In this document: positions 1 to 64,000 of the stretch, piece after piece
Layout of the letters: every line of letters begins with the position of its first letter
How positions within the stretch are numbered: the first letter of the stretch is position 1
Source of the DNA: an uncultured Planctomycetota bacterium
GTDB lineage: Bacteria > Planctomycetota > Planctomycetia > Isosphaerales > Isosphaeraceae
Direction of reading: 5' to 3'
NCBI GenBank assembly: GCA_963823665.1
Contig: CAWGMQ010000010.1
Span: forward strand, 480,001 to 544,000
Length of the DNA stretch: 64,000 bases
Notes under the pieces: generated by a model
Database searches by the model: none
The model's input: the letters and a program-made list of their open reading frames with translations, nothing else
What the model was told of the DNA's origin: nothing
Made by a program: the position numbers and the translations under genes

Positions 1-371
1 TGCTCGTCGACGTTGGGAACTGCTTGGCCAGGGGCGTACGTCGTCGTGCCGCTGCCGGTCTGCGCTCCGCCGAAGGCGTAGTCGGAGCCGCCGGCGAGTG
101 AGGCGACGGGCGCGGCCACGCCCAGATCATGCGCAAGATAATCGAGCCAGTTACCGCCGTTGGTGAACCGGCCTTGATAGTAGTCTGCCGCCGGGGCGGG
201 CTGAGTGCCGCCGCTGGCGAGGTAGTCGTTGCCGACGTCGGAGAGACTGTCACCGAAGGACACGATTGACGTGATTTGATCACCCCACGCATGCCCGCTT
301 GCGATTGCCATCATGCCGATGGCGATCATCACCGCCAGCGTTCGTTTCGTGCTGAATTGTCCTGAAACCAT
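1..371 (-). CDS. SGNH/GDSL hydrolase, secreted (3' end outside window)
   Basis: Manual translation: MVSGQFSTKRTLAVMIAIGMMAIASGHAWGDQITSIVSFGDSLSDVGN...GRFTNG...DYAFGGA. Has GDSL block I, GRFxNG, a signal peptide and a GGGAG RBS. Confidence 0.85.
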   Translation of the reverse strand, partial: MVSGQFSTKRTLAVMIAIGMMAIASGHAWGDQITSIVSFGDSLSDVGNDYLASGGTQPAPAADYYQGRFTNGGNWLDYLAHDLGVAAPVASLAGGSDYAFGGAQTGSGTTTYAPGQAVPNVDE

Positions 372-744
372 CGGTTCACAGACTCCCTTCGTGAACGGGT
401 GATCATGGTTGGTCCATCAGATGCATCCTCCCTGCATTTTGTGAAGATCCGTTTTGCGGTGAACCGGACGGGAAAACTTGAGGAATTTTGGATTTTGGTC
501 GGCATGTCGGGGACCTGCCTGCCAAATGGGCGGTGAACATGAGCACGCGAAGGCGCGGGCACACACTTGCGAAATTGAGTGCGGCCCGGCTTGCCACGGG
601 CCTCTGGGGCAGCCGATTTGGTGGCGAGTCGGCTCCATCGCAATCGGCGCTCGATGCCGCGGCGCCGGGCGCTTCCGAGCCGTGAATAGATCAACATCGT
701 GGTTTCAGGAACAGCGAAAAAGGATTCAGAATCCCTTCGCGGAG

Positions 745-2394
745 AGGCTGTCATCTTTTGGCCGCGTTGCGGTAACTCGGCCGTTGGGCCTAGTCGGCTG
801 TGATTCACCGCTTGGTCGCTCGGTTAGTGCCGCCGATTCACGCCAGTTCTCCAATAGCCCAGCCGTTGACGCAAACGCGCTTTCCTATTTTGTCCCTTTT
901 TTGCAAAGTACCGCTCATTCCGCCAGTTTGCCCATCGCTGGGCGCAGTCTCCCTGCGACAACCAGGTTGTGAGCAATTGCAAACAACAATGCGACGGCGC
1001 GGCAACGCGGTTGGCCACGCACGGGCATAAACCAGAATCCTCGATTGCGAGCCTGGGCGTTGACCCACTCGGCTGTTTGGCCTCGCAGCCGGTAGATCAG
1101 CTTCGCGGCCTCGGTCCCCATTCGGATCCGCCAAGCGGCAACCGCTTCGCTGTCGCCCTTCTTTGCGGTGTAGGGATCTTCTCCATTTGCCTGTTTCTTT
1201 TTCTCGTCTCTGATCGGCCCGTATACGATGCAGCCGCGTTGGGCCGCCTGATCGATCGAGTCCTTGGTCGTGAAGCCACCGTCAACCAATGCCTCATCCG
1301 GAATTCGTTCGTAACGCTCCTCCAACTGGTCGAGCATGGGCGGAAGTTCTTCGCCATCGTTCCCTGCGTTGGTCACCTCCACACCCACAATCACACCGCT
1401 TTCGGTGTCTGTTGTGAATTGAACGTTATATCCCGGCCGGAATCCTCCGTCTGGAAACTTCATGATCCTCGCGTCGGGGTCGGTGGTCGAAGCACGCGCT
1501 TCCCGCCCCTTGCGGCCGTAGGACTCGTCACGTTCGCGTTGCAGCTCCTCGCACTGCCGCATCGCTTCTTCGATCCGTTGCTGTCGCTTGTTGGCGGCAC
1601 GCTCCCGCGCCGCTCGCTGCCGTCGAGTCAGCTCTGCTGTGTCCTCCTCGGCCAGTTTCTTCAGCGCCTCAACCTGCTCCTTCGCCGCTTTCAGGCACTC
1701 CTCCAGGCTACCGCGACGACGAAACGAGCTCTTGCCCGCGCTGGCACGCACTCTCATTCCGTCCTGAGCGACCCGGTCCATTTTCACCAACCCGGCATGG
1801 AGCAGGGTGCCCACGATCTGCGTGAGCAGTTCGTTCAACTTCTCGCCCCCACAAGCGAGGAAGTGGGACAACATGCTGTGGTTGACGGTTACGCCGCCGC
1901 ACAGCCACTGGTACGGCAGACTCCCTTGGTTCTTTTCGCACAGCCGTTCGATTTCACGGGCGCTGCCGACTCCCTTCAATGTGGCGAAAACCCGCAATCC
2001 GACCAGCAAGCGCGGGTCGGTGGCATCTCGGCCGACATGTCGCTCGACGGCCTTGATCTCGCCGAGCCAGGCTTTCAGATCGAGCTTGCAGACCGCCGCC
2101 CAGACGACCCGGGCCGGATGGTCGGCCTCGAGCAATTCATCGAGCGATGCCCAGCGCATCTCGATCTGGTCGCGTACGGGACACCGCAGCCGCGGCTTGC
2201 CAGTTGGCATCGACTGGGCAGCCTGGGCGGGAGAGGGCTGATCGGGCAAGTCTTCTGGGCTAAAGAGAGGAAGTGTCATGACGCTCGTCCTGCAACACCG
2301 GGGCTGCGTGGGGCTCATGCGGCGGACTACATGCATGGTATTAGAACGTGAACACTATACAAAATCAACCCCAACGCCGAAAAAATCACAGCCT
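745..2394 (-). mobile_element. IS1182-family insertion sequence, 1650 bp
   Basis: Imperfect terminal IRs: AGGCTGTCATCTTTT at 745 and AGGCTGTGATTTTTT (revcomp, ending 2394). 5-bp direct repeat CGGAG at 740-744 and 2395-2399. Single transposase inside. Confidence 0.85.
915..2279 (-). CDS. IS1182-family DDE transposase
   Basis: Motifs LDELLEADHPAR, SAREIERLC, QDGMRVRASA, STTDPDARIMK, GYNVQ, LVDGGF, YRLRGQTAEWVNA, AHNL. Probable start MTLPLF at 2279. Confidence 0.88.
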   Translation of the reverse strand: MTLPLFSPEDLPDQPSPAQAAQSMPTGKPRLRCPVRDQIEMRWASLDELLEADHPARVVWAAVCKLDLKAWLGEIKAVERHVGRDATDPRLLVGLRVFATLKGVGSAREIERLCEKNQGSLPYQWLCGGVTVNHSMLSHFLACGGEKLNELLTQIVGTLLHAGLVKMDRVAQDGMRVRASAGKSSFRRRGSLEECLKAAKEQVEALKKLAEEDTAELTRRQRAARERAANKRQQRIEEAMRQCEELQRERDESYGRKGREARASTTDPDARIMKFPDGGFRPGYNVQFTTDTESGVIVGVEVTNAGNDGEELPPMLDQLEERYERIPDEALVDGGFTTKDSIDQAAQRGCIVYGPIRDEKKKQANGEDPYTAKKGDSEAVAAWRIRMGTEAAKLIYRLRGQTAEWVNAQARNRGFWFMPVRGQPRCRAVALLFAIAHNLVVAGRLRPAMGKLAE

Positions 2395-2784
2395 CGGAGC
2401 GAAAGGCGACAATGGGGGATGTCAGATACCCACCTTTTGCCGGGCGTCGGGCACTTGCCTTGTCAGTTTCCAAAATCGTCAGAGGCCGTGGTTTCGCGCC
2501 GAACTTGCGAACCGCGAATGAATGGGTGCGGTGGACCGTGACAAGAGGATCACCCTTCTCGCGGAGGGCCAGACTAAGAGTACCGAGTACGGGCGCTAGT
2601 GCGAGTAAGGATACGATTGGGATTATGATTAAGATTATGATTAAGAGCAGGAGTCGGAGTGGTGCGGTCGAGCGACCCTCAGTAGGCGGCGGCCTGGACA
2701 GACCCCCCCTGGCCCTAGGCTGATGAAAAGACGGCCATCTGGCGAACTTCGAAGGTGGGTGATTCGGCGTTTTCTGTTGCGCGA

Positions 2785-3262
2785 AGGGGGCTGACGCCCC
2801 CGCTCGCCCGGAACCGTTGATCGCAGACAGGGGGCTGACGTCCCCCGCTCGCCCGGAACCGTTGATCACAGACAGGGAGGGGACTGACGTCCCCCGCTCG
2901 CCCGGAACCGTTGATCGCAGACAGGGGGCTGACGTCCCCCGCTCGCCCGGAACCGTTGATCGCAGACAGGGGGCTGACGCCCCCCGCTCGCCCGGAATTT
3001 GACGTCCCCCGCTCGCGCGGAACCGTTGATCGCAGACAGGGGGCTGACGCCCCCCGCTCGCCCGGAACCGTTGATCGCAGACAGGGGGCTGACGTCCCCC
3101 GCTCGCCCGGAACCGTTGATCGCGGACAGGGGGCTGACGCCCCCCGCTCGCCCGGAATTTGACGTCCCCCGCTCGCGCGGAACCGTTGATCGCAGACAGG
3201 GGGCTGACGCCCCCCGCTCGCCCGGAATTTGACGTTCCCCGCTCGCCCGGAACCGTTGATCG
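2785..3262 (+). repeat. Tandem array of 45-bp REP-like units with 70-bp composite variants
   Basis: Unit AGGGGGCTGACG(C/T)CCCCCGCTCGCCCGGAACCGTTGATCGCAGAC. 12 core copies with near-invariant linkers. GGGGG/CCCCC hairpin in each full unit. Confidence 0.95.
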
Positions 3263-3685
3263 ATGTCTGACACTCGCCGTTTGCCGAGCGTCGGGCGGTC
3301 GCGTGCGGCGTGTTCGTAATGACCAGAGCCCGTTGTTTTGCACCGGAGGTGTGAACTTGCGATCTGTTTCTGATCAATCCTAAATATGCAATAAACTCGA
3401 AACGGTGCGCGCATCCGGTGCCCTATCGACATGTATTTCCGGAAGGATCGTCACAATCCGATCGCGTTCCCGGAAAAGCCCTTTTTGAAGGACCGGAATT
3501 AGTTGCGTAGGCGGGAATCGTGCACCATATTGTGGTGGACGGGCGATTGGTCCGGGATGCCACGTCGTTCGGCGCGGGTGCTCGCGCTGCGGCATCAGGC
3601 GATTGGTCGTCTTTTCGGAGGGCACCGGCCGTGGCGGCAGCTCGCTGCTCGGGGTGCGCGCGATACATAGGGTTATGGTGATGCG

Positions 3686-5467
3686 ATGAGTGATCAAGTT
3701 GCGGCTGTGGGCGGAACGGATCATGAGGTTCCTTCGCTCCCCTTTGGCGGTCGACTCAACGCCGTCAAACACGGGCTCACGGCGAAGACTCGGGTTTTGC
3801 CGGGTGAGGACCCTGTTGCTCTTCAGGCTCTGATCGATGGGTTCAAGGCGAATGCTCAGGCGAAAAACTTGATCGAAGAGAGCTTGCTCGAGATGGCGGC
3901 GAGGTGTTTCTGGCGGGCCGGGCGTGCTGAACGGCTCGAAGCGAATCGGGGGACCATCGACATCGTGCGGCGAGCGGAGACCGATGCGGCTCGCGCGGCA
4001 CAGGAGGTCGCGGCGCTGGGGAGTCGCCTGTTCTTTGACCGCCGCGGGCCGTGGCAACTGTGGCCCTGGCGAGACTATTACTCCAATCCGCCACGGAAGT
4101 CGGCGGCGGGTGATGCCGAAGACCCAGATGGGCCGCGCAAGGTGGTTGATCAGCTTGAAGCGACCCGAGAGGGGGTGAATTGGCTGCTGCGCGAGTGGTA
4201 TGAGATCCGGAAACCGCTCGAGGCTGGAGGCGAGTGGCTGCCGTGCCAGAAATTCAAGGTCATCCGCTTGCTGGGAAAACAGCCGCTCGATGCCATTCAT
4301 GATGACGAGGTCGCCCTGGTATTCCTCGCCAACCACGCCATCGCGCCGGAATTCTTCTCCGCCTTCGACGAGCTCAGGTGCGAGATCGACGAGAACCGGC
4401 TCGAGCAGCACATGGCTCAGCTCGAGCGAGAAGAGCGGAAGGCCATCACACCCGCGGATGAGGAGGCGGGACGCGCAGCACTGCTGGCGATCGTGGATAA
4501 GGCCATCGAGCGGCTGTTGAGGCTCGGAGCCGAGCGCGGGGAGGTCGCCGATTTCCTCCGACAGCTTGAAAGTCAAACACCGAGCGACGCGGGGACGAAG
4601 GCGGTCGCTCCCGTTCAGCGGCATCTTGGAGATTGCAACCGGCTGATGCTAAGGAACATCGACGCTTTTCACCGGCTACGCCGGAATGAGGTCGAACGGT
4701 GGGGGATTATCCGGCAAGAGCGAGAGCAGAAGAGAGAGGAAGCACGACGCAAGCGAGAAATGGGGCCTGACCCGCGACTGATTGTGGATGCGCGCGGGAA
4801 GGTTCGTCAGGCCGAGGGCTACCGGTGGAAGCTTCAAGAAGGCCTGGCACGGTACGAAGCCGTGATTGGGCGGCAACCGTGCGAATTGGATGAGGGTTGG
4901 AGTGAGTCTCCCTGGAACGATGAGCGGGATCGGGAGGATCACGACGGTACGTCGACGCAGGCCGAGGCACAGTGCGCTCTTGGAGGCCAGCAGGGCGGGC
5001 TGCCGGGGGACGGCGGAACCGTGCCTGTGAGCAATCTGATGCGGGCAGATTATCAGTGTGAAGCGGCGGGTGTGGGGGTGATCGATTTCGTTCCCGTGCA
5101 GTTTACGGGGAAAGGAGATGCGGCGAATCTACAAAACGAGATTGTGGGCGACTTACCGATCGGTGGTGTGAAGGCCGGGCGACAGGAACGCGGCGAGACT
5201 CAACGCCAGAAGGACGTCTCCGGCGATGAACTACAGGCGTCTTTGCCTGAAGAGGGTTGCGATCGGCCGGCTCGTGTGGCGGAGCCGCTTTCCAAGCGGG
5301 AGAGACGGCGGCGGCAACGGGAAATGGCGAGGAACGAGTTTGAGCGGCGGCGCGGGGTGATGCCGAGTGAGCCCAATGTTTCAGTGGGCGAGATACTCGA
5401 CATCGCTCACGGATTGTTGCCGAACGCGGTTGCGTTTCGTCGGAAACACGGGCCGAGGTCGCCGTGA
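3686..5467 (+). CDS. Hypothetical 'NAVKHGL...LPGED' family protein, copy 1 (593 aa)
   Basis: Long uninterrupted ORF with collinear homology to 50095-52224. Confidence 0.85.
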   Translation: MSDQVAAVGGTDHEVPSLPFGGRLNAVKHGLTAKTRVLPGEDPVALQALIDGFKANAQAKNLIEESLLEMAARCFWRAGRAERLEANRGTIDIVRRAETDAARAAQEVAALGSRLFFDRRGPWQLWPWRDYYSNPPRKSAAGDAEDPDGPRKVVDQLEATREGVNWLLREWYEIRKPLEAGGEWLPCQKFKVIRLLGKQPLDAIHDDEVALVFLANHAIAPEFFSAFDELRCEIDENRLEQHMAQLEREERKAITPADEEAGRAALLAIVDKAIERLLRLGAERGEVADFLRQLESQTPSDAGTKAVAPVQRHLGDCNRLMLRNIDAFHRLRRNEVERWGIIRQEREQKREEARRKREMGPDPRLIVDARGKVRQAEGYRWKLQEGLARYEAVIGRQPCELDEGWSESPWNDERDREDHDGTSTQAEAQCALGGQQGGLPGDGGTVPVSNLMRADYQCEAAGVGVIDFVPVQFTGKGDAANLQNEIVGDLPIGGVKAGRQERGETQRQKDVSGDELQASLPEEGCDRPARVAEPLSKRERRRRQREMARNEFERRRGVMPSEPNVSVGEILDIAHGLLPNAVAFRRKHGPRSP

Positions 5468-5486
5468 TTCGTGCGAATCGTTGGCC

Positions 5487-5600
5487 CCTCATACGGTGCG
5501 CGGGAATGGTCGCTTGCCCGGGTCGGGGGGCGGAGCCCCTCCTACGGTGCGCGGGGATGGTCGCTTGCCCGGGTCGGGGGGCGGAGCCCCCTCCTACGGG
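5487..5600 (-). repeat. Two tandem ~51-bp units containing a GTAG-type REP-like motif
   Basis: CCTC(A/C)TACGGTGCGCGGG(A/G)ATGGTCGCTTGCCCGGGTCGGGGGGCGGAGCC occurs twice plus a partial copy. Revcomp reads GTAGGAGGGG(G)CTCCGCCCCCCGA. Confidence 0.8.
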
Positions 5601-5727
5601 TTGGGGCGAAAGGGACGCGCGGCGGCTCTCGCTGGTGCGCGGTGCTTCGAGCGGATCACTGGCGGGTGACGCCCTTCAGCCCGCCTGGCCCCCCCTTTTG
5701 GAAGGGGGGGAACAGGACCGGCGCCGG

Positions 5728-6308
5728 CTAACGGGTTGGCTGGTCCAGGAAGTTCTTGAGCAGCTTGATGCCTTCGAGCGTCAAGAAGCTCTCGGGGTGG
5801 TACTGAACGCCTTCGAGTGGATATCGCTTGTGACGCACACCCATGATTTCGTTCTGATCGGTCCAGGCGACGACTTCGAGGTCGCTCGGGCAGCGTGCCG
5901 GGCTCGATCACCAGGCTGTGGTATCGCGTCGCCTCGAAGGGATTGGCGATTCCACGATAGATTCCGCGGCCGTCGTGGTGGATCCACGAGGTCTTGCCGT
6001 GCATGATCCGGCCGGCCCGCACAACCTTCGCTCCCAGGGCGTGTCCGATGCATTGATGGCCCAGGCAGACGCCGAGCAGGGGGATCGTGGGGGCGAATCG
6101 CGTGACGACGTCGTTCGAGATTCCCGCCTCGACGCGGAGTGCACGGACCCGGAGAGATGATCAAGTGGCTGGGCGCGAGCCGCGCGATCTCTTCGACCGT
6201 GCACTGGTCGTTGCGCACGACTTTCAGGTCGACCGATGCGTCGATCTCGCCGAGCCGCTGCACGAGGTTGTAGGTGAACGAGTCGTAGTTGTCTACCAGA
6301 AGGATCAT
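5728..6308 (-). CDS. trpG: Anthranilate/aminodeoxychorismate synthase component II (glutamine amidotransferase), frameshifted
   Basis: [49 protein letters not shown], spread over three frames. trpG versus pabA cannot be separated. Confidence 0.85.
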
Positions 6309-6579
6309 ACGCAATCGCCCGGCGAGGCCGTGCAAACGGCAGAAGGGAGGAATCCGGACGAATCCTGGCTAACCATCTGGATCGTAACGTGCGGGCGATC
6401 CGACCGGAAGAGTACCCGTCGTGAATTGCGGATGTGCGGAGGGGCCGCGTGTTATCCTTGATCTTGGGACGCCCGGCGCCAGGCGGAGGCTCGGTCTGCC
6501 CGTGCGCCCGTTGGGAGCGATCACGGTTGCGAACTTCTGCCGGCCGTACGCCGGGGCCGGAAAAACAGGGAGGACCAGC

Positions 6580-7076
6580 ATGTCGAGCGCAATTGTCGCG
6601 ATGAGCCTGACGTTGGCGGCGAACGCCTTCGGCTTGGGCCACGATGATGCGGTGGTACAGCCCTCATGATCCCGAGCCGTACTTGCACATCCTGCCGGAC
6701 GGGCCGGGCGACGGTTGGGGGTTTCCCAACGGGCAGCCCGATGGCTACGGCTGGTTCGATCACGGCACCTTTCTGCCGTTAGGCGCCAACCGGATTCCGG
6801 ACTACTTTTTCCCGCGATATTTCGCGGCCGTGCCGGCGCAGATGTTTCCCCAGACCTATTACAACTGCTTTCGAGACACGCGGCCAGCGATACATACCCT
6901 ACGCCGGGGGCGGAGGCGAGCACCCGATGGGCGGACCGCCGCTGGCGTCGTCGCACCTACCTGTCTCCCCGTACACGGCGAACCCGGATAATGTTCCGCA
7001 GGTGGAGCTTCCCAAACTGAACGGTGTGATCGAGGCAGCACCGCTCTCCTCCGGCAGCTCGGGCTTGACGCCGTGA
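6580..7076 (+). CDS. Secreted Pro/Gly/Tyr-rich hypothetical protein, frameshifted
   Basis: GGAGG RBS and signal-like MSSAIVAMSLTLAANA. Continues PDGPGDGWGFPNG...YFFPRYF...RGQRYIPY in shifted frames. Confidence 0.6.
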
Positions 7077-7384
7077 TAACCGTTGAACGTGCAAAGACCC
7101 TGACGGGGAAGTTCGCCCTCCCGGGATCGATCAGAGCGCCAAGAGGCTCACCGGGAGGTTTGGACCCTCCCGGGTGCTTGTCAAAGTCAGGAGCGTCTTT
7201 TAGCATGGAAGAGAGTCATCACTGCTGCCGGACGTGCCTGAACTGATCGGTCGTTTCGGGCGAAATACCGATTGATGTGCGCAGCCTCCTGGAATCGGGC
7301 GAACATTCCGGGAGGCTCGTTCGTAGCAGACGCTAGAGCTTTCCGCGTTCATCGACTTTGTATTTCAACCGGAAGGTCTGCTTA

Positions 7385-8349
7385 ATGAGTTCGGAAGTCA
7401 TCATCGAGACGAGGAATCTCACCAAGGTCTATCGCGATTTCTGGGGTCGGCCCAAGGTTCAGGCCCTCAAGGCACTTGACCTTCAGGTGTATCGCGGCGA
7501 GATCTTCGGCCTGCTCGGGCCCAACGGCTCCGGGAAGACGACCACGATCAAGCTCTTGCTCGGGCTGCTGTTCGCGACCGAGGGCGAGGCGTTGATCTTC
7601 AATGAATCGACGACGAGCGTCGCCAAGAACGAGCGGATCGGCTACCTGCCAGAGGAGTCGTACCTTTACAAGTTCTTGAACGCCGAAGAGACCCTTCATT
7701 TCTATGGACGCTCTGTTCAAGATTTCTGGAGCGGAGCGGAAGAAGCGGGTCGGCCAGTTGATCGACATGGTGGGCCTCACCAGTGCGAAGCATCGCCAGC
7801 TTCGCGAGTATTCGAAGGGTATGCAGCGGCGCATCGGGCTGGCCCAGGCGCTGATCAACAACCCCGAGCTGATTCTGCTCGATGAGCCGACGTCGGGGCT
7901 CGATCCGATCGGAACTTCGGAAATCAAGCAGTTGATTCGCGACCTGCGCGAGCAGGGCAAGACGATCGTCCTTTCAGGGCACTTGCTTGCCGACATGCAG
8001 GATATTTGCGACCGGATTGCGATTCTTCATCGTGGCGAGTTGAAGGAGATTGGCCGCGTATCGGATCTGCTGACCGTTCAGGACGTGACGCAGATCAAGG
8101 TGCGCAATCTCTCGGCGGCGGCGATCGAGGAGATCCGGGACGTGATCCACCGGCATGGTGGAGTCGGACGTGCTGGTCGATCACCCCACGACGACGCTCG
8201 AGGAACTGTTCTTGCGAATCGTGCAAGAGAGCGAGCTTCACCCGGGACGGAGGAAGGTCGCGCACGACATGGCTCGTCCGGCTCCGCCGCGGCCGGGCGA
8301 ACTTGCCGGTGCTCGAGGAAATCCGGGGCGCAGGGACGATTACAGGTAG
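7385..8349 (+). CDS. ABC transporter ATP-binding protein, frameshifted
   Basis: Walker [10 protein letters not shown], signature [15 protein letters not shown], Walker [14 protein letters not shown]-terminal TLEELFL. Shifts near 7710 and 8160. Confidence 0.92.
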
Positions 8350-8598
8350 CGTGCCGGCAACCATCGAACGAGGGACAGGTGAGACACCTTCGGTCTGGCT
8401 AGCGGCCGCCCGAAAGCACCCCCTCCGGCCCCCCCTTCGAGAGGGGGAGCTTGGCGCAAGCTACAAGGTACGCGGTGAGAAATCAGGGTTGAGTCGATCA
8501 GGGTTGAGTCGATCGCAGGTTTTGAACGGCTCGGGCCTTGGCGGGGCCGTAAACTGCGAGTTGACCGGACAGACGTGACAAGCAACAAGAGGAACTGA

Positions 8599-11389
8599 AT
8601 GTCCGCGTTCTTGACTTCTTTGCCGATTTTGTGGGCCCAGGTGAATGCTGCGAGCAATCCTGCACCGAGGATGTCGCAGCGCGCGCTGGCCGCGATGACG
8701 TGGCTTTTCATAGCAAGTGATCCCAGCGTCGGCGTGCGGGATTCGGTGCTCGGTGGGATTCTGACGTGGATCAAGGCGATCAGCCTGATCTGCCTGGTGT
8801 GCTGGGTGGTTTCGTGGCTGATCGTGGGGATCAAGGAACGGATCATCGCGCAGGGTCGGTGGTTTGATTACCTGGGATTGGCGGCGGCGGTTCTGACGCC
8901 GGCCTCGGTGGCGCTCAAGGTGCTGGAGGATGCCGGGCGGGTTACGCGGTACAGGATTGGTGCGTATCCGCTGACCACGATCGCGGCGATTCTGTGCATT
9001 CTCTTATTCGCGGCGTGGGCCGAGATGGCGACGGTCCGGACGATTCGCCGGGTGGGCCGGCGACTCGGACTGGGTCGTGCACATTGCGCTGCACCTCGCC
9101 CTGGCGCTGGGTGTGGCGATCGGGTTCTACCTGTATCAGAGCGGGTTCTTGCTGGCGATGGTGCCGTTTGACCCGCAAACGAGGACGCGCCCCGTGCTGA
9201 ACTGGATCGACGGGCTGAATTTCGGGGTGCGATTCGGCGGGACGTACATGGGATTTGTGGTCTTGTTCCGGGTGGCGTGGGAGCTTGTGCGCGAGTTGTT
9301 CTTGATTCGAGGGCGGAGGCTGTATTCGATTGCGAGGCTGAGCATTTACGAGTCGAATCGGAAGATGTGGGCACCGTGGGTTGTGGGGGTGGTGTTTCTG
9401 CTGGTGCTTGCGTTCACGCACTGGTTTCTGGAGCCGCCGCGGCCGGCGGAGATGGGCCGGCTGTACGTGGGGACGCTGAGTCTCTTGTGTTCGATCTTGC
9501 TGACGGTGATGGTCACCATCATGACGCCGCTCTCGTTGCCGACGGACATCCAGCAGCAGACGATCTACACGGTGGTTTCGAAGCCGGTGCGGCGGATCGA
9601 GTTGATCTGGGGGCGGATGCTGGGTTACATGTTCATCGTCACGGTGCTGATGCTGGCGTTCGGGGGCATCAGCCTGTTCTATTTGCAGCGGACGGTCGGC
9701 GGCGAGCTGGCGAGCATCGAGCTAAAGGCCGAGAAGGCCAAGCCGTATGACCTGGTGCTCTTGCCACCGGTGAAAGACGTTGCCAGCCTGCCCCAGAGAG
9801 GGAACAAGCTGTTTGTGGTCGGGACTGTGGGAGATGAGCTCCACTTCCGCATTTTCGGCTTTGACGGCAAGATTGTCCTGGACACCGCCGAAAAGAAGCT
9901 GACGGAAAAGACCGAGCAGATCGAGAGTCTCAAGAAGGACCTGACCGCCTTATGGCCCCCGCACTCGCTCGCGACGACGGAGAAGAACTATCTGGTTTCC
10001 ACGGTCGCCTCGGTCGTCGGTTACTCGCTCAAGGATGTGAATATCAGCGATTACAAGCAGCTCATGGACCAGGCGGACCAGCTTCGCGTGCGGATGCAAG
10101 CGAGGGTTCCGATCAAGGGCTCGCTGTCGTTCCTCGACTCGCATGGGGTGCACAAGGCGGTGGGGATTGACGTGGGGGCGGAACAGCCGATGAAGGAGCC
10201 CAGGAGCCATATCGAGGGAGCGACTCCCTCGACGGCGATCTGGCGGTTTGGCCGCGAGGTGCCGGACCCGTTCGCTCCGCCGGGGCGTTTCATCCCGCTG
10301 GACCGGCAAATCCCGGTTCAAGATTTCATTTTGCCGGGCACGGTCGAGTGGGAGCTCGATCGGGTTTTCACGCTCGCCACGCAGATCGATGCCGCGCGTC
10401 GGGAGAAGGAACGACCGGGAGTGGCGACGGCCCGGGTGGCGCAGCTCGACGCGGCGATCAACCGGAATCAGCAGGAGCTGACCAGAGCGCGGAGCGATTA
10501 TGAGGCTCTGCTGAAACGAAGGGACGACCTGAGGGCGCATGCGGCCGAACTGGCGGCGAGCGGCAAGAACGGCGAGGCTGCTGCTGCCCGGAGGCAAGCG
10601 GCGGCGCTGTCGTCGCCTCCGATCAAGGTCGAGATGACATTCAACGTCTATCGCACGACAAAGGGGAAGATCGGCGAGCCGGTTTATGCGGAGATCGAGG
10701 CGATCAATCCGATGACCCAGCGAAAGTTTGAAGGCGACGTCTTCCCGATCAAGGAATACTACACGAATTCGGTGACGCTGCCGGCGTCGATTCTCGCGGG
10801 CTCGGACGGGTGGCTTAACGTGCAGATTCGCTGCCTGACGAATTCACAGTATCTCGGGATGGGAGAAAGCGACCTGTATCTGCTGTCGTCGTCCGGGAAC
10901 TTCGGCTTCAATTACATGAAGGGTCTATTCGGTGTGTGGCTGCAAGCGATGGTGCTGACGGCCATCGGGGTCTTCGCTGGTACGTTCCTGAGCTGGCCGG
11001 TGGCCCTGCTGACGACGATCTTCTTCTTTGTCGCGGGGCAGCTCGCGTTTGCTTTCCTCGTGGACATCTCGAGGCAGGCTGTGCTGGGTGGCGGGCCGTT
11101 CGAGTCGCTGATCCGGATTATTTCGCACGATAATCAAATGAGCGAGCTGACGCCGACCGGGGCGGTGGTGCTCGCCAAGACGCTCGATTCGCTGGCGATG
11201 CCGGTGATGTCGAGGGTGGTTTACCTCGTTCCGAATTTCCAGGCGCTGGACGTCAGCAACCTTGTGGCCGACGGGTTCATGGTGAGCTGGCGGGTGATGA
11301 TCTCCAATCTTCTGTTGGCGGTGGGCTACGCCCTGCCGTTTTCGTTCGCCGGTTACCTCATCTTGAAGAACCGGGAGGTCGCAGCATGA
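8599..11389 (+). CDS. ABC-2-type transporter permease with large extracytoplasmic region, frameshift near 9065
   Basis: Multiple TM segments, LPTDIQQQTIYTVVSKPVRRIELIWGR motif, C-terminal LKNREVAA. Follows the ATPase gene. Confidence 0.85.
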
Positions 11390-12939
11390 ACGCTTCGAGC
11401 AATTTCAATCGCAAGCTGATCTATGGAATGATCATCGTGGGCATATTCGCCCTGATGTTTCCGTACACGGGCTGGCTGGCCGAGGAAAAGAAGCGGCGCG
11501 ACCTGGGGGAGGCGGCGATCGGGCAGATCGATACCGGGAGCTTCATGATGAAGCTGTTCCTGCTGGGCGGATTCCGCGGGATCGTCGCCGACATCCTCTG
11601 GCTGCGTGCCGAGGAGCAAAAGAAAGATCACGATTGGGACCGGCTCAAGACCACGGTGGAGCTGATCACCAAGCTGCAGCCCCACTTCCTCTCGATCTGG
11701 ACATTTCAGGGGTGGAACCTGGCCTACAATGTGTCGGTCGAATGGGACGCGCCGGAGGATAAATACACGTGGATCAAGGGTGGGATCAAGTTCCTGGAGC
11801 AAGGCGTAGCCAAGAACCGGCGGTCGCCCGACTTGATCTGGGACACGGCCTGGACGTACTACCACAAGCTGGGCTTTTCCGACGAGTCGATCATTCTGCG
11901 CCGTCTCTTCTACGACGACGAAGACCTGCCGTTCAAGACGTTTGAGGACCCCAAGACGGGGCAGCCGGTGGAGTCGAAAGACAATTTCAAGCTGGGTTAC
12001 GGCTGGTTCGGGCGAGCGGTCAAGCTGGTCGATGAAGGTGCCGGTCGGATCTCGGGCGGCACCTCGAGCGAGATCCGTTATGTGGACGCGACGCCGCAGC
12101 GGAAGGGGCGCCCGGACGACATCGCGTTCCGGTCGATGCCCGCGCACGCTCAGACCCGTTATGCCTCGGGCCTGGAGAAGATGAGCATCTACGGCATCGA
12201 GGCGACGTTCGGGGAAGTTGCCAAAAATGAGTGGTTTCATGCGCTCGAGGAATGGAAGGAACTGGGCGATCACGTTTTTATATCGTTCAATGAAGAGTTG
12301 CGCGACGGCAAGATGGTGCGGGACAAGGTCAAGCTGAATGACGTGGTCGACCCCGAGCGACTGAAGGCCATGCCGAAAAACCAGGCGTACTGGACCAACC
12401 GCTGGTCGGATCAGATGAACTTCCGTTACTGGAGGCAGAGGTGTGAGGCGGAGGGGCATACCAAAGCTGTTCACGCGCGCCAGCTTTTCTACGAAGGGAC
12501 GAAAGCGTACAAGACCGGTGATTTCCCGGTCGCCGAAGAGAAGTTCAGAGACGGGCTCGCGGTCTGGAAGTCGCTGATGGATGATTTTCCCGTTTACGGC
12601 GACGATGAGTTGCTCAAGAGGGAAACCGGTCAGATCGTCAAGCGGTACCGCAAAGTGCTGCGGCAGAACCTGTCGCCGATCCCCGACGACCTGCCGTTCA
12701 AGGAGTACTTGAAGCTGGTCGAAGGCGACAACAATTTTGACCCGTTTGACACACTCGAGATGATTGGCCCGGTGGGTACGGAAAGTCCGATGGGGAAGCC
12801 CGGGGCTGCATCGCCGTCTGGCCCGACCCCGAAAGCTGAACTCGAAGAGCAGAAGAAAGCCAAGGCCAAGCCTGGGGTAGTAGCGCCGTCTGCCCCGACT
12901 GCGGTACCTCGCGCTGGCGAACCCGCCAAGAAGTCTTAG
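11386..12939 (+). CDS. Conserved membrane-anchored hypothetical protein of the ABC operon
   Basis: ATGA overlap with the permease. N-terminal TM, LLGGFRGIVADILW...WNLAYNVS motif, helical body. Confidence 0.8.
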   Translation: MNASSNFNRKLIYGMIIVGIFALMFPYTGWLAEEKKRRDLGEAAIGQIDTGSFMMKLFLLGGFRGIVADILWLRAEEQKKDHDWDRLKTTVELITKLQPHFLSIWTFQGWNLAYNVSVEWDAPEDKYTWIKGGIKFLEQGVAKNRRSPDLIWDTAWTYYHKLGFSDESIILRRLFYDDEDLPFKTFEDPKTGQPVESKDNFKLGYGWFGRAVKLVDEGAGRISGGTSSEIRYVDATPQRKGRPDDIAFRSMPAHAQTRYASGLEKMSIYGIEATFGEVAKNEWFHALEEWKELGDHVFISFNEELRDGKMVRDKVKLNDVVDPERLKAMPKNQAYWTNRWSDQMNFRYWRQRCEAEGHTKAVHARQLFYEGTKAYKTGDFPVAEEKFRDGLAVWKSLMDDFPVYGDDELLKRETGQIVKRYRKVLRQNLSPIPDDLPFKEYLKLVEGDNNFDPFDTLEMIGPVGTESPMGKPGAASPSGPTPKAELEEQKKAKAKPGVVAPSAPTAVPRAGEPAKKS

Positions 12940-13006
12940 TCAGTTGAGGGGTGTCTCCGCGAACCGGCTGTCAGTTGTTCGACCGGGGCTTCCGCCCGCC
13001 GATTCC

Positions 13007-13414
13007 TCACACGTCGTCTTCGCCCTCAGCGAGGCGTTGCTTGATGCCCATGATCCGCTCAACCGCGCGGACGAGTTTTTCCATGGCGAACGGCTTACGA
13101 ATGTAGTCGCGCACTCCGAGCATTTCGGCGTAAGCGCGATGGCGGCTTCCCTCGTTGCCGGTGATCATGATGGTGGGAATGAGCCCGGCGGGCCGGCTTC
13201 GGAGTTTTTCGAGCACCAGGAAGCCGCTCTTTTTGGGCATCATCATATCGAGAATGATCAAGTCGGGATTCTCGCGTTCGGCGATCATCAAACCGGCGTT
13301 GCCGTCGCGGGCGGCCAGAACTCGAAACCCCTTACTTTCCAGCACCATGCGCATCGATTCGAGGATTTCGTTATCGTCGTCGACGAGGAGGATCGTTCGT
13401 GAATGGGGGGGCAT
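13007..13414 (-). CDS. Single-domain response regulator
   Basis: ILLVDDD, PDLIILDMMMP, MITG, YIRKPF. Confidence 0.92.
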   Translation of the reverse strand: MPPHSRTILLVDDDNEILESMRMVLESKGFRVLAARDGNAGLMIAERENPDLIILDMMMPKKSGFLVLEKLRSRPAGLIPTIMITGNEGSRHRAYAEMLGVRDYIRKPFAMEKLVRAVERIMGIKQRLAEGEDDV

Positions 13415-13766
13415 GGCGAGGGCTCCCGTGAGCGGCTGTGCGGAGGGAAACGTGACCGAACCGGGGATCAATCATAAGCGTCATGAAAGGGCCGAACAAG
13501 GGGATCATCTGGAGTCTCGACTAGATATCATGATGCGTGGATTCTCGTGCGGGGTAAAACGTGGCCATTCGCAGGAACGGAAATCGGGACAAGGTGTCGG
13601 GGGCATCGATGAGAAATAAGGTGTGGACCCTCTTCCAACTGGCGGCCCCAGCGGTCATAATCAGGCATATCATCCACCCGATCGGGCTTGGCGTGGACAA
13701 AAACTCACGCAAGAGCGTCGAACTGGCTCGAGCGACAGACGGACACACCGGAAAGGAAAGGCGCCC

Positions 13767-14948
13767 ATGAGAGTCAGGAAAAGTTGCGCGGCATGGCTCG
13801 GGCTGGCCGGGGCGTGCGTTCTTGTGATCGGGTGTGGTGGCGGTGACATTCCCGACCCGGCGTCGGATGCGAACGCGGCCGGAGGGAACCCTGGCGGTGG
13901 TGGGGGTGGTCCGGCGCCGGTTGCAGCGCCTGCCCCGCAGGTTGCGGCCAATGACGAACCCAAGGCTGACGATGGCGCTGCTGCGCCGGCTCCGGCAGCG
14001 CCGGAGAAGGGCCAGCAGGGAGGTGACGCCGCGAAGGATCAGCCCAAGGAACAAGCGAAAGGACAGGGGGGGAATTCGGCGACGTCGGATATGCTGGCGA
14101 TGGCGGGCGGCGGTTCGAATCCGCCGCCTGGGGCAGGGGGCGCAAGTCCGCAGCCGGCAGCCCCTGGTGGTGGGGCTGCGCCCGGCGGGCCGCCTGCGGG
14201 TGCTCCCGCTGCTGGGCCCGGACTTGGCCCTGGCGCTCCGGGACCAGGAGGGCGACCGACGATGGGGCCTGGTGCTCCCGGAACGCAACAAGGCAATTCG
14301 GACCCCAGCCAGATGATGGGCGACATGATGAAGAATCAGCAGCAGCAACAACAGCAGCAAATGCAGAAACGGGCTGGTGGCATGGCGGGTGGCCCGGGTG
14401 GACGTGGCGGTGTTGGTGCTGGAATGGCGGGTGCTGGCGGCGGCCGCCCTGGTCTTGGCCCCGGTGGTGGTGGAGCTGCTCCTGGTGCGGGCGGTCTTGG
14501 GCCGGGCGCGGCTGGCGGCGGCAACCAAGCGGACGATGGTCCGGTCAATGTGAATACGCCTGAGGGGGCGGTCCGAGGTTTCCTGAGCGCGCTCAAGGGC
14601 AAGAATGCTGACAAGCTCAGCGAGGCGACCGCCTTGCGCGCGGCGAGGGACTCATCCGCCAAGAATCAGGAAATCTTCGATAAGATCATCAAAGTGACGA
14701 TCTCGGATTCCGAGCTCGACGACCTTGCGAAGAAGCTCGACGGCTATCAAATATCCGGTGAAAACCCGCAAACCAGCACGGGCAAAGTCGATGTTATCGT
14801 TCAGAAAAGCGGTAACAACGGCACGTATTACAAGCGCAAGATCACGGTGCGCCGCGAGAAGAAGGGGTGGGGGGTGCTCGACATCGGTCCCGAGCAGCCC
14901 TTCAAGCCGCTTGGGAACATGGGACGGCGGCGCACGCCCGCGAAATGA
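13767..14948 (+). CDS. Gly/Pro/Gln-rich lipoprotein
   Basis: Lipobox VIGC, low-complexity linker with poly-Q, globular C-terminus TPEGAVRGFL...WGVLDIG. Confidence 0.75.
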   Translation: MRVRKSCAAWLGLAGACVLVIGCGGGDIPDPASDANAAGGNPGGGGGGPAPVAAPAPQVAANDEPKADDGAAAPAPAAPEKGQQGGDAAKDQPKEQAKGQGGNSATSDMLAMAGGGSNPPPGAGGASPQPAAPGGGAAPGGPPAGAPAAGPGLGPGAPGPGGRPTMGPGAPGTQQGNSDPSQMMGDMMKNQQQQQQQQMQKRAGGMAGGPGGRGGVGAGMAGAGGGRPGLGPGGGGAAPGAGGLGPGAAGGGNQADDGPVNVNTPEGAVRGFLSALKGKNADKLSEATALRAARDSSAKNQEIFDKIIKVTISDSELDDLAKKLDGYQISGENPQTSTGKVDVIVQKSGNNGTYYKRKITVRREKKGWGVLDIGPEQPFKPLGNMGRRRTPAK

Positions 14949-15270
14949 TCGCCGTGTGGGTGCATGCGTGCTCGAACGTCGGCCAACTTTGCCAAGGCTC
15001 TGTAGATTTGACATCGGGGTCTTTGAAACTTTTTCACCCTCGGTTGAACTGAGTTCGGCAGAGGGTTTTTTATCCGAATTTTTATTCAAGTTTTCGCGGG
15101 CAAAATCCGGGTCGCGGTTTTTTTGGTGAATTGCTCAAGTTTTGGTCCGCGATGTGCTCCACACCGCGTGGGTGGTGAATCTGAGTTCGTCATCTGCGTG
15201 AGAGGACAGCGGATTCGGATCGCGCGACGTCATGTGCGCAAGATACGCAGGAACCAAGGAAGGAGCCTGT

Positions 15271-15600
15271 ATGCTTGGCGGTGCACCCTTTTCGAGTTGT
15301 GATATCTTTGAAGTTCTGGTCATGCTGTTTCAGGTGTGCGGCATCATGGGGCTTTGTCTTTCGCGGCTGATGCCTCGGTCAACGGCGTGGGCATCAAGAG
15401 GGCAGGCCGGCTCGATCGTGGCGTTGTTTGGGCTGGGAATCGCGGGGGCGTTTTGCGGGCGCCACGATTCGGAGTTCGCGCTGTTCGCCGGTGGGACGAT
15501 GACGGTTCTGCTGATCGGCATGACGATGGGGAGCGGATCGATCGAACGGGCCGAGCAGACAACGGCGTCTGTAGCGGCCGAGCCCGAACTCGCGACTTGA
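15271..15600 (+). CDS. Small membrane protein
   Basis: AAGGAG RBS and three hydrophobic segments. Confidence 0.65.
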   Translation: MLGGAPFSSCDIFEVLVMLFQVCGIMGLCLSRLMPRSTAWASRGQAGSIVALFGLGIAGAFCGRHDSEFALFAGGTMTVLLIGMTMGSGSIERAEQTTASVAAEPELAT

Positions 15601-15994
15601 AAACTCGCGAATCTTCGCAACTACTTTGATAATCAGCGTGAGAACCTATCCTCGGGCCGTGCGGCGAGGATTTTTTTGCCCGTCATTTGACCGGCCCCAA
15701 AACGTGCGCCATAGTTTGGGTGATGATGGGAATCAGCGGGCTGGTTCTTCATGCCTTCACGTCTTGACGCACACCTGATCCGACCCTCTCGGCTCTCGTC
15801 GAGTCTCTGGGAAACGTGACGACCGGAACGTGCGGCTGGCTTGCGTGGCCGGGCTGCCGCGCGGCGGAAGTGCGCTTTCTGGACATCCAAAACGTGTTGT
15901 CGCGAGAGACCAATTTCCCCGACTCGAACGGTGCGTCCCGCTCGCCGTTCGCTGCCTCGTCGCGTCGGATTCATGCGGGGAGAAGGACACGCCC

Positions 15995-16726
15995 ATGATG
16001 GTTGGACTGAAACGGATTTCGACGGCGTTTGGCCTGGTGGTCACGCTGGCCTCGTTGGCTGCCGGCCAGGAACCTGCGGTCAGTCAGAACCAATCGACCG
16101 CGAATGCCGTTGCCGGAACGCTGCGCGCGAGCCGGAATCTGGCGGGATATCGGATTGAGATCATGACTCGCGAGGGCCTGGTGACGTTGCGAGGCGCGGT
16201 CGAGACCCCGGCCCAGAAAGCCGAGGCGATTGCTCGCGCTCGATATGTCGCGGGCGTTCGGGGAGTTGTAGACGAGTTGCGAGTATCCAACGACGCCGCC
16301 GTGAGCACGGTTCGGTACCAGCCGGGCGGGGGAATGGTCTCTGCGCCGGGTGGCTCGTACGTCGGCGGCACGATCAACGGCGGCATCAGTTACGGCGCCG
16401 GCTCGGGCCCGGTCTACGATGGCAGCCCGGTACCGGAAGGCCCGGCGGGCATGCCGGGAGCCTCGCAAGCCGCCCAACCCGGATACCCGAACTACGCGTG
16501 GCCCAGCTACGCGCCGTACCCGAATTTCTCCGCTGTAGGCTATCCGACAGCCTACCCCTGGCAAGCTTGGCCGAACATCGGACCGTTCTCGCCATATCCC
16601 GAAGTTCCGCTTGACTGGCGTGCTGTCACCCTTCGCTGGGACGATGGCATCTGGTGGCTCGACTTCAAGAAGCACTACACTCGGCCGTTCTTCACGCCTT
16701 ATCCATTCGGCCTGTTCGCCTATTGA
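15995..16726 (+). CDS. BON-domain protein with Pro/Tyr/Trp-rich C-terminus
   Basis: Signal peptide, IEIMTREGLVTLRGAV...VAGVRGVVDEL, then YAWPSYAPYPN...LRWDDGIWWLDF. Confidence 0.85.
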   Translation: MMVGLKRISTAFGLVVTLASLAAGQEPAVSQNQSTANAVAGTLRASRNLAGYRIEIMTREGLVTLRGAVETPAQKAEAIARARYVAGVRGVVDELRVSNDAAVSTVRYQPGGGMVSAPGGSYVGGTINGGISYGAGSGPVYDGSPVPEGPAGMPGASQAAQPGYPNYAWPSYAPYPNFSAVGYPTAYPWQAWPNIGPFSPYPEVPLDWRAVTLRWDDGIWWLDFKKHYTRPFFTPYPFGLFAY

Positions 16727-16765
16727 TCGGTCCAGGCGACCGATTGACAACGTGTAAGCCCTCGG

Positions 16766-16808
16766 GAACCGACCGGGAGCCGTCAAGTGCTTCCGGCCGG
16801 TTCTTTTT
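16766..16808 (+). terminator. Rho-independent terminator
   Basis: GAACCGACCGGGAGC / GCTTCCGGCCGGTTC stem followed by a T-run, about 40 nt after the BON stop. Confidence 0.7.
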
Positions 16809-17009
16809 CGTTCTGCCTGCATGCGTGGCTGCATCTTCTGTGGTGCGTTTTGATTCGATGCCGGCGCAGTTCGTGCTGATCTCTTGGCCTGGTTCAAAAG
16901 AGTCCTTTCTCGGGTAACAGCGCGCACGTGCCTTGAAGCGCAAAGTTTTCGCTTCCGTCGTGCGACAAGCACCTCAGCCGCGGGCAAAGAGCGTGTAGCC
17001 GAATCGTTC

Positions 17010-17207
17010 TCGTCACGCCTCGACACGACATCGACACGACATCGACACGCGGTAAAGTTGGAGGCAGTTTTGGTTTAAGACAAAAACCAGCCGAAATTCG
17101 AAGATTTCAAATATTGCCTCGACACGCCCTCGACACGCATTTAACCTTGGTGTCCATAGGAAGTTAGAGCGAAGAATTGATCAATACCTCGGCGTAACCT
17201 CGACGCG
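17010..17207 (+). promoter_or_regulatory. Helically phased TCGACACG direct repeats
   Basis: Exact copies at 17020, 17031, 17042, 17119 and 17130. Variants at 17010 and 17200. Confidence 0.6.
17139..17166 (-). other. Candidate dif-like (Xer) site
   Basis: Revcomp TAACTTCCTAT-GGACAC-CAAGGTTAAAT in an 11-6-11 layout. GTTAAAT matches the end of the E. coli XerD arm. Lies near the apparent skew switch. Confidence 0.3.
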
Positions 17208-17526
17208 TGTGAGTTTTTTATGACGGAAGGGGATGACGAGGAACTGGCGATATTTTTGGAGTCGAGCAGCCGAGAAGCTGAGTCATCGGGAAGAAAATCG
17301 CGGCGGGAGTGGGATCGTGGAGAATCTGCTATGTCGTTCAGGAATTTTCTCACTCGCTCAGTGACTGCTGTTCGATAACTAGATCCGTGGACCGGTCGGG
17401 CAACACTCGACGAGTTAGTGGATCGACCGGTTGTAAGCTGTACGTCATTGGTCCCGGCGCCTTAAGGCCGGAGGGCATGAGGCCTCCCGGCGCGTTTGCG
17501 CACGTTCCCAAGGAGGGGAGAAGAAC

Positions 17527-18138
17527 ATGTTCCGATCCGCGCGGCACCGGAGCCCGATCGCCCCGCGCTGGGTTCGCGGCCTTTTGGCGGGTGCACTTCT
17601 CGGTTTTGTCGGGATTAACAATGTCGGTTGCGGTTTCGACTACGTCTTCCGCAACATTTCGCCGCTTCACGTGACGGGTTGGTCATTTGCCTGGCCGATT
17701 CTTCCGTCGCAATCGCAGCGATTAGAGGAAGACATCAAGCGTGAAGAGCACGACAAAATCCCGATCCTCGACCCACTCCCGACGGAGTTTGCTCCCGCAG
17801 CTTGCCTCGACCCTCCCAGCGAGGAGGATGTTTGGAACAAAGTGCACAAATTCAAGAATGGCTGCCCGCCGTTCTATGAAACCCAGCGCAATAACGTACG
17901 AATCCTGATCGAAAAGATCGGCGAGAAGATCGATCCTTGTAAGGTCTATCCCCTCGCCGGTCCCTGCCAGTTGATACACTGCCACTACAAGTGCACGGTG
18001 TATTACGACGAGCTTTACTGGTCTGACTACCCGATCCCATTCAACCATGTTGATCACAAGGTTGAAGTCGTGTACTTCGACAAGGATCACCTCCGCCGTT
18101 GCGGTGGTCCGGAGCAGGCGACAACACCTCCGCTCTGA
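17527..18138 (+). CDS. Conserved hypothetical, probable lipoprotein
   Basis: AGGAGGGG RBS, NVGC lipobox-like signal, LDPPSEEDV...KVYPLAGPCQLIHCHYKCTVYY. Confidence 0.75.
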   Translation: MFRSARHRSPIAPRWVRGLLAGALLGFVGINNVGCGFDYVFRNISPLHVTGWSFAWPILPSQSQRLEEDIKREEHDKIPILDPLPTEFAPAACLDPPSEEDVWNKVHKFKNGCPPFYETQRNNVRILIEKIGEKIDPCKVYPLAGPCQLIHCHYKCTVYYDELYWSDYPIPFNHVDHKVEVVYFDKDHLRRCGGPEQATTPPL

Positions 18139-18280
18139 GCAGTGGCCTGCCGGCGGGTGGGCGACCAGAACCTCCGTGGGTCTTGGCGAGCCGTCGGCTG
18201 CGGGATTCAGTGGTTGCAGAATCCGTGGACCGGCTCTTCCAGCGTGAATGCTGGAGGTGCCGGTCCCGACTTTTTTGGGT

Positions 18281-20261
18281 TCAGTCGCCGCCGAAGAATG
18301 GAAAGATCTTGAGCAGCTCGGCGCGGGTTGGCTGTGTCCCGTACTCGCAGACCTCGAAGCTCTCGGCGTATTTGACGGCCCTTCCCTTCTCGTCGCCCAG
18401 GAGCTCGATGAGCTTGGGTCGGAATCGGTCGGCGAGGCCGGCGTAGCGCTTCCCAACCCTGTCACGCGTCCAGTTCAGCCGGGCGGATGATTCAGCCGGC
18501 ACTTCACCCAGATACCCGAAGAGCCAGGGGTTCCACTCGTAGAATTGAGAAGCCAGGGCGTCGACGCAGGCAACTTTTTTCTCGAAGACAGTGTCGATCG
18601 GCACGACCACGTCGGGTGTGAACGGATTCGGCTTCTTGAAGTCGTCCTCGGTGTAGAGAAAGACGGGATTTTTCCGCAGGGCCGGTACGTCCGGACAGAA
18701 GCTCGGAACGATGACCATGAACGCGGCGTCCTGCACCAGAATTCCGGTGTAGCGGTGGTCTGGATGATAATCGTTCGGGCGATGCGCGATGACCACGTCA
18801 GCCCGCCACTCGCGGATTTTCCGCGTGATTGTCCGGCGATTTTCGAGAGTCGGCAACAGTTCGCCATCGTGGATGTCAAGAACTTCGGTGTCAATGCCCA
18901 GTATTTCGGCGCACTTCTTGACCTCGGCCGTTCGCCGGCGAGCCAGGACCGCGCCCGCCGTCTGATGGTGCCCGATGTCACCGTTGGTGACGCTGACGAA
19001 CTTGACCTTGTAGCCGAGCATGGCCCAGCGTGCGGCGGTGCCGCCAGCTTCCAGTTCGCAGTCGTCGGGATGTGCCCCAAAGACGATGATCCGGAGCGGC
19101 TCACGCGTTTTCTCTTGCGTGAGATCGGCCGGCCGGCTCGCCGCGGCTTGGCCTGCGACTCGGATCAACAGCCGATCTTCCCCGCCGACGCTCAGGGCGC
19201 GCGGGCGACTCGTCCCTCGGCATTCCTCAGAAAGGTCATTCGCACGTCCGAATCATGCATCTCAAACACGTTCGGCGCGACGGGCAAGAGGACGTGAGAA
19301 TGGCTCGGCACGCCAGCCGTTGTGAGAACGAGGTGATTTCCGCCGCTGCTGATTCTGGTCAATCTCGTCGCGTCGGCCTCCGGCTGGGCGGCGTACCCGC
19401 CGACGAACGACTCGAGTGCCGCTGACGTTATTTCGATGGCCTTCGGCCGCTCTAGCCCACGCGGGGTCGGCTCGGGTCGGTCAGGCAATTCGATCAGCCA
19501 GATGTTCCGAAACCGCACCGGATGGCCGTGGTCTTGCAGTTTGATTGGGGCGCGATCTTCTTGCGGCTCGTATTGACCCCATTTTAGCCAGCGCGTCGGC
19601 CCCAGGATTTCTTCGTTGTTTTGCACCAGGATGCCGTTGTGAAAGACGCTGATCCGCGCGGGCTCGAGGACGGTGCCGCCGGTCCCGAATCGCGGCCGGC
19701 GAAAGGCGACATCATACGTCTGCCACTGACCGGGCGGCCGAGCGGCATTGAATAGTGGCGGATACTGGCCGTAAATCGCCGCGGCCTGGCCGTCGGTGTA
19801 AGTGTCGGCGAGGTAAGAATCCAGGATCTGCAGCTCGTAGAGGCCCATGAAGAAGACGCCACTGTTCCCGCGGTCTTGTCCCATTCCCTGCGGAGGTGCT
19901 GGCGCCGCCCACTCGATGTGGAGTTGCACGTCTCCAAAGCGTCCCTTGGTCTGGATTTCGCCGGCACCAGGAACGATTTCGATCTCACCGCCGGCCACCC
20001 GCCATTCGGCCGGTTTTCCTTCCGGCGATTGCCAGGCGTCGAGACTCGACCCGTCAAAGAGGATCACGGCGCCTTCGGCGCGCGGCCCGCGGCCAAGGGC
20101 TCGGCCGGCTGGACGATCCGAGGTTTGGTGCGGTTGGAGTCGTGTTGCTTCCAGCCGCTCGACGTGCCCGTGCCACCGCCTTGACCTGCCGCCAGGCTCG
20201 CAGTCAATCCGGCTGTGACCACCACGGAGAGTCGAACGATCGACGTGAATGGGGCAGGCAT
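18281..20261 (-). CDS. Probable fusion of DUF1080 (3-keto-disaccharide hydrolase-like) and PIG-L deacetylase, two frameshifts
   Basis: Signal peptide from 20261. LFDGSSLDAW, GNSGVF, YELQILD, LQDHGHPVRFRNIW, then GAHPDDCE, TNGDIGH, DYHPDH. Confidence 0.75.
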
Positions 20262-20449
20262 GGGAATCAGTTCCTCGCTGGATGTGAGGGAATACCATCG
20301 AAAGCTCTCACCAAGATAGCGAACCGGCCAGCCGGGCGGGAGGATCGTCCGTCTGCCGTCAAACTCGCCGAATTGAACGCGTGTAATCAGAGCAACGTGG
20401 TTGCACGCGTGTCGTTGCGATGGGTATTTGTGCGTGCTACGATGTTTTG

Positions 20450-21055
20450 ATGATCGGAAAACGGCATCCAGTCATTCCGGGCTCGAACGAAACACCGCTG
20501 AGTTTGCTGCAACGTTTGCGAACCAGCCCGGACGATTCGTCATGGCAGCGCCTGGCTGACCTTTACTCGCCGCTCGTGCAGCGCTGGTTGCATCAACACG
20601 GCCTGCCACGATCAGACGCCGATGATCTCGCGCAGGAGGTCATGCTGGTGATCGTCCGCGAGATGCCGCACTTCGAACATTCTGGTCGCAAAGGTGCATT
20701 CAGGAACTGGTTGCGAGTGATCACCGTCCACCGTCTGCGTGGTTATTGGCGAACCAAGCAGACGCGTCCGGACCAGGCCGCTGATGAACGGCTCGATATG
20801 CTCGCCGACTCCAATAGCGACCTCGCCCGCCTTTGGGACCGTGAACACGATGAATTCATTCTCCAGCGGCTGCTCGAGATGATCGAGCCCGAGTTTTCGC
20901 CGACTGCATGGCATGCTTTCCACCGGCAAACCGTCGACGGTTTGAGCGCACGCGAGGCTGCCGCCGAGCTCGGCGTCAGCGCCAATGCCGTTTTGATCGC
21001 GAAGAGCAGAGTTCTCCGGCGATTACGCCAAGAGGCAACGGGCTTGATTGACTGA
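20450..21055 (+). CDS. ECF sigma-70 factor
   Basis: TPLSLLQRL, DADDLAQEV, GAFRNWL, AAAELGVSANAVLIAKSRVLRRLR. Confidence 0.92.
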   Translation: MIGKRHPVIPGSNETPLSLLQRLRTSPDDSSWQRLADLYSPLVQRWLHQHGLPRSDADDLAQEVMLVIVREMPHFEHSGRKGAFRNWLRVITVHRLRGYWRTKQTRPDQAADERLDMLADSNSDLARLWDREHDEFILQRLLEMIEPEFSPTAWHAFHRQTVDGLSAREAAAELGVSANAVLIAKSRVLRRLRQEATGLID

Positions 21056-21160
21056 GCCCTTGCAGGGTTCAAGAATTCCAACCGGCCGCGACAGGCTTTG
21101 CGCAGACGCGCACTTTCACTTGCAGACGGACTAACTGCATCCTGAAGCCGAGAGGAGCAT

Positions 21161-22018
21161 GTGATGAAGCTGTGCGCACTACAGTTCCTGTCGCTGTCGC
21201 TCGCGAGCATGTTGAGTTTGAAGGCAGATGCAGGGCAGATTTACGGCATAAGTTATTCGGACATCGCAACGGATTCGACGGTGAACTTGACAACGGCTGG
21301 TTCGCTGGACTGGGTGAAGTGGGGCAATGGCCAAAGTGGAAACGTCGCCTACACAACGCCCGTGATGACGGGCAGTTCGATCATCAATCCGAGTCTGACC
21401 CCGCTCGGGTCACCGCCGTCCGGGACTTCGGTGGCTCTGGAGCCGTTTGCCCCTGTGGCGAACGTGACGCCGCTGTTTACTTGGACTAACGGCACAATTG
21501 CGATGGCAGGGGGTAATCCAGTCGGTACCTCGGTCAGCGAGACCATTTTGCCGGCACAGTTCAGCTATCCCAACGGTCTCGGCCTTTCGGTTCAGGTAAC
21601 GGCGGCTGCGACTCCTGAGGAGCTGACTATCTACGTCGCTGGGTTCAACACGAGAATGGACCTCAGTGCCTCATTGAGCGGGGGCGCTCATGATTCGCTG
21701 CTTGCCTCCAGCGCGACTCTTATTCCGGTGGCGGCTGGGAACACGGGTAACAACTACTTCTCGATCGGCGTCTTCTCGATCATCTACTCCGGAGCAGGTG
21801 AGACGTTGACGATCGATCTCACCGGGGCGAATCAGAACGGCATTCCCACGGACGCACCGCAATACGTCTTCCCAAACGCCGGTGTCTATGCCGCCGTTGT
21901 CAACGCTGCCTCGGTGCCCGAGCCCTCGAGTGTCGTGTTGTCGGCGATTGGGCTGGGAGCAGTCTTCGGTTGGTCATGCGTTCGAGCCTGTCGGACCACG
22001 ACTCGCGCGCGGACCTGA
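21161..22018 (+). CDS. PEP-CTERM sorting-domain protein
   Basis: Signal peptide. C-terminal VPEPSS followed by a TM segment and an Arg-rich tail. Confidence 0.88.
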   Translation: MMKLCALQFLSLSLASMLSLKADAGQIYGISYSDIATDSTVNLTTAGSLDWVKWGNGQSGNVAYTTPVMTGSSIINPSLTPLGSPPSGTSVALEPFAPVANVTPLFTWTNGTIAMAGGNPVGTSVSETILPAQFSYPNGLGLSVQVTAAATPEELTIYVAGFNTRMDLSASLSGGAHDSLLASSATLIPVAAGNTGNNYFSIGVFSIIYSGAGETLTIDLTGANQNGIPTDAPQYVFPNAGVYAAVVNAASVPEPSSVVLSAIGLGAVFGWSCVRACRTTTRART

Positions 22019-22110
22019 GGCGACGCGTGCTTGGCTGGCGGGACGGAATCAGGTGGAAGCATCATGCCCCTCACGGCTAAATTGGAATACGCGTCGAGGA
22101 GGCGCGGGCC

Positions 22111-24731
22111 GTGTACCTCGCGACGGGAATGCATCCTACAATCGAGCAGCTCGAGGCGTTCGACCGAGGCGACATCGCGGAGGCCGATGCGTCTACGATC
22201 GAGGATCACCTCGTCGCCTGCCCCGAGTGTTCGGCACGCTTGAGCTCGGCCTCGACCCCGGATCAGCTCGTGCGCTTGGTGCGTGCCGCGGCGCGCGGGC
22301 ATCGTTCGGTGGTCCCTCCCACGTTTTCAGCAGACATTCCCAGTCGGTACGAAATACTCGAGCCACTCGGGCGAGGTGGAATGGGAGTCGTCTTCAAGGC
22401 CCGCCAGCGCGCGCTGGGACGGCTCGTCGCGCTCAAACAGATTCGCTCCGGACTCAATGCCGATCCGAAGGAGCTGACGCGGTTCCAGATCGAGGCCGAA
22501 GCGGTCGCGCGTCTATCTCATCCGAACATCGTGCGGGTCTTCGATGTCGGGGTGCAGGACGGCTTGCCGTATATCGCCATGGAACTGGTGGAAGGGCCCA
22601 GTCTCGACGATCGACTCAAGGATGGTCCCCTGCGCCCCGCCGAGGCCGCTGCACTCCTCGGCAAACTTGCCCGCGCATTGCACCATGCCCACGAGCACGG
22701 CGTTGTACACCGAGACTTGAAGCCCGCGAACATCCTGCTTGCACCGGAGTTGACCCCGCGCATCGTCGATTTCGGACTCGTCAAGTTCGAGGGCGCCACC
22801 GCGCTCACGCAATCGGGCGCACTTCTCGGCACACCACGCTACATGGCGCCAGAGCAGACCAGCGGTGGGCCCGCGGGGTGTGCAGTCGATATCTATGCTA
22901 TGGGCGTCGTCCTCTATGAGTGCCTGACGGGGCGTCCGCCATTTCAAGCCGACACTCCGCTCGAGTTGATCGATCAGGTTCGAAACCGCGACCCCATGCC
23001 CCCCGCCAAGATTCAGCCCGGCGTGCCGCGCGATCTTCAGACGATCTGCATGAAGTGCCTGGAGAAAGAGCCCGGCCGCCGCTTTTCATCCGCCGCAGCC
23101 CTCGCCGATGAGCTCGAGCGATTCCTGCGCGGCGAGCCCATACGCGCGCGCCGCCCGCGCGCCGTCGCGCGCCTTTTGAAATGGGTCAAACGCCGCCCAC
23201 ACCAGGCTGCTCTCGCTGGGATCGCCACCATTGCAGTCATCGGTGCGTTCGCCGGACTCATGGTCCATCAAGACCGCTTGAAATTGGAAATCGACCGCAC
23301 CGCGCGAGCCGCGCGAGAGGCTCGCACCCAGAGATTACTCGCCGACGCCAATTACAAAGGTGCCGCGCGACGATCGGAGCAATGCTCGACTGCTTTAACG
23401 ATCCGGCGTTCGCGACCGTTCGGCGACGAGGCGAGCTCCAGCGCGCCCAGGCCGAGAAGGCACTCGGGTTTTATGAGCGCTTGCTCGCCGCCACCGACAT
23501 CTCCGACCCCGTCGTCCAGCTCGACACCGCACGCGCCGCACGCGAGGCTGCCACGATTCAGTATGCCACCAGCCGGTTTGACGAATCGATCGCGACAATC
23601 GAGCAATCGATGCGCTTGATCGATGAAGTCATGGCCAAGCTGCCGGGCGATCCCGAGGTGCGACGGGAGCAAGTACTCTCACGCACCAAACTGGCTCTAT
23701 TCGTGTACGAGTCGCGCAAGGACGCGGCGCGGGCACTCTCCGAGTTCACTCGCGCGATTGCCGACGCCGAGCGCTTGGTTCACGAACATCCCGAATCGGT
23801 CGACGCTCGATCTGATCTGGCCTGGTGCCTTCACAACCAGGGCAGCGTGTTGATCGAGATCGGCCGTAACGAAGTCGCTCTCGCCGCCCACGAACGGGCC
23901 ATCGAAATCAACCGGGCGCTCTGCGCCGAACGCCCGGACGACATGGCGCGCCGCGCGGCTCTTGCCGAGAACCTCAACAACTTCGGCCTCCTGGTGATGC
24001 ACAGAGAGCCCAGCCGGGCCGCGAAGGCCTATGATGAGGCCGCCACGATTCTCGAAGACTTGATGCGGCACGGAACGAACCGGCGCTGGGTGTCGTCACT
24101 GAGCGCGCTCCGAAACAATCAGGGCAATCTCGTCCGCAAACTGGGCCAATCGGAAAAAGCGTATCGCTACTTCGAGCAGGGCCTGGCCCTCATCGATGAC
24201 GCACTCCAGCGCGAGCCAAACGAAAGCGTGCTGCGATACGACGCCCTCAACCTCCACGGCTCGCGTGCCAATCTGCACGCGTCGCTCGGCCGCCACTCCG
24301 AGGCCGTCGCGGATTGGGACAAGGTCATTGAGCTGAACGACGACCCGGTCAATCGAATCAGTTGTCGACTCATGCGCATCCTCGAGCTCGTCCGGACGAA
24401 AGACTACGCTCGAGGAGTCGCCGAAGCCCTCGCCGTGTCTCAACAGCAATCCGATTCGCGCACGCTCGCCGGCGCAGATCTTTACAATTACGGGTGCATC
24501 TTCGCGCTGGCGTCCGTTGCTGCAAGCGCCGACAATCGTCTCGATCACGCTGAGCGCCGTCCCCTGGCTCAGTCTTATGCCAACACCTCGCTCCAGTGGC
24601 TCAAGCGCACCGCCAGCGCCGGCTTTTTCCGCATTCCCAGCAACCGCGAGCACGCCGTCCAGGACACCGATCTCGCGGCCGTGCGCAGTCGGCCAGAGTT
24701 TGCGAAGTTGCTGTACGGCGACATCCCATGA
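22111..24731 (+). CDS. Ser/Thr protein kinase with N-terminal HxxxCxxC zinc motif, TM segment and TPR-like repeats, frameshift near 23360
   Basis: HLVACPEC, LGRGGMGVV, VALK, HRDLKPAN, DFG, GTPRYMAPE. Helical repeats and YNYGCIFAL in the 23181-24731 frame. Confidence 0.9.
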
Positions 24732-24801
24732 TCGTGCCCCCAAGGCCCCCGGCGTGTCGTTGATCTACCGCAGCGCATCTCTGGTACTTACAATCGTCTT
24801 C

Positions 24802-26670
24802 ATGAAAACGTTGAAGAAAAGCCGGAAGGCTCCCCTGCGCGGTCTGATCCTGACGGCCGCGTTGGCGCTCGCTGCGACAAGCGCGTTCGTCCCTTTCGCC
24901 GATGCCTCGACAGCCGCCGACGAGACCCTCGAGCTTCCCGACGGCCGCCGCGTGCGCGGGCGGCTCGATGGTTCGCTGGCATCGGGATTCTCCTTTGTCC
25001 CGGCCGACGGTTCTAGCGCGCTGGCGATCGCGGCCGGGTCGACCATCACCTGCGACTCCCGCGTCTCCCAGTCGCCCGGCAGTCCGCCGCTTTTCCGGGT
25101 CCTTTCGGGCGAAGCCCTTCGCCTCTCGGGCTCTCTGCGAGCCCTCACCAAGACGAACGTGCTCCTCGATGTAGGCTGGCAGACGCCGCAGATCGCGCTA
25201 TCCCGGCCAGGAGTGCAGGCTGTCGTGCAACGCCCGGGATTGGCGCGCGTGCTCGTCGACAACTTCGAGTCGCTTGAGTCCTCACACTGGAAGAGAAGCG
25301 GGAATGTATCGCTGGTCGCAGAGCCGCACGTGAGCGAGCGAAAGAGCTTGCGGATACCCTCGGGCGGGGCCTCCATCGCTCGCACGTTGGACGAGCCGCT
25401 CGCTGCCGGTCGACTCGAGCTGGCCTACCACGACGACGGGTTGGTCGCGCCGGGTCTGAGATGGTCGATCGATCTCGCGTTCAAGGGACCGAACGACACT
25501 TCGGTCCTCCGGGTCATTCCCGGCTGGGCGGACGAGAGTTTGGCGGTCGAAATGCCTGGCTTTCCAGCGCTTGCGGTGCAGCCGCTGACACGTACGCCGG
25601 GCTGGCATCGGTTCGTGCTTCGCTTCAACCCCGAGAATACCGAGATCTCTGTTGACGGTAAAGACCTGGCACACGGCAAGACTCCCGCAGGCCCGCTCAT
25701 CTCAATCGCTATTGCCAGTGCCTCGACCGCGGCACCCGCAAGGGCGCCGGAAACTCCGAAGACCCCCGTGTGCTTCATCGACGACCTGCAGTTGACTCGC
25801 TTCGCCGAGCCTTCCGCGAATGTCGAGCTGGATGTCAGCCAGGACGAAGGCCGGCTTGTCGTGGGTGACCAGCTCTTCGGTGAAGTCCAGAAGGCAGATA
25901 GCGAACAAATGCTGATGGCCGTTGAGGGAAAGACGATCTCACTACCCTGGGGGCAGATATCCGGTCTTTACTTTCGGCGCGTCTCTGCTGCGGGTACGCC
26001 GGTTCAGGGATTGCTCGCGCGCGTGCAATGGCAATCGGCCGCGGGTCACGATCCCGCCAATCTCGATTTCGCCGAGGGCGCGATCACCTCGGCGAGCGAC
26101 CGAGTCATGACGGTCGCGACTCCCTATTCGGGATTCCTCTCCATCCCGCGCGAGTTGATTCAAACGATCCGGATTCGCGGCTTCGGACGTTGGTATTTAA
26201 TTGACGCAACAGCGCACCATCTGGGCGACGAGGTCTCGATCACCGCGCCTGTCCTGGATCCGCCCGAACCGGAAGGGGCCGTGCTCGAGCGCAAAATCGA
26301 TCTCGCGGAAACGACCGCCGGTTCCTGGTTCCTGATCCTCGACGTTGTGCAGGTCGTTGGTGAAGATGGTGACCCGCTTTACTCGGAGCGCGTGAAGAAT
26401 GGCGAGTTCCGTACCTACGCGCTGGTCAACGGCCGGCGGATCGACTACGTGAACCGCCACATCAAGACCGACAACGCCACGCCCGAGCGCGTCAGGATGG
26501 CCATACCCCCCGGCCTTCTGCACTCAGGCACCAACACGATCCGTCTCGAACTGACCGGCGCGGCCGACAAGAATGCCCAGCTCGACGACCTGGGTGTATT
26601 GCAAATAGCCCTCGAGCAGGCAGACAAGGGAAATCCCGGCCGCAGTGGAACACCCGCCGCCCGCCCTTGA
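24802..26670 (+). CDS. Secreted beta-rich hypothetical protein
   Basis: Signal peptide MKTLKKSRKAPLRGLILTAALALAA and a long ORF. Confidence 0.75.
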   Translation: MKTLKKSRKAPLRGLILTAALALAATSAFVPFADASTAADETLELPDGRRVRGRLDGSLASGFSFVPADGSSALAIAAGSTITCDSRVSQSPGSPPLFRVLSGEALRLSGSLRALTKTNVLLDVGWQTPQIALSRPGVQAVVQRPGLARVLVDNFESLESSHWKRSGNVSLVAEPHVSERKSLRIPSGGASIARTLDEPLAAGRLELAYHDDGLVAPGLRWSIDLAFKGPNDTSVLRVIPGWADESLAVEMPGFPALAVQPLTRTPGWHRFVLRFNPENTEISVDGKDLAHGKTPAGPLISIAIASASTAAPARAPETPKTPVCFIDDLQLTRFAEPSANVELDVSQDEGRLVVGDQLFGEVQKADSEQMLMAVEGKTISLPWGQISGLYFRRVSAAGTPVQGLLARVQWQSAAGHDPANLDFAEGAITSASDRVMTVATPYSGFLSIPRELIQTIRIRGFGRWYLIDATAHHLGDEVSITAPVLDPPEPEGAVLERKIDLAETTAGSWFLILDVVQVVGEDGDPLYSERVKNGEFRTYALVNGRRIDYVNRHIKTDNATPERVRMAIPPGLLHSGTNTIRLELTGAADKNAQLDDLGVLQIALEQADKGNPGRSGTPAARP

Positions 26671-27083
26671 GCGCAACGCACCCAATGTACTTCGCTCACG
26701 GACCCGCAGCCCCGACACTCCTGTCGGCCAGGCTGGCGGTGCGGCCCAGCATGGACAAACCTGCTCCGCCTGCCGGCCTCGCATCACGGGCATTTCTGTA
26801 CATTGGCCAATCTGCCCTCGACCGCGCCGGCGAGAGGAAAGCGTCGCGGCGACGACGCGGAGCCATTCGTCCTCGCGAGCTTTCCTCGCACGCAAAAGTT
26901 AACGATCACGCCCCTATCAGAAATTCCCGACACGGGTTGACGCACCAAGGACGTACCGACGTTGAGGCATTGAGCCGCGACGTCGAGCGTTTACGTTGTA
27001 AAATCCAATCCCGATACACATTTAGGGCGTGACGAGGCTTGACAAGAACGATTGCTTTGACAAACCCGCGACCTTACGATTTC

Positions 27084-27133
27084 AGCTCCCGGAGGGGGGC
27101 GAGAGCACGTAGCCAGGGAGCGTCAGCCCCTGG
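27084..27133 (+). repeat. REP-like palindromic element
   Basis: GCTCCCGGAGGGGGGC hairpin and GTAGCCAGGGAGCGTCAGCCCCTGG hairpin between convergent genes. Only one copy in the window. Confidence 0.45.
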
Positions 27134-27192
27134 CACGTGACGAGAACGCGTCGACCAAGACCCGTCTCGCCGTGAATCGCGGCGGTGTTGGC

Positions 27193-27720
27193 CTACTTCG
27201 ACTCGGCCGGCGCGACCTTCTTCTGATACTCTTTCCTGATCTCGGAAATCGCTTTTGCGAGCGATTCGCCGTCTCCCACATCCGCTTTCTTGGCCTTTTC
27301 AATCATTTTGCCCCAGCGGGTCAGATCGGAAGTGCCAATCTTGCAGACGCTTGAGTCCTTCGCCCATTCCTTACAGAGATCTTTGCCGAATGCTTTGATC
27401 TCTTTCACCAGTTTCTTCCGCTCAGGGCCCGGCTTCACACCTTCGACCAGTTCCTTCGCCCGACCCGTCCAGCCTGAAACGAAAAACGACCCTTCGTGGA
27501 ACGACTTGACCCAGCTCCAATACTGGTCCCAGGACTGCTTCTTCTGGTTGGCAGCGTCCCGGTCGTATTCTTCGCGGTACTCCTTCTGTGAGGGCCCGCT
27601 GAACTCGCTCGCTGGATACGGATCCTCTTCACTGCACCACCCCACCGCCGGACCATGCAATATCGAGGTCACGCTGAGCGAAACAACAAGGGCGGTCGCT
27701 AATCTCGTAGATGATCGCAT
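27193..27720 (-). CDS. Secreted hypothetical protein
   Basis: GGAG RBS, signal peptide, charged helical 175-aa product. Confidence 0.7.
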   Translation of the reverse strand: MRSSTRLATALVVSLSVTSILHGPAVGWCSEEDPYPASEFSGPSQKEYREEYDRDAANQKKQSWDQYWSWVKSFHEGSFFVSGWTGRAKELVEGVKPGPERKKLVKEIKAFGKDLCKEWAKDSSVCKIGTSDLTRWGKMIEKAKKADVGDGESLAKAISEIRKEYQKKVAPAESK

Positions 27721-28131
27721 GCAGGCATTCTCTCCAGACGCCGATCAATGATCGTCCTAAAGGTAACCAAAGGATACTACAAAGTCGAGCGAAAAGTTCG
27801 TATCCTGGGGCTCTGCTGAACGTTCCCAGTCAGGGGCAATTGGGTAAACCCTCGCGGTGGCCGAGTCGGAACCGGCCCACGCGCGCGCTAACTACCCACG
27901 CGATTTGATTCGGCATTCGCGCGGCCCGCGCTTGCGCCCACGCTGACGCAAGCCCGAGCGATTGTTGAGTTGAATGGGAAATTCGCTACCATCGGGCGCG
28001 CCGACGGTCGTTTCTCCTGCTCGCGCACGGCGCGGGAGCGCTTTCGCCGGGGCGCTGCGCCGTCAGGATCGCGCGCACAGGCGCTGATCTTGTCAGACAA
28101 TCCGCGCCCTGCTGGGGGGGCGAAGATCGTC

Positions 28132-29763
28132 TCATTGACCCTTGTTGAGCTGGTCATAATACGCGCGGACGTGCTTCTCAAGCCGGCGGGGAATTTTCTG
28201 GTTGGAGAGCGCTTCGGCGTTCAAGCCGGCGGCGGCTTCCATTTCTTCCTGCATCTGGATGACGACGTCGCCTTTGACCGTGTTCGTTGGGGTCGTGAGC
28301 CCCTGGAAGACGGCCTTTCCCTTCTTGAGCTGCTGTTTGACCTTGCTGGTGTATGTAGCGGTTTCATCCGGCGCGATAGGGCGATCACCCTGTCCGCGGC
28401 CGCGGCCCAGGCCGTTTCCCATGCCTTTCCGCTGGCTGTTTCCCATTCCGAAGCTGTTGGAGTCGTCGCCGAGCTGGTTCGATGCCATCGCCCTGCATGC
28501 CGTTCTTGGCGTCCTGAAGCTCGGCCATCGCGCCATCCAGCGATTCCAGCTCCTCGAGCTGCTTGGCCATCTGTTGCATTTGCTGCTCGGTCATGCCCAG
28601 TGACTCGGCCGCTTTCTTGGCGTCGCCGGCCTGGAGGGCTTTCTGAGCGTCACCCAGCTTGCTCGCGAGTTGTTGTATCTGCTTGAGTTGCTTGGACTTG
28701 CTCCTCCAGCTTTTCCATCTCTTTTGCGAACTGCTTCTCGCTCAGACCGCCATTCTTGCGGGCTTCTTCGAGCTGCTTTTTTCGTTGGTCGAGGTTGGCG
28801 AGGTCCGAGAGTTTCTTGGCCATCTCGCCGAGCTGTTCCTTGAGTGCCTTCTTCTCGGCCTCACTCATCTTCCCGGACGCCAGTTTTTCTTGAAGCTCTT
28901 TGAGCTGATCGGCCGCTTTCTTGAAATCACCCTTGGCGAGGTCTTTGACAAGCTGATCGGCCGGTCCCTGGCTGCCCATCTCCTTGAGCTGCTTGAGCTG
29001 TCGCTTGACTTGTTCAGGCGAGCCGAGCTGCTTCTGGCGGTCCTTGAGCGCGTCCGTGAGCGCATTGAGCTCCACCATCATCTTGTCCTTGCTCGACGGT
29101 GGGGCCTTTGCGAGGTCTTCGCTCTTTTTCTCGATCTGAGCCAGGAGCTTGTCAGCCTCGGGGAACTTTTCCTTGTCAATCGACTGCCGCTGGCTGGCGA
29201 TTTTCTTGGTAAAAACAGCGGCCTTCTCTTTGAAGACCTTGGTGTCGACCAGAGCGGCGGCTCGCGCCTGCGCAATGCGGGGTACAAGCGTCGGCGCGAA
29301 GAGCAGAACCATGCAAATCGTTGCCGGGATCAAAACCACCCACGCACGCCGCGGGATCCGCGGGCCGAATTCCGCGGCGACATCCAGATCGGCGATCTTG
29401 CGGATTGCGTCAGCCAGAAGCGCTTCTCCCGCAGGCGTCTTACGCAAGTTCTCGGGCAGCGACAGCGCGGTGCTGACCCGTTCGTTCAGGTGGAACACCC
29501 GGTCCAGTGCGATGGCCGCGTCCAGCCGGCTTGGGCCGGTGAGTAAGCGAGAACACCCCCGCCGCCAGCAGGCCCACTCCCGCGGCTACGGCGAACGGAG
29601 CCCACTCCGCCCCCGGCAGCGAGCGATTCAACAGCTTCTCCGCCGCAATCACGCCGGCGACAACCGCCAGAGCCAGCGCCGTTGACCACACAAGCGCCGA
29701 CAAAAAGCGCTGATATCGCAACCGCCTGAATACCCGAGCGACCGGCTTCTCAAGCTCGCGCAT
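28132..29763 (-). CDS. Membrane-anchored coiled-coil protein, frameshifted
   Basis: N-terminal TMs, FHLNERVSTAL, long Q/E/K coiled coil, GLGRGRGQGDRP, IPRRLEKHVRAYY. Confidence 0.78.
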
Positions 29764-29993
29764 CTGGGAGCTCCCTTCTGGACTGCCTTTCGGAGACCGC
29801 GGATGACTCTCCGACGAACGTCATACTGTCACACAGTGTACTTCCTTGATTCGCTCTTAGCAAGCATTCATTCCGAAGGATTTCGGAAAGCAATTCGATC
29901 GATTTTCAGATTTCTTCGATTTCTCGCGGATTGGATCCAGCGTACGATGCAGTAATTTGGGTGATCGAGCACAAATAGAGGACTGGTTTAAGC

Positions 29994-31859
29994 ATGTCCA
30001 GCACGCAGACCGTGGGACCGTCTTGCAGCGTCTCGACCGCCTCTTCAGCGACGGGACGCTCGCCGGGCTCGGCGACGGAGAGCTCCTCGAGCGCTTCCGC
30101 ACCCGCCGGGATGAGGCGGCCTTCGAGGCGCTGGTCGAAATGCACGGGCCGATGGTGCTGGGCCTTTGCCGCAGGTTTCTCCGCGACCCACGCGACGTCG
30201 AGGACGCCTTCCAGGCGACTTTTCTCGTCTTGGTGCGGAAAGCGCCGGAAATCCGCAACGGATGTCTTCTGTCGAGCTGGCTCTACGGTGTCGCCCTTCG
30301 GGTGGCAACGCGAGCTCGGGCGAACCTGCTCCGCCGGCGCGGCCGGGAGCATTCCCTCGGCGACGGCCGAATTCGCCTCCACGCCTGACAGTCATGACAT
30401 GCTTGGACTCGGCCCGGTCCTCGATCAAGAACTGAGCCGGTTGCCGGCGAAGTATCGTGCACCGCTCGTGCTCTGCTACTTGCGAGGGCGTACTCACGAC
30501 CAGGCCGCCAGCGAGCTGTGCTGTCCGGTTGGGACGGTCCGAAGCCGGATGGCCCGCGGACGCGACTTGCTCAAGCGGCGGCTCACAGGGCGCGGCTGTG
30601 CACCAAATGCAGCGTTGTTCGGCCTCGGGTTGGACGAGCCGTCGCGTCTGCTCACGGCAGCCCTTCCCGAGCGGCTCGTTGCCGTGACGGTCGACGCCGC
30701 AATCGGCACCGGCTCGACACACACGATAGAAGCCGGCGCGGCACTCGCCCCGGCTTTGGCTTTGACCCAAGGAGTTGTCACTTCCATGAAATTCGCACAG
30801 TTAAAGTGGATCGGTCTGCTGCATGCTTGGCGACCGGTCTTTCGGCCGGCGGGGCCGCTGTGGTCGCAGCCGTCTCGGCCCAGAGTTCCGGCACGTCGTC
30901 ATCGCGAGTCACGGCCGCTGCAGCCGTCGAAGCCCCCGCAGGAAGCCTCGGCCGGCACCCCCAGTACGAGCACCTCCACCGCAGCCTCGGGATCCTCGAA
31001 AACAACAGAACAGCGCTTGCTCGCTCTCGAGCAGCAGATCGACCGGATCTATCGTTTGAACGGCATCACCCGCGATACGGGTGGCCCGGGAATTTCGAGC
31101 GATGCGCCGACGTTGGACCGGGTCGAGGCCAAGCTGCTGTTCCTGATAAGCAAACACGATGATGAACAGCCGACGGGCACGGGCACGGCCAGCGGCACGC
31201 AGCACGTCCCAAGCCCCGACGACTCCCAGCGCAGGGACGATTGCGACAACGTCGAGCGGCGTGACGACTGGAACACGACCCGCGACCAGGACGAACACCA
31301 CCAGTACCGGTGGCACGGCAACTTCCACGTCCGTCCCTTCAACACGCAATTTCGAGGAGCGTTCCATTCCCGAGCGACAGGGTTCGAGCACCCGGATTCG
31401 CGAGCTCGAGTCTCAGCTCAAGCAGGCAGTGATCGAAACCGGACGTGTCGCGGAGCTTCATCGTAAAAACGCGGTCAGCCAGCACGAAGTGCAGAATAGT
31501 CAGGCCACGGATCGACCTGACACTCGCCACGCTCCGGGGAATGGACGACGACTTCGCCGATGAGCTCGAAGAGGCCAAGCTGAGCGTGAAGCGAAAGAAG
31601 GCCGAGGTCGATCAGGCGTTCGCGCAGGTCGAAGGCTCCAAGGTCCTTGTCGCACGCAATCGCGCGTCTGAACCAGCGTCAACCTGGAATGGTCTCCGAG
31701 GAGGATGTCGCTCGAGCCGAAAGCGACCTGAGTTCCAGCCAGCGCACGCACCGCGTCAAGGAGGTCGAGCTCGAGGAAGCCGAGCTCCAATGTCGAAAGC
31801 TCGAGCGCTTCCGCACACGCATCAAGGAGGTGCTGGACTCGCACACAAACGTCCAGTGA
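29994..31859 (+). CDS. ECF sigma factor with long C-terminal extension, several frameshifts
   Basis: [64 protein letters not shown], then TM and coiled-coil tail. Confidence 0.85.
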
Positions 31860-31862
31860 CCC

Positions 31863-33080
31863 TCACACCTTGACCGCCGTCGATTCCCCATACACCTCCG
31901 CCGCCGCGCTCACGGCCGTGCCGGGTGAAACGCGCATGGCCGAGATCGCGGAGGCAGGTTTCCAGCGCCGAGAGCATAAGCGTCACGTTCTCCCGGCGCG
32001 AGCCATGTCCCATCAAGCCAATCCGCCACGCTTTCCCCTTGAACGGCCCGAGCCCGCCGCCGATTTCGATGCCCCACTCCTTGAGCAGCCGCTTCCGCAC
32101 CGGTCAGGTCGTCGATGCCGTCAGGAATCTTGACGCAGGCCAACTGCGGCAAGACATGGCCCGCCGCGGTTGCCAGGCTCAGGTCCATCGCGGCAACCCC
32201 CGCCTGAAGCGCCCGGCCGTTCAGCACGTGCCGGGCGATTCGGGCTTCGAGGCCTTCGGCCGCGACCAGCGCCAGCGCTTCCCGCAGCGCATAGTTCATG
32301 CTGATCGGCGCGGTGTGGTGGTAAAACCGATCGCGTTCCCCAGTAATTCTGAAGCACGCTGAGGTCGAAATACCAGCTCTGCACTTTCGTCTTTCGCTTG
32401 CTCAGGGCTTCGACCGCCCGCGGACCAAGCGTCACCGGCGCCAGCCCCGGCGGTGCGCCCAGGCACTTCTGGCTTCCGGAGTAGATCGCGTCGATTTCCC
32501 AGCGGTCGGTTTCGACGAGGAAGGCCGCCCAGCGACGTGACGCAGTCGAGCGCCAGCAAAGCCCCGGCGTCGTGAGCAATCCTCGCGATGTCCTCGACCG
32601 GCTGCCACGCGCCCGTCGAAGTCTCGGCATGGACCAACCCGACGACCTTGGGCCCCGTGCGCGCAATCGCGGCCTTGACCTCATCTGGATCAAACACCTC
32701 GCCGAATGGCCGTTCGATCGTCGTGACCACCGCTCCCGCCCGTTCGGCCACCTCCTTCATCCGGGCACCGAAGATAGCCGCATGACGCAGACCAGCATCT
32801 TCTCCCCGGGCTCGATCAAATTGACAACCACGGCTTCCATGCCCGCCGAGCCGGTTCCCGAAATCGCCAGAGTGAGAGGATTCGTCGTCTGGAAAGCGTA
32901 GCGGAGCAGCCCCTGAGTCTCGTCCATGATCGCAGCAAATTCAGGGTCCAGGTGTCCCAAAAGCGGTTGATTCATCGCCTCGAGAACCCGCGGCGGAACC
33001 TCGCTAGGTCCCGGCCCCAGCAGCACGCGTTTCGAAACCTTCAAAGGCCCAGGAGCAGCAGGTTTTGGTATAGTCGGCAT
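31863..33080 (-). CDS. Alanine-glyoxylate / class V PLP aminotransferase, frameshifted
   Basis: [50 protein letters not shown]. Confidence 0.9.
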
Positions 33081-33131
33081 GATTCTCCATCTGACGCGTC
33101 GGTCGAGCCGCAATCGACAACGAACCTAACG

Positions 33132-33690
33132 CTACACTGCTTTCTTGCATGATCTCGCTGATCGCCTTGAACTCGGGCCGATCCGCAGTTTCGGTCCATT
33201 CGAACAGCACGGCCTCGGTGGTCGAAACGACGGCGCCGGCCCGTTCCAGCCGTCGCAGAGCAAATTCCCAGTCGATCTCGTGCCGCGACGCGACGGCATC
33301 AGCAGGAACCTGCACCGCAAAACCCAGGTCGAGCAGTTCGAGCGCGGTCTGCGCGACGCACACGTGCGCTTCGATTCCCACGATCGTGACATGCCGGACA
33401 TGTCGGCCGTAGAGCTGCTCCAAGAGCGCGGCGACTGCACAGCAATGAAACGTCGTCTTGGCCGGCCGCTCCGGAATCAGTTCGGCAATGGCGGCCGTGG
33501 TCGGTCCCAGCCCGCGCGGGTACTGCTCGGTCGCCCAGATGGGAAGGCCCAGGACCTTCGCGCCCCGGATGAGCGCGACCGAATTCGTTACGGCCTTCTC
33601 GTGGTCCGGAATCAGATTCAGAAGCTTGTCCTGCATGTCGACGGCAAGGAGTGCGGCGTGTCGGCCTGTCAGTCGTTGGGTCTTTCGCAT
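33132..33690 (-). CDS. Isochorismatase-family hydrolase
   Basis: VDMQDKL, TEQYPRGLGPT, GIEAHVCVAQT, TTEAVLFEW. The 3' end is uncertain because of a probable frameshift. Confidence 0.88.
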
Positions 33691-33975
33691 ATTCGCTCCT
33701 TCGCAACAGGCCCCGCGTGATTGGATCGGTTCGGGACGCCGCCGATCCGGAAAGAATCGTCTTCCCTTGAAGCGATGCTAAGGCGGCATTCACGGCCCTG
33801 TCAAGAATTGCGCCGTGGGTCGCCCGTGCCTCGCGCACGCAGGCGCGTCTTGCTGCGCAGTCGCGATCAAGTTACGATCGCATTCAAGCGGTGCACATGG
33901 TTTGTTTGTGCGGTTTGGTGTTTACGGCTCATCGATGAGTACTGGGCCGGATCGTTCACGCCGGGGAAAAGCGGT

Positions 33976-35871
33976 GTGGCTGAAAAGCCTCGACTTCTGG
34001 TAATTGATCGCGACAGCTCGCATGAAAAGTCGAGCCTCGGCCACCTTTCCGAATCATTCGACCACGTATCGGTGCGCTCGGTGGCGAAGGCCCTCGCGCT
34101 CTTGCGAGACCAGAGCTTCGACGCCGTCTTCGTCGATGCCTCGCAATTCTCGGCCCTGCGCTGGGTCGGCATGGTGATGCAGGCCGGCGAGATCCTCGAC
34201 GCGATCTCCGACGGCGTCGCCGTCGTTGATCCGGATTTGAGAATCATCTGGGCCAACCCCGAATTCCAGTCGCTCTGTGGGTCGAATGAGCCAAAGGTGG
34301 GCAGTTCTTTCTACGACGCGCTCGGCAAGGCCGAAACCCTGGGATCGGAGCCCTGCGCCTTCGCTGTGGCGGTGGCATCGAAGGCGTCTGCCAGCACGGC
34401 CCTCAAGCTCGCCGGGGGGCGTTATATTCGCCTGACGGTCACCCCCGTCTTCGACGCCGCCGGCTCGCTCACGCACATGATCGCCCTCACGCGGGAAACG
34501 ACCAGCGAGACCCAGCAGCAGCTCAAGGTCGATGCCATCCACGAGGCTGGCGACGAGCTCGCAGACCTGAGCCCGGCCGAGCTCGCCGAGATGACCGTCG
34601 AAGAGCGGACGGACTTGCTCAAGTATAACATCAGTCGCCACATGAGGGACCTCCTCGGCCTCGATTTCATCGAAATCCGGCTGCTCGACCGCACCACCAA
34701 CCGGCTCATCCCCCTCCTGACCGAGGGCATGACGCCCTTGGCCGCCAACCGTGAGCTCTATGCCCGCGTCGACGCAAACGGGGTCACCGGCTTCGTCGCG
34801 GCCACCGGCAAGACCTACGTTTGCCCCGACACAACCAAGGATCCTCGCTACATCGAAGGCGCGGCAGGCTCTCGCAGCTCCCTTACTGTCCCGCTCACGA
34901 TCCACGGCACCGTGATCGGCACGCTCAACGTCGAGAGCCCGCAGCCGGGCGCGTTCGACGAGCGCGACCAGCAATTCATCGAAATCTACGGTCGCAACAT
35001 CGCCGCGGCGATCAACACCCTCGAGCTCTTGCAGGCCGAGAAGCTGACCACCGCCCGCACCCAGGTCGAAGCCATCAACCGCGAGCTTGCCCTTCCCCTC
35101 GACGACATCATCGCCGATGCCACCACCGTGCTCGACCGTTACGCCGGCCATGATGAAGACATCATCTCCCGGCTCCGCCACCTGCTCTACCGGGCAAGGG
35201 AAATCCGCAGCTTGGTCCACAAGGCCGGTACCGTCCCTTCCGGTCCCAGCCCCATCCAGGCCCCGCCCGGTCCCGCGCAGCGCTTGAGTGGCACGCGTCT
35301 CTTGGTCGTCGATTTCGACGAGGCGATCCGCAAATCGGCGCATCATCTCCTCGGTTGCCAGGGTGCAAGCGTCGAAACCGCCCACGACGCCAAGGAGGCA
35401 ATCGCGCTCATGCGCCAGACCGCCTACTCGGCGGCGCTGGTCGATATCCGCCTGCCGGATCTCGACGGCTACGAAGCGTTCAAGCGCCTCCGCGAAGTCC
35501 AGCCGAGTGTGCCCATCATCCTCATGACCGGCTTCGGCTGGGACCCAACCCATTCCATCGTCAAGGCACGCCAGGAAGGCCTGCAGACCGTGCTTTACAA
35601 ACCGTTTCGCGCCGACCGCTTGATGGAGGCCGTCGAGCAAGCCCTCCGCAGCGTCACCCCCGGCCGCACCGCCGCCGGTGCTCCCCAGGTTGCTGCCGCC
35701 CCGCCTCAAGCGCCGGCACAGGCTCCCACCCCAACTTCCGCCACTCTATCGCCTGCTTCTACACCGTCCGGCTCGAATTCCCACCCACCCACTCCCCTCT
35801 CATCCTCCGTCAATCCGGCCGAGTCAGAGACCGCAGCCCATTCGCCCGGCAAGGCACCGCAAGATGAATGA
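33976..35871 (+). CDS. PAS-GAF-receiver signalling protein
   Basis: ILDAISDGVAVVDPDLRIIWAN (PAS), GVTGFVAATG...GTLNVES (GAF), LVDIRLPD...MTG...KPF (REC). Confidence 0.88.
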   Translation: MAEKPRLLVIDRDSSHEKSSLGHLSESFDHVSVRSVAKALALLRDQSFDAVFVDASQFSALRWVGMVMQAGEILDAISDGVAVVDPDLRIIWANPEFQSLCGSNEPKVGSSFYDALGKAETLGSEPCAFAVAVASKASASTALKLAGGRYIRLTVTPVFDAAGSLTHMIALTRETTSETQQQLKVDAIHEAGDELADLSPAELAEMTVEERTDLLKYNISRHMRDLLGLDFIEIRLLDRTTNRLIPLLTEGMTPLAANRELYARVDANGVTGFVAATGKTYVCPDTTKDPRYIEGAAGSRSSLTVPLTIHGTVIGTLNVESPQPGAFDERDQQFIEIYGRNIAAAINTLELLQAEKLTTARTQVEAINRELALPLDDIIADATTVLDRYAGHDEDIISRLRHLLYRAREIRSLVHKAGTVPSGPSPIQAPPGPAQRLSGTRLLVVDFDEAIRKSAHHLLGCQGASVETAHDAKEAIALMRQTAYSAALVDIRLPDLDGYEAFKRLREVQPSVPIILMTGFGWDPTHSIVKARQEGLQTVLYKPFRADRLMEAVEQALRSVTPGRTAAGAPQVAAAPPQAPAQAPTPTSATLSPASTPSGSNSHPPTPLSSSVNPAESETAAHSPGKAPQDE

Positions 35872-37021
35872 CTGGCAACGGCCGGTCGCGCTCTTGCTCG
35901 TTCTGCCGGCCGCGATCGGGCATGTAGCCCACTTCGTGCTCTTGATCAACGTGGCCAGCGGCCTGGGTTATCGCGAAGCCCTCATGGACCGCGTCCGATT
36001 CTGGATCTTCGCCGCACTCTGGGTTTCGTCCGCCGGTCTGCTCTGGATGCATCTCCACGACCCATTCTGGAACTGGCCCTGGCCTCTCTTCGGTTATGCG
36101 GTCCTCTGTGTGATCTCGGGCACCATCATCTTGCCGCTCGCCTCGCTCTACCTCGCGCTGCGCAGGCGCCCAGCGGGAATCACCGGCTCGTCCCGCACGG
36201 TTTACCTCGCTCTCGAAGAAGGTCGCAACGCGTTGATCGGCACCGGAAAACACTCCTGGCTTTTGCACTTGCCGGGCCAAGATTCGTTCCGCCTCTGTCT
36301 GCGCGAATGGGAGGTTGTCGTGCCCGCCCTGCCGGCCTCGCTCGATGGTCTCCAGATCGTCCAGCTCAGCGACTTCCACTTCGCCCGTAGTTTCGAGCGC
36401 CGCTACTTCGATCGGGTCATCGACGTTTGCCGCGAGTCGACCGCCGACCTGCTCTTGGTCACCGGCGACATCATCGAAACCGACGACGTGATCGACTGGA
36501 TCGAGCCCGTTCTCTCACCACTGAGCGCACGCCTCGGCAAGTTCGCCGTTCTGGGCAACCACGATCACCAGCACCATCCGCACGACGTGGCAGACGCTCT
36601 CGTCCGCAGCGGGTTTGTCATGCTCGAGGGTCGATGGACCACGCTCTCCGCGGGCGGGTCCACCATCGCTTTGGGCGGCACCTCCGCCCCCTGGGGCCCA
36701 GCAATCAACCCGCTCGCCGCGCCGCCGGCCGATCTCCGCATTCTCCTGAGCCACTCGCCCGACCTCCTCTATCAAGCGCAGGATTGGGGGGTGGACCTGA
36801 TGTTCTCCGGCCACAATCACGGCGGCCAGATCCGCCTCCCGCTGGTGGGCGCCGTCTTCATGCCCAGCCGCTACTCGCGGCGCTTCGACCGCGGATTCTT
36901 CCGCGCCAAGACCACGCTGCTCTACGTGAACGAGGGCATCGCCGGCAAGCACCCGGTTCGATATGGCTGCCCACCGGAGATCAGCCGATTCGTGCTGAAG
37001 CAGAAACCTCGAATTGAGTAG
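35864..37021 (+). CDS. Membrane-anchored metallophosphoesterase
   Basis: SDFH, TGD, GNHD, SHSP, GHNHGGQ. Confidence 0.92.
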   Translation: MNDWQRPVALLLVLPAAIGHVAHFVLLINVASGLGYREALMDRVRFWIFAALWVSSAGLLWMHLHDPFWNWPWPLFGYAVLCVISGTIILPLASLYLALRRRPAGITGSSRTVYLALEEGRNALIGTGKHSWLLHLPGQDSFRLCLREWEVVVPALPASLDGLQIVQLSDFHFARSFERRYFDRVIDVCRESTADLLLVTGDIIETDDVIDWIEPVLSPLSARLGKFAVLGNHDHQHHPHDVADALVRSGFVMLEGRWTTLSAGGSTIALGGTSAPWGPAINPLAAPPADLRILLSHSPDLLYQAQDWGVDLMFSGHNHGGQIRLPLVGAVFMPSRYSRRFDRGFFRAKTTLLYVNEGIAGKHPVRYGCPPEISRFVLKQKPRIE

Positions 37022-37109
37022 GTCAGGCTTTAGCCTGACGATTCCATTATAATCTACGGATGCCGTTGCGGAGATGCCCTTACCTGGATTCACTCGGAGT
37101 TCCGCGGCA

Positions 37110-37805
37110 ATGCCGTCACCATTTCCGGGGATGGACCCATACCTGGAAAAACCAAGCCTCGGGCGAGATGTCCATCACGGCTTTATCTCCGCTTCACAAG
37201 CACTGCTGAACGCACAATTGCGTCCCAACTACTTCGTGAGGATCGGCGAACGGACTTACATCGATGATGAGTCGGTCGTGATTTCCGGTCGACGCGTGGC
37301 GCCTTCGAACGAGGAGCTTCGCGACCCATTCCTGAACATCGTCGACACCGAATCCCGCGATGTCGTGACGGTCATCGAGCTCCTGAACCCGACGACCAAG
37401 ATTCCCGGCTCCAACGGCCGCGAGAGCTTTGAACGGCACCGGCGTGAGGTTCTTTCCTCTCCCAGCCATTTGGTGGAGATTGACTTCCTGCGTGGGATTC
37501 GCATTCTACCCGTTCCGGCGGAAGTCGCAACGCACGATTACGTCGCGCTTGTCTCGAGAAAGGGCTCGCGGCCTCAAGGCGAGCTTTATCCGATTCGCTT
37601 GACCGAGCGGCTTCCGGCAATCGCGATCCCCCTCAAAGCCGGCGACCCCGACGCGCGGCTCGATCTTCAAGCCCTGATTGAACAGACTTATGATCGCGCC
37701 GGGTACGACCTCGAAATTGACTATAACCAGGAGCCCGACCCACCGCTCTCGGCGAATATGGCCGCGTGGGCCGATCAGATGTTACGCTCGAAGGGGATGC
37801 GCTAG
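37110..37805 (+). CDS. DUF4058 family protein
   Basis: MPSPFPGMDPYLE, VTVIELL, HLVEIDFLR, LPAIAIPL. TATAAT lies upstream. Confidence 0.88.
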   Translation: MPSPFPGMDPYLEKPSLGRDVHHGFISASQALLNAQLRPNYFVRIGERTYIDDESVVISGRRVAPSNEELRDPFLNIVDTESRDVVTVIELLNPTTKIPGSNGRESFERHRREVLSSPSHLVEIDFLRGIRILPVPAEVATHDYVALVSRKGSRPQGELYPIRLTERLPAIAIPLKAGDPDARLDLQALIEQTYDRAGYDLEIDYNQEPDPPLSANMAAWADQMLRSKGMR

Positions 37806-37853
37806 GTCCGCGGTCGGTTCCACACAAATGGTTCTTTGACCAAGGAGGGTTCG

Positions 37854-40494
37854 ATGTGGCTTATTTCGCGCCAATTCACCGCTCTTGCACTTCTCGCGGC
37901 GGCACTCCTTCCCTCGCCGAGCGAGGCCAAGGCATTCGGCTTCCCCACGCCCCCGCCGGTACTGGACCCGAAGACGTACGTCTCTCCCTCGGGACGATAC
38001 ACCCTGCTCGTCGATCCCAGCAACATGCACGGCCGCGGTCTCGCGACTTACCGATTATCAAAGAATGGACATGAAGTCTGGTCCGGTGAGAAAGCCTTTT
38101 CGCTCTGGGACGCCCGCGTGACCGACGAAGGGGTTGCGGCTGGCTACGCCTATTCGGAAGGGCCGCTAGGCTTCCGGATCCACGGCGACTTTCACGTCGT
38201 CATACTCGCCGAGGATGGTACCATTCGCCTGGACCATGTCACGAAGCGCGAGGGGAGGCGCCTTTGAGAACGGCGTACCGAACCCGGTCGCGAAAGGGAT
38301 CGTGCTCGATGAGGCTAACGACCGGCTCCTGATTCGCATCGCGGACCCGGACCTGAATCAGAACCTCGAATCCTGGTGGATCTACCGGACCTCCACGGGC
38401 AAGCAACTGACAACCGTGCGCCCATACCAGCAGATAACCCAGAAACCGCCCAGGAGATCCATCCTTCCGGAGAAGTCCATCGACCAGGTAGAGCTTGTAT
38501 CGAAGACCCCGCTCACGCTCCTGAACTGGTCGTGCTATGACATCGAGAAACTCGAAGAGCGCGGTGCGCAGTTCACGCTGATCGATCTCGACGCGCGCCC
38601 CGTCTGGACACTTCGCCTGGAGAAAGGCGGCGAGATCGCCGCATGTCCGCGCGGCGGGCACTTCGCCCTCATCGATCGCTCCACAAACCAGAGGATCGAG
38701 TTCTCGACCCGTCGCGGCGTGAACGGGCAATATATGATCACGGAGATCCACCGGGAACCGGCGCCTCGGCCCGTCACCGCGCAGCCTTCCACCGCGATCC
38801 GCGATCGGCCGCTCCGGTCTCTCGGCCGAATCGAATTGCGAAGACCGGCCCGAGCAATTCCGTTGCCGATCCAGCGGGTTCACGACTTCGTCATCGACTC
38901 CCACGGGAGGATCGCCTTCGTCAATGAGAATGCGAAAACAACGAGCCTCATGCGGGTCGATGCGTCCGGAAAGACTTGCGGCTCCCTCTCGCTCGACGCG
39001 GTCGAGGGAGGAGGGAATTCAGAGCTCCTGTTCGCTCATGTCGGCGGCGAGCGGTTTGTCTTGATCAAATCAACGTCTGAGCACGGCAATTGCGCGGGCA
39101 CAACTTGGTGGGCGGACTTCACGACCGGCAAGACGACCGCGATTACTAATTTTGATCGTTCGCACGTCGCCTATGTCGCCGGTTTCCTCGACGGCAGGTT
39201 CGCAGTCGGTGCATGGGATTGCGACGAGGGCATCACCGCCTTCGACGCCCAGGGCAGGAGAGCTTGGTCACAGCGGTCCGATCCTTTGGCAAATGGTCGC
39301 ACGCTGATGCGCCAGAGCCCCAAAGCACTGACGGTCACCACCACCGGAGAGGTCGTGGCCCTGGAAATCGACAGCAAGTCCGTCTACCGTTTTGACCAAA
39401 ACGGACGGCATCTCGGTACGCTCGACCTCGCGAAGGCCTGGGGCCGCGAGCCCAACGACCCGACCGGGATCGAGGCGGACAAAGCCGGCGGCTTCATCAT
39501 CTCCGATTCCAAGGGCTCGCCGCCGGTTGTTCGCATGAACGCCGATGGATCAGTTCGAGCGGCGTTTCAACCGCGGCACCCCGACGGTCGAGGCACCGGA
39601 ACCGAAGTGAAGGTCGCCCCCGACGGACGGCTCTGGACGTGTGACGGCCGTGCGCTCCTGCGTCTCGACGACGCCGGCGTGGTCGATCGGGTTCTCAGCG
39701 ATCCTCCGGACCCCGCGCAACTCGAAAGGATCTCGGCGCTCGAGGTCGACCAGACGGGCCGGATCTATGCGGCCGATTGGCGGACCGGCGCGGTCCACGT
39801 GTTCAATCCCCGCGGACAATTCCTTCGCACCTGTGCGCCGAGCCCGACTGACCTCGAGGGCCACTTCGGCGGTGAACAGCTCACAGTGTCTGACGACGGC
39901 CACGTCTATCTCGGCCTCGGCGATTTTGTGAACAAACGGGCCGGCCAGTACGTCCATTTCCTCCCCGACGGAACCCGACAAGGCATCGAGACCCTCGCTC
40001 TCGATAGCATCAGACAAGACTGGCACCTCCAGCCAGGTACGGCTAATCGTTGGGTCGTCACCTACGAGAACGTCCTCCTCGCCGACCGCGCCGGTACGAT
40101 TCTGAAAACCATCGACCGCTGCCCCGACCGGAAATGGCTGGAATACCCCGGTGAGGCGTCTGTCGCACCCGACGGATCGCTTGCGGTCGTCGCCCGCAGC
40201 GCTGTAAACCTCTACAGCGCGACCGGAGACCCGATTCGCACCATCCCCATCCCCGCCCAGTTCGAAGGCTCGCACGCCCCGATCGCCTACAACGGCAAGT
40301 GGGTCGCACTCTGGGACAAGAGCGGCGTCATTCTGTTCGACTTCTCGAGCCAGAAATGGCGACAGTTCTCGCTCCGCAGCGAAGTTGTCAGTGTCCGCTT
40401 CGGCTGCAGTCTCGCCCTGGCACCAAACGGCCGCGAGCTGCTGCTCCACTACGGCGGAAGCACGATTGCCCGATACGAGTTGCCGCGAGCTTGA
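37854..40494 (+). CDS. Secreted NHL/beta-propeller protein, frameshift near 38250
   Basis: AAGGAGG RBS, signal peptide, repeats such as VDQTGRIYAAD...VHVFNPRGQFL. Confidence 0.75.
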
Positions 40495-40509
40495 TCGCCA
40501 GCTCAGCAA

Positions 40510-42633
40510 TCAAATAAACACACGTCTGTTATAAACATACCACTCAACCAGCAGCACCCCCAGCACGAGCAGCGCGAAGTACCACCAGATGTCCTTGCGC
40601 ACAACCGGGGGCTTCTGGGTTCCCTTCACGGCGTTGTAGCCGATCTTGATCTTGTAGCTTTCAGCCAACGAGTCAGGTGCGCCGAAAGGCACAATTCCAC
40701 GCGTGGCCAGATCGCTTTCACGAACGTCGAAGATGTTCACCGCAAACGGCAGGCTGCCGTTCTTCTCCCACTGGGCCAGGTAAACGCCCGTCTTGTCCGC
40801 CCGGTTGAAGACGAACGAGCCTTGCGGCGAGCGCGTCACGGTCTCGACGGTTGCTCCCCCCAGCGGGGCCACCGTGATCGACTTCCCAGCGGTCTCCGGG
40901 TGCAGCACGATCGGTGCCCCCGGTTCGGCAATCTCTTCGCCGGAACCTTCACGCACGTTGCCCAGGTTCTGAAGTGCATTGATCACGAATAAAGGAAAGC
41001 TGATAAAGCGAAACCACGTCGTGTTGGGGTTCACTCCGTCCATCAAAGGAAACGTCACCACGGCGTCGGTATAGCCTTCCCGCGGCGCGACGAACGCCAG
41101 CGAGCCCTGGTTGGAGTCGACCAGACTCTTGGCGCCGTTGGGAAGCTCGACCGTCTGTGCTTTCGCGACGACGATCAGCGAGAGGTCACGAACGTACTGC
41201 ATGAGCGGATGGCCGATGTCCACGTCGAGCACGACCGGCTGCACCACGTCTTTGGGCTTCGCATACTCCGGGCCCACTGGGAAAACACCGAAGTAGAGGG
41301 CATTGGCCGGCGGAGCGCTCTCCGGCTTGACGCCGTCGTAGATGATCAGGTCATAGCGGCCGCCACTGATATCGCGGGCAACCGCCGGGGTTTTGAGCTC
41401 TTCGGCGCGACGATCGTCACATCCGCCCGTTCCGCTGCGGCCGGGGTCTTGAGCGTATCGGTCAAATACCGGTCGCCCGCGCTCACGGCCAGCACCTGCG
41501 CCTTGCGGGTCGTTCCCGCGATGGTGTAGGCGTGGTTGTCGACTTCAAGCGCGTCGCTCACGGTCAGCCGCACTTCAAGCCCGGTCAGCTCCGACTCGGG
41601 CAGATCAAACTTGAACGATTGGTCGCTCTGCGCCGGGATTTTGAGCGCGATCGCGTCGATCAGCTTGGTTTCCTCGCCGCTCTTACCGGTCGATAACCGA
41701 TAAAGCTGTGCTTCGGTTTCCACCTCTTCGGCGCGGAAATTCCGCACCCGGCCGAAGAGCTGGTAAACATCCGGCTTCTCTTCATCGCGGCGTGTTTGAA
41801 GCGCGAGTATTCCGACGTTGTCCGACGGGTTCGACTTCTTGGCGTTCGAATTCGTCGGCACAGCCTCGCTGGGCGCCGCCGAGTAGGGCGGCGGTGGAGT
41901 CCCGATCACCACCACTTCAGGCTCGAGATTGCCCAGACTGAAACCCTCGACGTCCTCAAATCCACCGTCCGTGTAGATATAAAGTTTGGGCGTGATCACC
42001 GACGAGGCAACCACCCCCTCGCCGATCTGCTTCGACGGATTCGCGAGCCCGGCCGCCACTTGCAGCCCGTCGCGCAGCGAGGTGTCGCGCCTGCGTCGGC
42101 TCGATCGCATCAATCCGGCTCGCCAGCGTCCGGCGATCGCTCGTGTAGTTCGAAACGACCTGTGCCGAATCGGCGAACTTGATCACCATCGCCAGGTCGT
42201 CGCCCTCCATGTCGCTGACCACCTTCTTGGCCTGCTCCTTCGCTTTCGTCAGCCGTGACTGGCCTAGATCGGTCGCCGACATGCTGGCCGAGCAGTCGAT
42301 CATCAGCACGAACCGCTGCCCCTGTCCGGCCGTCCCCTTCATCCGCGGCCCGGCGAGTGCCAGCATCGCAAGTGCAACCGCCAGAAGCTGCAGAAAAAGC
42401 AGCAGATTGCGCCGCAGCCTCTGGAACAAGCTGTTCACGTGCAGGTCTTCCAGACTCTTGCGCCAGAGGATGGTGCTCGGCACGCGCACCGGCCTTCGCC
42501 TGAGCTTGAGAAAATAAAGCGCAATGATCCCGACCGGCACGCCCGCCACCACGAACCACAGCGGTATCGACAGCGGCGAGCTGAATTCCCATGGCAACCG
42601 GAACGAGCTCACCCGAGTCCACAATCCCGACAT
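40510..42633 (-). CDS. BatA/vWA domain protein, frameshifted
   Basis: LYFLKLRRRPVRVPSTILW, MIDAS DCSASM, IYTDGGF, C-terminal EWYVYNRR. Confidence 0.88.
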
Positions 42634-42805
42634 CGCCTCACCTCATCTCGCTAGCTCACGTTACAGTTCCGCTTCCGACCGCCCATCCCCCGCCCGCAGC
42701 CCCTTGCGCCGTCGAATCATCATATACACGATATAAGCGATCAACGCCCCAGCCAGCGGAAAGAAAATCAGCGGATTCTTGATAGACCAGTCGTTCATTC
42801 AGCAC

Positions 42806-43792
42806 CTACTTGACCAACCCCCGCTTGCGCAAATAATTAAGGATAAGCTTATCAAAAGGATACTGATTGCTCGTGAAGATATACGTGATCCCCCGCTGCG
42901 TGCACCACTCCTTGATCCCCCCCACAAACGCGTTCAAATTCTCCTTGTACCGTTTGATCAAGGGCGCGCTCACCGTAATCTCGGCAATCTCGTCGTCCTC
43001 GCAGTCGACCAGCCGCAGATCCCCTACCATCGTCGGGTCGATCTCCTCCTGCGATAGGACTTGAATCACGTAAATATCCATGTTCCTCGCCAGCAGGTAC
43101 CGCAGCGCATCCTGATACCCGCGTTTATCCAGAAAATCCGAGATCACCACCACCACCCCTTTGCCTGCATGCCGGATGGCGAACTCCCGGGCCGCCGTGG
43201 TCAAGTCGCTCGAGCCGGTCGCCTTCAACTGGTCCAGGTACTGGACCACCCGCCACATCTGCGACCGCCCGCGGATGCCATGCAGCCCCCGCTCCAGCCG
43301 CGCGCTGAACGTGTCGACCAGGATCCGGTCATGATTGCAAAGCCCGATGAACGCCAGCGCCGCGGCCACCTGCTTGCCATACCGCAGCTTCGTCGGCGTC
43401 CCGAAATCCATCGACAAGCTGGTATCCAGCACCGCGTAGACGTGCAGGTCCTCTTCTTCCAGAAAGAGCTTGAGAAACAACTTGTCCAGCCGCCCATAGA
43501 CATTCCAGTCGATGTGCCGCATGTCGTCGCCGACGGCGTAATTCCGATGCTCGGCAAACTCCACCGACGAGCCCCGCCGCTTGCTCTTCCGCTCACCCTT
43601 CATCCGCCCCACGAAGATCCGCTTGCTCACCAGCTCGAGCTGCTCCAGCTTGTGCAGGAACTCCGGCTCCAGCAGCGGTCCGGTCGAAGAAGTAGCAGGC
43701 GAGCTTGCCGCCGCCCCCTCCGCGGCCTCCGCGCCAAGAGCCTTGCCTGTCGCGCCCAGTTCGCTCACCGCCGTGGTTTCTGTTCCGCTCAT
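42806..43792 (-). CDS. DUF58 protein
   Basis: GSSVEFAEHRNYAVGDDMRHIDWN, DTSLSM, ISDF. Confidence 0.92.
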   Translation of the reverse strand: MSGTETTAVSELGATGKALGAEAAEGAAASSPATSSTGPLLEPEFLHKLEQLELVSKRIFVGRMKGERKSKRRGSSVEFAEHRNYAVGDDMRHIDWNVYGRLDKLFLKLFLEEEDLHVYAVLDTSLSMDFGTPTKLRYGKQVAAALAFIGLCNHDRILVDTFSARLERGLHGIRGRSQMWRVVQYLDQLKATGSSDLTTAAREFAIRHAGKGVVVVISDFLDKRGYQDALRYLLARNMDIYVIQVLSQEEIDPTMVGDLRLVDCEDDEIAEITVSAPLIKRYKENLNAFVGGIKEWCTQRGITYIFTSNQYPFDKLILNYLRKRGLVK

Positions 43793-43868
43793 TTCAGTCG
43801 GTTCCTCGGTCTGCCTCAAACACCCCGCGGGTGGGCTCTTGAAAACTCATGTGAAGAAAAGAAGAAAC

Positions 43869-44258
43869 TCACCCGTAATAGTCCGAAACCCAGAACAGCA
43901 TGAGCATCACGCTGACCGCCACGCCCAGCCCGACCAGCCACGGCACAATCGCCGCCAGGAAAATCAGCCAGCGCAGCTTGAGCTTCAGCGGCCGCGTCCG
44001 GTGCATGAAGCCCAGCGCCGTGAACCAGCTCTCGAGGATCACGAGCGAGCCTGCCGCCGCCGTGCAGATCGCCAGCTCCGGCTCGTTTCGCCAGGCCAGG
44101 AGCGAGCCGCCCAACAGCACCGCGCACAGCCCGATCAGACACGCCAGGTCGCCCGCCGTGAAGACCAGGCGCTCGGGTTTGGGAGGAACATAGTCCTCGG
44201 TTAGTGCCGGCGGCGGGTCATATCGGTCACGCATGGCTTTCCTGTTCCGAAGCATCAA
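43869..44258 (-). CDS. Small membrane protein in the MoxR operon
   Basis: Overlaps the MoxR stop codon. Three hydrophobic segments. Confidence 0.65.
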   Translation of the reverse strand: MMLRNRKAMRDRYDPPPALTEDYVPPKPERLVFTAGDLACLIGLCAVLLGGSLLAWRNEPELAICTAAAGSLVILESWFTALGFMHRTRPLKLKLRWLIFLAAIVPWLVGLGVAVSVMLMLFWVSDYYG

Positions 44259-45283
44259 GCCACCGCGCGCTCTTCGGCCTTCTCGGGCACCGAGTCCAGC
44301 ACCTTGAGCAAGACCTCGTCGGGGTCAATACCCTCCGCCTGCGCTTCGAAGTTGAGCAGCACCCGGTGCCGCAGGCTCGCCAGATAAACACGCCGCAGGT
44401 CCTCGAAGCTCACGTTGAACCGCGCGTCCAGGAGCGACCGCACCTTGGCCGCCAGCACCAGGGTCTGTGCCCCTCGCGGACTGCTCCCCCACCGGATGTA
44501 CTTGTTCGTGACGTCGGGCGCAAAAGGCCCGCGTGGGTGCGTCGCCAGCGCCAGCCGGATCGCATAGTCCTGCACGTGAGGCGCCACGATCACTTCCCGC
44601 ACCAGTGATTGCAGCGTGATGAGCGTCGGCCCGTCCAGCACCTTCTCGGCCCGCGGCTTCTCCCCGCGCGTCGTGCGGTCGATGATCGTCGAAAGCTCCT
44701 CCCGCGTCGAATAGCCCACCACCAGCTTGAGCAAGAACCGGTCGAGCTGCGCCTCGGGCAGCGGATAGGTCCCCTCTTGCTCGATCGGATTCTGCGTCGC
44801 CATCACAAAGAACGGCTCCTTGAGCCGGTGGATCTTGCCCCCCACCGTCACCGAGTGCTCCTGCATGGCCTCGAGCATCGCCGACTGCGTCTTCGGCGTG
44901 GCGCGATTGATTTCATCCGCCAGCACGATCTGCGAGAAAATAGGCCCGGCCTGAAACTCGAAAACACGGCGCCCGTCAGGCAGCTCCATCACGATGTTCG
45001 TGCCGATGATGTCCGCCGGCATGAGATCCGGCGTGAACTGGATGCGGTTGAAATCCAGGTCCACCGCCTCGGCCAGCGTCCGCACCAGCAGCGTCTTGCC
45101 CAGTCCGGGCACGCCTTCCAGGAGCGCATGACCGCCGATGAACAGGCAGGTAAGCACACCGTGGACGATCTCGTCGTGGCCGACGATCACCTTGCCGATC
45201 TCACCCTTGACGCGATCATACGCCGTGCGAAAACCCTCAGCGCGGGCTTCGATCGATTCCTCGGGAAACGTGCTCATGCTCAT
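44255..45283 (-). CDS. MoxR-family AAA+ ATPase
   Basis: GVPGLGKT, RIQFTPDLMPADI, LADEINRA, TQNPIEQEGTYPLPEAQLDRF. Confidence 0.95.
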   Translation of the reverse strand: MSMSTFPEESIEARAEGFRTAYDRVKGEIGKVIVGHDEIVHGVLTCLFIGGHALLEGVPGLGKTLLVRTLAEAVDLDFNRIQFTPDLMPADIIGTNIVMELPDGRRVFEFQAGPIFSQIVLADEINRATPKTQSAMLEAMQEHSVTVGGKIHRLKEPFFVMATQNPIEQEGTYPLPEAQLDRFLLKLVVGYSTREELSTIIDRTTRGEKPRAEKVLDGPTLITLQSLVREVIVAPHVQDYAIRLALATHPRGPFAPDVTNKYIRWGSSPRGAQTLVLAAKVRSLLDARFNVSFEDLRRVYLASLRHRVLLNFEAQAEGIDPDEVLLKVLDSVPEKAEERAVA

Positions 45284-48200
45284 TGGGGACTGTCCTTTCG
45301 TTGAGGTGATTCCGCGTCTTTCTCTTTCTCTCGTTCTTCCCAGACACGTTGTTTGGCCTTGAGCAGCCGGTTGGTGTAGCTCTCCTTCTGCGGCGCTGCC
45401 GGGCCCACACCCATCCCGGGGCGTTCCACGGGCGCCTGCGCAGCCACCATCGGGCTCGCCCCTTCCGCCCCTTCCAGGATCGGCTCGCCAATCGGGCCTT
45501 TCGGAGAGTCGGCCGGCACAATCTGCGGAGACGGCTCGAGCCTTGGTGCGTTCCTGGAGCGATCGAGCTGCTCGTCCACCTCCGCCTTGCGGCTGCGCAG
45601 CTTGTCCATGTAATCGCTCGTTGTCGCAACCTCCCGCCCGGTCATCTTCTGCCATTCCTTGGCCATCGCCGTCATGATCGCGCCCCAGTCGATCGCGATC
45701 CTGCGCACGGCCACGTCTCCCAGGAACAAGCACGCGGCCATCCACAACAGCGTCGGCCAGAGCGGCGCGAACGAGCGGGGGTTGATCAGCCCGGCGTCAC
45801 GGCGGAAGTGGTCGTTGTCCTGCACGGTGCGCACCAGGTCGACTCGCCCGTCCGGCGTCTGCTTCCAGCTCCCCACCTTGCCTTCGGTCACCGAAGCCAG
45901 CGTCTCGAGCGTCGTCGGGTTCGACCGCAGCTCCCGGTACTCGTCGGAATAAGGCACCGACACCCCGGATGAGATCACCCCCTGCACGTTGTCCGGGCCG
46001 CGGTAGCCCAGGCTGATGAAGTAGTTCCCGCTCGCCTCGGCGTTATCCATCGTGCCCTCGTACCGCCCCGGCGCGGTCTGCACCAGCTCGATCGGTCCGG
46101 ATTTCAAGTTGGGATCAACCGTGTTCCCTCGGATCTGCAGGAAATTGAGGAATTCGTTGTTCTTGTCGAGCGCATCGACCACCACCTTGATCCGGCCTTG
46201 GTCCCGGCGCACGTTGAGCGTCAAGTTGCCGCGGTCGGCCGGCCGCATCGACCACCGGATCACCTGCGACCAGAAAGCCGTGTACGTCTTCCAGTCCGGC
46301 CAGGTCTTGGCCCAGCGGCCGCCGGCGTCCGACGTGAAAGCCACCGATCGCCCCAGTCCGTACGACCAGTGCGCCAGCACCGGGTTCAACTGCCCGGTCG
46401 GCAGCGGTGAGACAATCGGGATCTCGACCAGCTCGTTCTCCTTGGCCGACGTCAGCACCAGCCCGTTGATCGGCGGGAACTCTTCGCCCAGACCCATTAT
46501 CGGCTCGGTGATCGGGTAGTTCACCTTGGGCAGCCACGGCGTCGCTTGCTCGAAGATCAGCGGCCGCGAGATCGACCGTGCTTCCTTCTGATAGATCCTC
46601 GGCAGCGCCTTGGGGTTCGTCACCACGTAGAACCGGCCCTTCGTCTTGTTGGCCAGGTTCCGCATCACCTGGGTCGCGCCCGGATCATTCCCGTGGGCCG
46701 CCGTCAGCACCGCCGTCACTGTGATCTTGCTCGCCGCAAGCTGATTGATCACCCGCGTCGAAGGCGGCGTGGGGTCGCCATCGCTGATCACGACGATGTG
46801 TTTGCTCATCGCATCCTGCACCCCGTTGAGTCCCTTCATGGCCATCTGCAGCGAGGGGTCGAAATCGGGCATGTCCCCCGGCGTCATCCGGTCAATCGCC
46901 CGCAGCATGCTGGCGCGTCCCGTGCCGACTGGCCGCAGCGTGAACAGCCACGCTTCCTGGTTCTCCCAGTGCAACAGCCCCGCATAGTCGTAGCTCGAAA
47001 GCGCGCCGATCGCCGCCTTGGCAACCACCGCCTGCCAGTAGTTCCCTTCCGGAATCTCGCTCGCGTGCATGATCAGCGCCATCGCCCCGATGCCCTGCAC
47101 CTTGATCGCCTTGATCTGCATGTCCACCGGCAACGCCTTCTCCACCGGCGTGTTCATCCAGCCCCCCGCGCCGAAGCTGTCCGGCCCGCCGATCATCACC
47201 AGGCCGGCCCCCATGTCGTGGCAGTTCGCCGCCAGCAGCGCGTGCTGGCTCTCCGTGAACGCTTCCTTGGGAACATTCGCCAGGATCACGCTGTCATAAG
47301 GTTGAAGCTGCGCCAGGTCCGCCGGCAGCGGATCGCCGCCGACTCCCCCCGAGCCGTCGATCTTGGGCGCGCACAGCACTTTGACTTCGATCTCTTTCTC
47401 ACGCAGTGCTTTCACGAGCGTCTCATGCTCGTTGCGACTTCCCTCGATCAAGAGCACTTGCGCCTTCCCCCGCGCGTGCGTGAACCCCTCGGCGATGTTG
47501 TTGATCGCCCGCTTGTCGCCGCTGCCGGCGTCCGGTATGAACTCGGCCGAGAACGTATAAAAGTTCGGTTCCGTGATGAGCTGTCTCAGCGTGAACACCT
47601 TGACCCCGCGCTCGAGTTCGATGTGCTCCGGCTGCTCGTGGCCGGCCGCCGGCGCGCGACGGTCGTCCGATTTCTGGTAGATCTGCAGCGTGCCCGATGT
47701 CGGCTCCGCGGCGCGGATGACGACGTTGATATTCACCGTCTCGCCCTTCTTCACGTCGGGCGGGATCGACACCTTCTCGACCAGCACTTCGCTGTCATAG
47801 GAGTACTCGAGGGGCAGCACGTCGACCTCGACCCCCAGCGTCTTGGCGGTGAGTCCCTGCTCGAACAGGTTCCCGCGGTTCTCATTTCCGTCGGAGAGGA
47901 CGACGATTCGCCGCGCCGTGTCCTCCGGAAAGCTCGCCAGTGCCAGCTTCACCGCGGCGCCCAAGTCGGTGTTCTCGTGATCCACCGTGCTCTCATAACC
48001 GATCAGCGAAAGCTCCGACGGCGCCGGTGGCACTTCAACCCTCGGCTCCTTGCCGAAGACGACCAGCCCGGTGAGGTCGTCCTTCCACCGCTTCTTCGAA
48101 GCCTCGGTGATGTAGTTGAGCGCCAGCTTCTGCTGGTCCGCGGGCACGCTGTTCGAGACGTCGAGCAGGAAGATCGTGGCCAGCCGGTCCGACTTCCACA

Positions 48201-48426
48201 CCGTCTGTAGCTCGGCAAGCGCGAGAATCACCAGCGTGATCACCGCGGCGCGGAACGTGATCGCCAGCCCCCGCCGCACCGGGCCCAGCCCCGCCAGGCT
48301 GCGATAGCTCCACCAGACCAGGGGGGGCAACACGAGCGGGATCAGGATCAGGAACCACGGGTTGCCGGTCGAGAACGACCAGTTGCCCTGTAACATCGTC
48401 ATATCACTCCGTGGCGATCTCGTCAT
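45280..48426 (-). CDS. vWA plus glutamine-amidotransferase-like membrane protein
   Basis: LLDVSNS, LSDGNEN, GGPDSFGAGGW, LPVDM, ISDGD, GLGRSVAFTSD. Confidence 0.9.
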   Translation of the reverse strand: MTRSPRSDMTMLQGNWSFSTGNPWFLILIPLVLPPLVWWSYRSLAGLGPVRRGLAITFRAAVITLVILALAELQTVWKSDRLATIFLLDVSNSVPADQQKLALNYITEASKKRWKDDLTGLVVFGKEPRVEVPPAPSELSLIGYESTVDHENTDLGAAVKLALASFPEDTARRIVVLSDGNENRGNLFEQGLTAKTLGVEVDVLPLEYSYDSEVLVEKVSIPPDVKKGETVNINVVIRAAEPTSGTLQIYQKSDDRRAPAAGHEQPEHIELERGVKVFTLRQLITEPNFYTFSAEFIPDAGSGDKRAINNIAEGFTHARGKAQVLLIEGSRNEHETLVKALREKEIEVKVLCAPKIDGSGGVGGDPLPADLAQLQPYDSVILANVPKEAFTESQHALLAANCHDMGAGLVMIGGPDSFGAGGWMNTPVEKALPVDMQIKAIKVQGIGAMALIMHASEIPEGNYWQAVVAKAAIGALSSYDYAGLLHWENQEAWLFTLRPVGTGRASMLRAIDRMTPGDMPDFDPSLQMAMKGLNGVQDAMSKHIVVISDGDPTPPSTRVINQLAASKITVTAVLTAAHGNDPGATQVMRNLANKTKGRFYVVTNPKALPRIYQKEARSISRPLIFEQATPWLPKVNYPITEPIMGLGEEFPPINGLVLTSAKENELVEIPIVSPLPTGQLNPVLAHWSYGLGRSVAFTSDAGGRWAKTWPDWKTYTAFWSQVIRWSMRPADRGNLTLNVRRDQGRIKVVVDALDKNNEFLNFLQIRGNTVDPNLKSGPIELVQTAPGRYEGTMDNAEASGNYFISLGYRGPDNVQGVISSGVSVPYSDEYRELRSNPTTLETLASVTEGKVGSWKQTPDGRVDLVRTVQDNDHFRRDAGLINPRSFAPLWPTLLWMAACLFLGDVAVRRIAIDWGAIMTAMAKEWQKMTGREVATTSDYMDKLRSRKAEVDEQLDRSRNAPRLEPSPQIVPADSPKGPIGEPILEGAEGASPMVAAQAPVERPGMGVGPAAPQKESYTNRLLKAKQRVWEEREKEKDAESPQRKDSPQ

Positions 48427-48499
48427 CGACCATCAAACGGGGGTCGAAACGATCGGCCCCGGTTGCTACCTCGAGCGCTGCACGCCTCTCACATCATTT

Positions 48500-48526
48500 C
48501 ATTGTCGCCTTTCGCTCCGCGAAAGG
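48500..48526 (-). repeat. REP-like palindrome (intact copy of the IS target)
   Basis: Revcomp CCTTTCGCGGAGCGAAAGGCGACAATG, with a CCTTTCGC/GCGAAAGG stem. Confidence 0.75.
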
Positions 48527-48565
48527 AGCGTCCCCCCGTCACGAGCCTCTCTCAAAAGGCAGCCC

Positions 48566-49499
48566 TCACATCCGAAATCGTTGAACGCGATGATTGTTGG
48601 AATCGACGACCGACACATTTCCCTGGCTGTCAACCGCGAGAGCGTAGGGATTGAAGAGCTGCCCGGGCCCTCTCCCGGCGCTCCCCCACGTTCCCAGCGA
48701 TTTGCCCTCCAGGTCAAACTTCTGCACCCGGTGATTGCCGTACTCGCACACATATAGACAGTGGTCCGGGCCGATCGCCAGGTCGAAAGGATAACTCATC
48801 TGCCCCGGCGCGTCCCCGCGACCCCCATGAATTGAGCAGTTTTCCATTGGTGTCGAACACCTGGATCCGGTGATTGCAGCTATCGGCAACGAACAGCCGG
48901 TCCCGTTCGTCGATCGCCAGCGCCCGCGGCTTCAAGAACTCACCGGGCTCATACCCGTGGCCTCCCCACTGCCTCAGCCACTTCCCCTCCGGCGAGAAAA
49001 CCTGGATTCGATCGTTCTCACCGTATTCAGCGACCAGGAAATTCCCCGCGCTGTCAATGACGACGTCGGTCGGATACCCGAATCGCCCCGGAGTCGTTCC
49101 CTGCACGCCGTCGCCGATCTCGAAGAGGATCTTTCCCTCCGGCGAATAGATCAGCACACGATAGAAATGCGTGTCGGCCACCAGCAGCCGTCCCAGCCGA
49201 TCGACCGTCAGCCCACTCGGCCCGTCCACGTTGAATTCCGGAGTCGACCACCCGCGAATGTACTTCCCGTCCCGGTCAAACACCTGGATGCGGTCCGTCA
49301 GGTCCGCCAGATAAAGATGGTCCTTCGAATCAAACGCCGCCGTCCGCGGTTTGTGCAGCCGCCCGGGCTTGATGCCGTGAACCCCCCAGACCAGCTCCGG
49401 CGCCGACCCGCCCGGCAGATCGCATCCTGCCACGACGAAGAGCAAAACCACCAGCCCGGCAAGCTTCAGGGAGACTCTGGCACGCTCTCGCTTCCGCAT
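48566..49499 (-). CDS. NHL-repeat lipoprotein, frameshift near 48815
   Basis: VAGC lipobox and repeats such as DRIQVFDRDGK and NHRIQVFDTNGK. Confidence 0.88.
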
Positions 49500-49646
49500 G
49501 GGCGTTCAACCTGTTGACGTGACGTGGTGCGTATCCGCGACTTTGGAGCGGCAAACCCTTCAGGTAGAATCTACTGGCTCGGGTGCCTCGGACGCAAGTC
49601 CTAGGCTGTTCGTTTTCGGTGTCCGCGGTCGTGAGGATGCATTGCA

Positions 49647-49952
49647 ATGCCGGAGTGGAAGGCTGTCTGCCGTCTCGAGCAAGTCGCCGAAGGGCGGGGC
49701 TGTTCCCTCGACGCAGGCGGCGTGAGGCTGGCTGTGTTCCGTCAGGGAGACGAGTTGATTGCTCTCTCCGGCCGCTGTCCCCACTCCGGCGGCTCGCTCG
49801 GCCACGGCTGGATCGAGTCCGGCGAAGTCGTCTGCCCCTTGCACCACTGGCGGTTTCGCTTGACCGACGGCCGCTGCACGACAATCCGCGGCGAGTCCGT
49901 GCACAAGTTCCGCTGCGAGGCCCGCGACGACATGGTGTGGGTCGAGGTCTGA
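49647..49952 (+). CDS. Rieske [2Fe-2S] ferredoxin
   Basis: CPHSGGSL...CPLHHWRF. Confidence 0.88.
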   Translation: MPEWKAVCRLEQVAEGRGCSLDAGGVRLAVFRQGDELIALSGRCPHSGGSLGHGWIESGEVVCPLHHWRFRLTDGRCTTIRGESVHKFRCEARDDMVWVEV

Positions 49953-50094
49953 GCCGTGCCGGACCGACAGCCGAGTTCAACGTGAATGAATGAAGGAGCG
50001 GAGTTTTCCCAGCGCAAATGTTGCGCCACCTCGAAATTTGCCAATACGACTTGCTTCCCATCAGTCCCGGCTCGCGGCCCTCCAAACAAACACC

Positions 50095-52224
50095 TCACGG
50101 CGACCGCGGCCCGTGTTTCCGAAGAAATGCGACCGAGTTCGGCAAGATCCGCTGAACGCTGTCGAGTTTCGCGTCCACGGAAACGCCAGGTTCATTAGGT
50201 ATCACACCGCGCCGGCGCTCAAATTCTCGCCTCGCCATGTCTCGCCGCAGCCGCCGTCTCTCCCGCTTGGAAAGCGGCTCCGCCACCCGAGGCGCCACAA
50301 CACAACGCTCTTCGCCCAAGGACGCCGGAAGCTCGTCACCGCCGACGTCCTCCTGGCAGCCTAGCTCGCCCCCTTCGTGCCGCCAGGCCGCTAAAGCTTC
50401 GATCGGCGCGTCGCCCGCAGCCTCACTTGGTTCGTCGCCCACGATTTCGTTTTGTATTTTCGTCGCGGCCTCTTGTCCTGTAAGGGTTAAGGGAACGAAT
50501 TCGCTCGGCCCAGTTTGCGCCGAATCCATCGCTCCATCCCGGATTTCCCCCCGACCGGAGGTCTCCTCCTGCCGCCCGCCGTCCCCGAGTTCAATTCCCC
50601 CCGGCTGAATTGCACCCAAATCGTCCCCGCCAACCACGCGATCACCCGTCCCACCATCGACCCCATCGTCTCTCAACCTCGACCCGTCGATCTCGTTTTG
50701 TATATTCGTCGCGGGCTCTTGTCCCGTAAGGGTTAAGGGAACGAAATCGCTCGGACGGGCCTGCCCGAAATTCGTGGCCCCATCCCCGTTTTCCGCCCCG
50801 TCCACGGCGTCCTGATTCACCGCACCGTCAGCCGACACCCCATCCGCCCGATTGGTTCCCGGCGCTCCCTGAGCGTCACCACTCCTCGAAGCCGTCTCAC
50901 ACGCCCGACCGGCAATCGCTTCTGTATGTCCCTGGCTCTGCACGTGCGCAGCCTTCGCGCCCACATCACTCGGGCTGCCACCTGCGTAGCGCGCACCACC
51001 ACCGTCAGACGCACGCCAAGACGGACTCTCACAAGGCTGCGGCCCGCGCTCCGCCTTCCAGCGAGCCAAGCCTGCATCGAGGTCGCCGTCATACCCCTGG
51101 GCATCGCGCACGGTCCCATGCTCGTCAAGCACAAACCGTTCATCGACCATAATCCCGCGTTGTGCTGCTTCTTTCAGTCGTAGTCGTTCCCGCCGGGCCT
51201 TTCCCCAGCCTTCCTCGTCCCAGCGGTGCCATCTCTTGATCGTGTCGAGGTTCCGAATCACCAGCCGGTTGGAGCTCTCAAGATGACGCTCAATCTGCCC
51301 GACGTTCTTGACCTCCGCATCGCTCACAGTATTGGTTTCGACCATCTCGAGAATCTCGTCGCCTTCCGCGGCCTCGGCTTCGAGCCTCCACAGCCGCTCA
51401 ATCGCCTGGTCGATGATCTCCAGCAGCACGGCCCGTCCAGCCGCTGCATTCGCCGGCGTGAGCGCGCGTAGCTCCGGGCGCGAGAGCTGGCCCTCATAAA
51501 ACTTGACCCGGTCATAGTGGATCTCGCACCGTAGCTCGCGGAAGGCGGACTTGAAGACCGGCCTCATGGCATGGCTCGCAAGGAACACCAAGGCGGCCTC
51601 TCGATCAAAGAGCGCGTCGAGCGGCTGCTTGCCCAGTAAACGGGCGGCCGTGAGTTTTTGACAGGAGACCCATCCCTCTCCCGAATCAATCGGCTTCCTC
51701 ACCTCGCCTAGGCGGTCCAGCAGCCAGCGTCGGCCGGCGCGCGTCGCTTCAAGCTGGATGACCAACCTGCGCGGCTTATCCGGGTCATCGGCTACCCCCG
51801 AATCGGAGGTCCGCGGCTGCTTGTGCTCATAGTCCCCCGATGGATAGAGCTGCGATGGTCCCCTGCGGTCAAAGAGCAAGCGGTCGCCCAGCCCCTCTGC
51901 CGCCAGTGTCTCCTCAGCCGCCTGCGCCCGCGATCGCCGCACGATATCGCCGGTCACGCGGTTAACTTCCAAGCGGTTAGCACGCTCGGCCCGCCAGCAA
52001 GCCATCGCTGCCAGCTTGGCCAGATCTGCCTCGGCTTGATTTCGAACCTGATGACTCGTTGTGTACGCATCAATCTTCGCCTGAAGCTCCGCCGGATCCT
52101 CCCCCGGCAGAACCGGCGTCTTCGCCGTGAGCCCATGCTTGACCGCGTTGAACCGCGACCCCTTGCCGATCGACGCCCGCTGATCATTCATTCCGACCAT
52201 CGCCGAACCCTGCTGCACGCTCAT
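50095..52224 (-). CDS. Hypothetical 'NAVKHGL...LPGED' family protein, copy 2 (~709 aa)
   Basis: Paralog of 3686-5467. Start chosen from the matching leader ATGGTGA(T/G)GCGATGAG. Confidence 0.85.
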   Translation of the reverse strand: MSVQQGSAMVGMNDQRASIGKGSRFNAVKHGLTAKTPVLPGEDPAELQAKIDAYTTSHQVRNQAEADLAKLAAMACWRAERANRLEVNRVTGDIVRRSRAQAAEETLAAEGLGDRLLFDRRGPSQLYPSGDYEHKQPRTSDSGVADDPDKPRRLVIQLEATRAGRRWLLDRLGEVRKPIDSGEGWVSCQKLTAARLLGKQPLDALFDREAALVFLASHAMRPVFKSAFRELRCEIHYDRVKFYEGQLSRPELRALTPANAAAGRAVLLEIIDQAIERLWRLEAEAAEGDEILEMVETNTVSDAEVKNVGQIERHLESSNRLVIRNLDTIKRWHRWDEEGWGKARRERLRLKEAAQRGIMVDERFVLDEHGTVRDAQGYDGDLDAGLARWKAERGPQPCESPSWRASDGGGARYAGGSPSDVGAKAAHVQSQGHTEAIAGRACETASRSGDAQGAPGTNRADGVSADGAVNQDAVDGAENGDGATNFGQARPSDFVPLTLTGQEPATNIQNEIDGSRLRDDGVDGGTGDRVVGGDDLGAIQPGGIELGDGGRQEETSGRGEIRDGAMDSAQTGPSEFVPLTLTGQEAATKIQNEIVGDEPSEAAGDAPIEALAAWRHEGGELGCQEDVGGDELPASLGEERCVVAPRVAEPLSKRERRRLRRDMARREFERRRGVIPNEPGVSVDAKLDSVQRILPNSVAFLRKHGPRSP

Positions 52225-52644
52225 CGCCTCACCATGAACCTCTCCGTCGCGCGAGCGTCCAGTAACTCCGCCCGCAATCGACCGACTATTCAGAAACGTG
52301 AAAACTGTGCGTAATAAGGAAGCGGAGCCTATCTTATGAAGGCCGCTCCTTCGTTCATTCAGCAATATAAGGTCCAAATCGCCGCTTTCAAAAACTCCCC
52401 TCAGAATCTCGCCCTTGCGTAACCGCCAAAACCGGCACAGCCCGACACGAAACCCGGTCGCGAGTCAAACGGCGCGCCCCGAGCGCGCAAGACGAACGGT
52501 CGCCACACGTCACGCCCGCGCCAACCCATAAGGCCGGCACTCCCGCGCGCCTGCCCGACTTTCCTACTCATTGCAACCGCCTCGCCACAACCCCCGGTCG
52601 GCTGCACGCACCTCACAGACGACTCATCCCGCGAGTCCCTGGCG

Positions 52645-52980
52645 TTGGCGCTCGTCCGTGACTATGGCCAACCGAACGAGGTCGCAGCCCGCTTTCAGCC
52701 GCGTTCGGCAATCATCGACCCCGCCGACTCCCCGAGTTTCCTGAGAGCCGCGATCATGGGCGCGGGCGTGCTTCTCGTGCTCGGCGCAATGAGCATGCGG
52801 CGACCTTCCCCACCCGGCACCGCCGGCAACCTGGTCCAGCTCGGCATACTCTTCTGGCTCGGCGCCCTGGTCGCCCTGATCTACCTGCCAAGCGTCGGCA
52901 TCCAACTCTACAGCGAGCTCGGCCGCCTCTACCGCGCCGCCGCGACACCGGATTTCGGGTCCATGACAACGAGCAAGTAG
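52645..52980 (+). pseudogene. Fragment of a membrane protein
   Basis: No RBS or ATG. Begins LVRDYGQPNEVAARF, followed by two TM segments. Confidence 0.4.
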
Positions 52981-53057
52981 AGCGCCCAGGCCGGCGGCAC
53001 GCCAGGAAGTGCACAAATGCGATTGCGGCGAGTGGCTCGCTCAGCCCGCGGTCCGGT

Positions 53058-53086
53058 GTAGCAGGCACACTCCGTGTGCCGTCCGC
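53058..53086 (+). repeat. GTAG-type REP-like hairpin
   Basis: GTAGCA-GGCACAC-TCC-GTGTGCC-GTCCGC. Confidence 0.6.
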
Positions 53087-53215
53087 CAGTCCCCGCGATG
53101 ATACGAACTGTATCCGGTAGTCGAGAAGGGAGTTGAGAACAACCTGCCGGCAGGTTACTCTTGCCGCGGAATGCCGGTAAGTCGCGGGTGCCCGGCATCC
53201 GAACTCGAGGCTCCG

Positions 53216-53410
53216 ATGCCGCAACCTTTTGTTCCAGCTATCAACTTCCACGCACTGAACCTGCGGGACCTTCTGGACGCTCGCGAGGCGTACCACGTCC
53301 ACCTGTCCCACCTGGACAACGTGCTTGCCACCGCTGTCGGGCTGTACCGCATCCGGACGAGCGAGACCCAGGCGAGTGGCACGGACGCCGCGGCCAAGCT
53401 CAAGCCCAGT
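53216..53410 (+). pseudogene. 5' fragment of a hypothetical gene
   Basis: GAGG RBS, MPQPFVPAINFHALNLRDLLDAREAYHVHLSHLDNVLATAVGLYRIR. Coding-like codon usage is lost after about 53410. Confidence 0.45.
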
Positions 53411-53732
53411 TGGAGCCCAGGCGCCACCTGCCGAGCTGATGCGGGTCCATCGGCCGTGGCATCGGTTTCAGTCCGTACCCGGTCAACCACGGCTGAAACC
53501 AACAGCCGCAGCACCGCGCTCTGCTTCCCCTTCGTTACCATCGTTTGCTCATGTTCAAGATTCTTATCTGCATGATCAAGCCATCTGTTCCCCTGGTTTC
53601 CTGGACGGATCCAACCGCCACACCGGTGCAATACTCAACTTAATCGTTTAGGATTGCGGTACCTCCAGGTATCACCGGAGCGAACTGAGTTTCTTTTCGA
53701 GTACCATCCCAGGCGTCGAGGAGAGCTGAGCG

Positions 53733-54941
53733 ATGAACGAACCGCATCCCAATTCCATGGATCGCCGGGTGTTCCTCCAGGCGGGCATGGCGGCGACGGC
53801 CGCGACCACCGGGCTGGTCGCCGGCAACGCGGCCGCACAGGAACCCCGATCGGGAAAACAAACGCCGATCCTGCCGAAGCGGAAACTGGGTAACACGGGC
53901 GTCGAGGTGACTCTGCTCAACCACGGCACCGTCGGCGAACCCGCTGGGCTGAGTCGCTTGCTCCGCACCTCCTACCTCGAGGGTGTCCGCTACTATGACA
54001 CCGCCGAAGGATACAAGAACTCGGAGAAGGTCATCGGCGACTGGTTGACCGCCGTGCCGGAGGTCCGCAAAACGATCTTCCTGGCGACCAAGAGCCATGT
54101 CGGTACCCCATCTGACATGCTGAAGAAGCTGGATCAGCGGCTGGCGGCGCTCAAGACCGACTTTATCGACCTCCTCTTCTTCCACGGCCTCAAGTCCTCC
54201 GAGACCGGCTGGCCCAAGAGCAAGGAGCTGAAGGACGCAGCAGAGGCCCTCAAGAAGACCGGTAAGGTCAAGTTCGTCGGCTTCTCGACCCACGACCCGA
54301 TGATCGCTCAGCAAATCCAGAACGCCGCAGAGGGCGGGTTCATCGACGTGATCATGCTCAAGTTTACGCCGTGGCTCGACAAGAACGCTCCGCTCAACAG
54401 GGCGCTCGACGCCTGCCATGCCAAGAATATCGGCCTGGTTTCGATGAAACAGCTCGCCGGCCAGACGCAATTCACGGCCGACCATGTCCCTTCGATCAAG
54501 GCCAAAGGCTTGACCCCCGCGCAGGGTTTGCTCCAGGCAATCTGGACCGACGAGCGATTCAGCGCCTCATGCGTGACTCTCCGGAACACCGAGCAGATCC
54601 ACGAGAACGCTGACGCCGTCCGGCGCTTCGAGCCGCTCCAGGCGGCGGAGCTCGACGAGCTTCGTGATGCGGTCCTGGCGTCCAACCCGACAATGTGTCC
54701 CGGCTGTGACGGCCGCTGCTCGCTCGCCGCCGGTACCAAGGCCCGGCTCGGCGACCTCGCCCGTGTCTTTACCTACTACGATTCCCACGGAATGCCAGGC
54801 CTGGCCCGCGAGTCATACGCCGAGCTGGCCGAGGAAGAGCGCGACTGGAAGGACGCCGATCTCATCGCCGCCCGCGAGGCGTGTCATCACAAGATCGACT
54901 TCTCGGCGCTTCTGCCGAAGGTCGACCGTCTGTTCAGTTGA
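53733..54941 (+). CDS. Aldo/keto reductase with Tat signal and C-terminal Cys cluster
   Basis: DRRVFL, KRKLGNTG, YYDTAEGY, FLATK, GFSTH, CPGCDGRC. Confidence 0.9.
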   Translation: MNEPHPNSMDRRVFLQAGMAATAATTGLVAGNAAAQEPRSGKQTPILPKRKLGNTGVEVTLLNHGTVGEPAGLSRLLRTSYLEGVRYYDTAEGYKNSEKVIGDWLTAVPEVRKTIFLATKSHVGTPSDMLKKLDQRLAALKTDFIDLLFFHGLKSSETGWPKSKELKDAAEALKKTGKVKFVGFSTHDPMIAQQIQNAAEGGFIDVIMLKFTPWLDKNAPLNRALDACHAKNIGLVSMKQLAGQTQFTADHVPSIKAKGLTPAQGLLQAIWTDERFSASCVTLRNTEQIHENADAVRRFEPLQAAELDELRDAVLASNPTMCPGCDGRCSLAAGTKARLGDLARVFTYYDSHGMPGLARESYAELAEEERDWKDADLIAAREACHHKIDFSALLPKVDRLFS

Positions 54942-55031
54942 CTTCAACCGGCTGCCTGACGGTTGCGTCGACACCTTGAGTTGCCTGCTGGACGGTTCCT
55001 GTCCACACCGCGGAGGCGGAGACCGAGTCCC

Positions 55032-56904
55032 ATGAACACGCGACGGGTCTGGTTCCGCATCGCAGCGACAGTTGCCCTGTCGCTGCTGCCGTTCTCGGGG
55101 ATCGCCCGAGCGGACCGGGAATACGAGTCGTCCGAGGTCATGGTCCCGATGCGAGACGGCATCCGACTCCACACAGTCCTCATTCGCCCGAGGCAGGCCG
55201 GGCCGTCGCTGCCCGTGGTCCTCCAGCGGACCCCCTACGGCGCGACGGCCCGCGGCGCAGAGTCGCTGATACAGGGCCCTCTCAAGCCCATGGCCGACGA
55301 GGGCTACATCTTCGCGGTCCAGGATATCCGCGGCCGCTTCGGCTCCGAGGGGACGTTCGTCATCGAGCGGCCCGCGCGCGACCCCTCGGACCCGAAGGCT
55401 GTCGACGAGACGACCGACGCGTACGATACGATCGACTGGATGGTCAAGAACGTGGCCGGGAATAACGGGCGCGTCGGCATGTGGGGCGTCTCGTACCCCG
55501 GATGGCTGACGGTCCAGGCACTCCTTGACCCGCACCCGGCACTGCGCGCCGCGTCGCCGCAGGCCGCGCCGGGAGACCAGTTCCTCTGCGACGATGAGCA
55601 CCATAATGGGGCCTTCCGCCTCAGTCCGGTGTTCCAGTACCTGGCGGTGATGGGGCGGGCCAAGGAGTTCACGCCGTTCGACTACGGCCGTCGCGACCTC
55701 TACGAGTGGTTCCTCGACCTGGGGCCGCTATCGAACGTCAACGCCCGCCACTTCCACGGCAAGGTGTCCGGGTGGAACGACTTGGTCGAGCACCCCGACT
55801 ACGATCGTTACTGGCGAGAGCGGGCGTTGCCCCCTCGCCTGGGCCGGCCCCGCGTGCCGACGCTCCACGTAATCGGCTGGTGGGACCAGGAGGACTTCTC
55901 CGGCCCGCTCCGGATCTACGAGGCGTTCGAGAAGCACGACCGCGACGGCCTGAACTACCTGGTCGCCGGCCCGTGGAACCACGGCGGCTGGATCCGGAGC
56001 GACGGCGACCGCCTGGGGTCGGTCACGTTCGGCAGCCCCACGGCCCGCGATTTCCGCGATCAGGTCATGGCCCCCTGGTTCGCGCGCCACCTCAAGGACA
56101 AGGGTAAGGACGGCCCGGCCGTGCCGGAGGCGCGCGTCTTCCGCACCGGCGAGAACGCCTGGCGGACCTTCGACCACTGGCCGCCCCGGGACGCGCGCCC
56201 GCGTTCGCTCTACGCCCGCGCCGGGGGCCGGCTGGCATTCGAGCCGCCGCCGGCCGCCCCGGACGGCGACCCCGGTTTCGACGCCTACCTCTCCGACCCC
56301 GCCCACCCGGTCCCGTTCCGCCCCCGGCCGATCGGCACTGACGTCATCATCGGCAAGAACGGCCAGGTCGCCGGCAATCCCGAGTGGGGCGAGTGGCTGG
56401 TGCAGGACCAGCGGTTCGTGCACCAGCGCCCGGATGTCCTCAGTTACGAGACAACTCCGCTGGAGCGCGACCTCGACCTCGCCGGGCCGATCACGGCCCG
56501 GCTGTTCGCCTCGACCTCCGGGACCGATTGCGACTGGGTTGTCAAGCTGATCGACGTCTTCCCCGAGAACGACCCCGCGATGGGCGGCTATCAGCTCATC
56601 ATCGCCGATGAGGTCTTCCGGGCCCGCTACCGCAAGGCGTTCGACCAGCCCGAGCCGCTCACGCCCGACCGGGTGGAGGCGTACGTTATCGACCTCCACC
56701 ACGGAGCCCACCGGTTCCGCAAGGGACACAAGGTCATGGTCCAGGTCCAGAGCACCTGGTTCCCGCTGATCGACCGCAACCCGCAGACCTACGTGCCCAA
56801 CATCTATCGCGCGAACGGAGACCGACTTCCGCCCGGCCACCCAGCGCGTCTTCCGGACCGACCACTACCCGACGGCCATCGAAATGACGGTGCTGCAGGA
56901 TTGA
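55032..56904 (+). CDS. CocE/NonD-family serine hydrolase, frameshift near 56815
   Basis: VPMRDGIRL, RTPYG, QDIRGRFGSEG, GVSYPG, GPWNHG, VQSTWFPLIDRNPQ. Confidence 0.92.
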
Positions 56905-56955
56905 GAGGGCCATCTTCTCGGCGAAAGTCGCGTGGGACCTTTTCTCAGCCACATC

Positions 56956-57020
56956 GCCAAACGGGGCGATGCAGCGGACCCGCCTGACGGACGGCGGTCA
57001 GCCGATCTCACGCGTCAGGC
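56956..57020 (+). other. attC-like site (65 bp)
   Basis: GCCAAAC..GCGATGCAGCGGACC..GGTCAGCCGATCTC..GTCAGGC. The next ATG is 22 nt downstream. Confidence 0.6.
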
Positions 57021-57042
57021 GCCTTGCTGGGGCCAATGCCAA

Positions 57043-57666
57043 ATGCCCGGACCACGCATCTCAATCGCCGGCCTCATGGCATTAATAGCCCTGCTCGGCT
57101 TCACGTTCGCTGCGTTGCACGCCGGGACGGAGTTCTCCGCAAGCGCCATGCTGACGCTCGCCCTCGCCGCCTCCGGCGTAGCCCTTCTCGGTCGCCTCTC
57201 CACCCGCGGCGCGGATAAAACAACCTGGACCGGCTACCTGGTTTTCGGCACCGGCTACCTGGCGATGTGTGTTGGCCCCTGGTGCGACGAGCACCTCATG
57301 CCGAACCTGATGACGACGCCGTTGATCGACGAGCAGTATTCCCGGATGGAATACTCCCCAAAACGTGCCGGCGAGCGTGTCTGGACATCGGACGGGCTCG
57401 GTCAGGAATTTGCCGCGGGCGAGGTCTTCGGCAAAGTGAACGCGCAATCGGTCAGTTTTGATGTATATAACGATCGCGGGACGACAGGCCATTACTCCGC
57501 GGCCCAGATACGGTGCCTCAGTCCGAGCAGCTATCGGCGACTCTGGCATTCCGCCCTATCAGTCTGGCTCGGCCTTCTCGGCATGGGCCTCGCGCGCTAC
57601 CTCTTCGGGAGTCGTCAAGATACGTCGGCCGGTGGACAAGGAATGGCGTCCGCTCACCCCGCCTGA
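57043..57666 (+). CDS. Membrane protein, cassette A copy 1 (complete)
   Basis: MPGPRISIAGLMALIALL, three N-terminal TMs, a soluble beta-rich middle and a C-terminal TM. Confidence 0.8.
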   Translation: MPGPRISIAGLMALIALLGFTFAALHAGTEFSASAMLTLALAASGVALLGRLSTRGADKTTWTGYLVFGTGYLAMCVGPWCDEHLMPNLMTTPLIDEQYSRMEYSPKRAGERVWTSDGLGQEFAAGEVFGKVNAQSVSFDVYNDRGTTGHYSAAQIRCLSPSSYRRLWHSALSVWLGLLGMGLARYLFGSRQDTSAGGQGMASAHPA

Positions 57667-57851
57667 CCTGCCGTAGCGGCGCACTCCATTCCGCCGTGGA
57701 GCGTACCGCTCATTCGTTCTCGGCCAATCGGCGATCGCGTCCGCCGATGTTGGTCGTGCCGCAGGATGCTTCGGTTTGACGGGTCCAAGCCACGACGAGT
57801 GAAGCGATCCAGCAAACGCGCTGCGCGAGCCGCTCATCGTGGGCGTTAAGC
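57661..57851 (+). other. Degenerate, elongated attC-like site
   Basis: GCCTGAC overlaps the stop codon and the site ends TGGGCGTTAAGC. Shares the inner TGCTTCGGTTTGAC.GGTCCAAGC with 60085-60208. Confidence 0.45.
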
Positions 57852-57910
57852 TAGCACGTGCATGTGGCTGGTCAGTCGGTTCTCGGTATAATGAGTAAGT
57901 GGAGGTGTGT

Positions 57911-58156
57911 AAGATATAGACCGTCGAAGCAGTGGTCGATCCGGCCGGCCGCGTCCGGTTGCTCGGTGAAGTGCGAGTGGTTGCGCCCCGTCGGGCCTTG
58001 GTGACGGTACTCGACGAGCCGGCCGCAATTCCTGGCGAGGCGGCGCTGCTGGCCGAGGCGGCCGTGGCGGCCGACTGGTCGAGGGCCGAGGAGGATGCGG
58101 CGTGGTCGTACCTTCAGAAATTCGGCGGGCGAGCAAGGACATCGGCACCGGAGTGA
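57911..58156 (+). pseudogene. Inactivated antitoxin copy
   Basis: Homologous to 60265-60482, but ATG>AAG and CAG>TAG in codons 1 and 3. The toxin gene is missing downstream. Confidence 0.8.
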
Positions 58157-58166
58157 GGCTACAAGG

Positions 58167-58961
58167 CTAATAACCGGCTTGGGCGATGACAGCGGCGGGG
58201 CAGCCGTTTGCGGCGAGGAACAGCGGAATTTCGGTCGCGATACGCTCGTCGCAGCGATTTACGAGGAACTCCACGTCCTCGATGACCTTGATAACAGTAC
58301 CGGCTCTTTCGAGCGGCTGCGGGGCTATCCGGGGCCGGTCACAGTTATGGATACAATCATGCCTTCGTTGGAAGATTGAATGGGGGGAATCCTCCTCGAA
58401 AAAACGCCTGTGCATTTGCCGCTTCGCCGTTGTTCGGGCCGAATTCCTGTCTGCCGGATTGAGCGCCTGATAGTCGGCGGCTGTGATCCCGAACATGCGC
58501 TTGCGGGCGTTCGGGTGGACGATCCACACGTCCAACACGTCGCCGAAGAGTTTGTGCCCGTCGCGGAAGAAGCCGTTGAATAGTGACTGAATCCGGTCCA
58601 GTTTGAGAACGTTCTCTCGGGCCATCATCTGTCGCGCAGCCATCCTCCAACGCCAGTTCGTGTTCCGCGCATAGGATTCGAGGATGGCTTTGATAGGGAA
58701 CTCGATCTTCTCGAAGAAGTCCGGGAGCGTCATGGCCGGGTGACGGCTTTTGGAGATGATCGAGGCTGCGACGACATCGGTGTAGGCGTCACAGAAATAC
58801 GCATCCAGCGCCCCGACCGCGAACATCCACGCACTCCGAAACAAGTCGCTGCGAAGCAGTCGCTCGGCTTCAGTGGTTTGCGGCAGCGGGTCGGCGTGAG
58901 CGACGATCGCTCGTGTACGCCGGACATCGTCGTTGAAATGGGAGAGCGCCGTCCCCGGCAT
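58167..58961 (-). CDS. HEPN-domain protein, putative RNase
   Basis: DLFRSAWMFAVGALDAYFCD helix and an RxxxxH motif in QRRHDCIHN. AAAGGA RBS. Confidence 0.75.
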   Translation of the reverse strand: MPGTALSHFNDDVRRTRAIVAHADPLPQTTEAERLLRSDLFRSAWMFAVGALDAYFCDAYTDVVAASIISKSRHPAMTLPDFFEKIEFPIKAILESYARNTNWRWRMAARQMMARENVLKLDRIQSLFNGFFRDGHKLFGDVLDVWIVHPNARKRMFGITAADYQALNPADRNSARTTAKRQMHRRFFEEDSPHSIFQRRHDCIHNCDRPRIAPQPLERAGTVIKVIEDVEFLVNRCDERIATEIPLFLAANGCPAAVIAQAGY

Positions 58962-59017
58962 GACCAATTCCTTTTGACCGATCGCGGATCAGCGCGGTCG
59001 TGAAAGCACCGGACGGC

Positions 59018-59395
59018 TCAACCGGTCTGTGTCATCGCCTCGGGAGCGATAATATAATGAATCGTTCCGCATTCCTCGTCAAAATAGACGCGCGAGGCTT
59101 CTGGAAAAACGGCGATCCAAAGGTCGATGATTTCCTCGACCGCCGGGCTGCCCGCGAGGTAATTAACCACCTTCCTCCGGAACGCCTCTCCATTCGAGGA
59201 GACGACGTCTTGAGAAACGGACGCTTCTGGGAACAGCTCGTTATACGCGTCGCGCAGGTCGTCGAGGTCCATCCCCCGGACTTTCTCACTAAGCTCCTTT
59301 ACAGCATCGGCGGGCGTTAATTGGGGCACCGATAGGACCCTTTCGGCGTCGTTATGTGCTCGGATCGAAAGTCCGCGTCCTGCTTTCGATGTCAT
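59018..59395 (-). CDS. Hypothetical protein
   Basis: Acidic helical ORF (DDLRDAYNELFP...EEIIDLW...YFDEE), co-oriented upstream of the HEPN gene. Start uncertain. Confidence 0.6.
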   Translation of the reverse strand: MTSKAGRGLSIRAHNDAERVLSVPQLTPADAVKELSEKVRGMDLDDLRDAYNELFPEASVSQDVVSSNGEAFRRKVVNYLAGSPAVEEIIDLWIAVFPEASRVYFDEECGTIHYIIAPEAMTQTG

Positions 59396-59575
59396 CACTC
59401 GCGTGGCGAGCCCGCGCGAAGCTCGCCGAATGAAACCGGAAGCTCGGACTGCCAACTCGAGCCGGTCTGTGCGGAGACTTGAGAACGTCCCCACACGGAG
59501 ATTCCCTGACGACAGCTTTTATTCTACCCGAATACCGACCCAGCGACTATCCCACGCGGAACCGACGTCGGGAGG

Positions 59576-60090
59576 CGCTCGCCCTCGCCGCCTCCGCCGT
59601 CGCCCTTCTCGCCCGCCTCTTCACCCGCGGCACGGCCAAATCAACCTGGACCGGATATCTGGTCTTCGGCACAGGCTACCTGGCAATTTGTGTCGGCCCG
59701 TGGAGCGACGAGCACCTCATGCCGAACCTCATGACGACGCCATTCATCGATGAGCAGGATTCCAGGATGCAATACACCCCAAGACATGCCGGTGAGCGCG
59801 TTTGGACAAAGGATCGGACCGATCGGCGATACGAAGAGGGCGACGTCCTCGGCGACGTGGATGCGAAAACGGTCACGTTCGACGTCGCTCACCCGCGCAC
59901 GAGGACATCGTCCCGCTACACCGCGTCCCAGATCCGGCCCATCAGCCCTAGCAGCTATCGGCGACTCTGGCATTCCGCCCTATCAATCTGGCTCGGCCTC
60001 CTCGGCATGGGCCTCGCGCTTTACCTGTTCGGGAATCGTCAAGATAGGTCGGCCCGTGGACGAGGAACGGCGTCCGCTCCCCCCGCCTGA
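59576..60090 (+). pseudogene. Cassette A copy 2, 5'-truncated
   Basis: Aligns to copy 1 from about 57155 (LALAAS) to the stop codon. Confidence 0.82.
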
Positions 60091-60208
60091 CCTGGCGCTG
60101 CGGCCGACTGCGCACCGCTCCGCCAAATGCTTCGGTTTGACCGGTCCAAGCACCTACGAGTAGTTAGCTTCGGTTTGGCGAGTCAACGCGGAGCACTGGG
60201 CGTTAGGC
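60085..60208 (+). other. attC-like site (124 bp)
   Basis: GCCTGAC-CTGG-CGCTGCGGCCGACT...ACCG pairs imperfectly with CGGT...AGTCAACGCGGAGCACTGGGC-GTTAGGC. The right end is a canonical GTTRRRY. Confidence 0.65.
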
Positions 60209-60242
60209 CGGCTCTTGCAGTGGCTAGTTGGTCGGTTCGCGG

Positions 60243-60260
60243 TATAATGCGTCTGGAGGT
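60243..60260 (+). promoter_or_regulatory. -10 box and RBS of the TA operon
   Basis: TATAAT at 60243 and GGAGGT at 60255. The same pair precedes the dead copy (57887, 57901). Confidence 0.6.
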
Positions 60261-60264
60261 GTGT

Positions 60265-60482
60265 ATGATCCAGACCGTCGAAGCAGTGATCGATCCGACC
60301 GGCCGCGTCCGGTTGCTCGGCGAAGTGCGAGTGGATGCGCCCGGCGCGCCTTGGTGACCGTGCTCGAAGAGCCGGCCGCAATTCCCGGCGAGGCGGCGCT
60401 GCTGGCCGAGGCGGCCTTGGCGGCCGACTGGTCGAGGGCCGAGGAGGACGCGGCGTGGTCGTACCTTCAGCCGGCGAAGTAG
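60265..60482 (+). CDS. Putative antitoxin (1-nt frameshift in a C-run near 60340)
   Basis: MIQTVEAVIDPTGRVRLL...ALVTVLEE...DWSRAEEDAAWSYL. Overlaps the toxin start. Confidence 0.75.
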
Positions 60483-60799
60483 TGCTGGTCCCGTTCCCCT
60501 TCTCGGACTTATCGACGTCCAAGGTGCGTCCGGCAGTCTGCCTGGCCGACGCCGGTCGAGGCGACTGGGTGCTCTGCCAGATTACGAGTAGTCCGTACGG
60601 CGATCCCTCGGCGGTCCCGTTAGTCGCTACCGACTTCACCACGGGCGGGCTGCTGGTGGCGAGCGTCGCCCGGCCGGGCAAGCTCTTTACTGCGAGCGCG
60701 GGCCTCATGGTGAGATCGGTCGGCACCCTCTCTCCCGCCGCGCTCGCCCGGATACTCTCGGCGGTCGCAGCACTCTTTCAGCCACCATCGGGCTCCTGA
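60455..60799 (+). CDS. PemK/MazF-family toxin
   Basis: GEVVLVPFPFSDLSTSKVRPAV...CQITS...RPGKLFT. GAGGAGG RBS before GTG. Confidence 0.9.
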   Translation: MVVPSAGEVVLVPFPFSDLSTSKVRPAVCLADAGRGDWVLCQITSSPYGDPSAVPLVATDFTTGGLLVASVARPGKLFTASAGLMVRSVGTLSPAALARILSAVAALFQPPSGS

Positions 60800-60809
60800 C
60801 GTCCAACTC

Positions 60810-61130
60810 GAATACACCCCAAAACATGCAGGCGAACTCATCTGGGCATTGGATCGGACCGATCGGCGATACGAGGAGGGCGAGGTCTTCGGCGATGTGA
60901 ATGGGCAAACGGTCACGTTCGACGTCGCTCACCTTCGCACCATGACATCGTCCCGTTACACCGCGCCCCAGATCCGGCCCATCAGTCCGAGCAGCCATCG
61001 GCGACTCGGGCATTCCGCCCTATCAGTCTGGCTCGGCCTTCTTGGCATGGGCCTCGCGCGCTACCTCTTCGGCTGTCACCAAGATAGGCCGACCAGTGGC
61101 CGAGGAGCGGCTTCCGCTCCCCCCGCCTGA
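60810..61130 (+). pseudogene. Cassette A copy 3, C-terminal half only
   Basis: Aligns from EYTPKHAGE to ...ASAPPA-stop. Followed by the same GCCTGACCTGGCGC half-site. Confidence 0.82.
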
Positions 61131-61387
61131 CCTGGCGCGGCGGCGCACTGCATACCGCACGCGGAAATCTTGGTTTCCCCGGCCATTCTCACGTATCCAA
61201 TGGTATGGTATGGTCACCAAGCTGCCGCGACGATCGGTCGCCGGACCATGATCCTACGTCAATGCAGCACGAAGGTAAAAACCATCGTGATTTCTACATC
61301 AGTGGGACATCGTTCAACTATCGACTTGATTCGTCACTCGCGCTCGACCGTTTAGGGCGCACCAATCTCGCGGGACGGGGTACCCCG

Positions 61388-64000
61388 ATGGCCAGGAAGA
61401 GACCAAAACCGAAACCCGAGTCCCCCGCATATCCGCCGGCGCCCCCTGAGCCGCGGGAATCCGCCGCAGTGCCCTTGGGGTTCACCCTCCGCCACACCCT
61501 TCACTCACACACCGCTCGGATCGATCGCATTGCCTGGTCGCCGGACGGATTGTTCCTCGCAACTCCGTCGCTTGACAGGACTGTCCGGGTGTGGGACGCC
61601 GGCACAGGCCAGACCGTCCACTTGCTGCACGCGCACACCGGGATGGTCATCGCAGTGTCGTGGTCGCCGGACGGACGGCTTTTGGCCGCGGGCCAGGCCG
61701 ATGGGACCGTCCTTGAGTGGGACACCGGCACGGGTCGGCCATTGTGCTCTCTTAAGGGGCACACCGGCGAGGTTTACAGCGTGTCGTGGTCGCCGGACGG
61801 ACAGCAGCTGGCCTCGGGCGGGATGGATCAGACCGTCCGGGTGTGGGACGCCGGCACCGGCCGGTCAGTCCGCTCTCTGGAAGGGCACACCGGCTGGGTT
61901 CAGAGCGTGTCGTGGTCGCCAGACGGCCGGCTCCTGGCATCGGGTGGGGCCGATCCGACTGTTCGGCTGTGGGACGCCGGCACCGACAAGCCCTTCTGCA
62001 CGCTTCGGGGGCACGCCGGCGGGGTCTATAGTGTGTCGTGGTCGCCAGACGGACGGCTCCTCGCAACCGGGGGAGCTGACAAGTCTGTCCGCGTCTGGGA
62101 GGCGCTCACCGGACAGCCCGTCCGCACGCTTCAGGGGCACACCAACGGGGTCTTCAGCGTGTCCTGGTCGTCGGACGGGCGGCTACTGGCATCCAAGAGC
62201 GGCGACAGCACCGTCCGAGTATGGCGAACGGATACCTTGACGGAGATGAGTCGACTCGTCGAACCGGCGTCGAACAGTTGGCTGCCGAGCTTGACGTTCC
62301 ATCCGTCGCGCCCCGTGCTGGCGACATTTGGCGAACACGGTCAAAGCGTCCGGATCTGGCATCTCGACGTCGATTCCATTCTGGGGCAGGCCGCGGCCAC
62401 ACCCGCCCGGGTCTTTACCACGGCGAAGGTCGTGCTCCTCGGGGACAGCAACATCGGCAAGTCGTGGCTCGCCTCGCAGCTCATCGACCGTCGAATTCCC
62501 ACGCCCGAACAGCGCGGGACCACTCACGGGATGCGAATCTGGAAACAGCCCGCCGGGGAGTTCCACCCTGCCGCGACTCCGCCACCCGACGAGAACCGCG
62601 AGATATTCCTCTGGGATTTCGGCGGGCAGGACGAGTACCAGCTTGTCCACCAGATGTTCCTCCACGACACCAACCTCGCCCTCATCTTGATCGACCCCAC
62701 CCGAAGCGCGGCCGAGCGAGACAAGGCCCGGGCCTGGAACATGCGTCTTCTTAGCCAGACGGGCACTCGCCCTGTCGTCAAGTTTCTGATCGGTGCCCAA
62801 ATCGACGACGACACGCAATCCCAGCTCATCGACCAAGCCGCGATCGCCCGGCTCGTGACTGAGTGCGGGTTCCGGGACGCGCATGAGACCAGCGCCGTGA
62901 CCGGTCGCGGGGTCGATACACTGCGTCAGGCGATCGCCTGGGCCATTGACTGGTCGTTCGACCGGACGTCCCGCCCAGAACTATTCCAGCGGATCCGCGA
63001 ACAGGTCGACGCCAGGCGAGCCGCGGGCGAGATCGTCGTTCCGCTGCGGGTCTTCAACGAGGACATCCGCACGAAGTTCCCGACCCTATTCGAGGACGAC
63101 GCGGCCCGGGCCGTTACCGACCAGCTCGCCGGCCAGGGCTTGCTGTCCAAGACGCGATTGAAGGCAGGCGACGAGGCCCTCATTCTGAGAGTGGATGTGG
63201 TCGAGCAGTACGCCGCGACACTCGTCGTCCTCGCCCGAGATAATCCCCGCGGCGTCCCCGCCTTTCCAGAAGCCGACCTCGGCACTCGACAAGACGCCCT
63301 TCCCGGAATCGAGCCATCCACCCGACTCGCCTGGCCCGACGAGCGCCTGGTGCTGGAGTGTGTCGCAGAGCTGATGATCCGCCACGGCGTGTGCTTCCGC
63401 CACCAGGGCGTCCTCGTATTTCCGACCCTGTTCCCTGAGGCCCCGACCGAGGCCGAGGCAGAGAAACTCCCGCACACCGTCTCACTCTGGTACGACTTCA
63501 CCGGCGCAATCGACAACGTGTACGCCTCCCTCGTCGGCGGCCTGATAATCCTCCAACCCTTCGGCCCAGGCCGACTGACTCCTGGCCGCGCCGAGTTCGA
63601 CGATCCTGATAACGGTTTGTGCGGGCTCAGGCGCTTGCACAGGCCCGGGGGCCTCGCCCACGTCGAGCTGTTCTTCGGCCCCGCCACCCTGTCGGCCCGT
63701 CGCGACAAATTCATCGCCTACGTCGAAGCTCACCTCCGTGAGAACGGGGTCGAAGTCACCGAATGCCGCGCCATCAAATGCCCCGAGTGCGGCACCGTCA
63801 CTGAGGAAGAGATGGTGCGAAGCCGGATCGCCGACGGCAGGTGTGACGTCGTGTGCAGTCGTTGTGAGCGACGGATTCCGATCGAAGAAGGGATGGCAGG
63901 CGGCGTTGCTGAAGTTCGGAAGAGAGATCCCCAGACGAACGCGAAAGTCCTCGCCCTTCGGCAAGAGATCAAGGCGAAGCTGGCCCTCGACGCCGTGATG
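61388..64000 (+). CDS. WD40 - Roc GTPase - COR-like - Zn-ribbon protein (runs off window)
   Basis: Manual translation is open for 871 codons: about 7 WD40 repeats (GH...SVSWSPDG...VRVWD), KVVLLGDSNIGKS, TTHG, WDFGGQDEY, ETSA, LVFPTLFP, CPEC...CSRC. Confidence 0.88.
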   Translation, partial: MARKRPKPKPESPAYPPAPPEPRESAAVPLGFTLRHTLHSHTARIDRIAWSPDGLFLATPSLDRTVRVWDAGTGQTVHLLHAHTGMVIAVSWSPDGRLLAAGQADGTVLEWDTGTGRPLCSLKGHTGEVYSVSWSPDGQQLASGGMDQTVRVWDAGTGRSVRSLEGHTGWVQSVSWSPDGRLLASGGADPTVRLWDAGTDKPFCTLRGHAGGVYSVSWSPDGRLLATGGADKSVRVWEALTGQPVRTLQGHTNGVFSVSWSSDGRLLASKSGDSTVRVWRTDTLTEMSRLVEPASNSWLPSLTFHPSRPVLATFGEHGQSVRIWHLDVDSILGQAAATPARVFTTAKVVLLGDSNIGKSWLASQLIDRRIPTPEQRGTTHGMRIWKQPAGEFHPAATPPPDENREIFLWDFGGQDEYQLVHQMFLHDTNLALILIDPTRSAAERDKARAWNMRLLSQTGTRPVVKFLIGAQIDDDTQSQLIDQAAIARLVTECGFRDAHETSAVTGRGVDTLRQAIAWAIDWSFDRTSRPELFQRIREQVDARRAAGEIVVPLRVFNEDIRTKFPTLFEDDAARAVTDQLAGQGLLSKTRLKAGDEALILRVDVVEQYAATLVVLARDNPRGVPAFPEADLGTRQDALPGIEPSTRLAWPDERLVLECVAELMIRHGVCFRHQGVLVFPTLFPEAPTEAEAEKLPHTVSLWYDFTGAIDNVYASLVGGLIILQPFGPGRLTPGRAEFDDPDNGLCGLRRLHRPGGLAHVELFFGPATLSARRDKFIAYVEAHLRENGVEVTECRAIKCPECGTVTEEEMVRSRIADGRCDVVCSRCERRIPIEEGMAGGVAEVRKRDPQTNAKVLALRQEIKAKLALDAVM

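Follow-up and report, generated by a model that had tools for sequence, protein, structure and literature searches.

A box-marked gene family of Isosphaeraceae chromosomes suggests a form of self-spreading DNA not described before

Introduction

In pac phages, the pac site lies within the gene for the small terminase (TerS), and dispersed paralogs of the tuf and rrn type undergo concerted evolution by gene conversion. Here we describe a gene family found in a 64,000-nucleotide stretch of DNA (the window) from an uncultured planctomycete of the Isosphaeraceae. Each unit comprises a promoter, a helical core of ~340 aa and a shuffled tail that holds a DNA box. As with the small terminase of HK97 (gp1, PDB 8pop; PMC11331095), the protein is predicted to have a small helical hairpin core, flexible N- and C-terminal segments and head-to-tail oligomers. 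The short cognate DNA site is 15 bp long in HK97 (PMC11331095); its candidate counterpart in the family is a 12-bp box. Unlike TerS, the family gives no significant sequence or structure match and has no adjacent TerL, portal or capsid genes. It is present in tens of chromosomal copies, carries a ~200-aa helical insertion in its Isosphaeraceae form and was not found in phages.

The family resembles concerted evolution in its ragged conversion tracts and in copies that are closer within a genome than at the same site across genomes. It differs in exchange across subfamilies lacking core DNA similarity, gene-less landing sites with the same box, and a hundred-fold range in copy number. With REP/REPIN-RAYT systems and MITEs (PMC3733652, PMC6006769), the family shares an autonomous-looking gene accompanied by many gene-less intergenic repeat modules; however, it has no HUH/Y1 domain, and its box is a direct-repeat, non-hairpin motif in its own tail. 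A redirected terminase, as in PICI/SaPI TerS, lateral transduction and the GTA small terminase (PMC8575950, PMC6854486), would explain one-sided, oriented transfer. In contrast to such packaging hijackers, the unit is a single gene without integrase, replication or capsid-modifying genes.

Results and Discussion

Copy A (593 aa, subfamily A; ORF and BLASTP) occupies 3686..5467 on the plus strand and copy B (709 aa, ATG at 52224) occupies 50095..52224 on the minus strand, with trpG and a Rieske gene as neighbours. An initial annotation had presented them as inward-pointing paralogs with collinear blocks. Both reading frames are real, the genes face each other, and the proteins are 43% identical over 557 columns (BLASTP, E 5e-127), with 56% over 147 in the C-terminal block. 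The shared leader proposed at the same time is also real, a stretch of ~35 nt that takes in the ribosome-binding site and the start (3650..3692, plus strand, in copy A; just upstream of 52224 in copy B), but A and B do not align further upstream. Of the supposed conserved untranslated flanks only this short leader held, as 3' similarity stops at the stop codon. The all-helical core of copy A spans 3743..4720 (+), its fold taken from homolog L056. Its tail contains one box module (5090..5140, +; GTTCCC... imperfect palindrome ...ACAAAACGA), and the tail of copy B contains two (50692..50742 and 50446..50496, both −).

Upstream of copy A lies a zone of REP-like and tandem repeats (2417..3261). 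Also in the repeat-rich stretch upstream of copy A is an unrelated DDE insertion sequence (733..2416, −; DUF772 and DDE_Tnp_1 by Pfam), presumably IS1182-like. This element recurs at 87–99.9% identity within 3 kb upstream of five of the 49 family copies in the genome (copy A and loci L034, L046, L069, L039) and also at L132 of the congener G001, which suggests that it favours the family's repeat zones. Separately, ~4.5 kb upstream of copy B (52600–57000) is missing from the matching G001 site. Labelled by eye, its genes are oxidoreductase-like and CocE-like, and the CocE-like gene of G001 is on a different contig.

The two window genes proved to be 2 of 49 loci in the 16.5-Mb genome (G000), condensed from 52 tblastn matches. 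The core was uninterrupted in 36 of these; sequencing errors may account for some of the interruptions. A profile search returned 62 matches in G000, 52 in G001 and, in 17 of the 18 other genomes examined from this bacterial family, 1–106 each. None of 12 genomes from other families of the class matched. Close homologs were labelled Isosphaeraceae; the profile reached 35,929 representatives (clusters at 50% identity), and a single-protein scan found loci in Acidobacteriota, other Planctomycetota, Verrucomicrobiota and one Rhodospirillaceae genome. No Pfam or NCBIfam family matched the window proteins at E<=1, the best PHROGs matches were at E>=0.18, PDB gave no significant match to the family, and no description was found in the literature searched.

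Several members stand apart. Two planctomycete plasmids carry family genes (L167 on NZ_CP011274; NZ_CP019083), one of them upstream of parA and a replication gene. Contigs C7 and C8 of G000 (L279, L280) both end within subfamily-B tails that are 97.7% identical, so the breaks in the assembly hide additional copies. In G003, six of the seven near-identical genes (L087–L093) lose frame at about the same core position; a slippage site or a sequencing error in a homopolymer may be responsible. Bacterial family f33 of the phylum has exactly one copy in 6/6 genomes, with the same adjoining gene cluster in 4/6. This ~200-aa form (L269–L274) lacks the STGP arm, in 4/6 lies immediately 5' of a cluster for fatty-acid synthesis (annotated by eye) and is possibly domesticated.

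Most members begin with S-x-x-NA-x-KSTGP-x-T-x-x-G...N-A-x-KHG. The STGP arm is lost in the window's subfamily; copy A retains NAVKHG. An STGP-T-EG...NA-KHG arm is presumably also shared with HGGxSTG-domain proteins, from which the family differs by lacking the preceding C-x-x-HGG part and by having no NCBIfam match. The minimal form (~130–140 aa) consists of the arm, two helices, a short linker and a third helix; in the Isosphaeraceae form, ~200 aa are inserted into the helical hairpin. An AlphaFold model of L056 (136 rows; pLDDT 86, pTM 0.76) was all-helical with no beta strands, and neither a recognisable catalytic fold nor a nuclease match was found in it. The annotated absence of DDE, tyrosine-recombinase, HUH and RT motifs was upheld by empty Pfam and NCBIfam searches. 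Core dN/dS was 0.20–0.47 in 20 of 21 pairs and 0 in the remaining pair (0.31 for copy A against its twin L031); by this measure the core is under purifying selection. Tails are low-complexity, shuffled and 100–1000 aa long, and some G001 genes join an A-type core to a B-type terminus.

Established classes were considered in turn. For insertion sequences (DDE, HUH, serine/tyrosine, IS110), there was no transposase or recombinase domain in Pfam or NCBIfam, the model was all-helical, fixed ends, terminal repeats and target duplications were absent from the pairs compared, and the gene-less sites read were not clean joins. For retroelements, there was no RT match, and several tracts include the promoter and upstream DNA as far as -803. 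For RAYTs, the HUH Y1 domain was lacking in both Pfam search and model. On the features tested, the family belongs to none of these classes, nor to the small terminases.

The initial annotation had not recorded the conserved tail box, AAACGAA(C/G)CCAA (12 bp, one to six copies per tail). The tail peptides NEPN, NEAN, QTKPI and QNEI are differing reads of this single DNA word, as are LASF and GFVS in acidobacterial tails. With strict patterns, 72 of 87 loci had box matches in their tails, 163 in all on the same strand and 0 on the opposite one; an exact 13-mer occurred 37 times in G000 (control, 0). Homologs were sampled at 46 loci, one per genome, from 72, picked via N-terminal words independently of the tail and leaving out the 8 top near-identical matches. 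The top-ranked de novo 9-mers in their tails were fragments of the box word. Boxes (<=2 mismatches) were present, in either orientation, in any frame and in three phyla, in 35 of 44 homolog tails, whereas the flank windows had them in 4/41, 5/36 and 5/42. The box is likely the protein's own candidate binding site.

In subfamily A, the box is embedded in a ~52-bp module that has sharp boundaries and contains an imperfect palindrome, CCTT-N7-AAGG; the pattern of this module matched 123 times in G000 (5 for controls). At least 62 module clusters had no gene within 4 kb (62 of 72 among the 100 matches listed). Twenty such sites were inspected; all were mosaics of modules, promoter-like pieces and palindromes, and none contained a core. 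Box arrays with regular spacings of ~63–65, 75, 95–97 and 126–134 bp, and a gene-less array at 200–290 bp, also occur (G012: C62, C64, C89, C11; L264); some spacings are close to whole helical turns.

An alternative is that REP/RAYT-type or insertion-sequence machinery carries the gene along passively within repeat-rich zones, the box being just another repeat module. REP-like palindromes flank copies and occur in tails, the same insertion sequence recurs upstream of some loci, and the mosaic gene-less sites would fit. We consider this improbable: the box accompanies the gene in three phyla despite differing flanking repeats, it is strand-locked to the gene in the 87 loci, and several tract ends fall in the gene or leader rather than in palindromes. 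Less probable again is that the ~52-bp module serves for site-specific recombination, a tyrosine recombinase in trans integrating circular cassettes there and the family protein being an accessory or directionality factor. The sharp module with its palindrome, the reassortment of left and right flank classes around it, and the frequent breaks of gene-less-site alignments at module edges all agree with such a site. However, a dif/att-like test found the palindrome confined to the subfamily-A module, with a variable 7-bp spacer; 35 homologs of other lineages lack it and show no TAA/TTA enrichment beside the box (3.4 vs 5.3 per kb), and the upstream box needed for a flanked cassette occurs in only 3 of 87 loci.

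Twin copies were 94–99% identical over tracts of 0.9–3.5 kb (16 usable of 17 pairs). Copy A is 95% alike with L031 (contig C8) across 3262..4960 (+), comprising upstream region, core and tail start. Copy B and L038 are 98.9% identical in the core and only ~80% alike in the tail. Tract ends were unique to each pair (5' from -803 to +377, 3' from +1099 to +3314), several lying inside the gene or leader, away from palindromes; the twin pairs showed neither a shared terminus nor inverted repeats or target duplications. The suggestion of a mobile family survives in that the genes are dispersed, still multiplying and fit no known family, but not as an element with defined ends. That the protein itself is a transposase of new chemistry is very improbable and largely refuted by the ragged tracts. 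Many recent dispersed copies and sites that are gene-less in relatives would suit it, whereas the pairs lack common ends, the fold is all-helical with no nuclease match, and the small number of invariant residues (N, G, P, E, W, R) resembles no known catalytic set.

Sites were compared between the 49 G000 loci and 38 G001 loci from among the matches listed. The immediate downstream flank was common to both genomes, in the same orientation, at 21 of the 49, against a chance expectation of ~0.6 on an assumed 3,000 gaps; upstream flanks, if shared, were mostly shifted by 1–4 kb. Only 4 of the 21 shared sites held mutual best hits (2 were one-way and 5 had no core DNA alignment), indicating that old sites have been refilled. 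In seven twin pairs both partners occupy sites shared by G000 and G001, so recent copying has reached old sites. Beside the same Rieske gene, G001 carries a gene just 70% like copy B and 99.5–99.8% like its own G001 paralogs, with the older ...YLPRSP-stop end remaining in another frame; no gene is present at this site in G008 or G012. The core is absent from the copy A site in all four relatives (G001, G008, G012, G015) and from seven G001 regions corresponding to six further G000 loci. The site of copy A thus has no core gene in these relatives, whereas the copy B site carries a different copy in the congener. The gene-less sites were not clean: all five that were read, including copy A's, were filled with repeats and box modules oriented as the G000 gene (two by eye). 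In this comparison of two genomes, such sites are either decayed copies or unfilled landing sites.

As judged from these alignments, units are recopied within genomes as ragged tracts of 1.2–3.5 kb, new copies replace the resident family member at long-lived, oriented, box-marked sites, and cores and tails are exchanged between subfamilies. We regard this descriptive half of our explanation as highly probable. The main rival, which we consider unlikely, is a host-beneficial diversifying family whose fixed copies are reshuffled by ordinary RecA gene conversion via repeats shared in tails and upstream. Its protein might, for instance, act as a decoy and poison phage packaging, or regulate genes by binding DNA, the box being autoregulatory. 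Such a family would account for purifying selection on the core, ragged tracts that begin and end in homologous sequence, the single conserved copy in f33 and the mutual best hits at 4 of 21 shared sites. Inter-subfamily exchange without core DNA similarity (5 of 21) is hard to obtain without a driver, however, and a copy number of 0 to 106 in one bacterial family, a patchy presence across the phylum (9 of 121 genomes match) and at least 62 gene-less box sites also speak against it.

A terminase is a possible driver. A minimal homolog was predicted to self-associate head-to-tail with two-face contacts (0.55; best control 0.00). Of 30 solved pairs, 20 attain this mark, as does 1 of 23 single chains; it describes pairwise contacts rather than a closed ring. 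TerS profiles gave no significant match (best phrog_9231, E 0.004, 1/9; NF040601, E 0.036, 1/27), and hhalign against the HK97 small terminase returned a probability of 0.1. No TerL lies directly downstream of the window copies; strong G000 TerL genes occur elsewhere, paired with another TerS. The likeness to small terminases is weak.

Two-gene cassettes that pair a 131-aa HTH small terminase (phrog_2538, E 7e-9) with a 470-aa large terminase (phrog_2, E 2e-24) were observed at L162 (G000:C2, ~82.7 kb), L278 (G000:C4, ~164 kb) and L161 (G001:C1); neither capsid nor portal genes could be recognised within 19 kb. In one case, the cassette lies between the same host genes in G000 and G001. A lone HTH small terminase (L061:4275-4664, −; phrog_2538, E 8e-7) is found just downstream of a family copy, with a remnant at the matching G001 site.

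We tentatively favour, at somewhat less than an even chance, a self-spreading gene-plus-box cassette moved by recombinational exchange, with terminase cutting or packaging as a possible driver. A helical, probably ring-forming DNA-binding protein would be made from each unit and bind the tail box. As a distant small-terminase-like ring, it would recruit a nuclease or packaging motor in trans, from orphan TerS-TerL pairs of the genus or from passing phages. The DNA end so produced, or the packaged fragment, would then recombine with a further box or tail repeat and, on its upstream side, be joined through shared repeats, bringing promoter and core into the new site. The terminase-driven half is, if anything, slightly more tentative than the whole. 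The broader proposal, of widespread one-gene selfish elements in which an orphan small-terminase-like ring recognises a conserved box within its own gene, hijacks terminase cutting or packaging and so homes into box-marked sites, is doubtful; if true, these elements would remodel soil-bacterial chromosomes and possibly mobilise flanking host DNA.

Conclusion

A family of 35,929 clusters without a library entry, common in Planctomycetota and Acidobacteriota, thus gains a candidate DNA site, a fold modelled with confidence and a defined way of spreading. Its function is therefore directly testable through binding of the 12-bp box, ring formation and terminase recruitment. The findings point to an undescribed kind of self-spreading DNA, and the family protein may be a distant relative of the DNA-recognising part of the phage packaging machine. 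If the units move without a transposase of their own by refilling marked sites, they would represent a kind of mobile DNA invisible to tools that find insertion sequences, and would help to explain the repeat-rich, rearranging intergenic zones of very large soil genomes.

Follow-up and report, generated by a model that had tools for sequence, protein, structure and literature searches.

A 60-nt element in the linker of a multicopy planctomycete protein family is probably an embedded copy of a genus-restricted intergenic repeat

Introduction

Rickettsia palindromic elements (RPE) are dispersed short repeats that are found between genes as well as in frame inside genes, where the added peptide is tolerated (Ogata et al. 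2000, as described in PMC10969869); by the latter account they are about 150 bp long, palindromic, and present in many unrelated genes. REPs are GC-rich stem-loops of 20-40 bp with a GTAG or CGTC tag, which alternate in orientation within BIMEs (PMC3733652, PMC2817692); they occur in Planctomycetes, and intragenic REPs have been reported (PMC3733652). BOX and ERIC elements form stable hairpins (PMC10969869, PMC3049150), and intragenic copies able to encode peptides are mentioned in PMC10969869. MITEs are described as small, non-coding, multicopy and lineage-restricted, and they can create in-frame fusions (PMC10969869).

The element described here lies in a 64,000-nt stretch of DNA (the window) from an uncultured planctomycete of the Isosphaeraceae (assembly GCA_963823665.1, contig CAWGMQ010000010.1, positions 480,001 to 544,000). 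By analogy, it appears akin to RPE, but it is not palindromic. As with RPE, the same repeat is intergenic (114 non-coding copies) and in frame (24 copies); however, its core is about 50 nt long without conserved pairing, and its in-frame copies are limited to one multicopy family and one frame and are often tandemly multiplied. It resembles REPs and BIMEs in its high copy number, intergenic location, clustering in composite arrays, and restriction of its families to a lineage. Unlike REPs, its core is AT-richer than the genome (GC 0.48-0.49), its stem does not exceed 5 bp, and its clusters are always co-oriented. GTAG occurs in some copies only and GTAA in most, and the adjoining stem TCCTT/AAGGA (at most 5 bp) is not kept in the subfamilies. 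In a further difference from RAYT systems, the core is absent from all eleven loci of Y1-transposase genes (PF01797), 1.5 kb to either side included. The mosaic, modular build is shared with BOX and ERIC, whereas the sequence is unrelated and the core forms no stable hairpin. Like MITEs, the repeat is small, multicopy and lineage-restricted, but its inverted ends do not go past 4 bp and target-site duplications were not detected: direct repeats of 4 nt or more flank 6 of 67 copies against 5.5 expected, for a core which the true unit may exceed. Nor did a parent insertion sequence come to light next to the copies. The short list of repeats turned coding would gain a planctomycete, non-palindromic case.

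NAVKHGL genes and the element in their linkers

The features of the window are as follows (coordinates, strand, description).

3686..5467, plus strand: gene 1, NAVKHGL-family paralogue; ORF of 593 aa with helical N-domain, disordered linker and short helical C-terminal tail (as predicted)
5084..5143, plus strand: element copy 1, residues 467-486 of gene 1; conserved core at about 5090-5140; covariance model 55.1 bits
50095..52224, minus strand: gene 2, NAVKHGL-family paralogue; 709 aa if the ATG at 52224 is the start
50688..50829, minus strand: first 142-nt linker module of gene 2; holds copy 2a; direct repeat of 50442-50583
50689..50748, minus strand: element copy 2a, in frame in the gene 2 linker; covariance model 76.1 bits
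50442..50583, minus strand: second 142-nt linker module of gene 2; holds copy 2b; direct-repeat family D1
50443..50502, minus strand: element copy 2b, in frame, 246 nt (82 codons) downstream of copy 2a; covariance model 71.3 bits

The open frame of gene 2 continues to 52377, and the gene matches a 709-aa protein of the same contig (P0026). Identity between the two paralogues is 43% in the N-domain and 56% in the C-terminal tail. In the AlphaFold2 model of gene 1, residues 28-400 are helical with high pLDDT, residues 404-531 have a pLDDT below 50, and further helices span 537-588; the stretch encoded by the element is predicted to be disordered. The coding score of the linker is 0.12-0.17 as against 0.25-0.47 for typical genes, and the in-frame element is likely translated as a disordered spacer. 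An example of a linker peptide is FVPLTLTGQEPATNIQNEI. The protein matches no Pfam or NCBIfam family, and a Foldseek search of the PDB gave no match at E<=0.001.

With 63 tblastn matches in this genome (G000, 16.5 Mb), the family is multicopy; across the family, the number of elements per gene ranges from one to six. Its duplicated units are gene-sized and begin 95-424 nt upstream of the start codon. In the congener (G029, the sole other genome of the genus), six family copies are 96-99% identical, and the points where their homology starts lie within about 65 nt of one another, for the most part around locus position 3250. When 14 family proteins from several sources are aligned, QNE does not vary and VP is conserved. 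The QNE motif is present at nine of 13 loci of the congeneric MAG and at none of 13 family loci from other MAGs. A metagenome scan for the DNA of more distant motif-bearing homologues gave, among the matches listed, distant N-terminal relatives only; motif-bearing homologues such as P0014, P0044 and P0063, among others, are proteins from ENA and JGI.

The first-pass annotation had described three 60-nt copies bounded by exact 9-bp inverted repeats. The copies are real and correctly placed, each in frame 0 of a long ORF, and encode DFVPVQFTGKGDAANLQNEI, DFVPLTLTGQEPATNIQNEI and EFVPLTLTGQEAATKIQNEI. The pattern GATTTCGTT-N42-AACGARATY matches 5084-5143 (plus) and 50689-50748 (minus), with no match in 100 shuffles, and the third copy, at 50443-50502 (minus), begins with GAATTCGTT. 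The 9-bp arms are present too, but within one copy they pair at only seven, eight and eight of nine positions (Watson-Crick), and the exact 10-nt complement lies between arms of two different copies. The doubling of the element in gene 2, its AT-richness (core GC 0.48 against 0.65-0.67 in the flanks) and its retention of rare codons were all borne out; TTA, ATA, CAA and GTT are kept in 13 of 13 strict copies. The linker, which had been called unalignable, is so only in part, since in gene 2 each copy is part of a 142-nt direct repeat, the two repeats being 75% identical at a spacing of 246.

A dispersed repeat of the genus

The conserved core of about 50 nt can be written as GTTCCC..TAA..CTT-N7-AAG..CG.C.AAT.TACAAAACGAA. 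A sequence-only model (R1) gave at least 150 matches in this genome, those listed all at E<=1.4e-7; the element is not private to the two genes. A strict core pattern matched 127 times in this genome and 67 times in the congener; in each of 119 other genomes of the family it matched at most three times, with up to two matches for reversed-pattern controls. Similarly, AATNTACAAAACGAA had 122 matches in this genome and 0-2 in each of 400 sampled genomes of the phylum. In neither of these two sets is the core above chance; it is restricted to the genus, and nearly all copies are outside genes. The codon-degenerate pattern [DE]FVP-x12-QNEI found 13 copies with nearly identical codons and nothing in controls; without its first codon it found 19, four of them outside the family, and three of these four have an in-frame TAA. 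The first-pass annotation had proposed a scan outside the NAVKHGL genes; in non-coding DNA the core is present over 100 times.

Copies outside the family loci were examined in two sets, 67 and then 47 (n=114). None of the 47, and one of the 67, falls within an ORF that is 120 aa or longer and scores positive for coding; that one copy is in the upstream extension of a secreted-protein ORF, so that no copy of the 114 is convincingly coding. Stops interrupt frame 0, in which the peptide would be read, in 40 of 67 and 31 of 47 copies (71 of 114). At the family loci, 24 of 29 copies are in frame +0, and in-frame copies are confined to the NAVKHGL family, in one frame throughout. The 114 non-coding copies have sharp limits of about 50 nt, common to all, with unrelated flanks, and are adjoined by housekeeping genes; the flanks of the gene copies align with those of one non-coding subfamily of the repeat. 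The build is mosaic, a conserved module being joined to varying 5' and 3' modules. In a tree of 52 columns, most coding copies of this genome (24) form a clade nested among its non-coding copies, while the gene 1 type (three copies) is placed elsewhere, so that copy 1 falls in a different clade from the copies of gene 2.

Multi-copy loci are co-oriented throughout (23 of 23 in the first set and 6 of 6 in the second). A CRISPR-like array in the congener was ruled out, since its six copies form a 207-nt tandem repeat of the ordinary kind (92% matches). A shared orientation with the downstream gene was also dropped as a candidate (14 versus 5 loci in the first sample, 13 versus 12 in the second). 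No transposase genes adjoin the copies. The one orthologue compared is without the element, yet it is also without upstream synteny. At 30 non-coding loci, matches to the family profile were confined to its linker part (about 400-540) and never included the N-domain or the tail; an origin of the non-coding copies from decayed genes was therefore rejected.

Conservation of nucleotides and of peptide

Codon-position entropies of the coding copies are 0.40/0.42/0.56, as compared with 0.12/0.02/0.66 for a control peptide motif in the same genes. Variation is thus spread evenly over the three codon positions while the control varies at the third; therefore, it is the nucleotides of the coding copies that are conserved and not the peptide. 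The earlier proposal of a constraint on nucleotides was well founded in this respect, and the core is also kept in non-coding DNA, with an identity of 0.80 against 0.82 in coding copies (flanks 0.31/0.34 and 0.54/0.43, respectively). The converse pattern, a kept peptide with freely varying codons, had been named as evidence against it; the congener presents the opposite, as its QNE loci have a different peptide (DSLLLMGKEEKANIQNET) and the same nucleotide blocks. The information profile of the core has no 3-nt periodicity. A peak of conservation at a period of 10.5-11 nt (site-shuffle p about 0.04) gives a weak hint of helical periodicity. The pattern of conserved blocks that do not base-pair is a weak pointer to the core as a putative sequence-specific protein-binding site in intergenic DNA. 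Readings of the core as a promoter, an ECF promoter, a Shine-Dalgarno sequence or a CsrA site were compared by eye only, and none fits.

Palindrome, RNA structure and recombination

In the first-pass annotation, the peptides DFVP and QNEI were taken as the two arms of a palindrome, which might act as a hairpin. The 9-bp arms are not a trait of the family: the general part is only CGTT/AACG (4 bp), and the outer five bases outside genes have identities of 0.36/0.39, barely above random. The arm-covariation test suggested there gave no sign of covariation, with 1.79 of five outer bases matched by a copy's own partner against 1.77 by permuted partners in the non-gene copies, and 3.92 against 3.79 in the gene copies. 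Neither the palindrome as a conserved principle nor the hairpin site is upheld by these data and by RNAalifold, which placed no consensus pair in 117 copies. Single folds, RNAalifold and Rfam support only a short outer stem of the gene copies, and RNA structure was set aside as a candidate.

In one pair of paralogues, homology breaks off four bases short of the end of the gene 1 element, and in another (C5/C11) it reaches exactly to the final base of an element; the other two of the four pairs break 44-90 nt from an element. Two of four pairs thus lend weak support to the element as a possible recombination breakpoint.

Proposed origin and alternative explanations

Quite probably, the 60-nt element belongs to a dispersed intergenic repeat that is restricted to the genus and has a non-palindromic core of about 50 nt. 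It would be a copy embedded in a gene, where it lies in frame in the linker and is likely translated. The direction of transfer would be from the repeat to the gene; the confinement of in-frame copies to one gene family, in contrast to the many unrelated genes hit by RPE, weighs against this, and no mobility mechanism was found. The linker may have received the repeat, or a composite unit of about 120 nt that contains it, on at least one occasion and, in this genome, probably on two. Subsequently, the repeat may have multiplied by tandem duplication of modules of 246-510 nt and by amplification of the gene family. The likeness of the copies would then come from the sequence requirements of the repeat itself and from homogenisation within the genome, rather than from selection on the peptide, and the copies may serve as patches of homology where paralogues recombine.

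The first-pass annotation had suggested that the encoded protein might recognise the element. Two observations make this less likely: the majority of copies have no linkage to the genes, and no recognisable nucleic-acid-binding fold is seen in the protein. In its fullest form, the idea would make the NAVKHGL genes a new selfish, gene-sized mobile unit, whose protein acts on the core in its own 3' coding region, with the intergenic cores as non-autonomous, MITE-like satellites. Such a unit would be of interest as a mobile-element protein without a known transposase fold, whose cis-acting sites also serve as codons. It is consistent with the high copy number of the family (the 63 matches), with the gene-sized units and their starts 95-424 nt upstream, with the clustered homology starts of the six near-identical congener copies, and with the finding that family genes carry the motif in no genome other than the two with non-coding copies. 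We nevertheless regard it as unlikely, both for the unit and for the role of the core in it: N-domain and tail were never matched at the 30 non-coding loci, the 5'-end sequence of the congener gene unit is unmatched in this window, inverted ends and target duplications were not seen, and the protein has neither a Pfam or NCBIfam family nor a fold match to a nucleic-acid enzyme. The reverse view, in which [DE]FVP..L.G....N.QNEI is a selected short linear motif, identity results from recent duplication and gene conversion, and the intergenic copies are what is left of decayed genes, can draw on the invariant QNE and conserved VP, on up to six occurrences per protein, and on segments 98-99% identical that were exchanged between paralogues. 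As an origin of the non-coding copies it is largely refuted, and as a whole it seems very unlikely, given that variation is not concentrated at third codon positions, rare codons persist in every strict copy, the congener changes the peptide and keeps the nucleotide blocks, the region is predicted to be disordered, and the non-coding copies are sharply bounded, mostly carry stops, and have no domain remnants beside them.

Two other readings start from the arms and the breakpoints. A structured RNA or DNA hairpin that the 9-bp arms would close, and that would act in mRNA or single-stranded DNA, would agree with the outer stem that RNAalifold draws on 19 copies (-4.64 kcal/mol), with the fold of one window copy (z -2.56 against shuffles), and with two antisense folds (z -2.2 to -2.7); yet the other two window copies are no better than shuffles (z -0.82 and -0.72), the 117 copies have no consensus pair, the outer arms neither covary nor rise much above random outside genes, and an Rfam search of six loci at E<=1 gave no match at the element, which leaves this reading with hardly any probability. 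Slighter still is the chance that the copies are sites of a dedicated, shufflon-like site-specific recombination that reshuffles the C-terminal parts of paralogues. Homology does end at the 3' end of an element in two of four pairs, and the number of copies per gene does range from one to six, but copies within a gene and cluster are direct and never inverted, no recombinase gene was found beside the genes in the window, the remaining two pairs break off the element, and ordinary homologous recombination between repeats explains the data.

With the element seen as an embedded repeat, the misreading of a palindrome-encoded peptide, or of a protein that binds its own gene, would be removed and replaced by a checked reading, in which an intergenic repeat specific to the lineage forms part of the coding sequence of a protein linker. 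Repeat DNA may in this way build and resize the disordered linkers of a multicopy family, and annotators should be warned that "conserved motifs" in such linkers may be nucleotide repeats. In these 16-Mb genomes, repeat-rich islands of 1-4 kb lie between housekeeping genes.

The element in two paralogous genes

Two members of the NAVKHGL family, a multicopy protein family with an N-domain, a linker, and a C-terminal tail, carry an in-frame element of 60 nt in the window:

3686-5467, + strand: gene 1 (593 aa)
50095-52224, - strand: gene 2 (709 aa from the ATG at 52224)
5084-5143, + strand: element copy 1, in gene 1
50689-50748, - strand: element copy 2a, in gene 2
50443-50502, - strand: element copy 2b, in gene 2

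A pattern search and the ORFs of the window confirmed the position and reading frame of all three copies as reported in the first-pass annotation, a model's reading of the sequence alone. The reported doubling in gene 2 was also found, with each copy inside a 142-nt direct repeat and the two 246 nt apart. No match for the family was found in Pfam or NCBIfam. Gene 1 and gene 2 share 43% identity across the N-domain of about 400 residues and 56% across the short C-terminal tail, and between these they are alignable solely around the element. The earlier description of the linker as unalignable outside the element does not wholly hold: the stretch around the element aligns between the genes, and gene 2 has its direct repeats. 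Linker residues 404-531 are predicted by AlphaFold2 to be disordered (pLDDT below 50).

Tandem arrays flank gene 1 on both sides. Upstream (2785-3262) are about ten copies of a 45-nt unit with a GGGGGC/GCCCCC hairpin and GGAACCGTT, and a 51-nt unit is repeated 2.3 times downstream (5484-5599). The homology between gene 1 and its paralogue C8 starts at 3262, the end of the 45-nt array.

A dispersed repeat with a conserved core

A codon-degenerate pattern for [DE]FVP-x12-QNEI, searched in the 16.46-Mb genome of the window, found 13 copies, all within seven close paralogues. Their codons are near-identical, rare GTT, TTA, ATA, and CAA included, in agreement with the earlier remark that rare codons are kept. 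Without the first codon the pattern found 19 copies, four of them outside the NAVKHGL family and with unrelated flanks; in three of these four the 'peptide' frame contains TAA. A sequence-only covariance model trained on 17 copies gave at least 150 matches in the same genome, all with E<=1.4e-7, and the gene 1 copy ranked only about 63rd among the matches listed. Strict patterns matched 127 and 122 times in this genome and 67 times in the sole other genome of the genus (the congener); matches were at chance level in the remaining 119 genomes of the family (at most three each) and in 400 genomes sampled across the phylum (0-2 each). In total 143 copies were read in detail, 96 distinct ones from the first loci and 47 from 40 further loci.

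In non-coding copies conservation begins abruptly at GTTCCC and stops at ACGAA, delimiting a core of about 50 nt. Overall identity of the flanks is at the random level, with 5' and 3' modules common to subfamilies. Within the core, the conserved blocks GTTCCC, TAA, CTT, AAG, CG.C.AAT, and TACAAAACGAA are interspersed with variable positions, and the same pattern holds for coding and non-coding copies alike and for both genomes. The core has a GC content of 0.48-0.49 versus 0.65-0.67 in the flanks, as expected from the earlier observation that the element is AT-richer than its surroundings. A periodicity of 10.5-11 nt in the conservation is a weak hint of putative one-sided protein binding.

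At family loci, 24 of 29 copies lie in frame +0 of a long ORF, and most of the rest sit in disrupted paralogues or follow the gene. Outside family loci, 113 of 114 copies fall outside any ORF that reaches 120 aa and has a positive codon-usage score, the remaining one is in a spurious upstream extension of the ORF for a secreted protein, and 71 of the 114 have a frame-0 stop. These copies occupy long gene-free stretches near ordinary genes (sulfatase, DAHP synthase, Mur ligase, ABC transporter, FliF). They are often clustered, and all clusters are co-oriented (23 loci in the first sample, six in the second). Some clusters are simple tandem duplications of 207-242-nt units, and at one congener locus (L319, G029:C4:302226-303417) a 207-nt unit is repeated 5.8 times with 92% matches and one core per unit. 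Since a coding-looking gene lies within about 900 nt 3' of the core at 25 of 40 second-sample loci (L320-L359) and 5' at only six, longer non-coding units may have the core at their 3' edge.

Other repeats accompany intergenic cores. A second dispersed module (GGGTCGGAGACCCGCGCCGAACA-like) adjoins some of them (3' flank of L040, 5' flanks of L077 and L079) and, in family proteins P0012, P0014, P0017, and P0063, is apparently translated within the linker as ...GDPSGARDPRRT...; family linkers seem to be assembled, mosaic-like, from several repeat families. A different repeat of about 430 nt (L067:1-430), for which the congener gives 20 matches or more (72-96% identity), lies on the upstream side of one core, inside an island devoid of genes. 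Cores in GC-rich intergenic islands are adjoined by simple AT-rich repeats (GGATTAGGATTAAGATTA..., TTTTGGATTTTGGATT...) at the following places:

L025, about 1600-1700: AT-rich simple repeat
L073, about 2300-2340 and about 3820-3860: AT-rich simple repeats

Weak Rfam matches to Acido-Lenti-1 RNA (L025:816-861, 24.9 bits; L024:1878-1923, 23.2 bits; gathering score 37) lie a few hundred bases away from intergenic cores.

Nature of the constraint

As a control, the strongly conserved N-terminal motif NAVKHGLTAKTxVLPGED was taken from these paralogues. Its codon-position entropies are 0.12/0.02/0.66, so that variation is almost confined to third positions, whereas coding copies of the element vary evenly (0.40/0.42/0.56), with an invariant run that covers third positions; the information profile of the core has no 3-nt periodicity. 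A QNE-type motif occurs at nine of 13 family loci in the congener (1-6 per gene) and at none of 13 loci in family members of other MAGs. The usual congener peptide, DSLLLMGKEEKANIQNET, is quite unlike that of the window's genome, yet the nucleotide blocks are the same. Given this even variation and the same blocks under differing peptides, homologues with freely varying codons were not found in the family DNA read. By these comparisons, the nucleotides are what is constrained, as had been proposed.

The proposed palindrome fared differently. Within single copies 7, 8, and 8 of the nine arm bases pair; the perfect complement is real, but it spans the arms of different copies. The general core holds only CGTT/AACG of the arms, and the outer five bases, with identities of 0.76/0.73 in gene copies, are near random elsewhere (0.36/0.39) and pair with their own partners no better than with permuted ones. 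RNAalifold gave only an outer stem for 19 copies and no pair for 117, two of the three window copies folded no better than shuffled sequences, and Rfam had no match to the element. With arms near random outside genes, no covariation, and no consensus fold, a hairpin does not stand as the conserved principle.

Origin of the coding copies

Gene copies are homologous to one non-coding subfamily across about 120 nt, past the 60 nt of the element. Intergenic copies might be wrecks of family genes; however, the family profile matched 30 non-coding loci in its linker part only, never in the N-domain or tail, and since matches are confined to the linker, these loci are not recognisable gene wrecks and this origin was rejected. 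In a weak tree (106 distinct cores, 52 columns), the 24 coding copies of the window's genome form one clade (97/96), nested among its non-coding copies and separate from the coding copies of the congener; copies of the gene 1 type group elsewhere, in a distant clade of their own. A composite repeat unit would have been captured by the linker once or twice, or exchanged with intergenic copies, and linker modules would thereafter have been duplicated in tandem, with amplification of the gene family as well. Element spacings within intact genes (246, 384, 393, 411, and 510) are divisible by three.

Family copies exchange segments that are 98-99% identical. Homology between paralogues breaks off four bases before the gene 1 element is complete, exactly at the final base of an element in the C5/C11 pair, and 44 and 90 nt away from one in two further pairs. 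One orthologous gene in the congener has no element upstream, but synteny ends at the same place, and another orthologous spacer has two copies versus four between the genomes. Neither target duplications around copies nor inverted ends of the repeat were found, no copy was present at any of 11 Y1-transposase loci, and no transposase is among the neighbouring genes.

Judging from the available portions of the sources, the element comes closest in kind to the Rickettsia palindromic element and to REP, ERIC, and BOX copies inside genes (PMC10969869, PMC3733652). The planctomycete element departs from these in not being a palindrome, in having its in-frame copies limited to a single gene family and a single frame, and in being tandemly multiplied inside a linker. 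For Planctomycetes/Gemmataceae, literature searches yielded only the general statement that REPs occur in Planctomycetes (PMC3733652), and the core itself was not found described.

The NAVKHGL family

The family gives 63 tblastn matches in the window's genome and is duplicated in gene-sized units, its helical AlphaFold2 fold has no match in PDB, and its N-terminal motif is found many times over among MAGs of Bryobacterales, Phycisphaerales, and others. These features leave room for a bolder reading, in which the NAVKHGL protein and the core may belong together as a putative pair.

A segment of roughly the first 65-90 residues, bearing the motif NA[VIL][KR]HGLTAKT, has many copies per genome in Bryobacterales/Terriglobia and Phycisphaerales MAGs (L161-L214, L215-L294) and single or few matches in Dehalococcoidia, Chloroflexi, Bradyrhizobium, and Bathyarchaeia. 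Six congener copies of the family gene at different loci (L136-L139, L143, L160) are 96-99% identical, with as many as six linker modules and ORFs as long as 1387 aa. Their homology starts within about 65 nt of each other, mostly near locus position 3250 and some 200-250 nt ahead of the start codon, a behaviour that resembles that of a proliferating mobile unit. In the metagenome proteins P0062 and P0065, the family domain is fused to a SAM-dependent methyltransferase.
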